Shown here piece after piece: positions 1 to 64,000 of a DNA stretch of 64,000 nt (positions within the stretch are counted from its first letter, which is position 1; every line of letters starts with the position of its first letter). The stretch comes from a virus (taxonomy: Duplodnaviria > Heunggongvirae > Uroviricota > Caudoviricetes): positions 171,468 to 235,467 of the IMG/VR virus record IMGVR_UViG_3300014204_000107. The stretch is one strand, 5' to 3'. The notes below the pieces were generated by a model that was given only the letters and a program-made list of their open reading frames with translations, was not told where the DNA came from and did not search any database. Both the position numbers and the translations under genes were made by a program.

Positions 1-2
1 GG

Positions 3-1352
3 AGAGAACCAACAAAAGAATATGGTTATTTTACTTCGTGGGATTATTATGTTAATCCGCAGGATGTTGACAGTGAATTTAAAACAGAAAATAGAATATA
101 TGCATTAAATGGCGGATGGAATGAATTAAGTAATGAATCCGTAACAAGATTAACCCAAGAAATTGATTTAACTAATGCGTCAGATGTTATAGATAGGAAG
201 ATAAATAAAGATGATATTGTCGTTGGTAATTTATTTGGTTGGCTCGGAAATACAAACAGCAGAGAATTTAATAACATTGATGCCCAAACGCAAAAACCGT
301 TTGCAGTCACAGGGAAAAATGCAAGCGGCATAGAAATAATGCCAATATCCGCACCAATATTTGATAAAATATATGTAACATTAAATTTTTTGAATGATGT
401 TGGTACTATAATAAACGACTATTATTGGATAGATAACCCAATATTGTTAGATAATGATAGTGGCAAGCAATCTATTAGGGATGTTGATTTTTATGTGCCA
501 ATAGGAACGAGAAAGATAAAAATATTTGCTGAATTTATACGAGTGCAAAATTATACATCATCATATGGTGAAAGTGGTGGAACTATTATGAATGGCAGAT
601 GGACAAATTGGAATGCAACAGAGTATAAGCATTTATTGCATAATTATAGTCTTGCATCATTTTTAAATTTGCGATTATCAGTTGAAAATAAAATTGAAGA
701 TAAATATTTAAATTTATCTTTAACAACAGACAAACACTTAAAACAAAATATAACGGCCGTAGACGATGGATATCCAACCTATACACAAGAATTATTATAT
801 TTGGAAGACGTGGCATGGATAAGGCAAAAAGATGATTATAATAAATATAGTGCGTTAATTGATAGAGTTAATGATATAAAAACATATTTAGGTATGATAG
901 ACCCGTCTGTTATTAAAATGGAAATTAATAAATCAGCGTGGTTTGTAAATAGATTTACTAATGATGAAATTAATGCAGTATTAAATGGTGGCATAACACA
1001 CGGAGTTTCGCAGTCCTTTGTTTGGCCAAAAAACAATACCGTATTAGTACAAACTGGGTCAATTGGAAATCCAAATGTAATTGCTGTGCCAACTACAACT
1101 CGGGCCTCAACTTTGACGGGAGGCATCCCAGCTGCATATAATGAAATTGGATTTGTTCAATGGGAAATAACTGAAGACGAGGTATTGATTAGATATAGAT
1201 TAAAAGTATATAAATATAATTTTAACTATATAGTTGATGATCGTCATATGCAAACACTCGTCAACCCAAATCCAGTCAGTTTAATATTTGTTGAACACAT
1301 GCCAGATGCATCACCGGCACTTAATAATACACGCGTTTATAAATTGGCATAA
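3..1352 (+). CDS. Putative virion structural protein, 5'-truncated by the window edge
   Basis: Frame 3 is open from nt 3 (REPTKEYGYFTSW...) into the 339..1352 ORF; lies upstream of baseplate-type genes. Confidence 0.6.
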   Translation, partial: REPTKEYGYFTSWDYYVNPQDVDSEFKTENRIYALNGGWNELSNESVTRLTQEIDLTNASDVIDRKINKDDIVVGNLFGWLGNTNSREFNNIDAQTQKPFAVTGKNASGIEIMPISAPIFDKIYVTLNFLNDVGTIINDYYWIDNPILLDNDSGKQSIRDVDFYVPIGTRKIKIFAEFIRVQNYTSSYGESGGTIMNGRWTNWNATEYKHLLHNYSLASFLNLRLSVENKIEDKYLNLSLTTDKHLKQNITAVDDGYPTYTQELLYLEDVAWIRQKDDYNKYSALIDRVNDIKTYLGMIDPSVIKMEINKSAWFVNRFTNDEINAVLNGGITHGVSQSFVWPKNNTVLVQTGSIGNPNVIAVPTTTRASTLTGGIPAAYNEIGFVQWEITEDEVLIRYRLKVYKYNFNYIVDDRHMQTLVNPNPVSLIFVEHMPDASPALNNTRVYKLA

Positions 1353-1357
1353 TAAAT

Positions 1358-4300
1358 ATGGAAAAATCATATAATATATCACAAACTACTTTTAATACAG
1401 TAACACTTAATGCTGCATCGGGTGCTAATTGTGTTGAAATTTGGCTATATAATCTTGATAATACATTAATTGAGGTTATCAATGTTAATAGCGGGTGGTA
1501 CATTAATAATAACAATGAGTTAAGAATATCAGTTGATGAAATTTTAACATCCCGCGGATACGAATCTGGAGAATATATTCTCAAATTTAGAATATTAAAA
1601 TATGTTCTTGGCGACTATGATATAAGCTATGCATTTATTGATGAAATATCAACAAGCAGAGAAGAAATTAGAATATTACCATCAGAACTAACAACAAATG
1701 CGTTAATTAATTTTTTAAATTTAGCATCACAACCAACACAAAACGCAGCTGGATTTAAATTTGAATATTTATTAAAATTTACTACTAAATTTAATGAAGA
1801 ATATTATGGATATGCAAATAATTGGGTAATAGATAATATAGCTTATCCAGAATATCCGCATAGCATAGTATTTAAGTTAAAAGATCCATTAGATAATGAT
1901 ATCAGTGCTAATGATTCGGTATCAATTGCAATAGAATTAGGATTAACGCAGGAATATAAGATAATAATATATGCCCCCCAAACGATGAAATATGTTAATA
2001 TTTTATCAAAACCTAATTATCAAGTTGAAACGCAAATAAGAAATAAAAAAGAGACAGATTGGAAAAATTGGGGCAAATTATTTCCGCATGATAACACTGC
2101 AATTAATACATTATTAGCAAAATATACAGGTGAACGAATAGAAGGTGTTACTTTAAATGTTGATTATACAGATTTTAATAATTTTATATTTTATAGTTCT
2201 GCTGCAGATAGGCTGGAAGCATTCAAAATAAAATTAACACAAATTGAAGATTGCAATCTTCTTATTACTGACTTATCATCGTCTGTAACAAATGCTGATG
2301 CAGTATTTTCGAGCTCATTCAATACAAATATACAAACGTATAAAGATACTATTAATAGCGTAATAGGAAGTTTTGATAGTTATGAAAAATATCTTTATTA
2401 TGAATCAGCATCTGCCCCATATAGTAATTTTTATTCAAGTAGTGTTGATTATGTAACATATTGGCCAAAATCTACAAGTATTAGACCGTATGAATTATAT
2501 TCTGTAACGTCTTCTACGACTATTAATTGGTATAATGGCATTATAACAAGCGCGTCCCAATATGATTGGTATAATATTAACTCATTGTATAAAACAATTC
2601 CAAATTACATATTAGACGATGAGCAATATGGGTGGTATTATAAGAAATTTATTAATATGATTGGCCACCACTTTGATACGGTGTATTTATATACTACTCA
2701 TATGCTTGATATATATGATAGAAGTAATTCATTATATGAAGGTTTAGCAAAAGAATTAGTATATGATACTCTTTCGTCTTATGGCATTGAGTTATTTGAT
2801 AATTACCAATTTGATGACATTTGGAACTATACATTAGGAACTAATGATTTGGGGCAATATCATTATACAAGCTCATTATTAGAAACGGGTAGTTATGTAA
2901 TTAGTGAATCTGTTCCTCGCGGAGATATTTATAGAGAATATGCCAAAAGAGTATTAAATAATTTACCATATATACTTAAAACAAAAGGCACTCGTGATAG
3001 TGTTAGAGCAGTTTTAGATTGCTATGGAATATCCCCCCAAATACTTAAAATCAAAGAATATGGCGGTTTAGATCCAATTGGCGCAACATATGATTCAGCA
3101 AGTTGGAATCCTGACACAGAAGCGTATGATGTAACGTGGCCAAATATAACATCTAATAGATTAGTATCAAATAAAGTCCGCATTTATAGTGGATCAGAAC
3201 AAGTAGGTATATTAGACTCAAGGCAACGCGTTACTCGGGAAGCTACCCAAGATTTTCCAATAGACAATCCTAAAATTGGCGTATATTTTTCGCCAACAAA
3301 CGAAATAAATGAATATGTTGCAAATTATATAACCGGCAGTGGGAATGCAAGAATCGATGATTATATTGGTGATCCCGGCAATCAATACTCGAGTTCTTAT
3401 GTTTTATTAGAAAGTTTTAGAAGACGATGTTTAGCCCCGTATATAAGCAATTATAATGGATATGCAAGTTTAAGACTATCAGAGTTCTTTGATAATAGCA
3501 TGTTTAGATTAATAAAATCTGTATTGCCCGCTAGAAGTAAGAAAATATTAGGCGTAGCAATAGAGCCAGATATATTAATGCGTTCCAAAGTTAATATACT
3601 TAACGCCCAGCCGTCAGCAGGCAATAATGTATATAATGCAAGTATTGATATTCAAAATTATGCAGTAGTTACATCATCTTATAATTATATTGAGTCGGAA
3701 ATACTTACATATGATACTGCCGTTGAATCAGAACTTTGCTCGTATGGAATTTATACTGCCGATACAACTTTATTATATATAGATGGTGCAACAGATGCAG
3801 TAGTTGATATGAATAATATATTGAGCCAGCCGTCTAAATACATATGGCAAGATTTAGCAAAAACATATGTAGTTGCATGGGACGGGTCGGACCCACCCCA
3901 GCCAATTTATGGAGCAATAGATTGGACTAGAGTAGATAACTCATACTTATTAAGAGAAGCAGTTTGCCCAACAATATACGATACAACTTCTCTTTCTGGT
4001 TCAATTGAAAAAATCTTATTGTTATCGACAATAGTAAGTGGATCAACAATAGACCAACGGCTAATGAGTAGGAGTTTATCAGCAACGGAAATAGACAGAT
4101 TATTATCTATACCTGCAGGAACTGCTAACCAAAGATATAATGGTTGTTTATGTACAAGGGATAATACGCCGGATGATAAAGATCCCGTTGAATGGTGGCT
4201 AACTGATAATAATCCAATTGGTAATACTGTATTAGGTGCTAAAACAAGTAGGCAAACAGCAATGGAAAAGAAATCTGCCGATACTGGAAGATCAGTGGTT

Positions 4301-4363
4301 AATCCAAGAATTCCAATCGGACCAATTAGTCAAACTAATAATCAAGAAATACCACCAGTGTAA
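1358..4363 (+). CDS. Putative baseplate wedge/tail structural protein
   Basis: 1001 aa; segment NNLPYILKTKGTRDSVRAVLDCYG resembles the KGT motif of P2 gpI-like baseplate proteins; structural gene context. Confidence 0.55.
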   Translation: MEKSYNISQTTFNTVTLNAASGANCVEIWLYNLDNTLIEVINVNSGWYINNNNELRISVDEILTSRGYESGEYILKFRILKYVLGDYDISYAFIDEISTSREEIRILPSELTTNALINFLNLASQPTQNAAGFKFEYLLKFTTKFNEEYYGYANNWVIDNIAYPEYPHSIVFKLKDPLDNDISANDSVSIAIELGLTQEYKIIIYAPQTMKYVNILSKPNYQVETQIRNKKETDWKNWGKLFPHDNTAINTLLAKYTGERIEGVTLNVDYTDFNNFIFYSSAADRLEAFKIKLTQIEDCNLLITDLSSSVTNADAVFSSSFNTNIQTYKDTINSVIGSFDSYEKYLYYESASAPYSNFYSSSVDYVTYWPKSTSIRPYELYSVTSSTTINWYNGIITSASQYDWYNINSLYKTIPNYILDDEQYGWYYKKFINMIGHHFDTVYLYTTHMLDIYDRSNSLYEGLAKELVYDTLSSYGIELFDNYQFDDIWNYTLGTNDLGQYHYTSSLLETGSYVISESVPRGDIYREYAKRVLNNLPYILKTKGTRDSVRAVLDCYGISPQILKIKEYGGLDPIGATYDSASWNPDTEAYDVTWPNITSNRLVSNKVRIYSGSEQVGILDSRQRVTREATQDFPIDNPKIGVYFSPTNEINEYVANYITGSGNARIDDYIGDPGNQYSSSYVLLESFRRRCLAPYISNYNGYASLRLSEFFDNSMFRLIKSVLPARSKKILGVAIEPDILMRSKVNILNAQPSAGNNVYNASIDIQNYAVVTSSYNYIESEILTYDTAVESELCSYGIYTADTTLLYIDGATDAVVDMNNILSQPSKYIWQDLAKTYVVAWDGSDPPQPIYGAIDWTRVDNSYLLREAVCPTIYDTTSLSGSIEKILLLSTIVSGSTIDQRLMSRSLSATEIDRLLSIPAGTANQRYNGCLCTRDNTPDDKDPVEWWLTDNNPIGNTVLGAKTSRQTAMEKKSADTGRSVVNPRIPIGPISQTNNQEIPPV

Positions 4364-4431
4364 TGGAATTTAAAAACTTTTATATATATTAGAAATGATT
4401 AAACAGAATAAATTTATAAAGGAGTTATAAA

Positions 4432-5070
4432 ATGGGTTATTTATCAAACGAATCTATTACTGTAGATGCAATTTTAACAAATCGCGGTCGAGAAATATTA
4501 GCCACAGATCCAGCAAATTTCAATATTACTCAATTTGCTTTAGCGGATGACGAAATTGATTATGGATTGTGGAATGAAAATCATTCATTGGGTTCCAATT
4601 ATTATGGTATTGTGATAGAAAATATGCCAATACTTGAAGCAGTACCAACTGAAACGCAAGTAATGAAATATAAATTAATAACATTACCAAGAAATACAAC
4701 GAAAATACCGGTATTAACATTGGATGTATATGCAATTACATTATTTGCTGACCTAACATCTACAATTACACCGGGCATCGGCAATATAGTTGGTTCAGAT
4801 TTACTTGGATATACTGCAATATTAAGTGACAGGTCTGTGTGTGATATGGTTGTAGCACCAGGTGGTGAAATATCCACTACATTTACACCACCAGCATTTA
4901 CCTCGCAGGAAGGAACATTAATTGTTGTTGGAAATAAGTTCTTAATCACAGCTAAACGATTAACAACTGCAAAAACAGCAACAATTACAATAATCGGCAA
5001 TCAAACGGGTGGTATTGCACAGTGCACAGTAACAGTAAACGCATACGATCCTAGCGGATTAGGTGTATAA
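4432..5070 (+). CDS. Putative baseplate/tail structural protein
   Basis: AGGAG RBS; N-terminal AILTNRGREILA...ITQFALADDEIDY motif typical of baseplate/tail-collar proteins; beta-rich, Ig-like C-terminus. Confidence 0.55.
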   Translation: MGYLSNESITVDAILTNRGREILATDPANFNITQFALADDEIDYGLWNENHSLGSNYYGIVIENMPILEAVPTETQVMKYKLITLPRNTTKIPVLTLDVYAITLFADLTSTITPGIGNIVGSDLLGYTAILSDRSVCDMVVAPGGEISTTFTPPAFTSQEGTLIVVGNKFLITAKRLTTAKTATITIIGNQTGGIAQCTVTVNAYDPSGLGV

Positions 5071-5090
5071 TATTTAAACAAGGAGAAGTT

Positions 5091-6164
5091 ATGGCAAATA
5101 CAACAAGTACTGCTACCGTTGCATCAAATGCAAAGATATTTACTCAATTTAATACGGAAGACGTGATAGCGAATCAATTGCAAACTATTACAGATGCAGT
5201 ATGGTCGACTGGCACAGGAGAGTTAACAACATTAGCAACATCATCAGCCCAAGCAACAGGTAGTAGCGTTAGTGGAAGATATTATGTTGATGTGTACCAA
5301 ACAGATACTGGTTCTGTTAATGCTGCGGTTCAATTTTCTATTGCATATGGCAATTATTTAGGAAGTGGTTCAAAAGATTTTGATGGTGCACAAAATACTG
5401 CATTGACACCATCAAAAGCAGTTTATTCACAATATGCCAATTGGCTGCTCCAGCAAGGGCAAACCCAATTTAAACATACCGGAAGCACCATAATGACTCA
5501 TTTTATTGCGATAGCATTACAGCGTGCAAGGATGAAAGGTAAATTGGATCCGGGTAATTGGCAATTATCATTATCAAATACTAATGAAATGCATATGATA
5601 GACGATAGCAGCCTTTCTACTACATCTAATACATCATATACATTGGCTGGTGCTTATTATAATGTTGTAAGTGGTAGTTTATCAGCAACGGGGACAGTCA
5701 CCATATATAGTCCAACCACTTATGTTGGATTAGTGTATCCAGATGCTGGCATTATAATATTAGATTGCGCCCAAATACAAGCAGGGGTAGGCGGAACAAC
5801 ATTCAATACTGGTTCAGATACAGATCCCAACCCGCGAAATCACTTATATGCATATGGAATGATAAGTGCTTCAACTGTATTAGGAAATGGATTCCAAGCA
5901 AGAAATGCACAAAGTATTAAATCTAATTATTATTTTGTACGCGTTAAAAATACAGAATATAATTATTCAAATAATCCATCTTTTATAACTGGCTCTGTTG
6001 GCGACTTAAAATATAATTCATTTGCAAAAGATCCAAAGGTTTATGTTACAACAGTTGGATTATATAATCCGAATAATGAATTAATGGCAGTAGCAAAGCT
6101 TAGTAAACCATTATTGAAAGATTTTACCCGTGAGCTCCTTGTGAGAGTTAAAATTGATTTTTAA
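5091..6164 (+). CDS. Putative baseplate/tail-collar structural protein
   Basis: AGGAG RBS; C-terminal YVTTVGLYNPNNELMAVAKLSKP motif (tail-collar/DUF3751-like strands); paralogous to 6297..7088. Confidence 0.55.
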   Translation: MANTTSTATVASNAKIFTQFNTEDVIANQLQTITDAVWSTGTGELTTLATSSAQATGSSVSGRYYVDVYQTDTGSVNAAVQFSIAYGNYLGSGSKDFDGAQNTALTPSKAVYSQYANWLLQQGQTQFKHTGSTIMTHFIAIALQRARMKGKLDPGNWQLSLSNTNEMHMIDDSSLSTTSNTSYTLAGAYYNVVSGSLSATGTVTIYSPTTYVGLVYPDAGIIILDCAQIQAGVGGTTFNTGSDTDPNPRNHLYAYGMISASTVLGNGFQARNAQSIKSNYYFVRVKNTEYNYSNNPSFITGSVGDLKYNSFAKDPKVYVTTVGLYNPNNELMAVAKLSKPLLKDFTRELLVRVKIDF

Positions 6165-6198
6165 AACGCAGTAGATTAATATGTTATGGGGAAATAAA

Positions 6199-6276
6199 AT
6201 GATTGATGAATTAATTGAATTAACAAAAAACATAGCAAATTTATTCATGAGAATTGGTGGTTTAATTAATAAATAA
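6199..6276 (+). CDS. Possible 25-aa peptide MIDELIELTKNIANLFMRIGGLINK
   Basis: Fills the 6165-6296 gap; GGGG/GGAAA purine run upstream; amphipathic helical pattern. Confidence 0.3.
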   Translation: MIDELIELTKNIANLFMRIGGLINK

Positions 6277-6296
6277 TTTTTACAAATAATGCAAGC

Positions 6297-7088
6297 ATGT
6301 ACGTTTATAAACATATTTCACCCAATGATATTCAAATTACACCATTTAAGGCGTATAAAGGCTGGTCAATATCAACACCGGATTTGGGGGATATTCCATT
6401 CGGTATAAAATTAGTCATTGCCAGTAGTTCAATACCAATAACTGAATTAGACCCATTAGCAGTTTCTGCAAATTGGTCAAATTATCTTTATTATAAAAAT
6501 GCAAGTATGAACTATTATGGCTCACAATCTTTTTTTATTGCAGATTCAGAATTTGTTCCAATAGATATTATTGGTGCTGAATTTTATATAATTTCAATAC
6601 CAAAAGCAATATTTGGTGAAAAAATTAAAGAAACCACATTTGAAATAATTCCGACAGATTCATCGAGAGTATTCAAAGATGATGGGCATGGGAATATATA
6701 TCAATATAAGGTTGATGATCCAGCAATAGTAAGCCAAACTGGCAATATTATATATGAGGATGGTATTATTATATTAAATGTTAAAGATTGTACAAATATA
6801 TCATTTAACTCAACTGTTACCAAATATGAATATGAGGCAATATGTACAATGGAGCCCAATGAATTTTGCGTAACATTAAATCCAAGCACAAGATATACAG
6901 GAAGTTATTCCAGCTCATACGCGGATTGGATTCAACCACAATTTACTGGCTCTGTATTTTCACCATATGTTACTACGGTAGGATTATATAATGATAGTGG
7001 TGAACTGCTTATTATAGGAAAAACATCACATCCTGTTAAAAAATCAATGAAAAATACAATGAATTTTATAATTAGATTCGATATGTAA
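6297..7088 (+). CDS. Putative baseplate/tail-collar structural protein (paralog of 5091..6164)
   Basis: Shares DDxxGN, GxIxYxxGIIIL and PYVTTVGLYNDSGELL..K.S.P motifs with 5091..6164. Confidence 0.55.
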   Translation: MYVYKHISPNDIQITPFKAYKGWSISTPDLGDIPFGIKLVIASSSIPITELDPLAVSANWSNYLYYKNASMNYYGSQSFFIADSEFVPIDIIGAEFYIISIPKAIFGEKIKETTFEIIPTDSSRVFKDDGHGNIYQYKVDDPAIVSQTGNIIYEDGIIILNVKDCTNISFNSTVTKYEYEAICTMEPNEFCVTLNPSTRYTGSYSSSYADWIQPQFTGSVFSPYVTTVGLYNDSGELLIIGKTSHPVKKSMKNTMNFIIRFDM

Positions 7089-7098
7089 GGAGAAGATT

Positions 7099-7308
7099 AT
7101 GAATAAAGCAGAATTAAAGCAATTGATAAAAGAAGAAGTTAGAAATGTGGTCAATGAATCATTTGATTCAGATATTTCATACCTTGAAGATAAATTAAGA
7201 CCGCTTGATTCTGAACAACAAGCTCGATTAATATGGATGTGGATAAAGCAAGATCATATTAATTTTAAACAATTTATTCAATTAGTTAAGTATTTAACGC
7301 GTGATTAA
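7099..7308 (+). CDS. Small protein with KQLIKEE leader (putative internal head protein)
   Basis: AGGAG RBS; starts MNKAELKQLIKEEVRNVVNE. Confidence 0.75.
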   Translation: MNKAELKQLIKEEVRNVVNESFDSDISYLEDKLRPLDSEQQARLIWMWIKQDHINFKQFIQLVKYLTRD

Positions 7309-7657
7309 TGAAGTTTTAAATATCAATGAATTAGCATTTAAGCAAGATGTTATTAGTGCCGGTGGTAAGATCTATAGCGTTGGTGGAAAGGTTCGTGATG
7401 AATTTTTAGGAAAAGAATCAAAAGATTTGGATATTCTTATAACTGGCATACCGTTTGATGAATTAGAGAAAATATTAAAGAAATATGGCAGTGTTAATAG
7501 CGTAGGTAAATCATTTGGTATTATAAAATTTAAGCAGTTCGGCGACACCGAAGAAGTGGATATCGCCATACCAAGAAAAGAATCGAGAAAAATTTATGCA
7601 TTCGTGATAAAACAACATCAACCTCCTATATATATTAAATATGGAGGTAAATTATGA
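7301..7657 (+). CDS. cca: tRNA nucleotidyltransferase (CCA-adding, class II), N-terminal fragment
   Basis: VGGKVRD...KDLD catalytic motif and DIAIPRKE; homology ends at the flexible loop. Confidence 0.85.
   Translation: MINEVLNINELAFKQDVISAGGKIYSVGGKVRDEFLGKESKDLDILITGIPFDELEKILKKYGSVNSVGKSFGIIKFKQFGDTEEVDIAIPRKESRKIYAFVIKQHQPPIYIKYGGKL
7621..7648 (+). promoter_or_regulatory. Hairpin occluding the endonuclease RBS
   Basis: ACCTCC (7621-7626) pairs with the SD GGAGGT (7643-7648), 5 nt before ATG 7654; contains a TATATATATTA promoter-like motif. Confidence 0.7.
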
Positions 7658-8553
7658 AGCATGGTACTTTAAAATGTCATATATGTGATCAAGAAATTGT
7701 TATAGTTGGAATTGGCTCCCATTATAAATGGAAACATAGAATGCTATTGAGAAAAGATCCAACTAATTATTTAGATTTTTTTAATTATAATTATCCAAAT
7801 TTAATTGATGATATTATTAAAGAATGTAATGAAAAAAAGATGTCAGCAAATCAATTAATAAAACGTAAATATAAATATATTGGTCCTGGATTAGGGTTGT
7901 TTTTAAGTAAATTATTAAAAGATAAAATAAAAATTACTGCGATGGACATGGATATCCATCGATTGAAACAACGAGATGCTACGTGCATTGAAAAACATGG
8001 CAAAATATATTCAGACGGATACACAAATAGGATAGCAAATTTTAAAAAAGACCCGGATTTTGCTAGAAAAGTAAGCTTATCTGGTTGGTCTGGCGAATTG
8101 GGTGATAAACGAAGAAAAAAAGAATCAGATAAATTTAAATCAGATGATTTTAAATTAAAAAGAATTCAAACATTGATAGATAAATATGGCACTCAATATG
8201 TGGGTGGTACATCAAATTTTCATAAACGAGTTAAATCTTTGCTAGAGAAACATAATATTATTACTGAATCTGAATGTGTAGTCAAAGGAACCGGATATAT
8301 TGCCGACGAAATTGACCATACACATAATATAGTTATAGAAATGAACGGTGACTTTTGGCATGCAAATCCAACTAAATTTGATTCTGATTTTGTAAATCCA
8401 ATTAACCATATGATAGCGAAAGATGTTTGGAAATATGATAAAAAAAGAAAAAAAATAATTGAAAAAAATGGATATTCTGTGTTTATAATATGGGAATCCG
8501 ACAACATTAATGAAAAAATAGAAGAATACAAGAGAATTTATGGCATTATTTGA
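7654..8553 (+). CDS. Free-standing homing endonuclease (Zn finger + Vsr/DUF559-like PD-(D/E)xK domain)
   Basis: CHIC...HYKWKH zinc finger; ADE...IEMNGDFWH...IWE nuclease motif; overlaps both cca halves. Confidence 0.8.
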   Translation: MKHGTLKCHICDQEIVIVGIGSHYKWKHRMLLRKDPTNYLDFFNYNYPNLIDDIIKECNEKKMSANQLIKRKYKYIGPGLGLFLSKLLKDKIKITAMDMDIHRLKQRDATCIEKHGKIYSDGYTNRIANFKKDPDFARKVSLSGWSGELGDKRRKKESDKFKSDDFKLKRIQTLIDKYGTQYVGGTSNFHKRVKSLLEKHNIITESECVVKGTGYIADEIDHTHNIVIEMNGDFWHANPTKFDSDFVNPINHMIAKDVWKYDKKRKKIIEKNGYSVFIIWESDNINEKIEEYKRIYGII

Positions 8554-9544
8554 TAATATACCAAATAATATAAAGATTGTAGATGATACTATCTATGGAG
8601 AAATAGATGATATTATGGGATATTTATCTAGATTTGGAACTGTAGAACTTGAATATACAGGTGGATATCAAGGATTTGAAGTTACATCTGATCACAATTT
8701 GCCAATAGAAAAGGATTTAGAACGTCGAGACTTTACAATTAATTCCATTGCAAAAGATGCAGAAGGTAATATAGTTGATCCATACGGCGGATTAATAGAC
8801 TTACAGAATAAAGTTATTAGAGTTACTAATCCAATAGCATTTTCCGAAGACCCATTAAGAATGCTTCGTGCAGTACAATTTGCTGCGCGATTTGATTTTA
8901 AGATAGAACCTAAAACATTGCAATTAATAAAAGAAAATGCACCTAAAATAAAAGAAATATCAGCAGAACGCATATTAATTGAATTTGAAAAAATTGTACA
9001 CAAAGGAGACCCAGTAGTTGGTATATATTGGTTAGATAAAACATTATTATTTAGCAATATATTTGATATACCATTTAATGGCAAATATAGTGACTTTCAA
9101 GATGTAGCAAATATAGCAGAATTTATATATTGTTGTTTAAAGAATACTGATATAATTATATCGGAATTTTTTAAAAATAAGATTCGGGGCAGTATTGAAG
9201 GAACAAAAAATGTTGAATCGTTAGAATATATAAGAAAATTAACAGATAATATTGTACATAATAGAGCTATTGCATCAATAATGTATAATAAATATCCAGA
9301 TATTGTTAATAGTGAACTTTTGCCAAATGCATTAAAAGATATATTTAATAGTTTTCGAGCAGAGCAATATCCAAGTGGTATTAATAAGTTAGATATAACA
9401 GGTAATGATATAATGCAATTAGGATTGAAAGGCAAACAAGTTGGTGATGCATTAAAATTAGCATTATTATCTATTTACAGCAATAAATTAAAAAATAGTA
9501 AGAATGATATTTTAAAATTTGTTGAAAATCTAAAATTGCCATAA
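8540..9544 (+). CDS. cca: tRNA nucleotidyltransferase (CCA-adding), C-terminal fragment
   Basis: DLERRDFTINSIA, DPYGG..DL, FSEDPLRMLRAVQFAARF, ISAERI, ITGNDIM motifs. Confidence 0.88.
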   Translation: MALFDNIPNNIKIVDDTIYGEIDDIMGYLSRFGTVELEYTGGYQGFEVTSDHNLPIEKDLERRDFTINSIAKDAEGNIVDPYGGLIDLQNKVIRVTNPIAFSEDPLRMLRAVQFAARFDFKIEPKTLQLIKENAPKIKEISAERILIEFEKIVHKGDPVVGIYWLDKTLLFSNIFDIPFNGKYSDFQDVANIAEFIYCCLKNTDIIISEFFKNKIRGSIEGTKNVESLEYIRKLTDNIVHNRAIASIMYNKYPDIVNSELLPNALKDIFNSFRAEQYPSGINKLDITGNDIMQLGLKGKQVGDALKLALLSIYSNKLKNSKNDILKFVENLKLP

Positions 9545-9571
9545 TTATATTAAATAGAATGGAGATTATCT

Positions 9572-9862
9572 ATGACGGATAAACAGTTAAAGCAATTAAT
9601 AAAAGAGGAAGTTAAGTTAGTTCTTGAAGATAGACGCGCCGAGATTGATGCAATTGTCAAATTAGACCATGCATTGGCAAGTGCTAAACAAGTAACTTTA
9701 CGAAATCAAGTATTAAAAGAATTATTTTATAGTAAAATAATAGCATTGCAAACGGAAATAGATGATTATTTATTTAAAGTGAACAATACACAACCAACAC
9801 AACTGGGTGCATTGCAAAATGATAGCCCAACCGCACGTGTGCAGTCATACAAATGGAAATAA
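9572..9862 (+). CDS. Small protein with KQLIKEE leader
   Basis: GGAG RBS; MTDKQLKQLIKEEVKLVLE. Confidence 0.72.
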   Translation: MTDKQLKQLIKEEVKLVLEDRRAEIDAIVKLDHALASAKQVTLRNQVLKELFYSKIIALQTEIDDYLFKVNNTQPTQLGALQNDSPTARVQSYKWK

Positions 9863-9875
9863 CAAGGAGATAAGC

Positions 9876-10637
9876 ATGAATACTTTACACAAATATGAAC
9901 AACTTTTAAAAGAATTTAATTGGACATACCAATATGATACCGATGAAGAATACGCATTTGGTAAAAAGAAGCATGATGAAATTAAAGAGACATTGGGCCA
10001 ACTTAATGAATCACAAGTGGCCAATGCTTATAAATTGTTCAATAAAAACGCACCTGCCGAATTTAATACAGACTATGCAAACTTTTTGGTTGAATGGAAT
10101 ATGCTGCATAAGAAACAACCACTGAATGAAAATATAAAATTAGGCAAGAAAAAAAGCATAATTTTTCCAAAAGAAACATTGACTGAAGGCAAAATTGCTG
10201 ACTATTTTAAAAGCAAGCTTAGCCAATTTGGTGACAAAATAAAAGAATTTACCCAAAAGAAAATACAGGCTGCTATGGCAACAAATCCAGCATTAGCACA
10301 AGAAATTAATGTATTAAAAGAAAAGTTTGGTGGAAAAAGTCAAGATGAAATAGCAGAAATGCTATATAATGCAATGAAAACTGAAACACCTGTTGTAGAA
10401 GCAGAAGGAGAAATTGGGGCTAATTCAATCAAAGACAAAATTGGTAAAGCTCTTAAATATTTAGGTATTGGTTCAGCAGCTATTGGTGTTATTGTAATGA
10501 TTATTGGTGGTGCAGTTGCTACATTATTTGGTAAATATGTAGCGGGTGGTGAACAATATGTACTTGGTGCTAGTTTATGTGGTGCCGCTATCATATCTTC
10601 TATTGTTGGTAGTAGTTTAACAGACAAAGAAGTTTAA
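9876..10637 (+). CDS. Hypothetical protein with two C-terminal TM helices
   Basis: AAGGAG RBS before ATG 9876 (preferred over 9807); hydrophobic LGIGSAAIGVIVMIIGGAVATLF and YVLGASLCGAAIISSIVG segments. Confidence 0.65.
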   Translation: MNTLHKYEQLLKEFNWTYQYDTDEEYAFGKKKHDEIKETLGQLNESQVANAYKLFNKNAPAEFNTDYANFLVEWNMLHKKQPLNENIKLGKKKSIIFPKETLTEGKIADYFKSKLSQFGDKIKEFTQKKIQAAMATNPALAQEINVLKEKFGGKSQDEIAEMLYNAMKTETPVVEAEGEIGANSIKDKIGKALKYLGIGSAAIGVIVMIIGGAVATLFGKYVAGGEQYVLGASLCGAAIISSIVGSSLTDKEV

Positions 10638-10641
10638 TAGG

Positions 10642-11595
10642 ATGATTATCGCCATGACAGGAAAGATAGTTCAAAATCGAAAAAGAATAGATTTGCAAGA
10701 CGGAGTACCGAAGAATGATAAACGGATTGTACCAGGTAAGAACGTCGAGCAGAGTCGAGGAAAAGTTGAAGAGAACGTAAAAAAACAAACCTTATTGGAA
10801 TCCAAAGTAGAAAGAGAAGAAAATATTGTAAAACAGCTAATTTTTGAAATTTTAGCTGAGGCAGCTACTTCAAACTGGTTTTATATTCGGGAACCTGCAG
10901 CAGGTAATCCACCTACTTATAAATTTAAACTTATTCATGGTCGCGGCGCATATGAAATGAAATATATTTTTAATAGAGGTGATTTCACGCCAGATACAAC
11001 AAATACAGATCCAAGAGCAGATGTTTACACAACCAATTCATTAGATGCTGCGGATGAGGTTGAAAAGAAGTTAAAATTAGCAACGTGGAAGCATAATAAA
11101 GGTAGTGGCGGGTTTAAACCATATAAAAAATATAGTAACCACTCTAAAGGTTGGGCATCAAATGCACCACAATATAAAGACAAAGATGGCAATGACGGAC
11201 AAGTGCAAGCAAAAGTTGAATATCCTGGTTCAGAAGGCGAAACTGTTGCTACATCAGGAACAGTAGTTACTAATGCAGGCAAAGTATACCATACTTCGGA
11301 CCCAACTAAAGAAATTAAACCGCAAAAAGCAAAATCAATTGATAAGGCAGTATTAAGTAGCATTTGGTCAACGAGCACATCCGGGTTAGGTGAATATTCA
11401 GTTGAAGCAAGCACATATGAAGGCAATATTAATAAATTTGGTGGTGAATGGCTTGACCCAAATGGCAATAATTTAGATGCAAATTATAGTAAACGAGCAG
11501 TAACTGATAAAGAAGGTGATTTGCTATATTATGTTTATACTCCAAAAGGCAGTAGTTTAGGGTTGGCAAAAAAATTAATTGTGTGGAACGACTAA
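10642..11595 (+). CDS. Hypothetical protein with internal leader-like motif
   Basis: 317 aa; internal IVKQLIFEILAE. Confidence 0.6.
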   Translation: MIIAMTGKIVQNRKRIDLQDGVPKNDKRIVPGKNVEQSRGKVEENVKKQTLLESKVEREENIVKQLIFEILAEAATSNWFYIREPAAGNPPTYKFKLIHGRGAYEMKYIFNRGDFTPDTTNTDPRADVYTTNSLDAADEVEKKLKLATWKHNKGSGGFKPYKKYSNHSKGWASNAPQYKDKDGNDGQVQAKVEYPGSEGETVATSGTVVTNAGKVYHTSDPTKEIKPQKAKSIDKAVLSSIWSTSTSGLGEYSVEASTYEGNINKFGGEWLDPNGNNLDANYSKRAVTDKEGDLLYYVYTPKGSSLGLAKKLIVWND

Positions 11596-11605
11596 AAATT
11601 AAATA

Positions 11606-12307
11606 ATGGTTACAGTTTCTTTAGATATTTCGAAAACGTCTACTGCTATGGTTCTTGCAGTAGGCAATAAAACTTATTTTTATAATTATACGATAAAAAA
11701 AGAAACAAACAAGTGGAATAAAATGCTTGATTTTGTGCATTTTAGACATTTTGAGTTTAATGATCCGGCAGATTATTCGGAAAGAGAATTTTATAATTTA
11801 AAAATATTCGTTGACATTGCAAATTCTATTATTGATGATATTGCAGAATACATAGAAAACGATGAACCAATTTGTGTATATACAGAAGGTTATTCTTATT
11901 CGAGTTTTGCCGGACATATAATAGATTTAGTTACGGTTAGTTCAATTATTCGCTCTAAAATATACGAATCATTTCCTAATTTAAGCAAATTTGTTGTAGT
12001 ATCACCCAAACATTTGAAAACAATGGCGTGTGAATTAGTATATGGCACACAAATAGTTCAAACCGGAAAGCGTATTATTAAGAATGTTAAAATAACAAAC
12101 CCAAATCCAGACGGCATCAAGGGTGGTGAATTTAAAAAACCAGAAATGCTTCGTGCATTTGCTGATAGTAATATATCTAATTCATTAAAAGATTTTATAG
12201 TATTACAGCGGGACGAATTATTAAAAGTAAAGTCCATTCCTAAACCAATCGATGACTTGGTAGATGCCAATTTCCTATCTGAGTTAGCAAAAACTGACTT
12301 AATTTAA
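11606..12307 (+). CDS. RuvC-like Holliday junction resolvase
   Basis: SLDISKTSTA, EGYSY, SPKHLK and DDLVDA acidic motifs of the RNase H-like RuvC fold. Confidence 0.7.
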   Translation: MVTVSLDISKTSTAMVLAVGNKTYFYNYTIKKETNKWNKMLDFVHFRHFEFNDPADYSEREFYNLKIFVDIANSIIDDIAEYIENDEPICVYTEGYSYSSFAGHIIDLVTVSSIIRSKIYESFPNLSKFVVVSPKHLKTMACELVYGTQIVQTGKRIIKNVKITNPNPDGIKGGEFKKPEMLRAFADSNISNSLKDFIVLQRDELLKVKSIPKPIDDLVDANFLSELAKTDLI

Positions 12308-12336
12308 ACAGTTTCATATGTATTTGAAATGCAGTT

Positions 12337-13287
12337 ATGATAAATAAAGAATTGCTATCTGTGCTTGATGCTATCCTGAGTCGAGGGACTGTCTTAAGTA
12401 ACGGGGAAGTTAAATATTTTTGTCCATTTTGTAAGCATTACAAGCAAAAGTTACAAGTAAATTTAGATCCCAACGATGAAAGTAGATTTCAGCGGTGGCA
12501 TTGCTGGGTGTGTGGACGAAAAGGCAAAACATTAGTAAGTTTGATTAAAAATGAAGCAATTTGTGCAACTAATGATCAAATTGAGCGCGTTCAAATTATT
12601 TCAAAACGTTATGCAACGCAGCAAATCGGAAAAGAAGTAGTTGTTAGAACAGAACATATATTACGGCTTCCGCAAGAATATATACCACTTTATAAAAAAG
12701 ATGATAATATTGAACGCAGAAATGCATTAAAATATTTGAAAAATAGAAATGTAACAAATATTGATATATTACGGTATGATATTGGTTATGCAGCGGAAGG
12801 TGAATATAAAAATATGGTAATAATACCAAGCTATGATACAAATGGCAATTTAAACTATTTTGTTGGTAGGGATTATTATGATAGGCGCACTTTAAAACAT
12901 AAAAATCCAGACGTTTCTAAAAATATTATTGGGTTTGAATTGTTGGTTGACTTTATGCAGCCAATAGTATTAGTAGAAGGAGCATTTGATGCCATGGCAA
13001 CAAAAAGAAATGCAATTCCATTATTCGGCAAAACAATATCTGAAAAATTATTTCTTAAAATTCTTGAAGAAAAGCCTCCAAAAATATATATATCATTAGA
13101 TATCGACGCAATTAAAAGTAGCATTTCATATGCTGAAAAATTTATGGGTATTGGGATAGATGTTTATATAGTTGAATTACAGAAAAAAGACCCGTCCAAG
13201 TTAGGGTATGAAAATATGATAATAGCACTTAATAACGCACAGTTGCTTAATAAATTTGATTTAATGAAACTTAAAATGAAAATATGA
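12337..13287 (+). CDS. dnaG: DNA primase
   Basis: CPFC...HCWVC zinc-binding domain; VEGAFDA and LDID TOPRIM motifs. Confidence 0.9.
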   Translation: MINKELLSVLDAILSRGTVLSNGEVKYFCPFCKHYKQKLQVNLDPNDESRFQRWHCWVCGRKGKTLVSLIKNEAICATNDQIERVQIISKRYATQQIGKEVVVRTEHILRLPQEYIPLYKKDDNIERRNALKYLKNRNVTNIDILRYDIGYAAEGEYKNMVIIPSYDTNGNLNYFVGRDYYDRRTLKHKNPDVSKNIIGFELLVDFMQPIVLVEGAFDAMATKRNAIPLFGKTISEKLFLKILEEKPPKIYISLDIDAIKSSISYAEKFMGIGIDVYIVELQKKDPSKLGYENMIIALNNAQLLNKFDLMKLKMKI

Positions 13288-16200
13288 TCATTCGAAAAGA
13301 ACTTAAACTGCCAATAAACAATATTGAAAAAATAATACAAATATCAGACATTCATATTAGGAAAATACAACGGCATAAAGAATATCAGCAAGTATTTAGT
13401 GCTACTTATAAAAAAATTAGAGAGATAGGCACAAAAAATGCTGTTATTTATGTAGCGGGGGATTTAGTCCATACAAAAATTGATGTTTCCAATGAGCAAT
13501 TTGATATAACGTCAAAGTTTTTAGAGAAATTAGCATCATTAGCGCCCGTAATCATTATCAAAGGTAACCACGATTGCTTGATTAGCAATAAAAGTAGACT
13601 TGATTCTATATCTCCAATTGTAAAAAACTTAAAGAATGCAAATATCTTTTATTTAAACCAATCAGGCATCTATTCATTTAATGACATAGATTTTTTTGTT
13701 TGGCAGTTTGATGAAAAGAGGGAGCATTGGCCCAAACCAAAAGAAAGTACTGCACAAAAAAAGATACTTTTTTATCACGGAGTAGTAAATACGGCAAAAG
13801 TTGATAGTGGGTATGGTATGAGAACAGGCTTGATTACTGAAGAATTTGATGGATTTAATTATGTAATGCTTGGAGATATTCATCGATGGCAAACATTGCA
13901 AGAACATAGTGTCATGATTGATAGTGAAACTATGCAGAGAGATTTGATAAAACCATTAGTCATTTTTGGTGGTTCTCTTATACAGCAAAATTATGGAGAG
14001 GCAATAGATGGACATGGTATTCTTGAATGGAATATTAATGATTATACTTATAAATTACATGAGATTGATAATGACTATGTATTTTATAATATGAAGATTG
14101 TAGATGGCCTGGTACCAAATATTGATGATTTAAGTCTTGCTAAATATGCAAATATTAAACTTAATTTAATAAATACACCATATACTGCAATTAAAGATTT
14201 TATGAGAGACTTGAAACTCAACTTTAATGTAGTAGATTTACTAACAGATTCAAATTTTAGTGCAAAAGGAAACAGAAACAGGGAAGAATTAGTACCTGTT
14301 ATTGGCGATTTAATTGATATTAATTATCAAAATCAATTAATTGATGATTTTGTTGGTAAATATTATGGCAGTTGCATAACACAAGAAATTAAAGATTTAA
14401 TTAAAACCATTAATGAACGCATATTTAGCCAAATAGAAATAAAAGATATTAAGAAAAAAGTTACTTGGGTGCTTAAAAAGCTTGAATTTTCTAATTTATT
14501 TGCATATGGGGAAGGAAATGTTATTGATTTTTCTCAAATCGACGGTGTTGCTGGCATATTTGGCGAAAACAGCGTCGGGAAGTCGTCGGTCGTGGATATT
14601 CTTGAATATGCCCTATTTGATAAATGCAGTAGGGCTGCAAAAATTATTGATATTATTAATACGAGAAAGAGAAACTTTCATTGTAAAATACAGTTTGAAG
14701 TAAATAATGTAGATTATTTTATTGAACGTCTTGGACAACGGCAAAAGACAAAAGATGGTAAAGAAAAAATATCTGTAACTGTTAATTTTTGGAGTGAAAC
14801 TAAAGATGGCATTATAGTTGATTTAAGTGGTGAACAACGTAGGGCATCAAATGCAATAATTCGTGATTTTATAGGTAATATTGAAAATTTAGAACTTACA
14901 TCTATTTCAACCCAACGGGGAAGCAGTAATTTTATTGATAAAGTTCAGTTTCAACGCAAGGATCTTCTGTCAAATTTTATGAATATTGATGTAATATATG
15001 AATCTTTGTGGAAATTAGCAAATAATGAAAGCAAAGAAAATTCAGCCATATTAAAAAATATGAATGAAATTGAATTGTTGCAAAAATTAAAACTTGAAAG
15101 TAAAAATATTCGCGTATTTACAGAAAAATATAGTGAAATTAATGAACAATACGAAGATTTAAAGGCACAAATACAATTAAATAACGACCATATTTTAGAA
15201 TTAACAAAGAAAATTATACTTGTTGATACTGATATAGCTGATATTAAAGAACTCGAAGAAGAAAAATTAAAATTGGAAGCAAAAATAATAAAGTTTAACA
15301 AAGAGCAATTACAAATTGAAGAACAAAAAACTGAAATATTGCAGGAAGCTAAGCATTTTAAAGATATTGTTAATAATATTGATGTAGAAGACTTGAACGC
15401 TAAATACGAAGAACTTGGAGAACTAAAAGATAACCTCGCAGACAAGGAAAAGGAACTTTCTGACTTACAAATACATTATGATCACAAAAAGAAAACACTT
15501 GATAAACTTGCTAATTTAGAATATGATCCAAATTGTTCTTACTGTATGAACAATATTTTTGTTAAAGACGCAATAATAGTTAAAGAAGAATTTGCAAACG
15601 ATGGTGAAGAAATGATGCAAACCATTGGACGTGTTTATGAATTAAAAATGCAAATAGAAATATTAGCAAATTATGATATTCTTTATATTGATTATAATAA
15701 TGCAGTTAATGAACTTAATAAACTAAATCAACAATATAAATCAATAAAACAAAACGAAGAATTATTGTCTGCAAAAATAGAGTTAGCACGGTCTGAATTA
15801 AAAACAAATATATCCAATATAAATTTCTTTGAACTCAATAAAAAAGCAATAGAGAGTAATAAATTAACACAGAAAGAAATAACAATATATAATGATAAAA
15901 TAAAACAGCTTGATATAAAGCTGAGCAAAAAGACTACAGAATTACGAGAAATACATTCAAATAAAAAAGTAGCAGAAAAGAATAAAGAAATTATCGAATC
16001 GGATATTAAAAAAATACAGGAGCTCAAAGAGAAACAAATTGCATATGATTGTTATTTGCGTATGGTATCTAGAGATGGTATTCCATATGAATTGATCACA
16101 AAAATATTGCCAGTTTTAGAACATGAAGCTAATAATGTACTTGAGCAAATAGTTGATTTTAAATTGATTATATCATCTGATGAGGGGGATGTAGATATTT

Positions 16201-16520
16201 ATATTAACTATCACGATGGGCGTGGAGTTTGGCCGATTGAATTGTGCGGCGGGCTTGAACGATTTGTATCTTCAATTGCATTAAGAGTTGCATTAATTAA
16301 TATATCTAATGTTCCACGTTCAAACTTTTTAATAATTGATGAAGGATTTGGAGTGGCAGATAATAATAATTTAAATAAAGTATCAGTCTTATTGCAATAT
16401 TTAAAAGATTTATTTGATTTTATTATGATAATCTCACATATTGATTTAGTCAGAGATTTTGCTGATGTAGCATTGGAGGTACACACGGATGATACAGATT
16501 CAATTATTAATTATGAATAA
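13284..16520 (+). CDS. Fused Mre11/SbcD nuclease-Rad50/SbcC ATPase (gp47-gp46-like)
   Basis: SDIH, AGD, GNHD, LGDIH phosphoesterase motifs; Walker A GENSVGKS; coiled coil with CSYC hook; LCGGLE signature; IDEGFG; ISH. Confidence 0.9.
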   Translation: MIIRKELKLPINNIEKIIQISDIHIRKIQRHKEYQQVFSATYKKIREIGTKNAVIYVAGDLVHTKIDVSNEQFDITSKFLEKLASLAPVIIIKGNHDCLISNKSRLDSISPIVKNLKNANIFYLNQSGIYSFNDIDFFVWQFDEKREHWPKPKESTAQKKILFYHGVVNTAKVDSGYGMRTGLITEEFDGFNYVMLGDIHRWQTLQEHSVMIDSETMQRDLIKPLVIFGGSLIQQNYGEAIDGHGILEWNINDYTYKLHEIDNDYVFYNMKIVDGLVPNIDDLSLAKYANIKLNLINTPYTAIKDFMRDLKLNFNVVDLLTDSNFSAKGNRNREELVPVIGDLIDINYQNQLIDDFVGKYYGSCITQEIKDLIKTINERIFSQIEIKDIKKKVTWVLKKLEFSNLFAYGEGNVIDFSQIDGVAGIFGENSVGKSSVVDILEYALFDKCSRAAKIIDIINTRKRNFHCKIQFEVNNVDYFIERLGQRQKTKDGKEKISVTVNFWSETKDGIIVDLSGEQRRASNAIIRDFIGNIENLELTSISTQRGSSNFIDKVQFQRKDLLSNFMNIDVIYESLWKLANNESKENSAILKNMNEIELLQKLKLESKNIRVFTEKYSEINEQYEDLKAQIQLNNDHILELTKKIILVDTDIADIKELEEEKLKLEAKIIKFNKEQLQIEEQKTEILQEAKHFKDIVNNIDVEDLNAKYEELGELKDNLADKEKELSDLQIHYDHKKKTLDKLANLEYDPNCSYCMNNIFVKDAIIVKEEFANDGEEMMQTIGRVYELKMQIEILANYDILYIDYNNAVNELNKLNQQYKSIKQNEELLSAKIELARSELKTNISNINFFELNKKAIESNKLTQKEITIYNDKIKQLDIKLSKKTTELREIHSNKKVAEKNKEIIESDIKKIQELKEKQIAYDCYLRMVSRDGIPYELITKILPVLEHEANNVLEQIVDFKLIISSDEGDVDIYINYHDGRGVWPIELCGGLERFVSSIALRVALINISNVPRSNFLIIDEGFGVADNNNLNKVSVLLQYLKDLFDFIMIISHIDLVRDFADVALEVHTDDTDSIINYE

Positions 16521-16543
16521 GGTTATTTAAATTCAACATCCAT

Positions 16544-16573
16544 AAAGAACGTCTTTTGGCGTTCTTTTTTTTT
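16544..16573 (+). terminator. Intrinsic terminator
   Basis: AAAGAACGTC-TTTT-GGCGTTCTTT stem-loop followed by a T run. Confidence 0.8.
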
Positions 16574-16627
16574 GAGTTGTCCTATATTTATTGTTGCGTA
16601 ATAAACTTAAAACGTTACAATAAACGA

Positions 16628-19600
16628 ATGACCCAAGAAATTAGAAAAAAATCAGTAGATCGTTATTTACGGGAAATACCAGTATTACTTAATGATACAG
16701 ATGCATTATCTCAGAATTATTTAATATTTTCTGATATACCTACATTATTAACTGCTGGAAAAAATCTAATACGATTTTCAAATAACGATTATTCATTATA
16801 TGTGGATACTATCAATGCTGAAGTAATTGATGCAGCAGGCAATCCAGTATATTGTGAATTAAAATATAGTATAGATTCGGCAGAAAACAATGGGTTGATA
16901 ATTTATATTTATTCAGATGCTGCATCTGGTGTTGCTGAGTTAACTATCGTATTTTCAGCAAAATATGATTTTATTAGTAACCCGGGCTATAAAATAGATA
17001 TTCCGCAAGTTTGGAAACAAAAAATAAATACAAAGTGGCAATTTCAAATAGTAATAGATGCAGATAAACCAAATAATTCTGATATATTATTTGAAACAGA
17101 ACCAAATATTGATGCCGTAGAGCTATATGTACCGTATAGAAGAAATAGATATGAATTCATATCCGGCTCTTATCCTGGTGCCGCATCCCCAAATGATAAT
17201 AAATATATTTATTACAAAACATCGCCAAGTACTGATTATATATCTAGCAATTATTACGACTATACATCAAAGAATTCAGAATTTTTTACGCCGAATTTCA
17301 TACAATATGATGTTAATAGTTTAGTAACGCGTAATGCAGCTAAAATTAATATTGATGTTCCAACAGTTAAAGATTCTAATAATATATCATCCCCCAATAT
17401 AGTTGGGTATAATGATAAATATACGAATGTTTTATCATTAGCAGGATATCACATACCAGATAAAATACCGGTTGCGCCTGATCCAACTGAATTTTGTTTT
17501 CAATCATATCACAAAGGTGGAATTTTAAAAATTTACCCAACGGGTGCAATTCCACAAATACCAACGGGATATAGTTTTGTAACTAACGATGATTATATTT
17601 ATACTGCTGCTATAACCGACGTAATTAATAAAAGTACTATAACTGTAAATGGACTTTACCAGCGAAAAGTAAGAACTCAAAAAGGTAATGAAATAATATG
17701 GACATTTACATCTATTGAAAATAGCAATTTTGAAGTAACATCAAGCAGATTAGATTATTATAATACTTCGAGTTTAGTGCCTAATATATCAGATGAATAT
17801 TTATATGTTGCTATTTCCGATTTAAAGCCAATATCAGGTGAGATTACAAAAGTTAAACTGTATGATAATGCAAAATCTGGATATGCTGATTATTCTCTTA
17901 TTGGTGAATATGATGTATTATCGCGTGAATTATTAGTAGATTATAAAAGATTTTACGCAGACTTTCCAGTTGGCAAATTTATTACAAGTTCAGTAGTCAC
18001 TGAATATTGGTCCGCATCAAAATATGATACGACTATGACTCCTACTGCAGAGCGCGGAGACAGATATAAAATGGATGCTATTTTTATCCACGGACCAGCT
18101 TTTTTGCCATCATATGGAATAGAAGACGTATCATATTATCAGCAATTATCAACGGGTAAATGGATATTACAACCAATAGTTAGTGGTTCAACCGCAGACC
18201 CATTTAATATTTATTTTTCTGAAAATACTTATTATGCACTTACATTTGGAGCATCTGCGGTAGCAATAGCTTCAGCACCCAAACCAAAACTTGACATTTA
18301 TTTTAGTGGTTCTGCATTTACTCCAACAAGCAATGGTCAATATCCATATGACGGCAAATTAATAGGAAGCATAAATAGTAGCACTACTACGCTAGATTAT
18401 AATTCAATAACATATTACTTTATGCCAGATCGTTCTGGTTTTGGTAATTTGAAATTTATAATTGGCGGAGGGATGTTCTTTTTAAATAACATTAGTGTAA
18501 AATCGGTGCATGAATTAGGATTTACGCCAATTAGTACATATTTTACAATGCTTGTTCGCAATCCGGTAACAAGTAGTTATCATAATTTTAAATTTGAATT
18601 TTTAAATAGTTCTGGCAAAACTGCGGAACAAGTTGTAGAACTTAAAAATGTGATATTAATGTCACACTCATTAGTATTTCAAGGCAGTGTTGCTTCAGAC
18701 TCTGCGTCCTATGCCTTAACATCATCATACGCTCTTTCAGCAAGTTGGGCTCCTATTAGTGGTATTGCTGAATCTGCTTCTTATGCTACAACTGCATCAT
18801 ATGTATTGAGTAGTTCATATGGATTATCAAGTAGTTATTCACTATCAGCTAGCTATGCTAGCTCATCAACATCTGCATCTTATAGCTTGACATCAAGTTA
18901 TGGATTATCATCGAGCTACGCACAAACTTCTTCTTATTCATTAACATCTTCTTATAGTTTAAGTAGTTCATATGGAATTAGTTCAACATCAGCATCCTAT
19001 TCAATATCAAGCTCTTATAGCTTGAGTAGCAGTTATGCTAGAAGCTCTTCATATTCACTATCGAGTTCATATGCACAAAGTGCTTCAAATGTATCTCCAA
19101 TTATAAATTTTCTTACTTTGACTGCATCTTGGGCAGTTTGGGCAGTAAATAGCTTGACAGCCAGTTGTGTATCAGCAAGCGTAGTTGTTTTATCGTCATC
19201 ATATGCTTCAAGTAGTACGTCCGCGTCATACGCTCTTACTGCAAGCTATAGTTTGAGCAGTTCATATGGGTTGAGCAGTAGTTACGCATTTACCAGTTCG
19301 TATTCATTAAGTAGTAGCTATGCAAATTCTGCAAGTTATAGTTTAAGTTCTTCATATAATTTAAGTAGCAGCTATTCCTTGTCAGCAAGCTGGATAGCAG
19401 TGCAAGCATCAGCATCATATAGTACCACCGCATCCTATGCTTTAAGCAGCAGCTATAATTTATCAAGTTCATATGCACTAAGCAGTAGCTATGGAATTAG
19501 TTCAAGTTATGGGTTGAGTAGCAGTTATACATTGACTGCATCTTATGCTTCAAGCAGTACATCTGCAAGCTATGCAATAACATCATCATATAGTTTGAGT

Positions 19601-22600
19601 AGTAGTTATTCTGATAGTTCATCATATACATTATCTTCAAGTTATGGATTAAGTAGTTCTTATACGCTGAGCAGCTCATATGCGAGCTCATCAACGTTTG
19701 CAGATACATCAAGCATTAGTATTAGTTCAAGTTATTCGTTGAGCAGCTCGTACGCAAATCTGTCTTTGACAGCGTCATATTCTGTTACATCAAGTTATGC
19801 AGTAAGTGCAAGCTATGGTTTAAGTAGTAGCTATTCTTTGAGTTCTTCTTATAATTTATCAAGCTCTTATGCAAAATCAGCCAGTTATTCTTTAAGTAGT
19901 TCTTATAACTTATCAAGTAGCTATGCATTGACAGCGAGTTGGGCACCAGATAGTGGTGTTGCGATATCTGCATCGTATGCTAGTTCAAGCACTTCTGCAA
20001 GTTATGCAATAAGTAGCTCGTATGGATTATCAGCATCTTATGCTATTACATCATCTTATAGTTTAAGCAGTAGTTATGGAGTATCATCGAGTTATGCGCA
20101 AACTTCTTCTTATTCATTAAGTAGTAGCTATGCATTGAGTAGTTCATATAGTTTATCAAGTAGCTATGGGCTTAGCTCGAGCTATTCATTAACATCATCA
20201 TATACTTTAAACAGTACATCAGCAAGCTATGCATTAACTTCGTCATATGGATTAAGTTCTTCATATACAATATCTTCAAGTTATGCATTAAGTGCATCTT
20301 ATGGACAGAGTGCAGGTTATGCTATATCTTCTTCTTATGCGAGCTCAAGCACTTCAGCATCTTATGGAATATCAAGTTCATATAATTTAAGCAGTAGCTA
20401 TACATTAAGTTCATCTTATGGTATAAGCAGCTCATATGGTTTATCAGCAAGTTATAGCTTGACAAGTTCTTATGCATTAGCAACATTATCATCATCATAT
20501 GCAGAATCTGCAAGCTATTCATTAACTGCAAGTTATGCGAGTAACAGTATAAGTGCATCATATGCTTTAAGCAGTAGTTATAGTTTAACTGCAAGTTATG
20601 CAGGAACATCATTATCTGCTTCTTATGCATTAACATCATTATCTGCTTCTTATGCATTAACATCATCATATTCATTAAGTAGTTCATATGGGCTGAGCTC
20701 AAGCTATAGCTTAAGTAGCAGTTATGGTTTGAGTTCTTCATATGGGTTGTCGAGCTCCTATGCAGATTCTGCAAGTTATAGTTTGACATCAAGCTATTCT
20801 TTAAGTTCTTCATATGGCATTAGTGCAAGCTATGCACAATCAAGTTCATATAATTTAAGCAGTAGTTATACATTAAGCAGTAGTTATACATTAAGCAGTT
20901 CTTGTGCAGAGTCAGCAAGCTATACATTAACATCATCATATGGAATGTCGGCCAGCTATGGATTATCAGCTAGCTATAGTTTAAGCAGTTCATATACTTT
21001 ATCAAGTAGTTATGGTATTTCATCTTCATATGGTTTAAGTAGCAGTTATGCTTTGTCAGCAAGTTGGGTTTCTATACAAGATTCAGCATCTTACGCCACA
21101 ACTGCATCATATAGTTTATCAAGTTCTTATACACTAACTGCAAGTTATGCTGATTCAGCAAGTTATAGTTTGAGCAGCAGTTATGCATTAAGTTCAAGTT
21201 ATAGTCTTAGCAGCTCTTATGGATTATCAAGCAGTTATGCACTATCGTCATCTTATGGCTTAAGTTCTTCTTATGCATTAAGCAGTTCTTATGCATTAGA
21301 CAGTACATCTGCCAGTTATGCATTATCGTCAAGTTGGGCATATCAAAGCTCACAAAGCATGGATACGTTCAATGATGTAACAACTCGAGGCAATACTACT
21401 TCAAATAATATTACAGTCAATCAAATAACAGCAAGTAATGCATATATATCAGGCAGAATAACTGCATATGAATTATTTGTTCAATACGAAACTGCATCAA
21501 CAATATATTCAACAGGAAGCAATACATTTGGTAGCTTATTAACTAATACACATACATTTACGGGTAGTGTTTATATTACAGGAAGTTTATATGTTGCAGG
21601 TAGTGATATTACAATTGATGCAGACAGATTATTAATTGGTACTGCAAGTTGGGCACAAAATACTATATCATCAAGCTATGCATTAAGTTCTTCTTATACT
21701 TTAACGTCGAGCTATACTATTAGTAGTTCATATGGATCAAGTAGCAGTTATGCTTTATCATCATCTTATAATTTAAGCAGCTCATATACATTATCAGCAA
21801 GCTATGGCTTAAGTAGTAGCTATAGTATAAGTGCAAGCTATGCAGTAACATCATCATATGGATTAAGTAGTTCTTATGCAAATTCAGCAAGTTATAGCTT
21901 AACATCTTCATATTCAAATTCAAGTATATCTGCAAGTTATGCGTTAACAGCAAGTTGGATTGATATACAGTCATCTGCTTCGTATGCTACTACATCATCA
22001 TATTCATTAAGCAGCTCTTATAGTTTATCAAGTAGCTATGGACTTAGCTCGAGCTATTCATTAAGTAGTTCTTATGCAGAATCTGCAAGCTATTCATTAA
22101 GTAGTTCTTATTCAAATTCAAGCAGTTATGGATTAAGCAGTAGTTATGCACTATCGTCATCCTATAATTTAAGCTCAAGCTATTCTATAACTGCAAGCTG
22201 GGCAAGAAATATTTACAATACGGACGATGTATTTATTGCAAATAGAACTGCTACCATGAATGATAAATGGTTAAAATTTAATGGTAGTAGTACATATTTA
22301 ATTGTTACAAATAGCGGATATGTAGGTATTGGTGTAAACAATCCAAATAATTTATTACAAGTTAAAGATTTAATCAATTTTGATTCTGACAATTGGAACA
22401 CATATATAGGGCATTATGCAAGTGGATCAGGACTTAATAATTCTGTATTGGGTTATAGTGCCGGAAGATATTCAACTGGTGACAGTCATGTGTTTATTGG
22501 GTTTAATGCTGGTATGTATGCCAATGAAGTTTATAATACTTTGATTGGATATCAAGCTGGATATAAAAATTCAGGTTCATATAATATTGCAATAGGAGAT

Positions 22601-25600
22601 AGTCCCGGATTTAATAGTTCCGGCTCGCAAAATATTATTATTGGATTGGCTGCAGGATATAATAACAAAAGTAGTTATAATAATATTATAGGAGCATATG
22701 CTGGATATAACAATCTTCCATTAATTAATACTAATAATCAAGGGCACACTAATATATTTGGATATTACGCAGGTGAGAATAATATTGGGTCATATAGCAA
22801 TATAATTGGATATTATGCCGGCAGGTATAATAGTGGATCAGTTAATAATTTATTTGGAAATGCAGCAGGATATCTAAGCACTGGGTCATATGATGATATT
22901 ATTGGATATAATGCCGGATATAATAATGTTGGCAGTTATAATTTTATACAAGGATATGATGCAGGTCATAATAATATAGGTGATTATAATATTATTAATG
23001 GATACGCAGCAGGGTATGATGCTATAGGAAATCATAATATTATGATTGGGTGGGACTCGGGATATAAGAATTCTGGTTCATATAATTTAATTATTGGATA
23101 TGGTGCTGGGCTTGATATGAAAACCGGCAGTCGCAATATTATATTGGGATATATAGCAGGGCCATCTTCATCATTAATTAATATAAGTGATCAATTATTT
23201 ATTGATAATGTGAAGTCAGATTTTCCTTTAATATGGGCTAGCTTTAATAACCGAATATTAGATTTTAGTGCTTCCGCAGTAGGTATAGAAACAGGAAAAA
23301 ATCCAATATATAAATTAGATGTAAATGGTGATATTAGAATTCGTGAAAAGATAAATAATCAATCTTATAAATTATATTTTGGAAATACTGCAGCAATAAC
23401 GCCAGGTACAGATGCAGTAATATATAAATCAGCAAGCGGATTATTATATACAGATGACCAATTTGGAATAGGCATTATAAATGAGTCATCAACCGCAACT
23501 AAATTTTTAGTCGCAGATACTGCAGGAGTTATATATTATACTTCTTCTGTTGGTGGAGGAACATCAATATCAAGTTCTTATGCATCAAGCAGTACCAGTG
23601 CATCTTATGCATTGACAAGTTCATATAGTCTAAGCAGTTCATATGGCTTATCAGCAAGTTATGCATTAAGTAGTTCATATACTCTTTCAAGTAGTTATGG
23701 TTTAAGTTCAAGCTATAGTTTAAGCAGTTCATATAATTTATCGTCAAGTTATGCTTTAACTGCATCATATGGTTTAAGTTCAAGCTATTCAATATCATCT
23801 TCAAATGTATCACCAACTATTGATTTTCTAACTCTAACTGCATCATGGGCAAGCCAAAGTGTATCAAGTTCGTATACATTAACGTCATCTTATAGTTTAA
23901 GTAGTTCTTATGGATTATCAAGTTCATATACTTTAAGTTCTTCATATTCGTTGTCAAGCAGTTATAGTTTAACAAGTTCATATGCATTATCGGCAAGTTG
24001 GGCAGCCAATTTAGCATTAGAAGATAATGTGGCACCAAATCAAACGGGAACAGGTATAGTATCACATTATATTGCTGGAGAAAATATAGCAATTAGTAAT
24101 GTTTGCTATTTAAAGGATGACGGTAAATTTTATTTAACAAACGCACACACTGAAAGCGTAAGTAAAGGAATGCTTGCATTATCATTAGAAACATTATCTA
24201 CAGATCAAACGGGGAAATTTTTAGATTATGGTTATTATAGAGATGATGCATGGAATTGGGCGGTTGATGGTATATTGTATTTAGGATCGGCATCTTGGGG
24301 AAGTATGGTACAATCAGTTGATACTGGCAGTGGATGCATATTGAGAAAAGTCGGATACGCATATAGTGCTGATATAATATTATTTGAGCCAGAAAATGAT
24401 TATTTTGAATTTGGGGAATCGGTTTATACTGGCAATCCTCTTACATTAATATCAGCAAGCTATGCATTATCAGCAAGCTGGGCGCCGGGAAGCGATTCCG
24501 TATCCGCATCATATAGTATAACTTCATCATATTCATTGAGTAGTTCATATTTGCAATCTGCAAGCTATTCATTAAGTGGTTCATATAATTTATCAAGTTC
24601 TTATGCATTAAGCAGTAGTTTCGCAAATAATTCTATTTCTTCTTCATATTCCGTATCAAGCTCATATTCATTATCAGCAAGCTGGGCACCGCAGCCAGAA
24701 ATATCAGATTCGGCATCGTATGCCACTACAGCATCATATTCTTTAAGTGGAAGTTATACATTAAGTGGTTCCTATGCACAGTCTTCAAGTTATAGTTTAA
24801 CAAGTTCATTTAGTTTAAGTGGTAGTTATGGAATTTCATCAAGTTATGCATTAAGTGCATCATATACACCAAATAGTGATACCACAACGTCCGCCAGCTA
24901 CGCAAATAGTAGCTCATATGCATTGTCAGCAAGCCATACAGATAATTCAATTTCCTCTTCCTACACATTAACAGCAAGTTATGGGTTATCAAGTAGTTAT
25001 GGGTTAAGTTCTTCATATACAGTATCCTCAAGTTATGCAAATGGATCAACATCTTCTTCATATTCGTTAACAGCAAGCTATGGTTTAAGTTCATCTTACG
25101 CACAGTCAGCAAGTTATGGATTATCAAGTAGTTATAATTTAAGCAGCTCATATGGATTAAGTAGCAGTTATGCTTTGTCAGCAAGTTGGGTTTCTATACA
25201 AGATTCAGCATCTTACGCCACAACTGCATCATATAGTTTAACAAGTTCCTATGGGTTATCAAGCAGTTTTGCGTTATCGTCATCTTATGGTTTAAGTTCT
25301 TCTTACGCATTAGATAGTACGTCCGCCAGCTATGCATTATCTTCAAGTTGGGCATACCAAAGCTCACAAAGCATGGATACGTTCAATGATGTAACAACTC
25401 GAGGCAATATTACTTCAAATAATATTACAGTCAATCAGATAACAGCAAGCAACGTATATATATCTGGTAGAATAACTGCGTATGAATTATTTGTTCAATA
25501 TGAAACTGCGTCAACAATATATTCTACCGGAAGCAATACATTTGGTAGTTTGATGTCAAATAATCATAAATTTACTGGTAGTGTTTATATTACTGGTAGT

Positions 25601-27406
25601 TTATATGTAGCAGGTGGCGATATTAATATTGACGATGATAAATTATTAATTGGTACTGCAAGTTGGGCGCAGAACACTATATCAGCCAGTTATTCACATA
25701 CAAGTAGCTATAGTTTATCGGCATCATATTCTATAACAAGTTCTTATGGCTTGAGTAGTAGCTATTCTTTGACATCATCTTATGCAGCAAGCTCTACATC
25801 AGCGAGCTATACCATTAGTTCGAGCTACGGGGTGAGCAGTTCATATAGCATTAGTTCGAGTTATGCACCAAGTAGCGGGGCTACCATATCTTCGAGCTAT
25901 GCAGTATCATCAAGTTATAGTTTGTCTTCTTCCTATGGGTTGAGCTCAAGTTATGCAATAACGGCTTCATATGCAGTATCAACAAGCTATGGCCTAACAT
26001 CAAGTTATGCAAGTCAAACACTTAGCGCAAGTTATTCTACGTCTGCATCTTATAATTTAAGCAGCAGTTATGGTGTATCATCAAGTTATGCGTTAACATC
26101 GTCTTATGGCGTAATTGCTCTAAGCAGTTCATACTCCCTATCAGGCAGCTATGCGTTATCAGCATCCTATTCACCCGTCGGGACAGTAACTTCTTCCAGC
26201 TATGCTATAACAAGTTCATATGCCTTTAGTAGTAGTTATAGTTTATCAGCCAGTTATGCATTATCAAGCTCATATGGCTTAAGTAGTAGCTATGCAGGAA
26301 ATAGTAATAGTGCAAGTTATTCTATATCGACATCATATTCTTTAACATCAAGTTATTCAAATAATAGTGTATCATCGAGTTATGGATTATCAAGCAGTTA
26401 TGCATTAAGTAGTTCTTATAGTTTATCAAGCTCATATGCAAAGTCAGCCAGTTATTCTTTAAGTAGTAGCTATAGTTTGACAGCAAGCTATGCAAATATT
26501 AGTATAAGTTCTTCCTATGCAATGTCATCCAGCTACAATTTAAGTAGCTCATATGCATTGAGCTCAAGTTATGGATTATCTTCAAGCTATTCTTTAACTG
26601 CCAGTTATGCTAATAGTAGCACAAGCGCGTCATACACAGTAAGTGCTAGCTACGGTCTTTCAAGTAGTTATACTTTATCAGCCAGTTATGCTTTAACTTC
26701 TTCATATGGTTTAAGCAGTTCTTATACAGTTAGTGCAAGTTATGGATTATCTTCAAGCTATTCTCCAAGCAGTTCATATTCAAATACAAGCATTTCTGCA
26801 AGCTATGCATTGACTGCAAGCTATGCATTGACTGCAAGCTATTCAGTAAGTAGTTCTTATGGAATTAGTTCAAGCTATACTATGACTGCATCTTATGCAA
26901 CTAATTCAACATCAGCAAGCTGTGCATTGACAAGTTCTTATGCATTATCAAGCAGTTACGGAATAAGTGCTTCATATGGATTAAGCAGCTCTTATTCAAA
27001 GAGTTCATCTTATACATTGTCATCAAGTTATTCAATTACGAGTAGTTATAATTTGAGCAGTTCTTATGGTATATCATCATCATACAGTTTGAGTAGCTCA
27101 TATAGTTTGACATCAAGTTTTGCATCTACTGGTTTAAGTTCTTCCTATTCAGTATCAGCAAGTTATGCACCAAGTAGTCCATCAATTAGTGCTTCATATG
27201 CTACAACTTCATCATATACATTGAGTAGTTCTTATAATTTAAGTAGTTCATATTCTGTTTCAGCATCATATGCACCTGGATCGCCGAGTATTAGTTCCTC
27301 ATATACTACTACTGCATCTTATGCATTATCAGCATCATACGCCCCTGGGGGGGCCCCTGCAAACGGTGATGACTATTACATTCTTTTAAATAGGGTTTTT
27401 AACTAA
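16628..27406 (+). CDS. Giant Ser/Tyr hexapeptide-repeat fibre protein (~3,590 aa)
   Basis: ATG 16628 follows the terminator and a promoter-like motif; ~2,000 aa of [ST][SA]SY[ASG][LI] repeats interrupted by fibre-like domains and a NxxIGYxAG repeat region. Confidence 0.75.
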   Translation: MTQEIRKKSVDRYLREIPVLLNDTDALSQNYLIFSDIPTLLTAGKNLIRFSNNDYSLYVDTINAEVIDAAGNPVYCELKYSIDSAENNGLIIYIYSDAASGVAELTIVFSAKYDFISNPGYKIDIPQVWKQKINTKWQFQIVIDADKPNNSDILFETEPNIDAVELYVPYRRNRYEFISGSYPGAASPNDNKYIYYKTSPSTDYISSNYYDYTSKNSEFFTPNFIQYDVNSLVTRNAAKINIDVPTVKDSNNISSPNIVGYNDKYTNVLSLAGYHIPDKIPVAPDPTEFCFQSYHKGGILKIYPTGAIPQIPTGYSFVTNDDYIYTAAITDVINKSTITVNGLYQRKVRTQKGNEIIWTFTSIENSNFEVTSSRLDYYNTSSLVPNISDEYLYVAISDLKPISGEITKVKLYDNAKSGYADYSLIGEYDVLSRELLVDYKRFYADFPVGKFITSSVVTEYWSASKYDTTMTPTAERGDRYKMDAIFIHGPAFLPSYGIEDVSYYQQLSTGKWILQPIVSGSTADPFNIYFSENTYYALTFGASAVAIASAPKPKLDIYFSGSAFTPTSNGQYPYDGKLIGSINSSTTTLDYNSITYYFMPDRSGFGNLKFIIGGGMFFLNNISVKSVHELGFTPISTYFTMLVRNPVTSSYHNFKFEFLNSSGKTAEQVVELKNVILMSHSLVFQGSVASDSASYALTSSYALSASWAPISGIAESASYATTASYVLSSSYGLSSSYSLSASYASSSTSASYSLTSSYGLSSSYAQTSSYSLTSSYSLSSSYGISSTSASYSISSSYSLSSSYARSSSYSLSSSYAQSASNVSPIINFLTLTASWAVWAVNSLTASCVSASVVVLSSSYASSSTSASYALTASYSLSSSYGLSSSYAFTSSYSLSSSYANSASYSLSSSYNLSSSYSLSASWIAVQASASYSTTASYALSSSYNLSSSYALSSSYGISSSYGLSSSYTLTASYASSSTSASYAITSSYSLSSSYSDSSSYTLSSSYGLSSSYTLSSSYASSSTFADTSSISISSSYSLSSSYANLSLTASYSVTSSYAVSASYGLSSSYSLSSSYNLSSSYAKSASYSLSSSYNLSSSYALTASWAPDSGVAISASYASSSTSASYAISSSYGLSASYAITSSYSLSSSYGVSSSYAQTSSYSLSSSYALSSSYSLSSSYGLSSSYSLTSSYTLNSTSASYALTSSYGLSSSYTISSSYALSASYGQSAGYAISSSYASSSTSASYGISSSYNLSSSYTLSSSYGISSSYGLSASYSLTSSYALATLSSSYAESASYSLTASYASNSISASYALSSSYSLTASYAGTSLSASYALTSLSASYALTSSYSLSSSYGLSSSYSLSSSYGLSSSYGLSSSYADSASYSLTSSYSLSSSYGISASYAQSSSYNLSSSYTLSSSYTLSSSCAESASYTLTSSYGMSASYGLSASYSLSSSYTLSSSYGISSSYGLSSSYALSASWVSIQDSASYATTASYSLSSSYTLTASYADSASYSLSSSYALSSSYSLSSSYGLSSSYALSSSYGLSSSYALSSSYALDSTSASYALSSSWAYQSSQSMDTFNDVTTRGNTTSNNITVNQITASNAYISGRITAYELFVQYETASTIYSTGSNTFGSLLTNTHTFTGSVYITGSLYVAGSDITIDADRLLIGTASWAQNTISSSYALSSSYTLTSSYTISSSYGSSSSYALSSSYNLSSSYTLSASYGLSSSYSISASYAVTSSYGLSSSYANSASYSLTSSYSNSSISASYALTASWIDIQSSASYATTSSYSLSSSYSLSSSYGLSSSYSLSSSYAESASYSLSSSYSNSSSYGLSSSYALSSSYNLSSSYSITASWARNIYNTDDVFIANRTATMNDKWLKFNGSSTYLIVTNSGYVGIGVNNPNNLLQVKDLINFDSDNWNTYIGHYASGSGLNNSVLGYSAGRYSTGDSHVFIGFNAGMYANEVYNTLIGYQAGYKNSGSYNIAIGDSPGFNSSGSQNIIIGLAAGYNNKSSYNNIIGAYAGYNNLPLINTNNQGHTNIFGYYAGENNIGSYSNIIGYYAGRYNSGSVNNLFGNAAGYLSTGSYDDIIGYNAGYNNVGSYNFIQGYDAGHNNIGDYNIINGYAAGYDAIGNHNIMIGWDSGYKNSGSYNLIIGYGAGLDMKTGSRNIILGYIAGPSSSLINISDQLFIDNVKSDFPLIWASFNNRILDFSASAVGIETGKNPIYKLDVNGDIRIREKINNQSYKLYFGNTAAITPGTDAVIYKSASGLLYTDDQFGIGIINESSTATKFLVADTAGVIYYTSSVGGGTSISSSYASSSTSASYALTSSYSLSSSYGLSASYALSSSYTLSSSYGLSSSYSLSSSYNLSSSYALTASYGLSSSYSISSSNVSPTIDFLTLTASWASQSVSSSYTLTSSYSLSSSYGLSSSYTLSSSYSLSSSYSLTSSYALSASWAANLALEDNVAPNQTGTGIVSHYIAGENIAISNVCYLKDDGKFYLTNAHTESVSKGMLALSLETLSTDQTGKFLDYGYYRDDAWNWAVDGILYLGSASWGSMVQSVDTGSGCILRKVGYAYSADIILFEPENDYFEFGESVYTGNPLTLISASYALSASWAPGSDSVSASYSITSSYSLSSSYLQSASYSLSGSYNLSSSYALSSSFANNSISSSYSVSSSYSLSASWAPQPEISDSASYATTASYSLSGSYTLSGSYAQSSSYSLTSSFSLSGSYGISSSYALSASYTPNSDTTTSASYANSSSYALSASHTDNSISSSYTLTASYGLSSSYGLSSSYTVSSSYANGSTSSSYSLTASYGLSSSYAQSASYGLSSSYNLSSSYGLSSSYALSASWVSIQDSASYATTASYSLTSSYGLSSSFALSSSYGLSSSYALDSTSASYALSSSWAYQSSQSMDTFNDVTTRGNITSNNITVNQITASNVYISGRITAYELFVQYETASTIYSTGSNTFGSLMSNNHKFTGSVYITGSLYVAGGDINIDDDKLLIGTASWAQNTISASYSHTSSYSLSASYSITSSYGLSSSYSLTSSYAASSTSASYTISSSYGVSSSYSISSSYAPSSGATISSSYAVSSSYSLSSSYGLSSSYAITASYAVSTSYGLTSSYASQTLSASYSTSASYNLSSSYGVSSSYALTSSYGVIALSSSYSLSGSYALSASYSPVGTVTSSSYAITSSYAFSSSYSLSASYALSSSYGLSSSYAGNSNSASYSISTSYSLTSSYSNNSVSSSYGLSSSYALSSSYSLSSSYAKSASYSLSSSYSLTASYANISISSSYAMSSSYNLSSSYALSSSYGLSSSYSLTASYANSSTSASYTVSASYGLSSSYTLSASYALTSSYGLSSSYTVSASYGLSSSYSPSSSYSNTSISASYALTASYALTASYSVSSSYGISSSYTMTASYATNSTSASCALTSSYALSSSYGISASYGLSSSYSKSSSYTLSSSYSITSSYNLSSSYGISSSYSLSSSYSLTSSFASTGLSSSYSVSASYAPSSPSISASYATTSSYTLSSSYNLSSSYSVSASYAPGSPSISSSYTTTASYALSASYAPGGAPANGDDYYILLNRVFN
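21041..21670 (+). repeat. Internal duplication, copy 1
   Basis: Near-identical to ~25163-25680 (SASWVSIQDSASY... and SQSMDTFNDVTTRGN...LLIGTASWAQNT). Confidence 0.85.
25163..25680 (+). repeat. Internal duplication, copy 2
   Basis: First ~78 nt identical to 21041-21118; downstream domain near-identical to 21300-21670. Confidence 0.85.
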
Positions 27407-27418
27407 AAAATAAAAAAT

Positions 27419-27784
27419 ATGGCAACATTCACAAAAGTAAAATTAAGTGGCTCAACAGACGGCAAAGGCATTAAAGTTGTAAACACTTCAGCAGGGGCAG
27501 CAGACACTATACATACAGGTAGCTCCACTGCAACAACATATGATGAAATTTATCTTTATGCAGTAAATATGCATACTGCAGATGTAGATTTAACTATTTT
27601 ATGGGGGGCGGCGGGAAATCCAGATGATTATATACAACTGACAATTCCATATAAATCTGGATTATATCTTATAGTACCTGGGTTGCTTATTAAAGGTAAT
27701 GCAACTCCTTTGGTCGTAAAAGCATTTGCAGCAACTGCAAATGTGGTAATGATACATGGTTGGATTAATCAAATAGCAGCATAA
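27419..27784 (+). CDS. Small fibre-associated structural protein
   Basis: 121 aa, beta-rich, directly after the giant fibre gene. Confidence 0.55.
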   Translation: MATFTKVKLSGSTDGKGIKVVNTSAGAADTIHTGSSTATTYDEIYLYAVNMHTADVDLTILWGAAGNPDDYIQLTIPYKSGLYLIVPGLLIKGNATPLVVKAFAATANVVMIHGWINQIAA

Positions 27785-27786
27785 TT

Positions 27787-28572
27787 ATGTATTATAATAG
27801 TGCAAGATATGACACATATGGTATACCTCCTACTTATTTATTAAATAGTAAGGATTATCGCAGATTAGATCATAATTTTGGTGTAACTTTTACATCTTCA
27901 AGCAAAAATTATATTAACTTTGGTGATTTAACACGATTAAAAGTACAGCCACCAGTTACCATAATGTTCTGGCTTAAATGCTCAACTCCAAATATTCCTC
28001 ATCAACCAATATTTGCGTCAGGAAACCAAGCAAAATATACAGGATATTTATTATGTTTACAATCAACTAATAATTTTTATGCACAGATGGGTAATAATAT
28101 AGGTGCTGGATCCACTGCTAGAAGAAGTCGGTGGGCGATTGCTATGACAGCAAATGATAATACTTGGCACCATTATACATCATATTTTAGCGCATCTAAT
28201 GCATACCCTAATATATATGTTGATGGTGTGCTAAATAATGGTTCTGGTAGTGGTACATCGACTACTACGGTATTTACGACTGCAAATACTACAATCGGAG
28301 TAGATACAGTGACATATTATTCAAATGTTACAATGTCAAATTTTATGTTTTTTAATAGGGCATTAACAGTTAATGAAATAAGGCATTATATGTATAACGA
28401 GCCAAGCAACACAGAAAAAAGTCTTTTGGCTTATTTTCCAATGAATGAGGGGTGCAATACAAAAATAAGGGATTATTCTCTCAAAATACAAGGTACATTT
28501 ACTGGTAGCGCAGGACTTGCATTACCAAAATGGAGCATGGGTTGCCCCAAAATAAGAGTTAGTCCGAAATAA
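27787..28572 (+). CDS. LamG/concanavalin A-like lectin-domain protein
   Basis: TIMFWLK, DNTWHH, IYVDG, FFNRALTVNEI, LAYFPMNEG motifs. Confidence 0.8.
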   Translation: MYYNSARYDTYGIPPTYLLNSKDYRRLDHNFGVTFTSSSKNYINFGDLTRLKVQPPVTIMFWLKCSTPNIPHQPIFASGNQAKYTGYLLCLQSTNNFYAQMGNNIGAGSTARRSRWAIAMTANDNTWHHYTSYFSASNAYPNIYVDGVLNNGSGSGTSTTTVFTTANTTIGVDTVTYYSNVTMSNFMFFNRALTVNEIRHYMYNEPSNTEKSLLAYFPMNEGCNTKIRDYSLKIQGTFTGSAGLALPKWSMGCPKIRVSPK

Positions 28573-28581
28573 AGGAATAAA

Positions 28582-29445
28582 ATGGAATTAACCAAAATAA
28601 ATGGTCAGGAAATAGCTGCAAAAACGGCTGGGTATGCAATTACAGCATCATATGTAGCTAATGCAAACAGTATATCTTCGAGTTATGCGTTAACCTCTTC
28701 TTATGCATTAAGCAGCAGTTATGCATTATCAAGTAGCTTTGCAAATAATACTATAAGTTCGTCCTATTCAGTAAGCAGTAGCTATGGTTTGAGCAGCTCA
28801 TATGCATTAATTGCATCATATGGTATCAGTAGTAGCTATGCGTTATCAGCAAGCTGGGCTCCTGGTAGTGGAACCTCTACATCAGCATCCTATGCATTAA
28901 CCTCTTCTTATGCATTGAGTGGTAGCTATTCTTTATCAAGTTCATATGCAAGATCGGCAAGCTATTCTTTATCAAGTTCATATGCAAGATCGGCAAGCTA
29001 TTCTTTATCAAGTAGCTTTGCAAATAATACTATAAGTTCGTCCTATTCAGTTACGGCATCAAATGTATCACCGAGTATAGATTTTTTTACATTGACTGCT
29101 TCGTGGGCAGACCAAAGTGTATCGGCATCATATGCCCTATCTGCAAGCTGGGCTCCGGGTGGTGGGGTTTCTGCGGTCGGCGCAAATTATCAAATACAAT
29201 ATTATAATAATGGCGTACTTGATGCAAATGCAGCATTTGATGTAGATCCATCCCAATCTAGATTACGGTTAGGATTTTCGGCCAGCGCGGCAGGTAAATT
29301 TAATATATCAGCATCCGCTGGTGAGTTGCTTGATATGACAAATCAAATAGAAGGTGATATAAGCAGATTACGTGATAATCAATATTTATCAGATGGTTAT
29401 TATATGTATAATGGATATAATTGGGTTGCAGTGTTCACATATTGA
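28582..29445 (+). CDS. Short SSSY-repeat fibre protein
   Basis: Same hexad repeat and NVSPxIDFxTLTASWA motif as the giant fibre; GANYQIQYYNNG fibre motif. Confidence 0.7.
   Translation: MELTKINGQEIAAKTAGYAITASYVANANSISSSYALTSSYALSSSYALSSSFANNTISSSYSVSSSYGLSSSYALIASYGISSSYALSASWAPGSGTSTSASYALTSSYALSGSYSLSSSYARSASYSLSSSYARSASYSLSSSFANNTISSSYSVTASNVSPSIDFFTLTASWADQSVSASYALSASWAPGGGVSAVGANYQIQYYNNGVLDANAAFDVDPSQSRLRLGFSASAAGKFNISASAGELLDMTNQIEGDISRLRDNQYLSDGYYMYNGYNWVAVFTY
28924..29013 (+). repeat. 36-nt perfect tandem repeat (2.5 copies)
   Basis: agctattctttatcaagttcatatgcaagatcggca repeated. Confidence 0.85.
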
Positions 29446-29457
29446 ATTTAAGAAATA

Positions 29458-31077
29458 ATGTCAAAATTTGTTACAGACATACTCCCGTTAGATAGAAATA
29501 CAAATACTCAATTTGGTAGATTATATGAGTATGATAATTCATATTCAAATAATACGTGGGTAGATAAAAGTCATATATTACCATTACACCATTGGCATTT
29601 TAGTAATCCAATATTTAGTAGTAGCAATAGTTTTGTAATTGGTGACGGGGGGTATATACCAAGTTTTATGTATAATGTATCCGGCAAAGCAGCTAGAATA
29701 GTTCCAGCGGTAATAGGGAGTGGTATATTAGTTGATGCTAATAATTCTGATTATTATCAGACCGATGGCACATGCACAGAACCATGGCCATATATATATG
29801 AGGACGAACGCATAAATTTTAATGGATTTACTTTATCCATGTGGTATAAATTGGATCGCCGCGAAAATGAAAATTATCCAATCATAACGAGGGATATTGA
29901 TAGTCCACCAGTAAAAATTGGTGTGTGGTTCAATAATTCATCGTTTTATGTTAGATCGACAGGAAGATTATATACGTTACCCGAAGAGAATATTAATTTA
30001 AACATAGACGGTGATACTGACTGGCATCATATTGCAGTTGGGTATGATGTAAGGAATAATTATGATTTAAAATTGATTCAAGAATTTGCTTTTTTATATT
30101 ATGACGGTATCAAATATTCATCATCCATATATGAGATGAAGGCATCTACATTTAATCCTACATCGTCTAATGCTAATCCGTGGGTGATTGGATACGATGG
30201 TGGTGTTAATCTTACTGCATACATAGAAGATGCTAGATTATATACGCATACATTAACTGATCAGGAGATAGGATCAATATATAATAATGGGTGTGGCACA
30301 TATGGGGAATCCTGGTATTCTGGTTATTCAAATAAATTATTGCCAAGATTTTGGTTTAAGTCAAAAGAATATATAAACGGGTACACTAATATAACCGGCG
30401 TTGCAAATGTAGTTAGTAGGCCGGCATTATATAATGGAAGTACAAAATACGCTCAATTTTTAAATACTGATGTTTTATTGGGGTTCGATGGTTATATAAA
30501 TACTTATGACATATTGCATATTAGTAAGTCATATGATTTTAATACTAATTATACCACATCGCGAATATATTCAGACCCGGATAATGTAATACATTTATCA
30601 AATAATCAGAATTGGTCTGTGTGCTATTGGTGCAATACTATTACCAGGGAATATCAGGATATAGAAATAATTAGTTATATTTATGCTGGCGATGCGTTTC
30701 CTTTACAAACCGAAGGTTCATTTTTGATTTGGTCATCATTAGATCTTGCTAATTTTTATTTTAGTTATTATGATGGTGCAATGCAAATCGATGAAGAATG
30801 CGATGCTACATTAAATAATTGGAATCATTTTGCATTTATATCGAAACGGGATGCTAATTCTCATACAGACAATATTTCATTTTATTTCAATGGGGTGCGC
30901 CGCACTTCTTTTGAGGCAACTGTTCCATTATCAAAAAATGATTTTAATATAACTATCGGCTCACATAAAGGAGCTGGGGCGCCGTATTACATGGAAGATA
31001 TTAGATTTTATGATTATTCATTGCAATGCCAAGATATTAAAGATATATATAATAATGGTTGTGGTTTAATTTGGTAG
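29458..31077 (+). CDS. Tandem LamG-domain virion protein
   Basis: Two LamG-like units (FTLSMWY..WHHI..EDARLY; WSVCYW..WNHF..EDIRFY), each ending IYNNGCG. Confidence 0.75.
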   Translation: MSKFVTDILPLDRNTNTQFGRLYEYDNSYSNNTWVDKSHILPLHHWHFSNPIFSSSNSFVIGDGGYIPSFMYNVSGKAARIVPAVIGSGILVDANNSDYYQTDGTCTEPWPYIYEDERINFNGFTLSMWYKLDRRENENYPIITRDIDSPPVKIGVWFNNSSFYVRSTGRLYTLPEENINLNIDGDTDWHHIAVGYDVRNNYDLKLIQEFAFLYYDGIKYSSSIYEMKASTFNPTSSNANPWVIGYDGGVNLTAYIEDARLYTHTLTDQEIGSIYNNGCGTYGESWYSGYSNKLLPRFWFKSKEYINGYTNITGVANVVSRPALYNGSTKYAQFLNTDVLLGFDGYINTYDILHISKSYDFNTNYTTSRIYSDPDNVIHLSNNQNWSVCYWCNTITREYQDIEIISYIYAGDAFPLQTEGSFLIWSSLDLANFYFSYYDGAMQIDEECDATLNNWNHFAFISKRDANSHTDNISFYFNGVRRTSFEATVPLSKNDFNITIGSHKGAGAPYYMEDIRFYDYSLQCQDIKDIYNNGCGLIW

Positions 31078-31080
31078 TAT

Positions 31081-32850
31081 ATGAGTAGAACATTTCCATA
31101 CAATAATTTAGTTGAATATCAAAATGTTATAGCAAATGGTAGCATTTATTATCTTTTAAATGGTGATAAGTCTAATCTATCGGTTGACCCACCAACATAT
31201 GCATATGAAAATTTAATATATGATGGCGAGGATGTATATGTGCCATATATGTCATGGGATATAATAAAAGATATACTACCATTACATCATTGGAAATTAA
31301 CTAATTATACACAATATGACTATGGCATAATAGGAGATAGTGGATTGCTACCATTTTATCTCATACCAAATATAAGCAGCAGTAATATAAATACTCCATT
31401 TGGTGCAGTAATAGTTACCGGCAGTGCAACTGCAGCTAATGGCTATAAGTTTATAGATTCTAATCATATATTTATACCGTCCTCCAGTTATATATATCGT
31501 GAAGTTCAATCTAATACGGAAGCTGGTGAATTTAGCAATTTTACATTTACTGGGTGGGTATATCCAGTCAAAACAACTAATGATGTTTCTTCACCATTTT
31601 GGCGTAATATAATTGGGTTATATAATAATGGCATTGTTAAATTTGAATTAGATTTTAAATACTTAGCAAACAATGCATCGGAGTGGTTGATAACATATAA
31701 TAATAATAAAGATATATATATCACGAATGATGGTAGTTTTGATGAAACAGTTTCTTATCCAATGTATATTGATAGTTCTGGCAAGGGCAGATGGTATTTC
31801 ATATGTGTTAGATTTAAAAATTGTAAAAATACCGGTTCGTTCACCGTTGGGTCCAATACATATAACGATTCAGAACAGTTATTATATCGAAATTGGGATA
31901 TTTTTAATTTTTTAACATCCTCCGCATGGAATGGGTTTACCTATGCTACCATGTCTATTGGTGCATTATCCCCATTAGCTAATAGATCTGCGAGTTTTTA
32001 TCCGTGCGATTATAGGATATATGATAGATATCTTACAAATAGGGAAGTCGAATCAATATATAACGGTGGGTTAGGGACATTTCACGATACTTATAAAATA
32101 GGTTACCCAACAATTCATGAACCAACATATTGGTATAAATTTCAGGAATCCTTTCGGTTGGTTGAATATAAAAAATATGCCGGTGCTGGCGTGTATGATG
32201 CGGTGGTTAATGATAGCGGCCATAATAGTGATACATTACGTGGATTTACCAGTAACGCATATCCCCCGGGAACTAATTATTTTGGAACCTTACATTCTTC
32301 ATCATTTGCCGATAATAAATATGCCATTCGGAACCCTTATTTGGAAACATCACCAAACAGTAGGAATTATTATAAACTAATGGTACCAAATTTTAGTATG
32401 TGCTGGTGGATGAATTTATCATCCTTATACAAAGAACTTGAAAGGCATACTTTATTTGAGTCGATGGACCAAAAGTTTCAAATAACATTTACATCTGAAG
32501 ATATATTATTAGAGTATGCAGGGGAGGACACAAATATGCACTCTGAAAAATATATTTTGAAACCATGTGATGATGAGTGGCATCATTATAGTATAGTGCA
32601 ACAATTATATGATAATAAAACAACATCATATACGACTTGTTCATATATGATGTATATTGATGGCCAAATTATTGATACAAAATATGATAACATGACAACC
32701 AGCAGCGTGGGATTTTGTATTGGTCATGCATCTGGATCAATAATAACATTGACTGGAAGTATGGCTGATTTAAGAATTTGGACCAACTCATCATTAACAA
32801 ATGAACAGGTACAAAACATATATAATAACGGATATGGATTGTTATATTAA
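31081..32850 (+). CDS. Tandem LamG-domain virion protein (paralog)
   Basis: ILPLHHW shared with the upstream gene; two LamG-like units ending IYN(N/G)GxG. Confidence 0.75.
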   Translation: MSRTFPYNNLVEYQNVIANGSIYYLLNGDKSNLSVDPPTYAYENLIYDGEDVYVPYMSWDIIKDILPLHHWKLTNYTQYDYGIIGDSGLLPFYLIPNISSSNINTPFGAVIVTGSATAANGYKFIDSNHIFIPSSSYIYREVQSNTEAGEFSNFTFTGWVYPVKTTNDVSSPFWRNIIGLYNNGIVKFELDFKYLANNASEWLITYNNNKDIYITNDGSFDETVSYPMYIDSSGKGRWYFICVRFKNCKNTGSFTVGSNTYNDSEQLLYRNWDIFNFLTSSAWNGFTYATMSIGALSPLANRSASFYPCDYRIYDRYLTNREVESIYNGGLGTFHDTYKIGYPTIHEPTYWYKFQESFRLVEYKKYAGAGVYDAVVNDSGHNSDTLRGFTSNAYPPGTNYFGTLHSSSFADNKYAIRNPYLETSPNSRNYYKLMVPNFSMCWWMNLSSLYKELERHTLFESMDQKFQITFTSEDILLEYAGEDTNMHSEKYILKPCDDEWHHYSIVQQLYDNKTTSYTTCSYMMYIDGQIIDTKYDNMTTSSVGFCIGHASGSIITLTGSMADLRIWTNSSLTNEQVQNIYNNGYGLLY

Positions 32851-32900
32851 AAGGATGATAAAAAATATTTATTAGGTATTTATTAGAAAGAGGAAATATA

Positions 32901-34703
32901 ATGGCAGCAAGCACATCATCATACAGTTTAATGTTAAAAAATAATCAATATTATTTGCATAAGGATAAACAAACATTTAGTATTGGTGGTTATGATAAAG
33001 CAATGAATTATTTAAAGAAACATTGTTTAATTACGCCATCTGAAATAGAAAGAAAATTAGAATTTGCTAAATATGGGGATACTAATATTTCGGTATTGAC
33101 TACTCCAAGAACTGCTGTCTACGATAGTGATATTGCATATCCATATAGGGCAGACTTAAAGAACGCAGAACCTGATTCACAGGAAGATGGTTTAGGGCAA
33201 ACATACATTGATTCAGATTTAAATACGGTTAGACATTTTGTTACTGAAGCAAGTGGTGTGCACCAAACAGTTTGCATTTATCCGGGCAGGTTTCAGCCAA
33301 TGGGAAAGCACCATGCTAAAGCATATTTTTGGTTAAAAAAATATTTCAATTTATTATTTATTGCAACTTCTAATAAAACAGAATATCCAATTTCGCCATT
33401 CACTTTTGATGAAAAGAAGAAAATAATTCAATCTTATGACATACCAGAAGATGCAATTGTGCAAGTAAAGAGTCCGTACAACCCAAAAGAAATATACCAA
33501 GTATTGCCCGATAATACATCTGTTGTATTTGCGGTAGGTAAGAAAGACGCAGATAGATTGGCAAATTCTAAATTTTATTCCTTGTGCACAGTAGAGACAT
33601 TGCAGGATTGCAATAAACCATTTAGTGAAGGTGCATATTATTTAATTATTCCACATATTTCTATTGAAAGTGAGTTGGATGAATTAAGTGGCACCAATAT
33701 AAGAAATATTTTATCAAGTGATAAACCAGATGCAGAAAAAAAGAAATTCATTAATAAAGTACTTGGCATTAACAATTATGGTGTATCACAAATGATGATA
33801 GACAAGTTTAAATACTTTACTGAAAGCTTTGCAAATCGATTTACCTACAACCTGCTCAACTCTTTTAACTTAAACGAGTATGAGCATCTTTTAGTAGAAT
33901 CGGGTGGATATGGTCACATGGCAAACTTGTGGGAAGACATTAGCTTATCGTTTGCGGACATTAAAAAGATAATTGATATTTCTTTGCAAGGGCATTTAAA
34001 TTTAGAAGAAACAGTTGCAGAAAAAGTGGATGGTACTAATATTATGGTAACATATAAAGATGGTGAAGTGTATATAGCAAGAAAACCTTCTCAATTAGCT
34101 AATCCAGTTATAATATACGACATAGAAGAAACATTCAAAGATAAACCATATTTACAGACAATGCTTGGTAATGTAGCTCAAGATTTATATGCTGCATTTA
34201 ATGGTACAAATAAGAAAGAAATTGGGCAAATGTTTGATGACGGCAAGAATTTTTTAAATCTTGAGATCATTTATGACAACGAAGTAAATGACATATTATA
34301 TGGTGTGCACGCGTTAGTTTTGCATGGATTATTAAAATATGAAAATGAAAAACTATTAGAACTTGGCGTTAAAACGGCCCAGGAATTATTTAATAAAATA
34401 AAGCAAAATAATACTGCGGAGCAAAAGAATTTTAAAATATTGCCTCCAAAAGAATTGTTGATAAAAAAGCATATTAATTTTGATGAGAAAAAAGAATATT
34501 TTATGTCCGCGGTAGCAAACATACAAGGTAAATATGATTTACCAGATAATGCTACTATTGGTGAATATTTAGTAATGTGGTGGACAAGCTTTTTAAATGG
34601 ATTACAAGATAAATACACAATGAATTTGCCGTCTGATGTGATTAAATTATTAGCAAATAGATGGGGGTTGGATGATAAAAAACAAAATATTAAATATTAT
34701 TAA
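32901..34703 (+). CDS. HIGH-type nucleotidyltransferase fused to a KxDG ligase-like domain (N-terminal part; frameshifted)
   Basis: YPGRFQPMGKHH, VGKKD..R, LSGTNIR (cytidylyltransferase-like); GGYGHM...EKVDGTN (ATP-dependent ligase motif I-like). Confidence 0.7.
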   Translation: MAASTSSYSLMLKNNQYYLHKDKQTFSIGGYDKAMNYLKKHCLITPSEIERKLEFAKYGDTNISVLTTPRTAVYDSDIAYPYRADLKNAEPDSQEDGLGQTYIDSDLNTVRHFVTEASGVHQTVCIYPGRFQPMGKHHAKAYFWLKKYFNLLFIATSNKTEYPISPFTFDEKKKIIQSYDIPEDAIVQVKSPYNPKEIYQVLPDNTSVVFAVGKKDADRLANSKFYSLCTVETLQDCNKPFSEGAYYLIIPHISIESELDELSGTNIRNILSSDKPDAEKKKFINKVLGINNYGVSQMMIDKFKYFTESFANRFTYNLLNSFNLNEYEHLLVESGGYGHMANLWEDISLSFADIKKIIDISLQGHLNLEETVAEKVDGTNIMVTYKDGEVYIARKPSQLANPVIIYDIEETFKDKPYLQTMLGNVAQDLYAAFNGTNKKEIGQMFDDGKNFLNLEIIYDNEVNDILYGVHALVLHGLLKYENEKLLELGVKTAQELFNKIKQNNTAEQKNFKILPPKELLIKKHINFDEKKEYFMSAVANIQGKYDLPDNATIGEYLVMWWTSFLNGLQDKYTMNLPSDVIKLLANRWGLDDKKQNIKYY

Positions 34704-35106
34704 ATTAGCAGATAATGAAAAAGCAAAAAAATGGATTCAAGAATTTAATAATAGCAGTAAGTTGCAAGAATTAAATTATACTGCAATTAAAGACATTAAA
34801 TTAATATTTTTAGAGCTATCAGTAGAAGTATTGCAAAATGTAGAGCAATTTCTTTCTGTAATTCCTGATAAAACTATTCAAAAAATAGTTAAAGAATATG
34901 AAAGTGGCATAAATATATTAAAAGCAAAAGATGATCCGCAAACCATAGCAAAAATTAATAAACATATTGAGGAAATTGAAAAAATTGGCGGGATTGATAA
35001 ATTAATGCCGACAGAAGGCCTTGTATTTACATACAATGGCAAAAAATATAAGATGACGGGGTTATTTACTCCAATTCATAAAATATTAAGTCTAATTAAA
35101 TTTTAA
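34672..35106 (+). CDS. Probable C-terminal continuation of the ligase-like domain
   Basis: EGLVF...YKMTG resembles ligase motifs IV/V; joins the upstream ORF if one A is removed from A6 at 34677-34682. Confidence 0.65.
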   Translation: MIKNKILNIIKLADNEKAKKWIQEFNNSSKLQELNYTAIKDIKLIFLELSVEVLQNVEQFLSVIPDKTIQKIVKEYESGINILKAKDDPQTIAKINKHIEEIEKIGGIDKLMPTEGLVFTYNGKKYKMTGLFTPIHKILSLIKF

Positions 35107-35155
35107 TTAATAATTTCATACTAATTATTTATACATAAACAACAGGAGAATTAAA

Positions 35156-35884
35156 ATGGATTTTGTTTCTTGGTTCCTCCAAAACTTCGAAAAGCTGCCA
35201 GCACCTATAAAAGATATTGTTAGTGTTTTACTTGTTGCAGTATTATTATTTTTTGCAATTAAATATCTATTAGACATTATTAGTGGTGGTAGGAAATTAT
35301 TTGCCCGTCCTCGCACACATAATAAATTATCATTAGAAGATTTATTTCATCACGAATTATTTTCAAAAAGTGAAAATTGGCATGAAATGATGATAAATAG
35401 TATATTTTTTGGTGACGAGGACAGAAATTTTATATTTCGTACAATCATAAAATCAAGAATTTCTGCAATAACTAATAAATTAAGAATATTTTTATCTAAT
35501 AATAATGATATTAATACTTTCGATTCACACAATTTTGCAAACAGAATGTTCAATATTCTTGCTGAAATAATAAATGTTTCTGACCAAGAAGTTCAAAATG
35601 CAATAATGGAAATGCACCCAGATACGGGGCATTCTATATATTGTCTTGTAATGGAAGACAAGGATAAAGGATTTAAACAATGGCATAACAGCACAATATC
35701 ATATTTAGAACAGATGATTAATGATATAAGTCACTCTAACATTTATTATGATAATTATAGCAAATTGTATGTTATACTTGATCTGTATAAATCATCAATT
35801 GATGTGACCATACCACATATGGAAAAAGCATTTAATTGTTTTAATGGAGAATTAACAATATTATTAACTGATATTAAAAAATAA
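35156..35884 (+). CDS. Single-TM membrane protein (holin-like candidate)
   Basis: CAGGAG RBS; N-terminal TM IVSVLLVAVLLFFAI followed by a soluble domain. Confidence 0.55.
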   Translation: MDFVSWFLQNFEKLPAPIKDIVSVLLVAVLLFFAIKYLLDIISGGRKLFARPRTHNKLSLEDLFHHELFSKSENWHEMMINSIFFGDEDRNFIFRTIIKSRISAITNKLRIFLSNNNDINTFDSHNFANRMFNILAEIINVSDQEVQNAIMEMHPDTGHSIYCLVMEDKDKGFKQWHNSTISYLEQMINDISHSNIYYDNYSKLYVILDLYKSSIDVTIPHMEKAFNCFNGELTILLTDIKK

Positions 35885-35887
35885 CGC

Positions 35888-36472
35888 ATGGGATACGATA
35901 TAGAGCAAATAGAAAAGATTTTAGACGGTGATGATACTAAAAGTAGCCAATATGGTGGATATAAAAGAAAACAAACAGACCACAAAGAGGGCGATATTTG
36001 GGAAGAAGACGGTATAAAATGGACAATTAAAGATGGTATCATACAAACCATTAATAAAATGGATGGTTTGCGTGAACAAATTAAATTCCCGTTGAGTTGC
36101 CCAAGTTGCGGGAAAAAAATGATAGCACGAATTGATGCTAGATTTTGGCAATTAAATAGAACATGCATGCATTGTGTTATAGAGGAAGATACAAAAAGAA
36201 TGGCTAATGGCACATTTAAGCAATATGAGGAAAGAAAAATATTAGGTAATAAACTAACTACGCTAAGAATGTTAAGAGATTATTATATTGAATATTTAAA
36301 TGATATTGACACAAACCATTTTGTAACTGAGCAGGGGGATATTGAAGATTGGTCTAATCAATATGATAATACTAAAATAAAAGAGTCTATTCACGCTAAA
36401 ATATTAGACATTGGTGAGCAAATTAAAAAAATGAGTGAATTATTAAAAATTGCGGGGAATGAAGTTGTTTAA
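35888..36472 (+). CDS. Hypothetical zinc-finger protein
   Basis: CPSC...CMHC. Confidence 0.65.
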   Translation: MGYDIEQIEKILDGDDTKSSQYGGYKRKQTDHKEGDIWEEDGIKWTIKDGIIQTINKMDGLREQIKFPLSCPSCGKKMIARIDARFWQLNRTCMHCVIEEDTKRMANGTFKQYEERKILGNKLTTLRMLRDYYIEYLNDIDTNHFVTEQGDIEDWSNQYDNTKIKESIHAKILDIGEQIKKMSELLKIAGNEVV

Positions 36473-36791
36473 AAATTATATGGGCGATGACAAAGGTGAA
36501 TCTTCTATACGGTTGGCATTGATATGGAGTTTACTGCTATCAACCGCATGTTTTTTTGCTATGCTATTTTATATTATATATAATACGCTTGAAAATAGGC
36601 CAATTGAATGGTATGGGCTGGCAACATTTGCTGGTGGTGTTTCATCATTCTTTCTTGCTGCTGTATATGGTAAAGTAACCCAGAAAAAATATGAAATAGA
36701 TTATAGTCAGCCACAAATGCCGTATCAGCCACCGTTTGACCCTGGTATGGTGGGCCAACTAATGAATACTGATAGCTCAATGAAAGGATAA
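36459..36791 (+). CDS. Two-TM membrane protein (holin candidate)
   Basis: Two hydrophobic helices with a short loop; ATG 36459 after GGGGA. Confidence 0.55.
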   Translation: MKLFKNYMGDDKGESSIRLALIWSLLLSTACFFAMLFYIIYNTLENRPIEWYGLATFAGGVSSFFLAAVYGKVTQKKYEIDYSQPQMPYQPPFDPGMVGQLMNTDSSMKG

Positions 36792-36796
36792 TTACA

Positions 36797-37633
36797 ATGG
36801 AGAAAACAATGGATAATAAAGTAGAAAAGTTAACATATGCAAAGGGAACTGCAAAGTTACAAAAGGAATATAATGAATTGGCCGATATATTAATCCCTGA
36901 ATCAGGCAAAGCTGAAACAAATTACGGAGAAATATTAAGATGCGCGTCAATTATATATGATTTTATAGTAAAGAAACCAACAGAAGCAGTATCATTGGCG
37001 TATGAATGGAATGTAATTGAAAGCAACGAGGCAACTATTAAAAAATATATGGGGGATGCCAATGATTTTGATAAGTTTGCAGCAATGTTTGAAAATTTAG
37101 ATCCAGAAAATGCAAGCTTTCCAACAGACGGCTCGATGTGGACGGGCGATGAATTAGCTGATAAAGTTATGGACGGCATTGTTAAATGTGTTAAAGAAAA
37201 TTACCAAACAGAAATTCAAAAGAATAAAGAAATGGCGAAGGAATCATTTACAGTTTATAGAAATTTAAAGAAAATATTGCTTGAAGAAGAGGACCCAGAA
37301 ACTAAATTGGCCTTGAGAGCTGCAAGTGTTGGTAATTCGTCCATAAAAAAAATATCAGCAGATATTGAAAATATTAATAAACAAATGGAACCGCTAAGAA
37401 AACAGCGGGAAATAGAATTAGCCCACTACAAGAAAGTAAAAGATAATCCTACATTAGCACCAGCATCTGTTGCTAAGCTTAAACAAATTGGTGAGAAAAT
37501 TAATCCATTAAAACTTAAGAAAGACCAATTACTTAAACAATATGAAGAAGCAGTAACTGCAGCAGAAAGAACAGTTGGTAAAAAAGGTTTGGATATTTCC
37601 GCGGACGAAGAACCAGTATTATATAATGATTAA
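36797..37633 (+). CDS. Hypothetical coiled-coil protein
   Basis: 278 aa; internal LKKILLEEE; alternative start at 36809. Confidence 0.6.
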   Translation: MEKTMDNKVEKLTYAKGTAKLQKEYNELADILIPESGKAETNYGEILRCASIIYDFIVKKPTEAVSLAYEWNVIESNEATIKKYMGDANDFDKFAAMFENLDPENASFPTDGSMWTGDELADKVMDGIVKCVKENYQTEIQKNKEMAKESFTVYRNLKKILLEEEDPETKLALRAASVGNSSIKKISADIENINKQMEPLRKQREIELAHYKKVKDNPTLAPASVAKLKQIGEKINPLKLKKDQLLKQYEEAVTAAERTVGKKGLDISADEEPVLYND

Positions 37634-37644
37634 GGAGAATCAAA

Positions 37645-37939
37645 ATGAAGTTAAAAGAATTAAAACAATTAATAAAAGAAGAGATATCCATTGTATTAAA
37701 AGAATACGGCGAAGATTCAGGTGGTCAAGATATGACATGGGGGTATTTATAATAGACCAGCGGAACATAAAGATAGTGGAAATACTGATTTTATTGAAAA
37801 AGGCAAGGAAGATTATGATGATGGTGTTCCTTTTGATGCATGTCCATATGCATCCGGCGTTAATAAATGGTATAATATTGATTTAGCTGAATATTGGAAG
37901 CGTGGGTGGCAATTGGCTAAAAAAGAAAGTGAAGAATAA
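37645..37939 (+). pseudogene. Leader-bearing RMF/CrpP-like protein with a +1 frameshift (not in ORF track)
   Basis: AAGGAG RBS; MKLKELKQLIKEEISIVLKE...; stop at 37752 unless one G is removed from G5 (37739-37743), giving ...KGKEDYDDGVPFDACPY...YWKRGWQLA. Confidence 0.65.
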
Positions 37940-37967
37940 TTTTAAAATAATATAAACGAGGTATGAA

Positions 37968-38642
37968 ATGCCAGCAAAATCAAAACAACAATTAAAATAT
38001 GTCTATTCAATGAGAGAAAAGCACCCAAATGCAAAAAATGCATGGTATTGGGATGATGAATGGACTGATGTTAAAATGAAAAGCTTGCCATCCAAAGTAG
38101 ATGAAACAATAGAAGAAGCAGTATTGCGCTACCAAGTTAGAAAACTCTTGAAAGAAGAAATTGGTGGCAATGCTATTGAAGATCGTATTTCATATACTAT
38201 CCAATTAGGTAATGGCCAAAGTGCTACCTTATTCTATAAAGTAGAAGGCAAAGAATGGATGATATATTATGAAATTGAAGGTGGTGATTCTATCTTTAGC
38301 GGAGCACCTATTACAATTGCAACTATTTCAAAAGATTTTATCAATGAAAACCAATTGAAGAAAATCGTGCAGTATTTCCAATACCTATATACTAAAAATG
38401 TTAAGGTTAAGCCTGAAGGTGGTGTTGTGCAGAATGAAGAAGAGCCAGTTGAAGGTGAAGCACCAGCAGCACCTGCTGAAAATACTCCTTCTGGTGAAGT
38501 AGAACAAACGCCCGGAACACCAGAAAGGGGCCCAGGTGGCCAATTCTTACCAAAAGGTGAAGAAGAAACACAAGCAGCACCGGAAGCAGGCATCGAAGAA
38601 CCAGCACCCGCAGAAGAGGAAGAAGAAAACCCATTTAAATAA
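37968..38642 (+). CDS. Hypothetical protein with acidic Pro-rich tail
   Basis: GAGG RBS; MPAKSKQQ start; internal VRKLLKEE. Confidence 0.65.
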   Translation: MPAKSKQQLKYVYSMREKHPNAKNAWYWDDEWTDVKMKSLPSKVDETIEEAVLRYQVRKLLKEEIGGNAIEDRISYTIQLGNGQSATLFYKVEGKEWMIYYEIEGGDSIFSGAPITIATISKDFINENQLKKIVQYFQYLYTKNVKVKPEGGVVQNEEEPVEGEAPAAPAENTPSGEVEQTPGTPERGPGGQFLPKGEEETQAAPEAGIEEPAPAEEEEENPFK

Positions 38643-38654
38643 CGGAGAAATAAT

Positions 38655-38897
38655 ATGAACAAACAAGAATTAAAACAATTAATAAAAGAAGAAATAAATA
38701 ATGTGCTAAAAGAATCAGTTGCATCTATGGCTAAAGTTGATATATATTATAGATATAAAAATGGTAAAACTGGTAGTTTATTTATTACGCATGCAAATGT
38801 TGATTTAGAAGAAATTCTCAAGGAATATTTCACAGATACACAATATTTGTCAAGTGATACAATAATAGATTCTGTAACAATAGAGGAGATCAGTTAA
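38655..38897 (+). CDS. Small protein with KQLIKEE leader
   Basis: GGAG RBS; MNKQELKQLIKEEINNVLKE. Confidence 0.75.
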   Translation: MNKQELKQLIKEEINNVLKESVASMAKVDIYYRYKNGKTGSLFITHANVDLEEILKEYFTDTQYLSSDTIIDSVTIEEIS

Positions 38898-38898
38898 T

Positions 38899-39137
38899 AT
38901 GACACGCAAAGAACTTAAACAGTTAATAAAAGAGGAAATTAAGAGTGTCCTTAAAGAAGCAATAAAAAAACCGTTACACAAGAATTTGAAATTGGTGATG
39001 GCAAAATAGCAAAACCAGGGGATACTATTGTTTTAAGAGATAGAGATGCCGAACATTACTTTATAATTAAATTAAATGATAAAAATGTTTTTTCAATTTG
39101 GAAAAGAAAACCGTGGGTTGACTCCCATACAAAATAA
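38899..39137 (+). pseudogene. Leader-bearing small protein with a -1 frameshift (not in ORF track)
   Basis: GAGGAG RBS; MTRKELKQLIKEEIKSVLKEAIKK; stop at 39009 unless one A is added to A7 (38964-38970), giving ...TVTQEFEIGDGKIAKPGDTIVLR... Confidence 0.6.
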
Positions 39138-39142
39138 ATATT

Positions 39143-39895
39143 ATGTGGAACAAAGTACAAAATTACATCACACCAGCATTATTCGTAATGCTATTAATAG
39201 CTTTAATATTTGGAAGCCAGCAATGCACGCAAAATAAAAAGCTAAAAAAAGAAGCAGCAATAAAAGAACAAGTAATGCAGCAAAATTATAGAGCATTAGT
39301 TGATACTTTGCGTGAAACGAAGAATAAACTTGGGCAAATAGAATATAACCAAGCAGCGTTTGTTGCCAATATGAATGAATTAAAAACATTAAACCGAGTA
39401 TTATATGATAAAATAGAAAAGGTAAAAGGTGATGTAATTAACTTTATAGCCGCGGGCGTCACAGTAAAAAGTGATACATTAAAATTATCGAATGATTTAG
39501 TCAAAATAGATAACGAAACATATGGATTAAAATTTAAAAATACCTTTGCGGAACCAGGATTTTCTAATTCTCTGGTAGGAATGAGTACTTTTAAGCTAAG
39601 AGATTTAACTGTTTTTCCGGGGATGACTACAATCAGTGAGAATACGTTTAAAATCGATTTAGAGATGGGAGCAAAAGTCGTAAATAATCAGTACGAACTA
39701 TTTGCGACTTGTCCTTCAAGTCGCGTCAAAATCAACTATTTGAACGGAGTCGTGAAGAAGGATATGATAATACCACCATCGCCACGAGTTAAGAAATTTC
39801 ATGTTGGACCATATATTGGTATTGGAATTGATCAAACTTTTAAATTTGTACCCCAAATAGGTATTGGATTAAATTATAGTTTATTTTCATTTTAA
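39143..39895 (+). CDS. Membrane-anchored coiled-coil protein, spanin candidate
   Basis: N-terminal TM, coiled coil, C-terminal amphipathic beta hairpin ending GLNYSLFSF. Confidence 0.55.
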   Translation: MWNKVQNYITPALFVMLLIALIFGSQQCTQNKKLKKEAAIKEQVMQQNYRALVDTLRETKNKLGQIEYNQAAFVANMNELKTLNRVLYDKIEKVKGDVINFIAAGVTVKSDTLKLSNDLVKIDNETYGLKFKNTFAEPGFSNSLVGMSTFKLRDLTVFPGMTTISENTFKIDLEMGAKVVNNQYELFATCPSSRVKINYLNGVVKKDMIIPPSPRVKKFHVGPYIGIGIDQTFKFVPQIGIGLNYSLFSF

Positions 39896-39902
39896 AGGAT
39901 AT

Positions 39903-41546
39903 ATGCCCACTACAGAATTAATATCAACAGGAGAAGTCCAACAATTCAATTTAAAAGAAGTCATAAAGCAGGAATACAAGAAATGTTATAATGATCCTGG
40001 TTACTTTATGAAGAAATATTGCTTTATACAGCATCCAAAGCTGGGCAAAATTAAATTTGAACTATACCCATTCCAAGAACAAGCAGCAAGATATTTTAAA
40101 GAACATAGATTTGTCGTTGTTAATAAAGCAAGGCAGATGGGTATATCTACACTTGTTTCAGCATATGCTGTATGGTTAATGTTATTCCATAATGACCAAC
40201 AAATATTAGCAATTGCTACAAATAGAGATGTTGCAAAGAACTTATTAAAGAAAGTAAAATTAGCTTATACAATGCTTCCTGTTTGGATTAAAAAGGCAGC
40301 ATTGCAAAATGAGGAAACTCCTGAGGAAAGTAACATATTTAAATTTACATTATCCAATGGTTCTAGCTTTACTGCCGCATCAAGTACAACATCAACAGGA
40401 CGTTCAGAAGCGTTATCATTGTTAATTATAGATGAAGCAGCATTCATTAATAAAATAGATGAAATTTGGACATCATCGCAGCCAACCTTATCAACTGGGG
40501 GTAGCGCAATTGTATTATCTACTCCAAATGGTATTGGTAATTTTTTCCATACTATGGTTGTCCAAGCAGAGGCAGGAGAGAATGGATTCTTCCCTGTAAA
40601 CATTCCTTGGTATTTACACCCAGAAAGAGACCAACAATGGCGTGATAATGAAGATAGGAGAATGGGATCATTAGCAGCAGCGCAAGAACACGATTGTAAT
40701 TTTAGAACATCCGGCAATAATGTAATACCGGTTGAAACTTTAAAATGGTATGAAGAAACATATTTGCTAGAACCATTAGAAAAAGGTTGGTTTGACCATA
40801 ATTTATGGCGATGGAAATATGCTGAACCAGGAAAACAATATGTGGTAATAGCGGACGTAGCTAGAGGGGATGGTTCCGATTATTCAACTTTAGAAGTATT
40901 TGAAGTAGAAGAAATGGACCAAGTAGCGGAATATAGAGGAAAAATATCGCCAACTGAAATAGGTGATTTAGGCGTAAATATCGCTACTGAATATAATGAT
41001 GCTCTATTAGTAATAGAAAATACAGGTATTGGGTTTGGGGCAGTACAAAAGGCCATTGATAGACAATATAAAAATGTTTACTATACAAACAGGGATACAA
41101 ATGTCGTAGACCCAGAACTTTATTTTGTTAAAGGGTACGATACAAAGGACAAATCACAGTTGGTACCTGGGTTTACTACGTCAACTCGTTCAAGACCATT
41201 GATTATTTCAAAGATGGAACTATTTATGCTAGAACGTATTCCAAAAATACATTCAAAACGATTATTTAATGAATTATATGCATTTGTTTGGATTGGGCAA
41301 AAGGCGCAAGCAAACCAAGGCAGCAATGATGACTTGGTAATGGCGTTTGCAATAGGAATTTGGGTTAGAGACACAGCAATACGGTTAAGAGGTACAAGTC
41401 TTGAAATGTCAAGGCAATTAGTTGATAGTATTGTAGTCACGCACAATACAAATCAATATACCGATAATAGAAGATTAAAAGTTTATAATCCATACTTATT
41501 AAATACTGGCAAAGGCACAGAAGATTTTAGTAGGTGGATGTTTTAA
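39903..41546 (+). CDS. terL: Terminase large subunit (T4 gp17-like)
   Basis: LYPFQ, KARQMGIST Walker A, IIDEAAF Walker B, STPNG, ADVARG..DYS, NDDLVMA. Confidence 0.95.
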   Translation: MPTTELISTGEVQQFNLKEVIKQEYKKCYNDPGYFMKKYCFIQHPKLGKIKFELYPFQEQAARYFKEHRFVVVNKARQMGISTLVSAYAVWLMLFHNDQQILAIATNRDVAKNLLKKVKLAYTMLPVWIKKAALQNEETPEESNIFKFTLSNGSSFTAASSTTSTGRSEALSLLIIDEAAFINKIDEIWTSSQPTLSTGGSAIVLSTPNGIGNFFHTMVVQAEAGENGFFPVNIPWYLHPERDQQWRDNEDRRMGSLAAAQEHDCNFRTSGNNVIPVETLKWYEETYLLEPLEKGWFDHNLWRWKYAEPGKQYVVIADVARGDGSDYSTLEVFEVEEMDQVAEYRGKISPTEIGDLGVNIATEYNDALLVIENTGIGFGAVQKAIDRQYKNVYYTNRDTNVVDPELYFVKGYDTKDKSQLVPGFTTSTRSRPLIISKMELFMLERIPKIHSKRLFNELYAFVWIGQKAQANQGSNDDLVMAFAIGIWVRDTAIRLRGTSLEMSRQLVDSIVVTHNTNQYTDNRRLKVYNPYLLNTGKGTEDFSRWMF

Positions 41547-41558
41547 TATAAGAGATAA

Positions 41559-44500
41559 ATGGAAGAAGAAAAACAAAGTGCATTTTTCGATGGTTTAAAT
41601 AAGATGATGTCATCTGCAGTCATGATTCGGGGCACTACCGATAAGAAACTGCGAGTGATAGACTTAAATAAAGTTCAAGTCCAATCGAATTTGGAAACTA
41701 ATAGGTTAATAGACCGTTTTGCACGCGTTATTATGCCAATTAGAACATATGGTTATGACTATTCATATGCATTCCAAGGGTCCAGAATTGAAATATACAG
41801 GGACTATGAACAAATGGATATGTACCCCATATTGTCCAGTGCTCTTGATATTTATGCTGATGAATGTATAGGATCCGCAACAATTGTGCCAATGGTGGAT
41901 GGCAGAAAAATAACAATCAAAGAATTATATGATAATAATGAAAAGAATTTTTTAATATATGGCATTGATGCAAATAGTAAAAAAATTAAAATAATTGAAG
42001 CAAGTCATATTGCATATAATGGAAAAAAACAAGTATATAAAATTACGCTTGATGATAGCACAGAAATTAAATGTACTGCTAATCATGAGTGGGTTCGATT
42101 TGATAATGAATTAATAAGAACAGATAAATTAGCAGAAGGTGATTGGCTTTGCGCATTACCACAAGAATATCAAATAATTAAAATAGAAAAATTAGAAGGA
42201 TTATCTGATGTATATGATATAGTAAATGCAGGAGACAATCATATATTTGCAATTGAAACTAATGACGGTGGTAAATTATTTACACATAATTGCACTCTAA
42301 AGAACTTATATGGCAGGATTGTGGAAATAAAAACTGACAAAGACTACATAGCCGACTCTCTTAATAATTTATTTTACGATGTTTTAAATATTGACTTTAA
42401 CCTTTGGGCATGGGTGCGAAATCTCGTAAAGTACGGCGATTTTTGGTTAAAAATGGATATCACAGAAAAGCTTGGTATTACTAATGTAATTCCATTATCT
42501 CCATATGGTGTGCAAAGGGTAGAAAACCCAAACAACCCAGAAATGACTGAATTCCATTATGATGCGGCACTTGGCAATTATATGTACGGACAATCATTAC
42601 AGAAATTTAAGAATTATGAAATAGTGCACTTTAGATTGCTTTCCGATATGAACTATTTGCCATATGGGCGGAGCATTTTTGAATCAGCAAGGCAATTATG
42701 GAAGCAAATTGTATTATTACAAGATGCAATGCTTATTCATAAGTTAATGCGTGCGCCAGAACGCCGCGTTATTAAAGTAGATATAGGTAATATACCACCA
42801 GCTGAAGTTGATAACTACATGAATTCAGTTATTAATAAAATGAAGAAAGTTCCATATTTGGATGAAAAGACTGGGCAATATAATTTACGTTTTAATTTAA
42901 TGCCTGTAGCATATTATACGAATATTCCATTATTAGATGGTAGAACTATAACAATCAAACAATTAGCAGAGGAAACGAAGAAAGGCAAGAAAAATTATGT
43001 TTATTCTATAGATAGGGAAAATGATAATAAAATTGTATCTGGAGAGGTTCAGAGATGCGAATTAACTAAAAAAGATGCGGATATTGTTCGTATTTGGTTG
43101 GATGATGATAGTTATATAGATTTTGAATTAGAACATCCAGTAATGTTACGAACTGGTGAATATAAAGCAGCAAAAGATTTAATTGAAAATGATAGTTTAA
43201 TGCCATTTTATAGTAAATTTTCAAATGAAAAAGGCATTAAAGATTATGAAATGATTTTTGACCCAGCAGACCAAATATTTAAATATACTCATAGGGTGAT
43301 TGCTGAGCAATATAATATTGATAATTATATTGAAAATAATCATGTTGTTCATCATGCGGATTTTAATAGAAAAAATAATATTCCAGAAAATTTAGATTGT
43401 AAGATGACATTTGATGATCATATTAAATATCATCGAGATAATATTAAACTTTGGTTAAATACATTAACACCACAACAATGGGAAATCATTAATAAGAAAC
43501 GCAGTGATACTTGGAAAAAGAATAGAATTCTTGGTAAAAATAAATTATGGAACGAGGGAGAAACAAAAGAAACAAATGAATTAGTAAGATTATTAGGTGA
43601 AAATATATCAAAAACATTCACCCCAGAAAAAAAGAAGAAATATGCAGCTAGATTAAGAGGGAAACTAAATCCGGTACACTCAAAATGGATACAAGAAAAT
43701 TTTGTTCCATATGAAAGAACTGAAGAGCATAAGCAAGTATTAAGAGAAAAAATGTCTGGTGATAATAATCCAAATTATGGTAAGACGTGGGAAGAAATAC
43801 ATGGTAAAGAAAAAGCGGAAGAATTAAGAGAAAAAGTAAGTAATGTATCCCGTGATAAATTTTTAAAAAATAATCCAATGAAAACAGATGCTCAGAAAAA
43901 ACGGGCATCCAAAGTTATGAAGTTTGAAAATGGTAAACGGTGGTCAGATAATAATTTTAAAGAAAAAGTAACTATTGCAATGAGTCATACATATGATTCA
44001 TGGTTGATTGAGCAAATTAAAAAACAAATAAAATTATGTAATTTAAAAAATCTTAATGAAATTGTTAATCATTTAAATAAATGTAATGATATTGTTTCTT
44101 ATTTTGCAATTTTGAATGAAACAAAAAAAGGAACTGGTAAATTTTCAAGACATTCTATTGCAAAATTTGCAATCCGATTGGGCTATAAAAATATTGCAGA
44201 ATTAATTTTAGATGTAAAAAATAATTATATTATCAATCATAAAGTCAAGAAGGTAGAATTTTTAACTGAAAAAATTGATGTATATTGTATGTTGGTCAAA
44301 GATTATCATAATTTTGCAATTGATAGCCACGGTGGAAATATTCGTGATGGTATTTTTGTAAAAAATACTATGCTTGAAGATTTTTATTTACCAGTTAGAC
44401 CAGGGCAAGTAAATTCATCTATAGATACATTGCAGGGTTTAGTAATGGATTTCACGCCAGATTTAGAGTTCTTATTAAGCCAAATGTTTGCAGCAATAAA

Positions 44501-45359
44501 GATACCCAAAGCATTCCTGGGTTATGAAGAAGGCCTGAGTGCTAAGAATGTTTTATTAACGCAGGATGTAAGGTTTGCTCGCACAATAGAACGCGTTCAA
44601 CGTATTGTAGAATCTGAACTGTATAAAATAGCAATAATACATTTATATTCGCAAGGATATACTGGCGATGATTTAGTTAATTATAAGATTCAATTAACGC
44701 CATCTTCAATATTATATGAAGAAGAAAGAAATACATTATTAACTAATAAAGTTGATTTAGTTGGCAGAATTCGCGAGCAGAACTTATTACCTGATAAATA
44801 CATATATGAAGAATTATTTAATTTCAGTGAGCAGGAATGGCATCAGATGCGCAAGGATATGATTGAAGATTTAAAATGGCAATATAGAATAAAACAAATT
44901 TCTGACGAAGGTGTTGACCCATATGAGGAAGCAAATAAGATTAAAAACTTATTAACAAAGCAAGAAGGTGCTGGTGAGTTTGATTTAGCAAAAGGTGAAG
45001 AACAAGGCGGTGGTGCAGGGGAAGACATATTTGGTGGTAGCTCATTTGGCGGATTAGGTGGTGGCACTGAAACTGAAGGTGGAACGGAAGATATATTTGG
45101 TGCAGGAGAAGTAGGTGGGGCAGAAGGAACGCCCCCAACAGAAGGTGGACCAGAAAATATTACCGCTGGATATAAGAGTGGTAAAAATTTATTATATTCT
45201 CCAAATAATATAATAAGATTAAAATTAACAAACTATATTAAACAGCGGGGCAATACTAAATCATCAAAGTATATATTGTCTGAAGTACTCAACCAATTAG
45301 AGCATGAGCAGGAAGATATTTTTAACTCTGGCTATTTTGACGAAAAAAACTTAGAATAA
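41559..45359 (+). CDS. gp20: Portal protein (T4 gp20-like) with two inteins
   Basis: ALDIYADE, KYGDF, PYGRS, RAPERR..KVDIGNIPP, MLEDFYLP, AIKIPKAFLG; ~636 aa after splicing. Confidence 0.93.
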   Translation: MEEEKQSAFFDGLNKMMSSAVMIRGTTDKKLRVIDLNKVQVQSNLETNRLIDRFARVIMPIRTYGYDYSYAFQGSRIEIYRDYEQMDMYPILSSALDIYADECIGSATIVPMVDGRKITIKELYDNNEKNFLIYGIDANSKKIKIIEASHIAYNGKKQVYKITLDDSTEIKCTANHEWVRFDNELIRTDKLAEGDWLCALPQEYQIIKIEKLEGLSDVYDIVNAGDNHIFAIETNDGGKLFTHNCTLKNLYGRIVEIKTDKDYIADSLNNLFYDVLNIDFNLWAWVRNLVKYGDFWLKMDITEKLGITNVIPLSPYGVQRVENPNNPEMTEFHYDAALGNYMYGQSLQKFKNYEIVHFRLLSDMNYLPYGRSIFESARQLWKQIVLLQDAMLIHKLMRAPERRVIKVDIGNIPPAEVDNYMNSVINKMKKVPYLDEKTGQYNLRFNLMPVAYYTNIPLLDGRTITIKQLAEETKKGKKNYVYSIDRENDNKIVSGEVQRCELTKKDADIVRIWLDDDSYIDFELEHPVMLRTGEYKAAKDLIENDSLMPFYSKFSNEKGIKDYEMIFDPADQIFKYTHRVIAEQYNIDNYIENNHVVHHADFNRKNNIPENLDCKMTFDDHIKYHRDNIKLWLNTLTPQQWEIINKKRSDTWKKNRILGKNKLWNEGETKETNELVRLLGENISKTFTPEKKKKYAARLRGKLNPVHSKWIQENFVPYERTEEHKQVLREKMSGDNNPNYGKTWEEIHGKEKAEELREKVSNVSRDKFLKNNPMKTDAQKKRASKVMKFENGKRWSDNNFKEKVTIAMSHTYDSWLIEQIKKQIKLCNLKNLNEIVNHLNKCNDIVSYFAILNETKKGTGKFSRHSIAKFAIRLGYKNIAELILDVKNNYIINHKVKKVEFLTEKIDVYCMLVKDYHNFAIDSHGGNIRDGIFVKNTMLEDFYLPVRPGQVNSSIDTLQGLVMDFTPDLEFLLSQMFAAIKIPKAFLGYEEGLSAKNVLLTQDVRFARTIERVQRIVESELYKIAIIHLYSQGYTGDDLVNYKIQLTPSSILYEEERNTLLTNKVDLVGRIREQNLLPDKYIYEELFNFSEQEWHQMRKDMIEDLKWQYRIKQISDEGVDPYEEANKIKNLLTKQEGAGEFDLAKGEEQGGGAGEDIFGGSSFGGLGGGTETEGGTEDIFGAGEVGGAEGTPPTEGGPENITAGYKSGKNLLYSPNNIIRLKLTNYIKQRGNTKSSKYILSEVLNQLEHEQEDIFNSGYFDEKNLE
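41865..42290 (+). mobile_element. Mini-intein (142 aa) in portal
   Basis: C1 (CIGSAT), block B CTANH, block F VYDI, ends THN before Cys. Confidence 0.9.
42903..44366 (+). mobile_element. Non-canonical intein (488 aa) with HNH endonuclease in portal
   Basis: Starts PVAYYTNIPLLDG; HH.DFNRKNN.PENL HNH motif; NUMOD3-like repeats; block F VYC; ends VKN before Thr. Confidence 0.85.
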
Positions 45360-45407
45360 AACTGTTTTTTTATCATATTATATATTTATTAAAAAAGGAA
45401 TATCTGA

Positions 45408-46256
45408 ATGAAAAGCAACCACGCAAAGCTTAAAAATACGGGCATATTATTTGAATTGCTTGTTAGGCAGGCTACAAGTGATATAATTTCCGAAAAAGAA
45501 TCAAAAGCAGTTAATATTATTAGACGATTCTTTAAAGAAGGCACGGAACTTAATAAGGAGCTAAAGCTATACAAAACATTAACTGAAGATAAATACCACG
45601 ACGCCAGAAAAGCTGAGAATTTTATTGAGGTAGTATTGTCTGAACGCAAGAAAATTAATAACACCCAATTAAAGAGTGAAACATATAATCTTGTTAAAGC
45701 AATTAATGAAGCATATACTATTGATTTTTACCAAGCAAAAATTAATAATTATAAAGTATTAGCTTCAACTTATAATTTATTTGAATATGTATTGGGACGC
45801 TCGGTACCTCCAACTGATGTGGTAAATTCAAAATTTACTATATTAGAACATATCGCAGCCAAACAAGCAGAAAAGAATGAAGTAAAAGATAAGGTGCTTG
45901 AAGCTTATGACCAGCAAGATAAAGATATTAGATTGCTCGCTTATAAGTTAATGATTGAGAAATATAATCAGAAATATAACGCGCTTGATAACAGGCAAAA
46001 ACGATTATTAAGAGAATATATTAATAGTGTTACTGATAGTCCTAAATTAGCTGAATTTGTTAACAATGAAGCAAACATTGTTAAATTTGAATTAAAGAAA
46101 TTATTGAAGAAAGTGGACGATGAAGTAATGCAAGTTAAGCTTGAAGAAACAATAAATCAAATTGATAAGCAAGTAATATGCAAATCTGTAAAAGAAGACC
46201 ATATATTGCAGTTAATGAAATATTATGAATTGGTAAAAGAATTGCAACAAATATAA
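45408..46256 (+). CDS. Helical head-module protein (putative prohead core)
   Basis: 282 aa, helical, between portal and protease. Confidence 0.55.
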   Translation: MKSNHAKLKNTGILFELLVRQATSDIISEKESKAVNIIRRFFKEGTELNKELKLYKTLTEDKYHDARKAENFIEVVLSERKKINNTQLKSETYNLVKAINEAYTIDFYQAKINNYKVLASTYNLFEYVLGRSVPPTDVVNSKFTILEHIAAKQAEKNEVKDKVLEAYDQQDKDIRLLAYKLMIEKYNQKYNALDNRQKRLLREYINSVTDSPKLAEFVNNEANIVKFELKKLLKKVDDEVMQVKLEETINQIDKQVICKSVKEDHILQLMKYYELVKELQQI

Positions 46257-47161
46257 TGGAACATAAAAGAATATATACAAAATCATTACATGACCGCTTT
46301 AGACGCTCAATTGAGTATGATAGTACTTTAACAAAGCCGAAAAAGTCGCCAAAGAAACGAGCACAAGAGCATGAATGGGATGAAATGAATAAAGAAAGCG
46401 GGCATAAAAATCCAAAAGATATAGAGGAAAGCAATATGAATCAAGAAGAACAATTAAGAGAAATGATTCGTGCAGCAATAAAGGAAATATTTGCTGAAAC
46501 AAACGAAGAAGAGCAACTTAATGAATTTATGGCAACGGGAGCACCAGCAGGAGCTGCACCAGCAGCAGGTGGTTCTAATGCCGCACAAGGTCCATACCAA
46601 ACGCCTGCAGCATTTAATAGAAAGAATACAAGCACTGATAATAAAGGTACTAAATCTTCTACTAATGCTGGATGGACTAAAGTCGATGAAAGCCAACCAC
46701 ATAGGTGGGGCATTAAATACGGTGAAGCATCAACTGAATATGAACGTGCAAACCCAAGAATGTATAGGCTAAAGAACGAAGTTAAAACTATTAATGAAGC
46801 AGTAAAGAAATCAGCAAACGATGATAATTTTGAAAAGTTATACAGGAAAGCATGTAAGCATTTTGAAGTTGAAGAATTAGTAGATTTAAAGCCTGAAAGG
46901 TATGAAGAAGCTATTGCATATATGAATAAACTAACAGATGCAGATGATGCAAGAATAACTAAACAACAAGTTAGAAAAGCAGCAATAAAAGAAGCATTTG
47001 GGCAAATAATAACTGAACAGTCATTTACAATTGTAAATAATGATAATATTGATAAGATTGCCGATTATATTGCAAAATATAGGACTGATAAAACTATGAC
47101 CCCCCATAGAATTGCACGAGACATATTACGAATTATTGAAAATATGATGAATGGAGTATAA
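46256..47161 (+). CDS. Hypothetical head-module protein
   Basis: Internal leader-like MNQEEQLREMIRAAIKEIFAE with its own RBS at 46436; multiple L/IxE sites. Confidence 0.6.
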   Translation: MEHKRIYTKSLHDRFRRSIEYDSTLTKPKKSPKKRAQEHEWDEMNKESGHKNPKDIEESNMNQEEQLREMIRAAIKEIFAETNEEEQLNEFMATGAPAGAAPAAGGSNAAQGPYQTPAAFNRKNTSTDNKGTKSSTNAGWTKVDESQPHRWGIKYGEASTEYERANPRMYRLKNEVKTINEAVKKSANDDNFEKLYRKACKHFEVEELVDLKPERYEEAIAYMNKLTDADDARITKQQVRKAAIKEAFGQIITEQSFTIVNNDNIDKIADYIAKYRTDKTMTPHRIARDILRIIENMMNGV

Positions 47162-47164
47162 TAT

Positions 47165-48877
47165 ATGATTAAACAATCAATAGGGTATTCAGCAATACCA
47201 TTTATAGTAACACCACAACAGTTACAAGAGTCAATGCGTAAGAACAATGGCATTGTTATTGTATCCGGTGTTATACAGCGTGCTGATTCATTAAACCAAA
47301 ATAAGCGCAAATATCCTAAACAAATATTATTGCGTGAAGTAGAAAGGTATAATAGTGATTTTATTAAACAAGGCAATGCCCTAGGTGAGCTTGATCACCC
47401 GGACTGCGTTCTTCCTGATACCAAGATACTTACAAAAGATGGTTGGAAATATATTAAAGATATATCAGAAGACGAAATAGTTGCAACACTGAATACCGTT
47501 ACTAACGAATTAGAATATCAACAAATAGTGCGAAAAATAGAACAGCATTATGCTGGTGAAATGATTGAATTTAAAAATGCAGTTTTTAGTGCATGTGTGA
47601 CGCCAAATCATAAATTTTATGTTATGCGAGGGGTCGACCGGCAGCGTGGTGAGTTTATTGCAGCAAATGAATTATATAAAACTGACGTAATTAATAAAAA
47701 ATGCAAATGGCAGGGTACTGACCAATTAGTTATGACATTTCCAGCAACTGGTATTAAAGAATCTTATTCTGTTGATACGGAGGCATTTTGTAATTTTTTG
47801 GGTTGGTATATAGCAGAAGGATATATTAGTCAATATAAAGGTAATATGGTGTATATTAGTCAATCTAAAAAAGAAGGCAAAGAACAAATAATTGCAATGT
47901 TAGATCAAATGCCATATCACTGGAATTATTATGTTGGTAAAAATGATGAGTGGGTATTTTATATTATTGATAAGGCATTATATGAATATTTAAAACCATT
48001 GGGTGGCAGTTATGATAAACATATACCGCAAGAAATCAAAAATCTTTCACCCAAATATTTAAAAATATTATTACGTTCATTAATGTTAGGAGATGGTACT
48101 ACAAATGGAAATGATTATTATACTGTTTCTCCTCAATTGGCCAGTGATGTTAGTGAGATAATTATTAAATGCGGATTATCAGCATCTATTACTGAGATTG
48201 ATAGAATTGATAATTATTATGTTATTAAAAATAAAGAAACTGGTGAAATTGAAACAATTAATAATATTTATTGGTACACCAAACCAAAATATGCAATTAA
48301 AGAAAATTTTGAAATTGTTGATAAAATAAAAAAGAAAAACGGAAAGATAATGTATATAATAAGAACCAAAGATTCTTCACATTATTTTTTTAATGAAATG
48401 GATAAAACCATTATTGATTATGATGGTATGGTATATTGTGTAGAAGTCCCAAACCATACTATATATTTAATGCGCGATGGTAAACAATTTTGGTCTGGCA
48501 ATTCAAGTATCGTTGAATTAAAAAATGCTTCACACCGCATATTAGAAGTATGGTGGAGTGGTGATGATTTATTAGGTAAGATAGAAATATTGCATGATGT
48601 AACACCGGCAGGGCACATATTATATAAATTATTTGAACGTGGCATTAAAGTAGGTATATCATCAAGGGGATTAGGTTCAGTAAAGCCTATTAATGAAGAC
48701 GGGGCAGTGGAAGTACAAGATGACTTTGAATTAGTTGCTTGGGACTTTGTTTCCAATCCATCTACCCAAGGTGCATATATGACAATGTTGCATGAAGGCA
48801 TTGACCCAGCAAATATGAACTTACATAAATTTATGAAAATGGAATCTATTATAAACTCAATATTAAGAGGTGAATAA
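47165..48877 (+). CDS. gp21: Prohead protease (T4 gp21-like) with intein
   Basis: NQNKRKYP, ALGELDHP, ASH, VGISSRGLGS, DFVSNPS; ~204 aa after splicing. Confidence 0.93.
   Translation: MIKQSIGYSAIPFIVTPQQLQESMRKNNGIVIVSGVIQRADSLNQNKRKYPKQILLREVERYNSDFIKQGNALGELDHPDCVLPDTKILTKDGWKYIKDISEDEIVATLNTVTNELEYQQIVRKIEQHYAGEMIEFKNAVFSACVTPNHKFYVMRGVDRQRGEFIAANELYKTDVINKKCKWQGTDQLVMTFPATGIKESYSVDTEAFCNFLGWYIAEGYISQYKGNMVYISQSKKEGKEQIIAMLDQMPYHWNYYVGKNDEWVFYIIDKALYEYLKPLGGSYDKHIPQEIKNLSPKYLKILLRSLMLGDGTTNGNDYYTVSPQLASDVSEIIIKCGLSASITEIDRIDNYYVIKNKETGEIETINNIYWYTKPKYAIKENFEIVDKIKKKNGKIMYIIRTKDSSHYFFNEMDKTIIDYDGMVYCVEVPNHTIYLMRDGKQFWSGNSSIVELKNASHRILEVWWSGDDLLGKIEILHDVTPAGHILYKLFERGIKVGISSRGLGSVKPINEDGAVEVQDDFELVAWDFVSNPSTQGAYMTMLHEGIDPANMNLHKFMKMESIINSILRGE
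47405..48502 (+). mobile_element. LAGLIDADG intein (366 aa) in prohead protease
   Basis: C1 (CVLPDT), VTPNH, LGWYIAEG and LMLGDG motifs, VYCVEV, ends WSGN before Ser. Confidence 0.92.
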
Positions 48878-48878
48878 T

Positions 48879-49115
48879 ATGAATAAACAAGAGCTAAAGC
48901 AACTTATAAAGGAAGAAGTTAGAACAACATTAAATGAATCATTTAATAGAACAGCATATAATTGGGAAATAAATAATACATCTGGTGAGGTTCTTGCTAA
49001 TTCAATGAAAGAAGCAATACGTTTAGCAGTAAATGATTATCTCGAATATATGGGTGATAATATAGATGATAGCGGTCCAGAATATTTTGAATTACATATA
49101 GAATCGATATATTAG
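48879..49115 (+). CDS. Small protein with KQLIKEE leader
   Basis: GAGGTG RBS before ATG 48879; MNKQELKQLIKEEVRTTLNE. Confidence 0.75.
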   Translation: MNKQELKQLIKEEVRTTLNESFNRTAYNWEINNTSGEVLANSMKEAIRLAVNDYLEYMGDNIDDSGPEYFELHIESIY

Positions 49116-49127
49116 GAGAATGTATAG

Positions 49128-50594
49128 ATGACAACAAAAGAAATATTAGATACTCTTAATGGCTGCGAAGTCAATTCATTAGAATTTGAAGGATGCGTTG
49201 GTATTAATAATGGTAAGATATATCAAGACGGAGAAATAATTAGAGCAACGCCAAAACAAATTAAAATCTTATGGGACGAATATATAGAGGAAGAAGGTAT
49301 CCATAGCGAATTTTCTGACTTATTCGGTGAAGATGAGCCACGAGTTAGAGATTTAATTGGTGAAGAAGAAGGCAATTTACAAGAAGGTAAAATGAAAGAT
49401 TTAAAAACATCTTTATATGACGCATTATATAATGATGTATATGATAATTATAAAGGTGATGCTGAAACATGGTACAATAATGGCAGGCCTGATACTAATA
49501 GTGAAGTAGAATCAGTATTAGAAGATATAATGGCAGTTGTTGGTATGGATAACGCCGGAGAACTTTTTAGTGAAGTGGCGGAGCAAGTATATGATGATGT
49601 AATAGCATTAAATAATACAGAAGATACACACGACTATATGCAAGATGATTTTGAATCAAGCTTTGAAACAATGGACGAAAGCAAAGATGAAGGAGAAAAT
49701 CCAATGATAACAGCAGGAGACGAGGTAAAAGTTTATATACCAAGCAATAATAAATATATTACTTGCTATGCTGAAGATAGTGAAACAAAAAATGATTACG
49801 GTGAACGCGTGGTTGATGTTAGTTGGATTAAAGAACCAGAAAATGTCTTTACTGTTGTATGGGATGAAGATGCTAACCAATGGCAAGAAATTGAAGAACG
49901 CGAAATTAAATTTAAAGAAAATAAAGGGGATAATAAAATGAATAAAAATACAAAATTAACTGAAGCTTTAGACTTTACCAATGGCGGATATGCTAAGTCA
50001 TTATTTCGTTCCAATACAAAAGAATATGATGAATTAAATACAATGGACGACGCAGACTACCAAGAATTTATTGGTATAATGTCTGAAAAAGGCATTACGG
50101 TTAAATATGATAAGGTTCATGATGAATTTATCATAACTGATCCCCAAGGAGAAGGCAAATTCTTTGGCACTCCAAAGACCCCAAAAGAAATGGGTGTTAG
50201 GGGCAAAAATATGTATGACCCAATGCCAAAGAGGCTTATACCAAGAAGGCTTAAAAAGCTTGGTGAAAACGAAGAATATGATGACACAAAATATGTTGAT
50301 TTAAAACCATTTACAAACGAGGTACTGAGTATGAAAAATTTAAGATTAACAGAAGAATATGCTGGAACAATGCAACCTTCTATTAACATGAAAGCATTAG
50401 AAACAATGGGCATTAGCACTACTCCAAGAAAATATGGTAGTGTTGCATTAACTGAAAAGCAAGAAGACTTAAATGAGGCTATTGAAAAGGTTAATAGTGC
50501 TATTCAAATATTAGCAAAATACAAAGAACAGCAAAAATTGAATGAATATTTGATTAAGCTTAAAAATGTATTAATCACTGAAAGCAAAAAATAA
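49128..50594 (+). CDS. Acidic multi-segment protein (putative internal/core protein)
   Basis: AGGAG RBS; repeated LxE sites between segments; internal RBS+ATG at 49938. Confidence 0.6.
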   Translation: MTTKEILDTLNGCEVNSLEFEGCVGINNGKIYQDGEIIRATPKQIKILWDEYIEEEGIHSEFSDLFGEDEPRVRDLIGEEEGNLQEGKMKDLKTSLYDALYNDVYDNYKGDAETWYNNGRPDTNSEVESVLEDIMAVVGMDNAGELFSEVAEQVYDDVIALNNTEDTHDYMQDDFESSFETMDESKDEGENPMITAGDEVKVYIPSNNKYITCYAEDSETKNDYGERVVDVSWIKEPENVFTVVWDEDANQWQEIEEREIKFKENKGDNKMNKNTKLTEALDFTNGGYAKSLFRSNTKEYDELNTMDDADYQEFIGIMSEKGITVKYDKVHDEFIITDPQGEGKFFGTPKTPKEMGVRGKNMYDPMPKRLIPRRLKKLGENEEYDDTKYVDLKPFTNEVLSMKNLRLTEEYAGTMQPSINMKALETMGISTTPRKYGSVALTEKQEDLNEAIEKVNSAIQILAKYKEQQKLNEYLIKLKNVLITESKK

Positions 50595-50613
50595 TTTTAA
50601 CATAGGGGATACT

Positions 50614-51075
50614 ATGGAAAATAGCAATAGATTATTGAGGAAAGTCCTTAAAGAAGGCCTTGAAGATGAATTTTTAACAAGCGATAGAAAGAAGGAATTC
50701 ATTGAGGATGTATATAATTACTCTAATATGGGTGATGTTATATACCGCGGTGATGAACTAAAAAAAATTGCTGCTAAAATTAAATTACTTACCCAATTAG
50801 CGGAACCAGTAGTTTTAGCATCTGTTGATGAATGGTTTGATATGCAATCTGTTAAGAAAGATATGAAGATCATCCGTGAACAAGGCATTATGCTTGAAAA
50901 AACAGCAAAAGAAGTAGCAGTCTTACAATACAGATTAGAATCTGCTTTTGATGATATTGGCGTAAAGCTTAATAAATATTTTGATATGGCAGACAACGTA
51001 GCAACTGGCGAGGAAGAAGAACCTGAAACGACAGAAGAAATACCGGAAGAACCAGTTGAAACGCCTGAAAAATAA
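50614..51075 (+). CDS. Hypothetical head-module protein
   Basis: GGGGA RBS; LLRKVLKE leader-like start; helical. Confidence 0.6.
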   Translation: MENSNRLLRKVLKEGLEDEFLTSDRKKEFIEDVYNYSNMGDVIYRGDELKKIAAKIKLLTQLAEPVVLASVDEWFDMQSVKKDMKIIREQGIMLEKTAKEVAVLQYRLESAFDDIGVKLNKYFDMADNVATGEEEEPETTEEIPEEPVETPEK

Positions 51076-51084
51076 GGAGTAATT

Positions 51085-51360
51085 ATGAAAATACTTGAAT
51101 TACGCAAATTAATTAAAGAGGAAGTTGAAAAATCACTTACTGATTTTAATGCATTACCAAAGAAATTTGAAGATGTTGAAATTGGCAAAGAATTTGGTGT
51201 ATTTGATACAGATTGCGGTGGCATTGTAAAATGGAAAAAAATATCTGAAACAGAAGCAAAACTTGTGTCAAAGCAGGAAAAAGAAAGCGATATTAAAAAA
51301 GGCGATGAAGCAAATTTCTCAAAGACTACAACTGTGCAAGTAAAAGAATCAAAAAAATAA
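51085..51360 (+). CDS. Small protein with leader variant
   Basis: AAGGAG RBS; MKILELRKLIKEEVE. Confidence 0.7.
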   Translation: MKILELRKLIKEEVEKSLTDFNALPKKFEDVEIGKEFGVFDTDCGGIVKWKKISETEAKLVSKQEKESDIKKGDEANFSKTTTVQVKESKK

Positions 51361-51376
51361 ATTTAAAATTAAAACA

Positions 51377-51622
51377 ATGGATTTACAACCAAAGAAAGGA
51401 AAAGTAAGCTATTTTGGCAACAATGTAAAAGTAATTAATGGTAACATTGATGAAGCATTACGCAGATTAAAAGGAGCAGTAAAAGATTCTGGTGTTATGT
51501 TTGAATTAAAGCAACGGCAAGAGTTCTTACCGCCATCTGCCATAAAAAGAGAAGTTAAACAAAAGGCTATTAGAAAGCAACAATTAATTAGTTTACGCGA
51601 AAAAGAAGACAGATTAATATAA
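51377..51622 (+). CDS. rpsU: Ribosomal protein bS21
   Basis: VKV.NGNIDEALRRLK..VKDSGV..ELKQRQEFLPPSAIKR signature. Confidence 0.88.
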   Translation: MDLQPKKGKVSYFGNNVKVINGNIDEALRRLKGAVKDSGVMFELKQRQEFLPPSAIKREVKQKAIRKQQLISLREKEDRLI

Positions 51623-51664
51623 TTATTTCGAATATTTTTCGATTTTTCTACAATAGAGCATACT

Positions 51665-51783
51665 TATTTATAGATAGCAGTCAACTGCTGTCTATTTATA
51701 TTTAATATCCTATGATAAATATAGGGTTCGTGCACAAAATAAACATATTATAGCTTAAAATAGTTATAGAGCACAAACAGGAG
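51665..51783 (+). promoter_or_regulatory. Putative late promoter and structured leader of the scaffold-capsid operon
   Basis: TATTTATA at 51665; hairpins at 51670-51695, 51707-51727 and 51730-51774; SD CAGGAG at 51778. Confidence 0.5.
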
Positions 51784-51792
51784 ATATACAAA

Positions 51793-53025
51793 ATGGAATT
51801 TTCCAAAGATTTTATTAAAGAAGCTGTAGCAGATTCAAAAGCATTACGCGAAACTGCATTGATAAATGCAAGAAAACAACTTGCTGAAGCATTTGAACCC
51901 AAAATAAGAGCAGCAATTTCAGACCAAATTGGTAAAGAAGTCGACGAAATGCCGATTGATCCAATTGACGCTGAGTTTGAAGGAATACAAGATTTAGCAA
52001 CAGATATGCCGGTAGACACAGAAGGCTTGCCAGTAGGTGAACAACCAGAAGAAATGGAACAAGAAAGCCTTGGCATTAGTGACGAAGACGTAGATATGCT
52101 ATTAAAAGAACTTGAAGGTGACGAAGAAGAAATGCCGAAAGACGCCGAACCAGAAGCAGAATTAGCAGCACCGGAAGATTCACCAATTTCTGCCGATGAT
52201 TTAGCAGGCGACGAATTTGGCGGAGACCAAGAAATTGATTTAGATAATCAGCAACTTGATGTAAATGTAGATGATGCAACTGCACCAGAAGCAGACGAAG
52301 TAGATGATTTTGATTTTGAAATTGAAATGGACGACGAAGGTGGCGAAACACAAGAAATTACAGTAGAGCCAGGTGAAACCGTAACATTAAAAATTAATGC
52401 TGTGCCTGAAGGTGAGGAAGCACCAGAAAATGATATTGATATGGGCGATGACGAAGAAGTTATTACATTAGATGACGAAGAACCCGTTAAAGAAGAAGGC
52501 GTGCAAACATTTAGTGATGACGACGAAATCATTTCATTAGAAGAATTAGCTAATGACTTAGCATCTAATGAACAAGAAGACCAAAAATATAAACTTGAAC
52601 TTGAAGAAGCTAATAAAAATTTAGCTGACGCATATAACGTAATCGAAGAATTGCGTGCAAAAATAAACGAAGTGGCATTGTTAAATGCAAAACTATTATT
52701 TACGAATAAACTGTTCAAATACGGTTTAAACGAACAACAAATGGTTCGTATTGTTAACTCATTTAATAAAGCAGAATCACTACGAGAGTGTAAATTAATT
52801 TATAATACACTCAATGAGTCTCTTAAGAATAAGCAAGTTCTTAAAGAGAAGAAAGAAACCACCTTGTTAGAACGTGCAGGTGTGCAATCAGCTGCAAGGC
52901 CAACAAGAACAACTAATGAAAGAACACTATTGAAAGAAACTGCTGAAACGCAAGATGATATTCAATACATACTTCCGCCAGAAGTTGTAGACAAATTACA
53001 AAGATTAGCAAAAATAAAGCAATAA
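51793..53025 (+). CDS. Prohead scaffold/core protein (gp22-like)
   Basis: Very acidic, coiled coil, immediately upstream of the capsid gene; EVALLNAKLLFTNKLF; many LxE sites. Confidence 0.8.
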   Translation: MEFSKDFIKEAVADSKALRETALINARKQLAEAFEPKIRAAISDQIGKEVDEMPIDPIDAEFEGIQDLATDMPVDTEGLPVGEQPEEMEQESLGISDEDVDMLLKELEGDEEEMPKDAEPEAELAAPEDSPISADDLAGDEFGGDQEIDLDNQQLDVNVDDATAPEADEVDDFDFEIEMDDEGGETQEITVEPGETVTLKINAVPEGEEAPENDIDMGDDEEVITLDDEEPVKEEGVQTFSDDDEIISLEELANDLASNEQEDQKYKLELEEANKNLADAYNVIEELRAKINEVALLNAKLLFTNKLFKYGLNEQQMVRIVNSFNKAESLRECKLIYNTLNESLKNKQVLKEKKETTLLERAGVQSAARPTRTTNERTLLKETAETQDDIQYILPPEVVDKLQRLAKIKQ

Positions 53026-53042
53026 TTTTAAAGGAGAAAAAA

Positions 53043-54737
53043 ATGGCTGAAAATTTAATGAACGTTTTCGCAAATGACGCAAAGGCAGCCTATCGTAATC
53101 AACATGAACAATCCAAGAAACTCATTAAGAAATGGGAACGCACTGGTTTGTTAGAAGGTATCAAACATGAATACGATAGATCGACTATGGCAGTCTTGCT
53201 TGAAAACCAAGCTCGCCAGTTAGTGACAGAAGTATCACGTACTGGTACTGCACAATACTCAGAAGAATGGAGTGGCGTAGCCCTTCCATTAGTTCGACGT
53301 GTATTTGCAGAAATCGCTGCAAAAGAATTCGTTTCTGTGCAGGCAATGACACTTCCAAGTGGACTTGTATTCTACTTAGACTTCAAGTATGGTAGCGGCG
53401 TAAGTGGGTTTACTACATCAGAAGGTACCAGCGACCAATGGGGCTGGCAAGAAAATTCTGTATATGGTAAAACTTCAGTAGCAGGTGAACCTTCAGGTGG
53501 TCTTTATGGTGCAGGCAAATTTGGATATTCTATTAACCAATTTACTACTCATTCTGCAATTGTATCAACCGGCTCAGCAGCTTGGTCAGATGTAAACTAC
53601 GATCCTACATTGTCAGCATCAATTGGACAATATAAGAAAGTTGTTATTGATATGGCAACTGCAAACATGGACCCGGAAGGCGTTCGTGCTTTTGCATTGA
53701 TCGATGGTGCCGGTACTGCTATGAACTTACCTACATATACTGCACCAGTATATGCAAGCAGCGCATGGTCACGAATCCAAATGATTGTAACTAATTCAAT
53801 TGAAATGGCTCCGTCAACTAATACGGCATCCATTGAATATAACAAACAACCAGGCGCATATAGCCGTGGTGATTTTGAAGCAACCGGTGACCCTTCATGG
53901 GGTAACGGAACAGGTGTGGAACAATATGATCCATCAGCTGGTAGTGTTGGTACTAATGCACTTCAAATTCCTGAATTAAATGTATCCTTACGTTCAGTTC
54001 CTATTGTTGCTAAAACAAGAAAATTGAAAACCGTATGGACACCAGAATTTGCTCAGGACTTAAATGCATATCACTCAATTGATGCTGAAGCCGAATTAAC
54101 TTCATTGTTAAGTGAGTATATGACCTTAGAAATTGACTTGGAAATCCTTGACATGCTTATCGAAAATGCTATTACAGTAGATTACTGGAATGCACAACCA
54201 GGTAAGATAATTGGAGCTACTCAAACTAATGGAGAATCAGATTGGCAAGCACAAGGTTTTGGCAGCACTTCAATGTTCTACACTCAACCAACATGGTTCC
54301 AAACTTTAGGCATTAAATTGCAGAAAGTTTCTAATTTAATCCACAAGAAAACCTTACGCGGTGGTGCAAACTTTATCGTATTAGGTCCTACTGTAGCAAC
54401 TATTATCGAATCGATCCCTGGCTTCGCTGGAGATACTGACGGTAATCAGGTGAAATTTGAAGCTGGTATCCAACGTATTGGTAGTCTTTCAAAGAGATAT
54501 ACGGTTTACAAAAACCCATATATGAAAGAAGATACAATCCTTATGGGATTCCGCGGTACTCAGTTCTTAGAAACTGGTGCTGTTTTCGCTCCATATATTC
54601 CATTGATTATGACGCCATTGATCTACGATCCAGTGAACTTTACACCTAGAAAAGGCGTAATGACGCGTTATGCAAAGAAAGTCGTTCGCCCCGAATTTTA
54701 TGGTAAAATTTTTGTAGGTGGAACAAACTATATTTAA
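53043..54737 (+). CDS. gp23: Major capsid protein (T4 gp23-like)
   Basis: LLENQ, PLVRR, VSVQAM..PSGLVF, AKTRKLK, EFAQDLNAYH.IDAEAEL, APYIPL, DPVNFTPRKGVMTRY. Confidence 0.96.
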   Translation: MAENLMNVFANDAKAAYRNQHEQSKKLIKKWERTGLLEGIKHEYDRSTMAVLLENQARQLVTEVSRTGTAQYSEEWSGVALPLVRRVFAEIAAKEFVSVQAMTLPSGLVFYLDFKYGSGVSGFTTSEGTSDQWGWQENSVYGKTSVAGEPSGGLYGAGKFGYSINQFTTHSAIVSTGSAAWSDVNYDPTLSASIGQYKKVVIDMATANMDPEGVRAFALIDGAGTAMNLPTYTAPVYASSAWSRIQMIVTNSIEMAPSTNTASIEYNKQPGAYSRGDFEATGDPSWGNGTGVEQYDPSAGSVGTNALQIPELNVSLRSVPIVAKTRKLKTVWTPEFAQDLNAYHSIDAEAELTSLLSEYMTLEIDLEILDMLIENAITVDYWNAQPGKIIGATQTNGESDWQAQGFGSTSMFYTQPTWFQTLGIKLQKVSNLIHKKTLRGGANFIVLGPTVATIIESIPGFAGDTDGNQVKFEAGIQRIGSLSKRYTVYKNPYMKEDTILMGFRGTQFLETGAVFAPYIPLIMTPLIYDPVNFTPRKGVMTRYAKKVVRPEFYGKIFVGGTNYI

Positions 54738-54773
54738 TATTTTTTATATACTATTAAGCTTAAATGCGGTAAG

Positions 54774-54802
54774 AAAGAGGATCAATTTGATCCTCTTTTT
54801 TT
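54774..54802 (+). terminator. Intrinsic terminator after the major capsid gene
   Basis: AAAGAGGATCA-ATT-TGATCCTCTTT followed by a T run. Confidence 0.88.
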
Positions 54803-54869
54803 ATAAATTATTTTTCGAAAAAACTTATTCTTTTAGAATTTTATACTATATATATAAGAAAAGAATAGT

Positions 54870-56438
54870 ATGAAAAGCAAAAAAACAGTAATATGTGTGA
54901 TATGTAATAATGAATATAATGCTAGAGGGTTTCATAATCATATAACCCAGCATCATCATATGTCATTGGATGAATATAAAAAATTAGATTATAATCATCC
55001 GTTTAAAGATGGTCACGAACCAGCGTATCATCGAAAAAAAGAAAAAAGAAAATGTTTAATATGCGGAGCAATATTGGAATCCGAATCATTGTTATCTTAT
55101 CATATTAGACTATTGCATCACATGGACAAATTAAGTTATATTATTAAATATGAATTAAATGGAATAATCCCAGTATGTAAATGTGGGTGTGGTAAAAATG
55201 TTAAAATTTTAAAGCAACCACCGTATAAGCGTGATTATATCATTGGGCACAATGATAATCCGATGATTGGGCGAAAGCATACAAAAAAATCAAAGAATAT
55301 GATGAGTAAGAGCGCAAAAAATCGAATCAATCAAGATAAAACTAATGGAATTATTACTTCTTGGCATTCACCAACTGCTATAAAGAAACGAAGTATGGCA
55401 TATTCAGCATATTGGTTATCAAAAAAATTAGATATGTATAATGTAACGTTACTGTGCAGCCACCAAGATTATATTGATAATAAGATTAAATTTAAATGCA
55501 ATGTGTGTGGTAGGATCCAAGAACAAAATCATAAATCATATTTATTATGCGATAAATGTTATCCAAGAGTTAGATCTGCAGCCCAAACAGAAGTTGCAGA
55601 ATTTATTGAATCATTAGGAATTAATGTAGTATTGAATACCAAAAGTGTAATTAAAAATAAAGAATTGGATATATATTTGCCTGATTATAAATTAGCTATA
55701 GAATATGATGGTTTATATTGGCATAGTTTAATTGCCGATAATAAATATCATATAAATAAATCTAAGGAATGCGAGCAAATTGGAATTCAATTAATTCATA
55801 TTTTTGAGGATGAGTGGATTTTTAAGCAAGAAATAGTAAAATCAAGATTATTGCATATTGTTAATAAAACACATAATAAAATATATGCAAGAAAGTGTAA
55901 AATTGTAAAGTTAACCAAAAAAGAAAAAGATGAATTTTTAGAATTAAATCATATACAAGGAAAAGATATATCCTCTATTTATTATGGATTAATGTACGAT
56001 GATAGTATTGTTTCATTGATGACATTTTCTAAGCCAAGAATAATATCAAAAACAAAAGAATTAATTAATACATTTGAATTAGTAAGATATGCTAGCCATA
56101 TGAATTATAATATTGTTGGCGGGGCAAGTAAGTTACTAAATAAATTTATTATCGAGAACAAGCCCAGTAAAATAATATCTTATGCCGATAGAAGATGGAC
56201 AACCACGATCAAAGAAACGGTGTACGATAAATTAGGATTTATTAAAGTTAAAGAAACCGTACCAGATTATTGGTACATTAAATCCCAGCGCCGACTGCAT
56301 AGATTTAATTTTGCTAAACATCGATTAGTTAAAATGGGTTATGACAAAAATAAAACGGAATCACAAATTATGAAAGAAATTGGATATGGAAAAATATATG
56401 ATTGCGGCAGTTTAAAATATGAAATGAAATTTGATTAG
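54870..56438 (+). CDS. Hef-like homing endonuclease
   Basis: Two C2H2 fingers, CKCGCG, NUMOD3-like GRKHT, ELDIY..LAIEYDGLYWH..IFEDEW, C-terminal IYARKC...SYADRRW...IYDCG. Confidence 0.82.
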   Translation: MKSKKTVICVICNNEYNARGFHNHITQHHHMSLDEYKKLDYNHPFKDGHEPAYHRKKEKRKCLICGAILESESLLSYHIRLLHHMDKLSYIIKYELNGIIPVCKCGCGKNVKILKQPPYKRDYIIGHNDNPMIGRKHTKKSKNMMSKSAKNRINQDKTNGIITSWHSPTAIKKRSMAYSAYWLSKKLDMYNVTLLCSHQDYIDNKIKFKCNVCGRIQEQNHKSYLLCDKCYPRVRSAAQTEVAEFIESLGINVVLNTKSVIKNKELDIYLPDYKLAIEYDGLYWHSLIADNKYHINKSKECEQIGIQLIHIFEDEWIFKQEIVKSRLLHIVNKTHNKIYARKCKIVKLTKKEKDEFLELNHIQGKDISSIYYGLMYDDSIVSLMTFSKPRIISKTKELINTFELVRYASHMNYNIVGGASKLLNKFIIENKPSKIISYADRRWTTTIKETVYDKLGFIKVKETVPDYWYIKSQRRLHRFNFAKHRLVKMGYDKNKTESQIMKEIGYGKIYDCGSLKYEMKFD

Positions 56439-56499
56439 TTTATAGTATATTTTATTTTATATCTATATTTATATAAGCACAAATCTAATATGGTAAACT

Positions 56500-57030
56500 A
56501 TGAACCGTGATAATTTAAATATAGTAAAAAAAGGCATTAGACGCATTATTTGTGAAGTATTAGATGAAACATTGAATACTATACAAAAAGTGGGGTGGTC
56601 TTATGATGGTGAAGCACAGTTCACAGCCAGCAATGGTAAAGAATATAATATTCAAATATATCCACTCCATTTGATAGTTGTGAATTCGAGGGCGAAGAAA
56701 TTATTAAATATTGGAAAGAAGCTACTGGGGGATGATTTATGGTTAAAGTTTTATGCATTTGGATATATTATTGGGTTTGCTGATGAATATGAACGAGATA
56801 CCATATTAGGCACTGGTAATGCTGCAGAAATTTTTAGTATTGTTGGTCATGCTGTTATAGATAGAATAAAGGAGAAAGATATTGAATATATTTGCTTCGA
56901 TGCAAAAGAACCAAGTAGAAAAAGATTATATGCAAGGCTTGCCCAATTATTAGCAAAAGAATTAAATTATAATTTAGTAATATCCCCAGATGGTGGTATA
57001 TTTTATTTATATACAAAGGAGTTAGCATGA
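56500..57030 (+). CDS. Hypothetical protein with leader-like N-terminus
   Basis: IRRIICEVLDE; C-terminal GTGNA..IF....F.AKEPSRKRLY. Confidence 0.6.
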   Translation: MNRDNLNIVKKGIRRIICEVLDETLNTIQKVGWSYDGEAQFTASNGKEYNIQIYPLHLIVVNSRAKKLLNIGKKLLGDDLWLKFYAFGYIIGFADEYERDTILGTGNAAEIFSIVGHAVIDRIKEKDIEYICFDAKEPSRKRLYARLAQLLAKELNYNLVISPDGGIFYLYTKELA

Positions 57031-58151
57031 AACTGAAAGAATTACGGCAATTAATTAGAGAATGCATTAATGAAGAATTGCAATCGAATACTAAATTTGA
57101 AATCATATTTCGTAGTGATATTGATGATGATGTAGTAGTGCAAGAAAAGTTTAATTCTAAGCAGGAAGCAATGGATTGGGCGGATAGTTGTGAATATAAT
57201 TATGACGATATTGTATTAGATGATGGTGGTAATGATATATGGAAAACATTTTATAGATATTACAACCCAGAAGATGGTGAGAATCATTATACTGGCTATG
57301 AAGTACGCCCAGTGATGCCAATAAAAGAAGAAACAAATAAATTTGAAATGGTGCAATATAAAAATAAAAAATATTATGCAAATGCAAATGATATTAATGA
57401 TAGCACTATTAGTAAATTATTTTTATATGTTGACTCACAATTGAATAATGTTGTTAAAATTAATGGTAAATCATTAATGGTTAGCAAGTCTGAATTAGCT
57501 GATAAATTAAAAGAAGAAATAAATAATAATGTATTTTATAATCGGGGTGATGTTATAAGATTAAATGCAGATGCAGAAGTATCATTGAGCTATAAAGAAG
57601 GCTCGCCGCCAAAGACTTTAATAAAAAATGCATTGTGGGTGGTAGACGATTATGAGCTAGATGAATTTAGTGATATTGGAGGACAAATTTTAAATCTATC
57701 GACATTTGAGCCTGTGGGGGGTTATAATGCCGGTTCTTTTTGTTGTTTTGTGCACAGCGACGATGTTAAAGAAAAATCAAAAGCATACCGAATGAAAGAT
57801 AATATTAAAGAAGAATATATAGCAAATTTTAATGAAGAAGTGCCAGTTGAAGTAGTATTGGATAAATCAAATCATGCAGGAGAGCGTCAATATAGGCACG
57901 GGGAAGAAAATATTATATCAGATGAAGAAATAGTAGAACATATTAAAAGGGCATCTAAAAAAATATTGCGTGCAATGATATTAAATAGTATCAATATTGG
58001 TGACTCAATGTTAGTGCGAGACCAGCAAAAGGATTTAAATGTAGTTTGCATGTCCGCAAGAAGTGGTGCGGGTGTTAAGATAATTATTATAACAGTAATG
58101 CGTAAGCATGGTTTCTTTGCAAAACCAGGAACTAAAATAGTTGATATTTAA
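57027..58151 (+). CDS. Leader-bearing multi-domain protein
   Basis: AAGGAG RBS; MKLKELRQLIRECINEE; internal [IL]KEE linkers. Confidence 0.72.
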   Translation: MKLKELRQLIRECINEELQSNTKFEIIFRSDIDDDVVVQEKFNSKQEAMDWADSCEYNYDDIVLDDGGNDIWKTFYRYYNPEDGENHYTGYEVRPVMPIKEETNKFEMVQYKNKKYYANANDINDSTISKLFLYVDSQLNNVVKINGKSLMVSKSELADKLKEEINNNVFYNRGDVIRLNADAEVSLSYKEGSPPKTLIKNALWVVDDYELDEFSDIGGQILNLSTFEPVGGYNAGSFCCFVHSDDVKEKSKAYRMKDNIKEEYIANFNEEVPVEVVLDKSNHAGERQYRHGEENIISDEEIVEHIKRASKKILRAMILNSINIGDSMLVRDQQKDLNVVCMSARSGAGVKIIIITVMRKHGFFAKPGTKIVDI

Positions 58152-58163
58152 TAAGGAGACACA

Positions 58164-58409
58164 ATGAACAAAACAGAATTAAAGCAATTAATTAAAGAGG
58201 AAATTAAAGTTGTATTAAAAGAATCTAATTATACTGAAATGTTTAGAGAATTATTGAATGATATACGAGACGATATTGCAAATAATGTATCTATTCATGA
58301 CGTACCATATGCGTTAGGCGATACCTGGGACGTAGAAATAGATCCAATATCGATATCGGCCGCTGTTGACGCAGTATTTAAAACATTGCATAATTATGAT
58401 TTATTATAA
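58164..58409 (+). CDS. Small protein with KQLIKEE leader
   Basis: AAGGAG RBS; MNKTELKQLIKEEIKVVLKE. Confidence 0.75.
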   Translation: MNKTELKQLIKEEIKVVLKESNYTEMFRELLNDIRDDIANNVSIHDVPYALGDTWDVEIDPISISAAVDAVFKTLHNYDLL

Positions 58410-58418
58410 GGGACCACA

Positions 58419-58853
58419 ATGAATAAGCAAGAATTAAAGCAATTAATTAAAGAAGAATTATCAAAATATGTTGGTGGTTTGTTTCAATCCAAGGAAGGAG
58501 ATTATATATCAATAGGAATTGAAGGCAGCAGATACAGGCATTTTGGTAAAGTTGTTAAGATACTTGATGATAAAAAAGTTAAAGACGATAATGGCAATAT
58601 ATTCTATCCGGTCGGAAGATTATACAGAGGCGGCAGCACTATATTTCAAAAACAATATAATAATAAAAATGTTGTATCAGCAAAGATTATAACACAACAG
58701 GAATTTGATAATCAGCATAAGCAAATTAAAGTTAATTTTATAAGACAGTTTGATTATAATAGAGTAGATATTGCAACAATAGAGGCTATGATAGATTTGC
58801 TCCCTGTTAAACAAGCAAGCACATTAAATACATCAAGATTTAAAGACAAATAA
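58419..58853 (+). CDS. Small protein with KQLIKEE leader
   Basis: AAGGGA RBS; MNKQELKQLIKEELSK. Confidence 0.72.
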   Translation: MNKQELKQLIKEELSKYVGGLFQSKEGDYISIGIEGSRYRHFGKVVKILDDKKVKDDNGNIFYPVGRLYRGGSTIFQKQYNNKNVVSAKIITQQEFDNQHKQIKVNFIRQFDYNRVDIATIEAMIDLLPVKQASTLNTSRFKDK

Positions 58854-58854
58854 C

Positions 58855-59487
58855 ATGAAAAAATTACTTTTATTTTTAGTAGGATTATTTATAGTCATAT
58901 TATCAACGTCATGTCATATTCAACGTGATCTAACAGACGTTCAACCAAGAGTTAATATAGACTATAACTTGTATTCGAACGTCGATCTAATCGACCCGTA
59001 TTACATTTCCTATGAAAGCAGATTACGCCATTTCCATTCTTCCTATTATTTTGGGCTATATTATGGGTATTGGTACAATCCTTATTTAGATTATACTTAT
59101 TACTATTATACTCCATATAATTGGTATTATTATAACTATCCTTATTATTGGCAATACCAACAACATTATTACCATAATTGGCAACATAATTGGAATAATA
59201 ATACTAATATTTATTATGGTCCGCGAAAGCCAAGAACAAATAATAACGGAACACCAAATAGCCAACCAAGAAAGCCAAGAGTAGTACAAAAAGAAGATAA
59301 CCGGGCATATTGGCAGAAAAAGCAGCCAACCGTTACGATACATATGAAGCAAGATGTAAGACAAACACCTAAACAGAATATTAGGCAGCAAGAACCACGA
59401 AAGCGGGTTCAGCAACCCAAACCCAATATAATACCTAATAAAAGTCAATCAAAGCCTATATATAATAAAACCCCACGGAGACGATAA
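58855..59487 (+). CDS. Putative lipoprotein with Tyr-rich and basic low-complexity regions
   Basis: MKKLLLFLVGLFIVILSTSC type II signal peptide. Confidence 0.72.
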   Translation: MKKLLLFLVGLFIVILSTSCHIQRDLTDVQPRVNIDYNLYSNVDLIDPYYISYESRLRHFHSSYYFGLYYGYWYNPYLDYTYYYYTPYNWYYYNYPYYWQYQQHYYHNWQHNWNNNTNIYYGPRKPRTNNNGTPNSQPRKPRVVQKEDNRAYWQKKQPTVTIHMKQDVRQTPKQNIRQQEPRKRVQQPKPNIIPNKSQSKPIYNKTPRRR

Positions 59488-59488
59488 T

Positions 59489-60109
59489 ATGAAAAAAATT
59501 ATAAAAGAAGTCAATAACGAGCAAACCAATGAGGCTCTTGAACTTATAAAAAATTCAAAATTATGCACTGAGTATGGGTGCAATGCGGAAGCAGTTGAAA
59601 AAGAAGTCAAAAAGCATGGAGAACCAATTAAACTTAATGTGATACAAGTTTCTGGCATGAAAGATGAAGGCAATGATCCAGATCCTTGCTTTGACTTTGT
59701 AAAAGAATTATTGGAAAAGAATGGTTTTGAAATTAGGGCAAGCCAGTGGCGCAATATTTATAGGGAAGATGTTCCTTGGAGATGCCTTATGTTAGTTGAT
59801 AAATCACCAGTCACCGAAGAAAAGCAAATGATAACTGAAAGAGAATGGGGATTAACAATTGATTTATCTGATGTGTGGCCTCAAGAAGATGAATTTGTTT
59901 TTGAAGAAGTGCGAGACGCCATTGTTAATAAGTTAGAACAATGTGAGGATGATGTATTAGCATTTTCAGAAGATATTGTTATGGAATACGAAGATTTAAT
60001 TAGCCAATTAAAATATGCAGAAGACGAAGATGAGTTTGATTATACATTGGAAGAGCTATATAATTGGGCCGATGATAATAATGTATTTATTGAAAAATTT
60101 GGAGGTTAA
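59489..60109 (+). CDS. Acidic hypothetical protein
   Basis: GGAG RBS; MKKIIKEVNNEQTNE start; internal VTE/ITE linker. Confidence 0.62.
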   Translation: MKKIIKEVNNEQTNEALELIKNSKLCTEYGCNAEAVEKEVKKHGEPIKLNVIQVSGMKDEGNDPDPCFDFVKELLEKNGFEIRASQWRNIYREDVPWRCLMLVDKSPVTEEKQMITEREWGLTIDLSDVWPQEDEFVFEEVRDAIVNKLEQCEDDVLAFSEDIVMEYEDLISQLKYAEDEDEFDYTLEELYNWADDNNVFIEKFGG

Positions 60110-60111
60110 TA

Positions 60112-60417
60112 GTGATAGAACTAAATCCATATACAGGATTGCCAGTTTATAGTTATCAAAAATTTCAAGTTTTTGAATCGAGCTTATACCCTGTGCCATA
60201 TGACGCGTATGAAGTAGCAGCAAGAAATGATGCTGGAATGCCGACACAAACTATATATTATACTATAAACCCATTATATTCAGGGAGTTTTGATGCAATT
60301 ACTGGTAGTATGAGTACATACTCGGCAAGTGCGTCCATATTTACGAAGGTATTTACACAATATATGACAACAAGTGGTTCATCCATACAAACTATTCATG
60401 TATTAAGAAATGTTTAA
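60112..60417 (+). CDS. Small putative virion protein
   Basis: GGAGG RBS, GTG start; SGS/TGS/SAS-rich. Confidence 0.55.
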   Translation: MIELNPYTGLPVYSYQKFQVFESSLYPVPYDAYEVAARNDAGMPTQTIYYTINPLYSGSFDAITGSMSTYSASASIFTKVFTQYMTTSGSSIQTIHVLRNV

Positions 60418-60429
60418 TAGGAAGTAACA

Positions 60430-61653
60430 ATGGCATATGCACAATATGAACAAATAGATATATGGAAAGATAGTCCGCAAGTAATAACTGCTACTAATGG
60501 ATTAACTCCGTGGGGTTATTACGATGATGACAGTGCATTTCAAATAGATGCATATAATTTTTCCAAATTTGCTGCTAGGTGGCTCGGATATCCTATTATT
60601 GATATTGAATTGCAAGATATAAATTTTTATACTGCATTTGAAGACGCAGTAAATGAATATGCCAACCAAGTTAACCAATTTAATATTAAAAGTTATTTAT
60701 TTTCATTGCAAGGATTGCCAACTGCGTCAATACAAGATGGCAATTTAACGCATAAACATATTGCTTCCAATTTAACAAATACAATGTTGATATCTAGCCA
60801 ATATGGTACAGAAGTTGGATTGGGCCCAAATGCTAAATGGTATGCGGGTGAAATTAATATAGTTATGGGTGAACAAGATTATGACTTGACTCCCATTATG
60901 GAAGCAGCGGGTGGTGAAGGATTTACATATGAAGTTCGTAGAGTATTCCATGAAGCACCACCAGCAATTGTTCGTTATTTTGACCCGTATGTTGGTACTG
61001 CATTAGCAAATGCAAATTTAATGGAATCATTTGGTTGGGGTGGTATGTCCCCTGCTATTAACTTTATGATGATGCCACTATATGGTGATATATTAAGAAT
61101 TCAAGCAATTGAAATGAATGACCAAGTTAGAAAATCTGCATATTCATTTGATATTAAAAATAATGTTTTAAAAGTATTTCCCGTTCCAAGTCGCGATTAT
61201 ACTACATATTTTCAATTTGTAAAAGTTGAAGAAAAGATGAATCCGTTCATGCTTGGCAGGAAAGAATTTAATAGCTATTATGGCAAAAACATGCCGACGG
61301 GCAATGGATTAATAGCTGACTTTTCAAATATACCGTATATGGCAATGTCATATGGTCAAATAAATTATCCAGGTAAACAATGGATTAGGCAGTATGCGTT
61401 AGGCAGTTCTAAAGAAATGTTAGGTATGGTTCGTTCTAAATACGCACAAATACCGGGGCCTAATGAAAATGTTACATTAGATGGTGATACACAGAGAAGT
61501 GAAGGTGCAGCAATGAAAGCAGACTTAATTACAAAATTAAGAGAAATGCTTGAAGCAACAACACAAACAGAGCAATTAAAACGCGAGCAAGAAAAAGCTA
61601 CCGCAATGGTAGAAATACTAAATAAAATTCCACTCCCGATTATAGTGGCATAA
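60430..61653 (+). CDS. gp13: Neck protein (T4 gp13-like head-tail adaptor)
   Basis: LGYPIIDIEL, WIRQYAL...KEMLG.VRSKY..IP.....LDG and C-terminal PLPI motifs. Confidence 0.82.
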   Translation: MAYAQYEQIDIWKDSPQVITATNGLTPWGYYDDDSAFQIDAYNFSKFAARWLGYPIIDIELQDINFYTAFEDAVNEYANQVNQFNIKSYLFSLQGLPTASIQDGNLTHKHIASNLTNTMLISSQYGTEVGLGPNAKWYAGEINIVMGEQDYDLTPIMEAAGGEGFTYEVRRVFHEAPPAIVRYFDPYVGTALANANLMESFGWGGMSPAINFMMMPLYGDILRIQAIEMNDQVRKSAYSFDIKNNVLKVFPVPSRDYTTYFQFVKVEEKMNPFMLGRKEFNSYYGKNMPTGNGLIADFSNIPYMAMSYGQINYPGKQWIRQYALGSSKEMLGMVRSKYAQIPGPNENVTLDGDTQRSEGAAMKADLITKLREMLEATTQTEQLKREQEKATAMVEILNKIPLPIIVA

Positions 61654-61668
61654 AACGCAGGAGGCACC

Positions 61669-62235
61669 ATGGATAAGTTGCAAGAATATGAACAAAAAAA
61701 AGACCAATTAGAAGATAAATTTGAACTTTTATCTAAAGAATATAATGCATTAAGGCACGCGGATGATTATAGGGGATTTGGCTGGGAATTTGATGTCAAA
61801 CTCCATAATGTAGTAATGCCGCATGATTTAAGGGAATTATTTAAATTATATCCAGATTTAGAAAATGAATCAATAGATATATTTGAAGATTTTATTGCAA
61901 TTAAAGCAGATGATTTAGTATCAGATTTACAGAGAACATTTAATTGGATTGGTGAAGGATTTCAAGTAGGTAGAGGTAGCGGATGGCTTGTATTAATTGA
62001 TAGAGATTATGAAAATTATGAATATAATATGAGCGAAATTGTGAATAACATATATTATAATGACTTTGAAGAAGCAGATAACGCGTTTTTAGATTGCTAT
62101 TCATATGTTAACGATAGAGCAGCCGAACTTAAAACCATTAAATCATATATTCACGAATATATTGGCAATCTTGGTGACTGGTTTTATGGTTATCTTAAAG
62201 AAAAAGGCATAATAAAAGATTATACAGGAGAATAA
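61669..62235 (+). CDS. Acidic hypothetical protein
   Basis: GGAGG RBS; 188 aa; GRGSGWL motif. Confidence 0.62.
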   Translation: MDKLQEYEQKKDQLEDKFELLSKEYNALRHADDYRGFGWEFDVKLHNVVMPHDLRELFKLYPDLENESIDIFEDFIAIKADDLVSDLQRTFNWIGEGFQVGRGSGWLVLIDRDYENYEYNMSEIVNNIYYNDFEEADNAFLDCYSYVNDRAAELKTIKSYIHEYIGNLGDWFYGYLKEKGIIKDYTGE

Positions 62236-62536
62236 TATGAAATTGGCTGAATTGAAACAATTGATTAAAGAATGCATTAATGAAGAAATAATTGCAGAGG
62301 GGGCAAGAATTAGATGGCGAAATTTACGAGTTGGTGATTATTTAATATGCATTAAAAATAAATTTGATGCTAAATTAGAGGTAGGGAAAAAATATAAAAT
62401 TATAAGTGTGTCTGAAAAAATGCATAGAATTTCAATTGAAATAGATGATAATCATATACCACACGGAATCACTGTTCCATCACCATATTTAACTCAATTT
62501 AGATTAATAAAAGATTATATAGGAGAATAATATGAA
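62210..62536 (+). repeat. 32-nt direct repeats flanking a leader cassette
   Basis: taataaaagattata(c/t)aggagaataatatgaa at 62210-62241 and 62505-62536, 31/32 identical. Confidence 0.85.
62237..62530 (+). CDS. Small leader-bearing protein (SH3-like cargo)
   Basis: MKLAELKQLIKECINEEIIAE; VGDYLICIK....LEVGKKYKI. Confidence 0.72.
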   Translation: MKLAELKQLIKECINEEIIAEGARIRWRNLRVGDYLICIKNKFDAKLEVGKKYKIISVSEKMHRISIEIDDNHIPHGITVPSPYLTQFRLIKDYIGE

Positions 62537-62786
62537 CAAATTAGAATTAAAACAATTAATTAAAGAAGAAGTTAGAATTGCATTGCAAGAAGATTCAAAC
62601 GAAGAAAGATTGGCAAAATTGAAGCAATCTGACCCAAAAATATTTCAAATAATAGACGCAGTAAGGGCAGCCGATAAAATACCAGAATCAGAAATTGATT
62701 ATATTGGTGAGCGTGATTATATAGCATATAATGCCGTGCTAAATATTGTTAGGGTTAAAAGAATTGAAACGCCATATGACGATTAA
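62532..62786 (+). CDS. Small protein with KQLIKEE leader
   Basis: MNKLELKQLIKEEVRIALQE. Confidence 0.75.
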   Translation: MNKLELKQLIKEEVRIALQEDSNEERLAKLKQSDPKIFQIIDAVRAADKIPESEIDYIGERDYIAYNAVLNIVRVKRIETPYDD

Positions 62787-62811
62787 TTATTAAATAAAAT
62801 AGTAGGATTAT

Positions 62812-63312
62812 ATGCCCTTATTTGGCGGTAAAAGAGATATAAGTTTATTTAGATTCATTAACAGGGAGTTAATTAATAAGATAGTTGACACGGCAGTTGA
62901 TGTATATAAGATAAGTTTATCTTCAACCAAGGCAAATTTATATGGAGAATCAACTAATAAAATTTATAAAGTAGCATTACGTTTACATTGTTTAGTACAT
63001 GACTTAAGAGAGCAAGAAATGAGCTATGAGGAATATGGCGTCACTGTAAACCAAAACGTTAATTTTACATTCTTAAGAGATGAATTAATGGATAAACAAT
63101 TAGTAATGGAGGCAGGAGATATAATTCAATGGAATGAAAAATATTGGGAAGTAGATACAGTAGTTGAAAATAAATTGTTTATAGGCAAAAATCCAGATAC
63201 AAATAAAGATTATGATGGCACGCATGGTTGGGATGTGGGTATAACGTGCAATACACATATGACAAGAAGAACAAAACTTAATATTGAACGTGCCAGAGCA
63301 GGCAATAATTAG
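62812..63312 (+). CDS. gp14: Neck/head-closure protein (T4 gp14-like)
   Basis: NLYGE, GDII.W...YWEV motifs; downstream of gp13. Confidence 0.7.
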   Translation: MPLFGGKRDISLFRFINRELINKIVDTAVDVYKISLSSTKANLYGESTNKIYKVALRLHCLVHDLREQEMSYEEYGVTVNQNVNFTFLRDELMDKQLVMEAGDIIQWNEKYWEVDTVVENKLFIGKNPDTNKDYDGTHGWDVGITCNTHMTRRTKLNIERARAGNN

Positions 63313-63321
63313 GAGTATAAT

Positions 63322-64000
63322 ATGAAATTAAAAGAATTAAGGCAATTAATAAGAGAATCTATTCAAGAAGTATTACTTGAAAGCTACGGTGACGGACTTA
63401 AACAGTTTGAAACAGATAATTATCATTTTAATAATCGAAATTCTTTTGATATTGCTGTTAAAAATATCAATAAATATTATAAAGATATAGATGTTGGTCA
63501 TTTTGATATGATTATTTCCCTTCCAAAAGGCAGTAAAATAGTTGATAAATTTGGTGTATCTGCTGATAGTTATAAACTAATTGATGAGGTGGTTCAAGAA
63601 ATATTGATGGCATCTCCTATGGAAAGCAAGCATTTTTATGATTCTCACCGAGATATCATATTACAAGATATAGAGCAATGGGCAAGTGAAAGCATGACAC
63701 TAACAGATGTAGCATTGGAGTTAGGATGGGACGAAGAGTCCGCAGCAAATAATTCTGATAGTACATTATATGGTGATTATGCAATACATATTGCAGGTAA
63801 TTACGATAAATATATTGGTAATCTAGAAGAGATTGAAGGAATGATAGATTTAAGAAATGATGTTAATGAAGAAGTATATAAAACAGGCGTAGATTCATCC
63901 AAATTTACTACTGCCGAAATAAAAGTAAAAATTAAACAGTTAGAAGATGATATAGAAGCATCAAAGAAAAGAAATGGGTCGGATGAATTCGTTCAAAGCA
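63322..64000 (+). CDS. Leader-bearing protein, 3'-truncated by the window edge (not in ORF track)
   Basis: AGGAG RBS; MKLKELRQLIRESIQEVLLESYG...; frame appears open to the window end. Confidence 0.72.
   Translation, partial: MKLKELRQLIRESIQEVLLESYGDGLKQFETDNYHFNNRNSFDIAVKNINKYYKDIDVGHFDMIISLPKGSKIVDKFGVSADSYKLIDEVVQEILMASPMESKHFYDSHRDIILQDIEQWASESMTLTDVALELGWDEESAANNSDSTLYGDYAIHIAGNYDKYIGNLEEIEGMIDLRNDVNEEVYKTGVDSSKFTTAEIKVKIKQLEDDIEASKKRNGSDEFVQS

Follow-up and report, generated by a model that had tools for sequence, protein, structure and literature searches.

A leader shared by otherwise unrelated proteins of an uncultured T4 relative: a probable capsid-targeting propeptide

Introduction

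A handful of phage T4 internal proteins are known to carry a capsid-targeting sequence (CTS); one of them, IPI, is delivered with the DNA and acts against restriction. In the T4 CTS, MKTYQEFIAE, residues 4 and 7 serve targeting and residues 8 and 10 processing (PMC9026906). The CTS of IPI, IPII and IPIII and the related propeptides of Alt and gp24 are removed by gp21 after L/I-x-E; T4 propeptides are 10–20 residues long, the T-even internal proteins are diverse with the CTS alone conserved, and the Alt cargo is an enzyme (PMC9026906, PMC5694885, PMC3012670). Ejection and inner-body proteins of phiKZ, 201phi2-1 and SPN3US carry long N-terminal propeptides that a protease related to gp21 removes, cutting at S/A-x-E or A-x-E (PMC5694885, PMC9026906).

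Here we describe a 20-residue helical leader common to about 25 otherwise unrelated proteins of a 299-kb uncultured T4 relative, starting from a 64,000-nt window of its genome (positions 171,468 to 235,467 of IMG/VR record IMGVR_UViG_3300014204_000107).

Results

The leader family and its candidate cleavage sites

A preliminary description of the window had listed 13 ORFs sharing this leader and diverging completely after it. All 13 start coordinates correspond to ORFs opening with M-x3-[EQ]L[KR][QK]LI[KR]E[ECS] (Table 1), and the family proved to be larger: the whole 299,351-bp genome holds 21 such ORFs by regular expression and 25 by the leader HMM search that the description had suggested. 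All 25 HMM-found leaders lie at Met1 on the plus strand, and no significant match was obtained internal to ORFs or on the minus strand of the whole genome. Within this family M1, L6 and I10 are invariant, and Q8, L9 and E12 are conserved at 90% or more. The helix is amphipathic, with a hydrophobic moment of 1.82 versus 0.82 +/- 0.41 for shuffles. Pairwise comparison of the regions past residue 22 gave no significant similarity (best E 0.15); the bodies behind the shared leader are unrelated, as had been proposed.

Other details of the description were recovered as well: a GGAG/GAGG/AGGA-type ribosome-binding site in 12 of the 13 listed ORFs, [LV]-x-E exactly at residue 20 in eight of them (7099, 37645, 38655, 38899, 48879, 58164, 62532 and 63322) and ends displaced by one residue in two (E19 in ORF 9572, E21 in ORF 62237). 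This account of the cleavage site was correct for residue 20 but overlooked I10-x-E12, which is the best conserved protease-type site of the leader. I-x-E12 is present in 24 of the 25 genome leaders, [LIVM]-x-E20 in 13.

Table 1. Leader ORFs and head genes of the window (window coordinates)
Feature	Position	Strand	Remarks
Leader ORF, 69 aa	7099..7308	+	V18-N-E20; no Pfam family
Leader ORF, 96 aa	9572..9862	+	L18-E19; leader kept in metagenome orthologue P0017
Leader ORF, 35 aa	37645..37752	+	stop just past G5 run
Leader ORF, 80 aa	38655..38897	+	L18-K-E20
Leader ORF, 36 aa	38899..39009	+	A_AAA_AAA run at codons 22-24
Large terminase	39903..41546	+	Pfam Terminase_6N
T4-type portal (Portal_T4) with intein(s) carrying HNH domain	41559..45359	+	
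Conserved head-module protein, 282 aa	45408..46256	+	after portal, where T4 has gp67/gp68; in 20/115 leader loci
Head-module protein, divergent leader-like N-terminal helix	46436..47161	+	start M61 of ORF 46256, own RBS
gp21-type prohead serine protease (Peptidase_S77), LAGLIDADG intein inside	47165..48877	+	presumed processing enzyme
Leader ORF, 78 aa	48879..49115	+	immediately 3' of protease gene; L18-N-E20
Leader ORF, 91 aa	51085..51360	+	I10-K-E12, no E20
gp22-like acidic scaffold	51793..53025	+	scaffold alignment
gp23-type major capsid protein (Gp23)	53043..54737	+	
Leader ORF, 374 aa	57027..58151	+	MKLKELRQLIREC subtype, I14-N-E16
Leader ORF, 81 aa	58164..58409	+	L18-K-E20
Leader ORF, 144 aa	58419..58853	+	sole site I10-K-E12
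Leader ORF, 97 aa	62237..62530	+	I19-A-E21
Leader ORF, 84 aa	62532..62786	+	L18-Q-E20
Leader ORF, 435 aa in all	63322..64000	+	runs 629 nt past window; L18-L-E20

Cargo behind the leader

The cargo is varied, with sizes of 15–415 aa: a SET and P-loop kinase fusion, a nucleotidyltransferase-like (NTase-like) protein and orphans, most of the proteins having no detectable family. The first module of ORF 57027 recurs inside a NUDIX-containing metagenome protein; no homologue was found for ORF 63322. Relatives of the 144347 cargo begin at the leader's end, and structural relatives of the 256-aa NTase-like cargo (229–238 aa) align from residue 17–26 onward. Since both cargos are matched only from about the end of the leader, the leader is an add-on.

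Two leader ORFs encode only 15–16 residues past the tag unless a frameshift occurs, which weighs against a CTS-type reading. In ORF 37645 the +1 frame is open to 37939, and in ORF 38899 the -1 frame is open to 39137, each lacking a start codon of its own and filling the gap to the next gene. The sequence of the ORF 37645 region is identical in an independent sample, and a Pfam search with this ORF gave no RMF match. Cargo charge is likewise unfavourable to a CTS-type reading, being mixed (median pI 8.0, with 11 of 25 acidic), as is the lack of [LIVM]-x-E20 in about a third of leaders.

Correspondence with the T4 CTS and its machinery

The spacing of L6, L9, I10 and E12 in the leader is that of Y4, F7, I8 and E10 in the T4 CTS, that is, hydrophobic-x-x-hydrophobic-I-x-E; we confirmed that T4 IPII and IPIII start with MKTYQEFIAE. 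The likeness is one of a short motif, with no demonstrable homology, since the leader HMM detected nothing in T4 (no match at E<=1), HTVC008M, RM378 or Mel-JY01.

The genome encodes a gp21-type protease, a gp22-type scaffold and a gp23 shell. A gp21-like protease had been announced at 47165, and a Peptidase_S77 domain was indeed found there, together with an intein. The N-terminus of the gp22-like scaffold carries F7-I8-K9-E10 with T4 CTS spacing (clade consensus DLLKEAIAD), and in the capsid protein V61-T-E63 falls, by alignment, where T4 gp23 has its maturation site L-T-E65, a position held by [IV]-S-E in relatives. The protein at 46436..47161 shows the highest [LIV]-x-E excess of the proteome and an L-N-E site followed by a conserved G-x-Y-x-T-P-x-A-F motif. 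It belongs to a head-module family (motif [ST]TG-x-V-x-GY-x-TP-x-AF) built of an N-terminal helix and then L-x-E; in one relative, a canonical leader occupies this helix, that is, the propeptide slot.

Genomic context

Leader genes are clustered and in tandem (142–144 kb and 241–244 kb of the genome, 58–63 kb of the window), most of them separated from the upstream gene by -4 to 27 nt. TATA[TA]A was found upstream of 8/25 leader ORFs, 12/54 other virion-block genes and 26/275 genes elsewhere, so that leader ORFs do not differ from the rest of the virion block in its frequency. The claim that leaders sit among virion genes holds for the 19 of 25 ORFs located inside the 171–256 kb virion-gene block, but not throughout. 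ORFs 7099 and 9572 adjoin genes for a CCA-adding enzyme and RuvC-like, primase and SbcC-like proteins, and the six ORFs outside the block (and outside the window) have non-virion or unclear neighbourhoods: five follow an esterase-like gene, and one lies near genes that resemble those for a glycosyltransferase and an RNA ligase. Both observations weigh against a CTS-type reading.

In relatives, leader ORFs are physically linked to head genes. Among 115 stretches, the window genes most often found near leaders are those for the large terminase TerL (37), the portal (30), the 282-aa head-module protein (20) and the protease (15). At the TerL loci of relatives, 38/38 leaders are on the strand of TerL, 18 of them within 3 kb upstream; the three leader ORFs located 1.0–2.3 kb upstream of the large terminase in the window lie at this conserved hot spot.

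Distribution in viruses and metagenomes

The leader heads 476 protein clusters at E<=1e-3 among 1.84 billion representatives, with the copy at residue 1 in 146 of 165 inspected clusters, and it occurs in at least 115 IMG/VR stretches. Met was found exactly 4 codons upstream of the IMG/VR pattern match in 96 of 128 cases and 6–8 codons upstream in most others. The same 9-residue DNA pattern gave 41 matches in 596 Gb of prokaryote genomes, only one of them leader-like, which excludes a chance origin of the family; the tag is virus-specific and not equally carried by host proteins, a point raised by the preliminary description. When IMG/VR leaders were chosen only on residues 5–13, [LIVM]18-x-E20 was present in 56/82 versus 0–2/82 at later offsets, and no residue past position 20–21 was conserved in these 82 leaders. 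Some metagenome proteins bear internal or repeated copies, the internal ones without Met, and the helix can therefore also work inside a chain. The tag is portable and common to T4-like phages of a wide clade from the environment. Of the 24 leader contigs that are long but fragmentary, 12 have gp23 and/or the T4 portal, including the only one at least 90% complete, and the HMM detected three leader ORFs in the culturable Flavobacterium phage immuto.

Alternative explanations

The helix could be an uncleaved docking or oligomerisation module that tethers varied small proteins to another late structure or hub, for instance a different virion part or an assembly chaperone, or lets them form coiled coils, and have no part in head loading. 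Such a role would suit the amphipathic character of the helix and its hydrophobic stripe, the internal and repeated metagenome copies, and those leader ORFs that adjoin tail, baseplate and non-structural genes. We consider it unlikely, as conservation ends sharply at the protease-type [LIVM]-x-E20, the geometry reproduces that of the residues functional in the T4 CTS, leader genes of relatives are linked most closely to terminase, portal, head-module protein and protease rather than tail genes, and a canonical leader can fill a head-protein propeptide slot.

The tag might also be recognized by another enzyme or serve turnover, as a RiPP-like leader, an N-terminal degron or a chaperone tag timing the abundance of accessory proteins. 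There is little probability of this. The layout is admittedly that of RiPP precursors too, with a shared leader, hypervariable bodies and a fixed end. However, the sole protease-type motif is the one associated with the S77 enzyme that the phage itself encodes, head-morphogenesis genes are enriched beside leaders while no candidate maturase co-occurs, and cargo of up to 415 aa with folded enzymes does not resemble RiPP cores. A RiPP-type leader in particular matches neither the cargo size (15–415 aa, enzymes included) nor the co-occurring genes, which are head genes and no maturase.

A nucleic-acid-level element, whether a high-expression initiation region (strong SD, A-rich early codons, perhaps phage bS21) or a gene-shuffling recombination cassette, appears very improbable. 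Eleven ORFs with identical ELKQLIKEE share 23.0 of 27 nt, versus 22.7 expected from genome codon usage. Leader synonymous sites have diverged as far as codon usage allows, and since they are saturated, selection acts on the leader peptide, not on the DNA. What such an element would explain is the strong SD before nearly all copies, the bS21 encoded in the head operon and the 32-nt junction (31/32 identical) preceding the adjacent cassettes 62237 and 62532. DNA upstream of leader ORFs is nevertheless not conserved beyond the SD, and over 60 nt conservation tracks the identity of the amino acids and the periodicity of the helix, across phages with only ~55% capsid-protein identity.

Finally, a diverged paralogue family with similarity surviving only at the N-terminus, and a leader of no common function, would fit the tandem clusters and the one cargo whose paralogue has a decayed leader, but has hardly any chance of being correct, because the bodies differ in fold and family and a neutral remnant would not keep L6 and I10 invariant in hundreds of clusters while residues after position 20 are random.

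Discussion

Taken together, these results favour a T4-type CTS-like propeptide: the 20-residue helix probably serves to load varied cargo into the prohead, the protease then clipping the helix off. This reading is preferred because the tag is restricted to Met1, heads unrelated bodies, is under peptide-level selection, has T4 CTS spacing, stops at [LIVM]-x-E20 and comes with head-gene machinery and linkage. A capsid-targeting role had been advanced in the preliminary description, and all the computational tests run fit it, although the virion-gene context had been overstated.

As a CTS-like propeptide, the leader would work as follows. Residues 1–12 (M-x-x-x-E-L6-K-Q-L9-I10-K-E12) would act like the T4 CTS (M-K-T-Y4-Q-E-F7-I8-A-E10) with two extra residues in front, and an 8-residue extension would close with the second [LIVM]-x-E at residue 20. 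Tagged proteins, presumably made alongside head genes, would use the amphipathic helix to dock on the prohead's gp22-like scaffolding core, with the helix possibly mimicking the one at the N-terminus of the scaffold itself. Cleavage by the S77 protease would follow, after E12 and/or E20, or after E16 in the MKL...REC subtype, and the freed cargo would remain in the head and enter the host with the DNA. In this scheme the docking partner, like any action of the cargo as effectors, is an inference.

If the leader works like the T4 CTS, packaged-protein delivery would be a large and diversifying strategy, with 25 cargo genes in one genome and at least 476 public clusters. Sequence data would then suffice to list the cargo, giving a direct route to the first-minute host take-over and anti-defence factors of uncultured phages, and the leader would be a second natural targeting tag for loading proteins into T4-type capsids. 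Phage immuto offers a culturable carrier in which to test it.

More tentatively, and with somewhat less than even confidence, the ELKQ[LI]IKEE leader may be a portable virome-wide address label by which a large environmental T4-like clade carries hundreds of unrelated, fast-evolving proteins in its capsids and injects them ready-made, including a SET methyltransferase-P-loop kinase and a nucleotidyltransferase. If so, the tag would provide a simple sequence handle to catalogue injected phage effectors from metagenomes, and copies occurring in tandem or internally would point to polyproteins that are split into modules within the head.

Comparison with known systems

The phiKZ type shares with this phage multiple head-internal proteins (putatively so here) that are sent to the head and trimmed by a protease related to that of T4, shared N-termini (among paralogues in phiKZ-type phages) and more than one candidate cleavage site. 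Its propeptides, however, are mostly longer than 100 residues and do not form one portable consensus tag, phiKZ-type phages lack a gp23/gp22-type head module, and their cleavage motif differs; a tag of 20 aa ending in [LIVM]-x-E does not match a propeptide of that kind (>100 aa, S/A-x-E).

The T4 CTS is closer. Like it, the leader is strictly N-terminal, common to unrelated bodies and of the same motif spacing; as in T4, gp21, gp22 and gp23 homologues are encoded in the genome and the cargo may include enzymes. In contrast to the T4 CTS, with its 10 residues and one site, the leader has 20 residues and two successive candidate sites, E12 and E20, and instead of a handful of carriers it heads 25 proteins in one genome and spans hundreds of clusters in low-G+C environmental T4-like phages.

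Genomic context of the leader ORFs

The phage genome is a single contig of 299,351 bp (32% G+C), of which the window covers bases 171,468-235,467, with nearly all genes on the + strand. The phage is a distant relative of T4. Two cultured phages come nearest by capsid protein, Microcystis phage Mel-JY01 and Flavobacterium phage immuto (about 52% identity), with Rhodothermus phage RM378 next, and IMG/VR contains hundreds of capsid-protein relatives at 52-58% identity. No phage record matched the head region by megablast. Phage DNA is present in a landfill metagenome, probably its source, and in a groundwater metagenome; no RNA dataset is listed as containing the stretch.

Several other features of the window were observed. 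A phage-encoded bS21 ribosomal protein (51377-51622, Pfam Ribosomal_S21, 2e-12) lies in the head operon between protease and scaffold, and Mel-JY01 carries an RpsU gene at the same place. The CCA-adding enzyme is apparently split into a PolyA_pol head domain (7301-7657) and a tRNA-nucleotidyltransferase body (8540-9544), separated by an endonuclease-like ORF (7654-8553). Positions 16556-27406, between an SbcC-like gene and baseplate-region genes, form one ORF of 3616 aa that starts with TTG.

Features of the head region and of selected leader-tagged ORFs. Coordinates are those of the window unless marked as genome (whole record).
Feature	Coordinates	Remarks
Leader ORF 37645	37645-37939 (with open +1 frame)	stop at G5 run; +1 frame open, no own start codon, fills gap to next gene
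Leader ORF 38899	38899-39137 (with open -1 frame)	stop at A_AAA_AAA run; -1 frame open, no own start codon, fills gap to next gene
T4-type large terminase (TerL)	39903-41546	
Portal (Portal_T4)	41559-45359	1266 aa, about 620 in relatives; gene interrupted by intein(s) with HNH domain
Head-module family member	46436-47161	divergent leader-like helix, then L-N-E ahead of motif
Prohead protease (Peptidase_S77)	47165-48877	gene interrupted by LAGLIDADG intein
Gp23-type major capsid protein	53043-54737	Pfam 2.8e-70
Nucleotidyltransferase-like leader protein, 256 aa	genome 242212	
SET domain + AAA_33/zeta-toxin-like P-loop kinase fusion, 324 aa, leader-tagged	genome 243339-244313 (L003:8339-9313)	outside window; SET 3e-11, kinase 1e-18

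A common leader on 25 unrelated proteins

The preliminary description listed 13 ORFs starting with M-x3-[EQ]L[KR][QK]LI[KR]E[ECS]. All 13 were confirmed, with a Shine-Dalgarno (SD) sequence ahead, and eight of the leaders do end in [LV]-x-E20, as counted there. The leader is not confined to these ORFs: a regular expression retrieved 21 from the whole genome, and an HMM built from those 21 retrieved 25 (E<=1e-4). All 25 HMM matches lie at Met1 of a + strand ORF, with no significant internal match in the whole genome. M1, L6 and I10 show no variation in the alignment, and conservation of Q8, L9 and E12 is at least 90%. Two subtypes occur, M[NT][KR]xELKQLIKEE[VI]..[VL].E and MKLxEL[KR]QLI[KR]E[CS]I[NQ]E, and two or three further ORFs (genome 272119, 287402, 165463) carry decayed versions. 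As had been claimed, the bodies have diverged fully: past residue 22 there is no significant similarity among the 25 proteins (best pairwise E 0.15).

At the start of each of two adjoining leader ORFs lies one copy of a 32-nt direct repeat (62210-62241 and 62505-62536, 31/32 identical), which takes in the 3' end of the preceding gene, the SD and the ATG start codon. The proteins encoded by the two preceding genes share the C-terminus IKDY[TI]GE. The repeat was likely left by a cassette that was duplicated or inserted there.

A discrete 20-residue module selected as peptide

Among the IMG/VR matches listed, 82 distinct leaders, selected on residues 5-13 only, were compared. [LIVM]18-x-E20 is found in 56 of them, with 0-2 occurrences at each later offset, and beyond position 20-21 no residue exceeds about 30%. 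A larger HMM-selected set gave the same picture. Because of this enrichment and the end of conservation after position 20-21, the tag is a self-contained unit of 20 residues that ends abruptly at E, with a hydrophobic residue two positions before. Its helix is amphipathic.

The sequence ELKQLIKEE is identical in 11 ORFs, and the 27 nt coding for it show a mean of 23.0 identical positions, compared with 22.7 expected if every codon is drawn independently from genome codon usage. Upstream of the leader ORFs, the SD is the only shared DNA feature. Selection on the leader therefore works at the peptide level. Neither duplication in recent times nor gene conversion nor an RNA element accounts for its conservation, and a DNA- or RNA-level element was rejected since the synonymous sites are saturated.

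Linkage of leader ORFs to head genes

The preliminary description placed the leader ORFs among virion genes. This holds in part: 19 of the 25 lie in the 171-256 kb genome block of head, neck, sheath and baseplate genes, and some carriers are located among non-structural genes. Since the gap to the upstream gene is -4 to 27 nt for most leader ORFs, they are probably co-transcribed with their neighbours.

The unbiased test of linkage was made in relatives: the complete protein set of this genome, stripped of its leaders, was compared with the 115 IMG/VR stretches listed, which had been fetched solely for the leader pattern. In these stretches TerL was the commonest neighbour (37), ahead of the portal (30), the 282-aa protein that follows the portal (20) and the protease (15). 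In the TerL stretches listed, 38/38 leaders were on the TerL strand, 18 of them within 3 kb upstream of TerL, the position of 37645, 38655 and 38899 in the window, and eight in the portal-to-protease interval. Gp23 capsid protein and/or T4 portal was present in 12 of 24 long leader contigs, whose mean estimated completeness is about one third, including the sole contig at least 90% complete.

Distribution in viruses and prokaryotes

Searching 1.84 billion proteins with a profile built on residues 1-40 gave 476 clusters (representatives at 50% identity) with E<=0.001. A copy starts at residue 1 in 146 of the 165 inspected. Internal copies mostly retain the Met, which is absent in a few; those with Met fit tandem genes that have become fused, or gene calls extended too far. 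P0003, P0004, P0013, P0019, P0020, P0027, P0038, P0044 and other metagenome proteins contain a further copy of the leader, internal or C-terminal, and may be polyproteins that are processed where leaders join.

A degenerate DNA pattern for residues 5-13 alone matched at least 115 IMG/VR stretches. In 96 of the 128 matches listed, a Met lies exactly four codons upstream; most others are a variant with Met 6-8 codons upstream. In the relatives L158 (IMGVR_UViG_3300046004_002614) and L096, leader ORFs form arrays, 5-7 of them in a stretch of about 3.5 kb. Three leader ORFs (immuto35A_156, _175 and _190) were detected by HMM in immuto (vB_FspM_immuto, a culturable carrier that grows on Flavobacterium sp. 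LMO8), in which _198 also looks leader-like at its N-terminus by eye. Weak ones occur in LR756508; none was found in T4, HTVC008M, RM378 or Mel-JY01. Tblastn of a 24-aa leader against phage records gave no match at E<=10, the query probably being too short.

Genomes of bacteria and archaea (596 Gb) gave 41 scattered internal matches to the same pattern, only one of them leader-like and resembling the ORF of a viral contig. A host-protein motif was rejected on these counts.

Cargo of the tagged proteins

Pfam and PHROGs gave no family for most cargo. Homologue searches were almost empty, with one partial relative for 57027, whose first module is also found inside a NUDIX-containing protein, and none for the 435-aa ORF. 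RMF-like cargo behind 37645 is not supported by Pfam at E<=0.05. Cargo charge is mixed and carries no clear signal. The structural relatives of the nucleotidyltransferase-like protein are 229-238 aa long and align from residue 17-26 on, and metagenome relatives of the 144347 cargo (genome coordinate) begin at the leader's end; P0017, the metagenome orthologue of ORF 9572, retains the leader.

The SET-kinase fusion adjoins the nucleotidyltransferase-like protein and a leader-tagged phrog_3666 protein (genome 242987). If packaged, these would be injected enzymes. As cargo is largely without family, an 'effector' role is proposed by analogy with T4 IPI and Alt and is not a result.

Without a frameshift (+1 for ORF 37645, -1 for ORF 38899) into the open frames that follow, these two ORFs end 15-16 residues past the tag. 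The G5 and A_AAA_AAA runs are identical in contigs of an independent groundwater sample. These ORFs could represent programmed frameshifting, giving a leader-only peptide and a leader-cargo fusion, or shared pseudogenes.

A head-module protein family with a leader-like helix

A conserved head-module protein family carries the motif [ST]TG-x-V-x-GY-x-TP-x-AF. Its N-terminus is a helix, typically MNVESFIKKLKE..., after which L-x-E directly precedes the mature region, which is conserved. One relative has the canonical leader as this helix. The window member has the top [LIV]-x-E excess (z 3.3) among genome proteins of at least 100 aa, the 282-aa protein ranking eighth. Tblastn of the window member against relatives' head loci gave no match, and relatives were recovered by motif search; the family also occurs at L055:3934, L005:8424-8645 and in many of the DNA stretches L012-L091. 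No Pfam or PHROGs family was found for head-module proteins 45408, 46256, 49128, 50614 and 51793.

Proposed function and relation to T4 capsid targeting

Tagged proteins would be produced together with head genes, their leader helix docking on the scaffold core; the S77 protease would cut at E12 and/or E20, and the cargo would be retained in the head and ejected with the DNA. We consider this reading, taken as a whole, moderately probable. The leader might instead be a docking helix that is not cleaved, a tag that is read by an enzyme or serves as a degron, or a nucleic-acid element, or its ORFs a decayed paralogue family. Each of these four leaves at least one observation unexplained among the sharp [LIVM]-x-E20 edge, the synonymous-site saturation and the terminase/portal/protease linkage. 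A RiPP-like leader was rejected on cargo sizes and gene neighbours.

A full-text literature search with the leader peptide retrieved no paper. We found no publication on this 20-residue tag, on how many copies a genome carries or on how widely environmental T4-like phages share it, nor any proteomics paper for immuto or Mel-JY01.

Packaging through a capsid targeting sequence (CTS) is textbook T4 biology. According to a review, the principle could be general in T4-like phages (PMC9026906). Residues 1-10 of IPIII suffice for head targeting, CTS residues 4 and 7 matter to targeting and 8 and 10 to processing, gp21 cleaves after L/I-x-E, and gp22 co-purifies with the internal proteins (PMC9026906). 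CTS propeptides of 10-20 residues mediate association with the core (PMC5694885), and T-even internal proteins are diverse, the CTS alone being conserved (PMC3012670).

MKTYQEFIAE was confirmed as the start of T4 IPII and IPIII. The leader resembles it at the short-motif level, L6-x-x-L9-I10-x-E12 corresponding to Y4-x-x-F7-I8-x-E10 with two extra N-terminal residues. The window scaffold carries F7-I8-K9-E10 at its N-terminus, T4 gp22 starts with MLKEQLIAE, and DLLKEAI, the scaffold consensus of the clade, is similar to QLIKEEI at leader residues 8-14. In the capsid-protein alignment, V-T-E63 of the window protein falls at the site where T4 gp23 is matured, L-T-E65, as does [IV]-S-E of immuto and Mel-JY01, so the specificity of the prohead protease is probably conserved with respect to T4.

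Follow-up and report, generated by a model that had tools for sequence, protein, structure and literature searches.

The tRNA CCA-adding enzyme of a 299-kb phage is encoded by two separately translated genes with a Vsr-like endonuclease gene between them. Very probably a free-standing homing-endonuclease cassette fractured the cca gene, leaving halves that would rejoin non-covalently with neither RNA nor protein splicing. The core of this reading is supported by comparison with intact alleles, by a second phage that carries this cassette at an identical site, by negative intron and intein tests run with a positive control, and by a fold match of the modelled endonuclease.

A CCA-adding enzyme gene interrupted at its flexible loop

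[quoted passage not shown] The initial annotation had described same-frame CCA halves with a 299-aa endonuclease overlapping both, and the ORF coordinates agree: cca-N and cca-C share one frame, and the endonuclease ORF lies in a different one, overlapping cca-N by 4 nt (ATGA) and cca-C by 14 nt.

Uninterrupted alleles, whose recovery had been proposed as a check, were found, and the cassette boundaries were set by comparison with intact P0002 (389 aa; 62% identical to our C-half where the two align), intact L004 and 15 further intact target sites. Because P0002 (...DIALPRTEKKTDAGYQGFEV) and its uninterrupted relative L004 (...PRTERKNDQGGYQGF) run continuously across the break site, the interruption amounts to exactly 1065 nt (355 codons), placed between ~7586-7591 and 8651-8656; the entire mobile cassette is given here as 7586-8650 (+ strand, 1065 nt), each boundary being uncertain by at most 6 nt. 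Relative to intact relatives, the cassette adds ~23-24 aa to the N-half and 37-39 aa to the C-half, matching the extra terminal sequence (~24 and ~38 aa) claimed at the outset. The N-tail (SRKIYAFVIKQHQPPIYIKYGGKL; 7586-7657, + strand) has no counterpart in intact relatives, and the C-half extension (MALFDNIPNNIKIVDDTIYGEIDDIMGYLSRFGTVELE; 8540-8653, + strand) forms a cassette-derived N-terminal addition to cca-C. The comparison also upheld the suggestion that the break lies at the flexible loop: it falls 1-3 residues past the BxA motif (R-K-E) and upstream of motif B (RRD), within the region that PMC2910056 defines as the flexible loop.

The enzyme's motifs are divided between the two fragments: cca-N (PF01743 positions 1-72) has GGKVRD...DLD of motif A and RKE of BxA ahead of its 23-24-aa tail, and cca-C (PF01743 positions 86-126 and PF12627) has the GGYQGF loop residues, RRD of motif B, EDPLR of motif D, and the neck and body. 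The head motifs and RNA-binding neck of a class II CCA enzyme form a complete set spread over two ORFs, and the phage genome contains no second PF01743 gene. The profile of 111 intact relatives covers cca-N positions 3-95, and the cca-N start agrees with that of P0002 (MITEVVNIN...). More than 100 relatives have a single chain with a continuous flexible loop; the present enzyme does not. All invariant columns of a 62-sequence alignment are kept in cca-C, for which an AF2 model reached an overall pLDDT of 88.8.

A Vsr-like homing endonuclease

The endonuclease comprises an N-terminal C-x2-C...H-x4-H finger-like motif, a helical region and a C-terminal Vsr-like nuclease domain (~188-299). Pfam returned weak MTES_1575 and DUF559 matches, and the sequence match to Vsr (E ~0.2) places the GxFWH and WE motifs in register. 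Foldseek matched the endonuclease to I-Bth0305I (3r3p) with a probability of 1.00 and a target-normalised TM of 0.59-0.69, and to Vsr (1cw0, 1vsr) with a probability of 0.99, all at weak E-values (~0.01), which bears out the Vsr/DUF559-type assignment made in the initial annotation; the structure model of the nuclease domain has a pLDDT of ~80-88. Full-length relatives are 40-47% identical, and D218, E229, F234-W235-H236 and D262 are invariant in a five-sequence alignment of the family. E229 aligns with Vsr position 62, where the family has its characteristic Glu, and F234-W235-H236 with Vsr F67-W68-H69, the His being the general base (sequence alignment, counted from E. coli Vsr H69); D218 is assigned to Vsr D51, and D262 roughly to Vsr D97, by spacing alone, both lying beyond the aligned stretch. 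As judged from alignment and modelling, the endonuclease is of the Vsr/I-Bth0305I-type nuclease fold, with its predicted catalytic residues in register. No NUMOD was matched in it by Pfam or PHROG, its N-terminus consisting of the Cys2-His2-like motif and helices predicted at low confidence.

Recurrence of the split allele and transfer of its extensions

In a 120-kb contig from an unrelated phage (L012), cca-N, a 40%-identical endonuclease gene and cca-C are arranged with the break at the same codon position and ORF overlaps of 23 nt and 8 nt. L011 and L013-L015 are identical copies of L012, and the DNA-level evidence consists of two independent loci (ours and L012). Viral, metagenome and genome contigs were scanned as well; apart from the L012 phage, they contained only many unrelated carriers of the nuclease domain. 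Further split C-halves with homologous extensions were found in P0003, P0015, P0034, P0025 and P0241, and a further N-half with a homologous tail in P0142; L187-L203, retrieved with P0003, are all uninterrupted alleles.

P0025 and L012 agree at every one of their first 47 C-half residues (100% identity), a stretch that covers the whole 45-aa extension, against 50-77% identity in the core; across the P0025/L012 clade, extensions are 78-89% identical compared to 53-69% for the core. These identities show the cassette-borne extension moving between diverged CCA alleles. We further infer homing on uninterrupted alleles, since two phages share the insertion site and sequence identity differs in mosaic fashion between cassette and host gene.

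In P0148 (778 aa, on a 202-kb contig) the endonuclease is absent and the two tails form one continuous 84-aa insert in frame. This in-frame fusion means that the tails are protein-coding and able to sit in one chain. Two orders of events are conceivable: a loop insert may have been there first and then been entered by the homing endonuclease gene (HEG), or the gene may have been fractured and the HEG subsequently lost. ESM Atlas proteins resembling the P0148 insert were rejected, the best score (0.82) being no better than chance.

Retention of functional features in the fragments

The fractured gene might instead be dead, its fragments being non-functional remnants tolerated where the host CCA enzyme suffices. 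Most bacteria have a CCA enzyme of their own, a break within the catalytic head domain could prevent folding, and homing may be so recent that decay is not yet visible. We nevertheless consider this improbable, since full-length ORFs persist in seven distinct C-halves (ours, L012, P0003, P0015, P0034, P0025 and P0241) and three N-halves, and the six C-halves in the 62-sequence alignment (ours, P0003, P0015, P0034, P0025 and L012; P0241 was left out) keep its family-invariant residues despite core identities of 33-69%. GGxVRD and DLD are likewise intact in 3/3 N-halves. Also speaking against a dead gene, the embedding of the start codon and the ORF overlaps are conserved between our locus and L012, and the extension motif shared by P0003 and P0241 (46%) is conserved as well as or better than their cores (41%).

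Absence of intron and intein signatures

Were the insert a group I or other self-splicing intron, the endonuclease ORF would be looped out and a single CCA polypeptide made. Such a reading would account for the same-frame halves and an insert length that is an exact multiple of 3, there are ~68 nt and ~97 nt on either side of the endonuclease ORF, and phage group I introns are known to carry Vsr-like endonucleases, as in the recA gene of 0305phi8-36 (PMC2677866, PMC3239194). Against it, cmscan (E <= 10) found no intron match in our locus or L012, and RF00028 run across the whole genome gave no match at the locus, whereas the same group I model scored 36-105 bits on each of the three T4 introns that contain an ORF. 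RNA folding of the 3' flank did not reach significance (z = -1.1 and +0.46), and because the three ORFs overlap, no non-coding intron core remains; the initial remark that there is little room for a group I intron was well founded. When in-frame splice pairs near the junction (cuts after U and after G) were enumerated, all except one contained stops, and that one would yield a 10-aa loop. With four or more lineages conserving the peptide sequence of the extension, and P0148 reading through it in frame, we regard an intron as very unlikely.

A HINT domain comprises a minimum of ~130 aa. It is scarcely credible that the tails are split mini-intein halves ligating the CCA fragments by protein trans-splicing (the "fractured gene" of Dassa et al.), even if the order of gene half, free-standing Vsr-like endonuclease and gene half matches the 26 fractured-gene loci (PMC2677866) and the N-tail has a beta-hairpin-like pattern loosely recalling intein block A: the tails sum to ~62 aa here and 84 aa in the P0148 fusion, too short for such a domain, a Pfam Hint/intein search was blank even at E <= 10, and the junction residues vary and offer no conserved nucleophile (first tail residue S/K/I, +1 residue T/T/A), with no terminal Asn or His-Asn, in keeping with the absence of intein residues originally reported.

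Conservation, origin and predicted structure of the tails

Our N-tail is homologous to those of L012 and P0142 (shuffle p = 0.006). The C-half extensions measure 37-46 aa; four or more lineages of split C-halves have homologous versions, with the conserved motif hYGxxxEIxxYLxxxGxV. Ours matches the P0003 extension at p = 0.0003 (shuffle test) and has 13-22% identity to the others. Pfam gave no match for the tails alone. AF2 predicted a strand-strand-helix-strand arrangement for our C-half extension with pLDDT <50, too low to indicate docking or a folded interaction module.

An echo of DELEKILKKYGSV had been proposed in the new N-terminus of cca-C, and this claim fell away: the resemblance is at chance level (shuffle p = 0.26-0.29), and a profile test of the head-helix echo gave per-sequence P ~0.03 with registers that were inconsistent between lineages. 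An origin of the tails as diverged copies of the adjoining exon by tandem duplication, suggested by MAFFT, was rejected as well (shuffle p = 0.07-0.99; no consistent or significant match either to the 111-enzyme profile HMM or by hhalign, probability 4.5%). The best hits of the tails are weak and vary by lineage between the head helix and the C-terminal helix of the enzyme.

Start-codon and hairpin design of the cassette

The N-tail sequence also serves the endonuclease gene as its 5' regulatory region. An RNA hairpin at 7594-7664 (+ strand; dG -18.3 kcal/mol, z = -3.07; equalled by 1/200 shuffles) pairs the endonuclease Shine-Dalgarno sequence GGAGGU (7643-7648) with ACCUCC (7621-7626) and also sequesters the AUG (7654-7656); free-standing HEGs of phages are known to have their ribosome-binding sites (RBS) hidden by hairpins in this way (PMC2677866). 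In our phage the anti-SD and SD coincide with the N-tail codons for PP and GG, and the N-tail likeness between phages could reflect a conserved regulatory sequence at the DNA level rather than a peptide function. The hairpin loop also contains TATATATATTAAATA, which resembles a promoter element; it was dismissed because the window has 10 such matches where 6.3 are expected, which is no enrichment.

At the other end of the endonuclease gene, the cca-C ATG is embedded in Tyr-Gly codons at the endonuclease C-terminus, as it is in L012 (conserved Y-G). By inference, the same ATG-in-Y-G design would hold for P0123/P0124 (...KYGY-stop) followed by P0003 (MDIN...).

Proposed mechanism

In our model, a 1065-nt mobile cassette would have entered the jumbo phage's single CCA gene 1-3 codons past BxA, at the start of the flexible loop. 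It would have brought a 5' leader with the RBS/AUG-sequestering hairpin, the free-standing Vsr-like (I-Bth0305I-type) homing endonuclease gene, and a 3' segment from which cca-C takes its new start codon together with a leader peptide of ~38 aa; the product would be three overlapping ORFs (cca-N, endonuclease gene and cca-C), probably translationally coupled, with neither RNA nor protein splicing joining the CCA pieces again. CCA alleles that lack the cassette would be cut by the endonuclease where they encode the conserved PRTEK/GGYQGF, and the cassette would spread by repair-mediated copying. The CCA fragments would associate non-covalently into one active site, with motif A and BxA contributed by cca-N and the loop, motifs B to E and the body by cca-C.

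Tentatively, and with the odds against it, the two tails may be halves of one small fold (contiguous as 84 aa in the P0148 loop) that acts as a portable non-covalent clasp re-zipping the catalytic head. If true, the cassette would bring its own repair kit and could invade an active-site domain without killing the enzyme. Since it would be seated at the anchor of the lever for A addition, a clasp may also alter specificity (CC-only or changed A addition).

Relation to known fractured genes and CCA enzymes

Gene splitting of this kind is known, and we found no report of it in the literature for a CCA-adding enzyme. The closest precedent is the genes-in-pieces arrangement nrdA-a/mobE/nrdA-b of Aeromonas phage Aeh1 (described in PMC3045599, cited in PMC2677866), an analogy that the initial annotation had aptly drawn. 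In both systems an HEG lies between ordered halves, insertion brought short C- and N-terminal tails to the two products that are missing from intact homologues, and there is no RNA or protein splicing; the analogy is closer than first thought because the cassette-derived tails of Aeh1 are essential for activity (PMC3045599). By analogy with Aeh1 NrdA/mobE, our halves probably reassemble non-covalently, and the cassette-derived tails probably help assembly as do those of NrdA-a/NrdA-b. The systems differ in that the endonuclease is Vsr-like here and HNH in Aeh1, the host gene is a tRNA nucleotidyltransferase here and a ribonucleotide reductase there, and our break is at a mobile loop within a catalytic domain built on a beta-sheet.

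An SbcD-like gene (GOS Lake Gatun, PMC2677866) likewise combines a Vsr-like endonuclease, a three-ORF layout and no flanking intein with extra residues at the break (25 aa in the upstream ORF, 9 aa downstream) that are missing from intact homologues; it involves another host gene, and our downstream extension is longer (37-46 aa), occurs in multiple lineages and has the HEG-less fusion P0148. With I-Bth0305I, the prototype of the EDxHD/Vsr-like homing endonuclease family (PDB 3R3P, PMC3239194), our enzyme shares a C-terminal nuclease of the same predicted fold, the Asp/Glu/His/Asp set and intercalating Phe-Trp in register, and a putative DNA-binding region N-terminal to the nuclease domain. 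Unlike I-Bth0305I, which sits in a recA group I intron and has NUMOD-2/HTH motifs, it is free-standing, begins with the finger-like motif and has no detectable sequence similarity beyond the nuclease core.

Only a handful of HEG-split genes rescued without splicing are known (Aeh1 nrdA, T4-like gp43 and one SbcD-like metagenomic locus). The present case adds a new host enzyme, and it is recurrent, with two DNA loci, at least four extension lineages and a fused allele that lacks the endonuclease. The conserved tails might also be of use in protein engineering, as candidate heterodimerisation peptides of small size.

The separate CC- and A-adding enzymes of Aquifex and others (PMC2910056, PMC7014341) also involve two polypeptides and the flexible loop, but those are two complete paralogues with divided activities; here one enzyme is physically cut, and neither fragment holds a complete active site. 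The flexible loop is the element governing the C-to-A switch, and a natural enzyme cut at its start therefore offers a ready-made test of how important loop continuity is. Loop-swap experiments (PMC2910056) make a possible shift towards CC-adding after fracture, as first proposed, plausible, and the sequence data favour neither outcome. A genomic need for CCA addition is plausible too: 0/38 tRNA genes in the phage genome carry CCA at the expected position after the discriminator base, and 3/38 do under a looser test that accepts a CCA straddling the predicted tRNA gene end.

A CCA-adding enzyme gene divided at the flexible loop

The split cca locus is a real feature of the phage genome. Three genes lie head to tail on the + strand: cca-N (7301–7657, 118 aa), which matches positions 1–72 of the nucleotidyltransferase head domain PF01743 and carries GGKVRD, DLD and PRKE; an endonuclease ORF (7654–8553, 299 aa) with weak C-terminal MTES_1575 and DUF559 matches; and cca-C (8540–9544, 334 aa), which matches PF01743 positions 86–126 plus PF12627 and carries GGYQGFEV, RRDFTIN and EDPLR. 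Both cca fragments use one reading frame and the endonuclease another, its start overlapping the cca-N stop as ATGA and its end overlapping the cca-C start by 14 nt. ORFs and domain matches thus agree with the initial annotation of a CCA enzyme in two same-frame genes, with an endonuclease between them that overlaps both.

Uninterrupted alleles were sought and found: >100 intact relatives are single polypeptides of ~390 aa, including the closest, P0002 (62% identity where the C-half can be aligned), reading ...DIALPRTEKKTDAGYQGFEV, and L004, continuous across the break site (...PRTERKNDQGGYQGF). A profile from 111 intact relatives aligns to cca-N over positions 3–95 and to cca-C over positions 92–388. 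Because these relatives show a continuous enzyme, the insert can be sized at exactly 1065 nt; it leaves ~23–24 extra residues on cca-N and 37–39 on cca-C, in line with the extra terminal sequence first described on each half. The break lies 1–3 residues past the BxA motif (RKE) and ahead of motif B (RRD), in a segment experimentally defined as the flexible loop (PMC2910056), where it had originally been placed. Among intact relatives, L004 has its CCA domain at the end of a 987-aa ORF, and jumbo-phage contigs L189, L190, L191, L192, L194, L196 and L202 hold an intact CCA domain within stop-free frames of 1,200–2,560 codons, candidates for giant ORFs of a multidomain or polyprotein-like kind.

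The same three-gene layout, at the same codon position, recurs in L012, a 120-kb phage contig (L011 and L013–L015 are identical copies). There the N-half ends ...PRTEKA followed by tail KKQIVVTLGQNDIFIEYNDSMNERELKG, a homologous 331-aa endonuclease intervenes, and the C-half starts with extension MDKKKILQLLELNGFNVINGVVYNKPENIISFLNKTIKPTKIKNL followed by AGHKGF, with ORF overlaps of 23 nt and 8 nt. Protein databases hold five further split C-halves (P0003, P0015, P0034, P0025, P0241) and one further N-half (P0142); DNA-level comparison involves two independent loci, that of the window and L012. The split cca of L012 is followed directly by a 334-aa ORF (6026–7030, - strand) whose two LAGLIDADG-like motifs, LGLLLSDGYI and FVRGVFDGDGSI, would make it the second gene at that locus to resemble a homing endonuclease. 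The CCA enzyme of the L012 clade also carries a fused domain (L012:3265–3650 and the C-terminal part of P0003) in which H-x-T-x occurs twice (HHMTITMG, PHVTLAV), as is typical of 2H phosphoesterases, and P0015, P0034 and a fused allele, P0148, have a C-terminal PF10307-type domain as well; such fusions suggest a tRNA 3′-end repair module.

The insert is neither an intron nor an intein

An intron reading was ruled out by several observations. Searches of all Rfam families (cmscan, E <= 10) found no intron in 7200–9000 or in the equivalent stretch of L012, and a whole-genome RF00028 search gave no match at the cca locus; as a positive control, this model recovered all three ORF-containing T4 introns (105, 40 and 36 bits). 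The three overlapping ORFs leave no non-coding core, as anticipated in the initial annotation, which saw little room for one of group I. The 3′ flank, the expected place of P7–P9, is no more stably folded than shuffled controls (z = -1.1 here, +0.46 in L012), and in-frame 5′-U/3′-G splice-site pairs near the junction, enumerated by hand, create a stop codon in all but one case. An intein was ruled out by the lack of any Hint/intein match even at E <= 10, by cassette tails totalling ~62 aa, and by junction residues that, consistent with the earlier failure to see intein residues, differ among lineages (S/K/I at the tail start, T/T/A at +1) and include no terminal Asn.

Both tails are translated, and the C-half extension is part of a mobile unit

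An exhaustive profile search (extension plus adjacent core as query) retrieved P0148, a 778-aa protein on a 202-kb contig, named tRNA nucleotidyltransferase in its source, which is one continuous ORF with an 84-aa loop insert and no endonuclease. Its order is ...EEIDIAIPRTEK, N-tail-like QQNKLSIVYKGEEITIQYNETDSS..., a linker of ~14 residues, C-extension-like ...YFINVLADSGFNVIDNVVYAPFEKIKSFLEGNLGVTKVKKL, and SGYQNFDVKSDH..., so both tails are translated here and can together form one insert, the ends of which have to meet at neighbouring head-domain beta-strands. Two histories are possible: the endonuclease may have entered an insert that was already there, or P0148 may be the scar of endonuclease loss.

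The N-terminal extensions of the C-halves are homologous (ours vs P0003, p = 0.0003; P0003 vs P0015, p = 0.006; ours vs L012, p = 0.003) and have the motif hYGxxxEIxxYLxxxGxV in common. N-tails are also alike (p = 0.006), a likeness that may reflect DNA-level constraint because part of our N-tail sequence forms an SD/anti-SD hairpin. At both DNA loci the Tyr-Gly codons closing the endonuclease contain the C-half ATG (tATGG); read in the shifted frame, the ...KYGY-stop ending of the endonuclease relatives P0123 and P0124 would give MDI(N/K), in agreement with the P0003 start MDIN.... P0025 and L012 are 100% identical over the first 47 aa of their C-halves, a stretch that takes in the entire 45-aa extension, compared with 50–77% in the adjoining core, and across their clade extensions are 78–89% identical vs 53–69% for cores. 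The extension is therefore part of a mobile unit moved between diverged CCA alleles, a contrast in sequence identity that we read as a signature of homing.

The endonuclease is Vsr-like

A five-member family profile matches E. coli Vsr weakly (E ~0.2), with GxFWH and WE(S/C) in register. The AF2 model (mean pLDDT 67; ~80–88 in the C-terminal domain) matches the I-Bth0305I catalytic domain (3r3p) with probability 1.00 and target-normalised TM 0.59–0.69, and Vsr with probability 0.99. All five sequences in the family alignment share D218, E229, F234-W235-H236 and D262, which correspond, counting from H69, to Vsr D51, position 62, F67-W68-H69 and roughly D97, where the Vsr-aligned stretch covers E229 and F-W-H and the correspondences of D218 and D262 are by spacing; Glu at Vsr position 62 distinguishes the homing lineage (PMC2677866). 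A C-x2-C...H-x4-H motif lies at the N-terminus, and no NUMOD motif was detected in the protein. There are few full-length relatives (L012, 40% identical; P0122–P0124, 43–46%); the nuclease domain by itself occurs commonly on contigs of phages and giant viruses.

Upstream, a hairpin at 7594–7664 (dG -18.3 kcal/mol, z = -3.07) is predicted to pair ACCUCC with the GGAGGU Shine-Dalgarno and to bury the AUG, a regulatory device of free-standing phage endonucleases (PMC2677866); its promoter-like motif was not enriched. A second Vsr-like ORF elsewhere in this genome, outside the window (L208:478–1746 = G000:C1:240256–241524, 422 aa) combines zinc-ribbon repeats with the same nuclease domain (IIEVYGDYWHCNP...VLWERD), stands alone and splits no gene; a GIY-YIG-like ORF (MGYVYLIEAS...IYKIGYT) follows at L208:2129–2437.

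The fragments probably reassemble

Neither fragment holds a complete active site, motif A and BxA lying on cca-N and the loop residues, motifs B to E and tRNA-binding body on cca-C. Reading frames stay open in every split allele, residues invariant over a 62-sequence alignment are present in all six split C-halves included (P0241 was left out), and GGxVRD and DLD are intact in the three N-halves, even though the cores have diverged to 33–69% identity. Such conservation argues that the fragments probably come together non-covalently as a functional enzyme. In the AF2 model the C-half core is well predicted (pLDDT 88.8) and the extension falls below pLDDT 50, so a folded clasp is a candidate only. 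Since foreign loops in class II enzymes abolish A-addition and keep C-addition (PMC2910056), a shift to CC-adding is conceivable.

The mechanism class is already known. The closest precedent is Aeh1 NrdA, in which tails created by mobE insertion are essential for split-enzyme activity (PMC3045599); a metagenomic, intein-less SbcD-like gene is likewise fractured by a Vsr-like endonuclease, with tails of 25 and 9 aa (PMC2677866). In a full-text search, four papers contained both "CCA-adding enzyme" and "homing endonuclease", with neither term in any title or abstract. New here are a CCA enzyme gene as the host, its repeated splitting in several lineages and the fused allele.

Genome setting

The viral record (299,351 bp, direct terminal repeats, completeness estimate 100%; window at G000:C1:171468–235467) has ~28% G+C near the cca locus, and its only PF01743 matches are the two cca fragments. 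It encodes 38 tRNA genes (G000:C1:35407–40577 and 145447–156454) and a tmRNA-like gene (151393–151770), all outside the window. CCA follows the discriminator base at the expected place in 0/38 tRNA genes; by a looser test, it straddles the predicted gene end in three. Outside the window, Intron_gpI matches weakly at G000:C1:6966–7136 (17.5 bits, genome-wide E = 0.006, under the gathering score). Small ORFs flanking cca (7099–7308 and 9572–9862) and near the second endonuclease (L208:1802–2035) begin with a near-identical peptide, ..ELKQLIKEEV[RK].., which may serve them all as a leader or targeting signal.

Follow-up and report, generated by a model that had tools for sequence, protein, structure and literature searches.

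Proteins that phages inject from the capsid are front-line tools of counter-defence, and in T4 they vary fast. The T4 internal proteins have only an N-terminal packaging leader in common and are encoded in a variable hotspot (PMC9026906, PMC3012670, PMC12373910). At the T-even internal-protein loci, the elements flanking the genes are promoter and stem-loop motifs rather than coding leader (PMC2839356). More generally, ORFans of T4-type phages are shuffled, and mini-circles formed, through short conserved elements that lie beside them (Arbiol et al. 2010, PMC2839356); recombination in these phages is reported to operate on patches of <50 bp (PMC2839356). Cassette shuffling is hence no novelty in T4-type phages; what is new in the locus described here is (i) a recurring element that is translated, (ii) a very large family of tagged genes, and (iii) a probable scar made up of coding tail and Shine-Dalgarno (SD) sequence.

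The locus lies in a window of 64,000 nucleotides, bases 171468–235467 of a 299,351-bp IMG/VR virus record that is rated complete and has terminal repeats. The window has 32% GC and carries all of its genes on the + strand, which is the strand of every window feature given below. It is T4-like, of the gp23/gp21 type: the window encodes a gp23-type major capsid protein (53043–54737; Pfam Gp23, 2.8e-70), a prohead protease of the T4 gp21 / Peptidase_S77 type (47165–48877; Peptidase_S77, 5.2e-24), and also a T4-type portal and large terminase subunit. The closest cultured relatives of the capsid protein are those of Microcystis phage Mel-JY01 and Flavobacterium phage immuto, both at ~52% identity.

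Several other features of these genes were recorded. In the 570-aa protease, ~365 inserted residues interrupt the S77 domain after GELDHPD; the insert has a C at its start, LAGLIDADG and weak intein-splicing matches, and is probably an intein. The 1,266-aa portal protein (41559–45359) gives intein-splicing matches (1.4e-23) in two stretches plus an HNH endonuclease domain, a pattern pointing to one or two probable inteins. A 522-aa zinc-finger protein (54870–56438), encoded between the genes for the capsid and the neck, matches REase_MTES_1575 weakly, at a score under the Pfam cutoff, and is possibly a nuclease of the homing type; in contigs L001 and L010, ORFs whose N-termini look similarly rich in Cys and His lie upstream of gp13. 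Finally, an ORF of 3,592 residues (16628–27406) contains several long internal direct repeats, at offsets of 1872, 4014 and 4122 nt.

Genome-wide, ~27–29 ORFs start with a leader of ~20 residues, M-x-K-x-ELKQLIKEE, followed by bodies that are unrelated to each other. Judged by sequence, nearly all leaders have an (L/I/V)-x-E motif ending at residue 12, and a second (L/I/V)-x-E is found at residues 19–21 in about 15 of the 27 listed. Because the same genome encodes both an S77 protease and a capsid protein of the gp23 type, and by analogy with the T4 internal proteins, the leader is likely a capsid-targeting propeptide, with the gp21-type protease as the enzyme presumed to take it off. The likeness to T4 is twofold. 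Firstly, IPI, IPII, IPIII and Alt are also unrelated proteins with a short N-terminal propeptide alone in common, with the gp21 motif at its end. Secondly, the T-even loci likewise place tagged genes in variable hotspots of a gp23/gp21-type phage. The differences are that the present leader has its own sequence and is ~20 residues long (10–19 in T4), that the tagged genes number ~27–29 rather than a handful, and that they are scattered as insertions among head, neck and tail genes instead of being gathered at T4's two loci. With roughly one gene in 10–15 carrying the same tag, wedged among structural genes, the arrangement suggests a general route to diversifying injected cargo, and the tag itself suggests a way to spot cargo genes in metagenomic phages. 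Exact MNKxELKQLIKEE leaders also head tandem ORFs in two viral contigs with another gene context (L046:983–2863 and L047:1–756), and so the tag is not restricted to the phage in the window; no clear copy of the leader was found in Flavobacterium phage immuto.

The junction of interest sits between the genes for a gp13-like neck / head-completion protein (60430–61653) and a gp14-like protein (62812–63312; named from its position). These two conserved genes are ≤40 nt apart in 89 of 94 related loci, where the insert is absent; in the window phage they flank 1,158 nt containing three genes. The first, A188 (61669–62235), is an ORFan without a leader. The second, B97 (62237–62530), has 97 codons: an MKL-type leader (MKLAELKQLIKECINEE...), encoded by the first 20 codons (62237–62296), and a 77-residue ORFan body. 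The third, C84 (62532–62786), joins an MNK-type leader (MNKLELKQLIKEEVRIALQE, followed by D) to another ORFan body. None of the three has a homologue beyond itself among 5.8 billion proteins. When the B97 body served as query in a full HMMER search, only weak repeat-domain matches came back, and one of the weakly matched proteins has a marginal Phage_ProQ_C_like hit.

Other junctions in the neighbourhood are similarly occupied. Two leader genes, E435 (63322–64000, continuing beyond the window end; leader MKLKELRQLIRESIQEVLLE) and F107, part the gp14-like gene from the gp15-like gene, and another four separate the sheath gene from the tube gene. At its outer borders the gp13–gp14 insert has no leader, and leader homology therefore did not seed this insert. 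In a distant lineage, the same junction carries an independent insert (L173:1127–1960 and L187:966–1802), the first ORF of which is headed by a leader (MMIKLKDLLSE...); L187 has another leader-like ORF directly after its gp14-like gene.

B97 is bracketed by a direct repeat of 32 nt, which the original prediction had described and the bases confirm. Copy 1 (62210–62241) consists of the last eight codons of A188 (IIKDYTGE), the TAA stop and the first ATGAA of B97; copy 2 (62505–62536) consists of the last eight codons of B97 (LIKDYIGE), the TAA stop and the ATGAA of C84. The copies are identical at 31 of 32 positions. The sole mismatch, C at 62225 against T at 62520, exchanges Thr for Ile, so that both copies encode I-K-D-Y-(T/I)-G-E. 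An AGGAG Shine-Dalgarno sequence is embedded in the G-E codons of each (62226–62230 and 62521–62525), the stops fall at 62233–62235 and 62528–62530, and the next ATG follows after a single nucleotide (at 62237 and 62532), giving a B97-to-C84 start spacing of 295 nt. The similarity between A188 and B97 is confined to this shared tail; i.e., two otherwise unrelated proteins do end in the same peptide, as had been predicted. Identity between the two regions, taken rightward in 30-nt steps, runs 8/30, 8/30 and 9/30 before the block, 31/32 within it, 21/30 in the leader and then 11/30, from which it follows that the block edges are abrupt. On the right, the duplicated unit stops at ATGAA, exactly where the MKL and MNK leader subtypes part.

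Such near-identity is rare in this genome. Pairs of 32-mers with ≤1 mismatch fall on only 36 diagonals in the 299 kb, nearly all of them in repetitive genes, and the A188/B97/C84 junction pair is one of three that are linked to leaders. A genome of 32% GC with biased codon use does raise the odds of a fortuitous match between AT-rich sequences, but the upstream 16 nt of the block (positions −27 to −12 relative to the start codon) match at 15/16 in the B97/C84 pair only. Among the other 350 of the 351 leader-gene pairs the maximum is 11/16, and the mode is 4–5. An assembly artefact fares no better, since the same arrangement occurs in two further assemblies made from other data: 62208–62651 is matched with zero differences by a 444-nt contig of another study (groundwater run X2), and a separate 2,581-bp JGI contig encodes the same gp13-A188-B97-C84-gp14 array (known from its proteins). 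Chance and artefact are accordingly rejected, with virtually no probability left to either.

The two halves of the block behave differently. Several other leader-gene pairs also match at 15/16 over the SD-spacer-ATGAA half (−11 to +5), the likeness of which is for this reason read as functional. The upstream half is common to none of the other leader genes, which indicates that the repeat records one event and is not a general homology arm. Between the copies, the tail block (ATA AAA GAT TAT) does not differ at a single third-codon position while leaders vary at theirs, and the tail is on that account a recent copy. The tail of A188 may have been copied to the end of B97, or the reverse. The block, in short, is a genuine junction duplication, recent relative to the age of the leader family.

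Could selection alone have made the two junctions alike? The block might be a translation-coupling or regulatory element, or the shared C-terminal peptide might be functional. Its layout—an SD sequence inside the G-E codons, with a stop 1 nt ahead of the ATG—is what coupled translation could produce, and the recurrence of the 15/16 match over SD-spacer-ATGAA in several other pairs is in keeping with this. Two partial copies of the peptide point the same way. One is an exact 18-nt copy of the copy 2 tail (TTAATAAAAGATTATATA) that lies outside the window (G000:C1:277474–277491), in frame (LLIKDYI) and close to the end of a small, membrane-like ORF, for which a codon-level estimate puts chance at ~1e-3. 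The other is an internal IDYIGE in C84 (62697–62714), resembling the KDYIGE of the duplicated tail, with codons that differ at synonymous positions only; it may be chance or an older trace. Against selection stands the absence of the upstream 16 nt from all of the other 25 leader genes, together with the identity of the block at synonymous positions, where leaders held alike at the peptide level vary freely. Regulatory signals are also lacking. No RNA structure is found at the block (folding z-scores of 0.3–0.4), no terminator is present there and none above shuffled sequence, and promoter-like sites are not enriched (19 versus 24.6 in shuffled sequence). Repeat copy 2 gives a weak 9/12 promoter hit only, with no strong sigma-70-like promoter in the repeat. 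On the coding strand, the T4 late-promoter word TATAAATA shows no enrichment (37 versus 66). A purely functional origin of the likeness is, in our view, improbable.

The original prediction had placed the homology arm in the RBS plus leader DNA, and had noted an imperfect similarity that continues through the leader. Any pair of leaders would show such similarity, given a conserved peptide and AT-rich codon bias. Codons of the ELKQLIKE core agree between leaders at a rate of 0.66, where genome codon usage predicts 0.59; when 22 codons are scored in all 325 leader pairs, the number of identical codons is only 1.09-fold above expectation. No single pair is significant once the 325 tests are taken into account (lowest p=6e-4), and the B97 and C84 leaders share 6/8 of their same-residue codons against 4.7 expected (p=0.28). 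Leader DNA is at synonymous saturation: the leaders are old and held alike at the peptide level. Since a conserved peptide and codon bias suffice to account for their likeness, it is the junction that was recently duplicated and not the leader.

Through the same codon bias, many leader pairs nevertheless offer exact runs of 10–30 nt, and leader-leader crossovers do occur in relatives (see below). It is conceivable on these grounds that an unequal crossover between the B97 and C84 leaders in sister genomes first gave B97-B97-C84, and that A188 then replaced all but the last eight codons of the first B97. This account requires two events plus a second, illegitimate joint; it also sits poorly with an identity that stops at ATGAA, with the lack of a visible hybrid leader, and with an A188 that holds no further trace of B97. 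We give it little credence.

The repeat is probably, though by no means certainly, the scar of a short-homology exchange or template switch during the phage's recombination-dependent replication, made without a site-specific recombinase. Under this proposal, (i) the first joint would have formed at the SD, ATG and first bases common to all leader genes, (ii) the second joint would have kept the reading frame and formed in the adjacent ORF's 3' end, and (iii) the exchange would have set B97 between A188 and C84, duplicating the junction. The repeat would now permit precise loss of B97—as a 295-bp deletion or circle—with both neighbours unharmed. The gene content agrees with the predicted dispensability of an integrase: tyrosine recombinase PF00589 has no match in the complete genome (control genomes all match), no integrase, resolvase or serine recombinase was found, and a RecA/UvsX-like gene is present.

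The same RecA/UvsX-like recombinase would equally serve a short-patch gene conversion, in which two old and unrelated junctions were brought together by a tract that started from SD/ATG/leader homology and overwrote 27 nt, with no insertion involved. A short, abrupt-edged block beside partial homology is what such a tract might leave, and the two sites are merely 295 nt apart. However, there is no homology on the left in which the tract could be resolved (8–9/30 upstream), the tract must replace eight codons in frame in an unrelated protein, and the pattern is missing from the other tandem leader junctions. Gene conversion therefore appears unlikely, and we continue to favour the exchange or template switch described above.

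How this proposed exchange relates to described systems can be seen from the block itself. Like the shuffling guided by PeSL elements (PMC2839356; Comeau et al. 2014, PMC4122927), it involves short direct repeats around ORFan cassettes in plastic regions, general phage recombination without an integrase, and a predicted precise deletion and small circle. It differs in that the repeat consists of a coding tail, an SD and a start codon with neither promoter nor stem-loop terminator, in that the B97 junction repeat occurs once and belongs to no dispersed family, and in that the recombining element in relatives is the protein-coding leader itself. As in integron cassette arrays, small, promoterless, unrelated genes stand in tandem, each bounded by a recurring short element; unlike integron cassettes, they come with no integrase, the recurring element is translated, and there is no attC-like inverted repeat (none was found at or near the block). 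With no promoter, terminator, stem-loop or inverted repeat, the block is consequently neither PeSL-like nor attC-like. Another parallel is the 'linker' of Botstein and Campbell (per PMC2839356), a short conserved module border that guides homologous exchange into viable contexts, except that in this phage every cargo gene has its linker in its own 5' coding end, with a presumed protein function.

Variation at the locus was sought in several ways. A search of metagenome contigs for the junction pattern gave no match, and a gp13-based search of viral and metagenome contigs yielded no relative above 47% identity beyond strain-level ones. The close relatives of the locus are strain-level only, and in them the array is identical. 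The joint 62241-to-62537, expected of a 295-bp deletion, is absent from the contigs of two runs, as is any circle junction, contigs being prone to drop rare variants. Raised depth at 62010–62676 was considered as a sign of circle amplification and rejected: depths had been summed over contigs, and other leader-bearing contigs map there.

Breakpoints inside leaders are found in relatives at other loci. Contig L079 carries three tandem leader cassettes; in L062 the middle one is missing. The last leader in L062 begins with the 5' part of that missing cassette's leader (ATG CTT AAA CTA AAA GAT TTA TTA, present in L107 and L117 too) and continues with the 3' part of the next cassette's leader (AAA GAA TGG..., as in L079, L107, L087 and L121). 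Relative to L079, L062 thus has a 394-nt deletion with its junction in TTATTA, within the leader. In L125, a third, unrelated cargo follows the same leader start, and the difference between L006 and L017 amounts to precisely one unit from leader to leader. Taken together, the L062 deletion, the L125 cargo swap and the L006/L017 unit demonstrate that leader-internal crossovers occur in the clade. A shared tail, DDEIxAWGKFN, before the leader in L087 and L121 was examined as a second junction scar and rejected, the likeness being full-length paralogy.

The predicted role of RBS plus leader as a homology arm stands, then, in part: leader-internal breakpoints exist in relatives, but the near-identical tract at B97 is ORF tail plus SD plus ATGAA, not leader. 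The expectation of such breakpoints in related genomes likewise holds at other loci in other lineages; at the gp13–gp14 locus, no gain/loss polymorphism is visible among the strain-level relatives. Leader-guided shuffling exists in the clade; the B97 scar itself is not a leader-leader crossover. The leader-internal breakpoints are the more useful result, the repeat itself being modest.

Crossovers within the tag provide a concrete, testable mechanism of cassette turnover without a dedicated recombinase, and the 32-nt repeat provides a single, defined substrate for measuring how often deletions and circles form. A more tentative, and on present evidence doubtful, extension is that leader DNA is a capsid-loading tag and a recombination site at once, making up an integrase-free cassette platform among co-infecting T4-like phages. 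If so, capsid-delivered cargo genes would be gained, lost and swapped by crossovers in the translated leader, possibly via small circles, and the 32-nt B97 junction duplicate would be a fresh product of that leader-based cassette traffic. Within the genome, hybrid-looking leaders occur at 37645–37752 and at G000:C1:242212–242982, joining MKLK to KEEISIVLKE and MNKM to RECINEE; judged from their sequences, these subtype hybrids fit past leader-internal crossovers, or point mutation.
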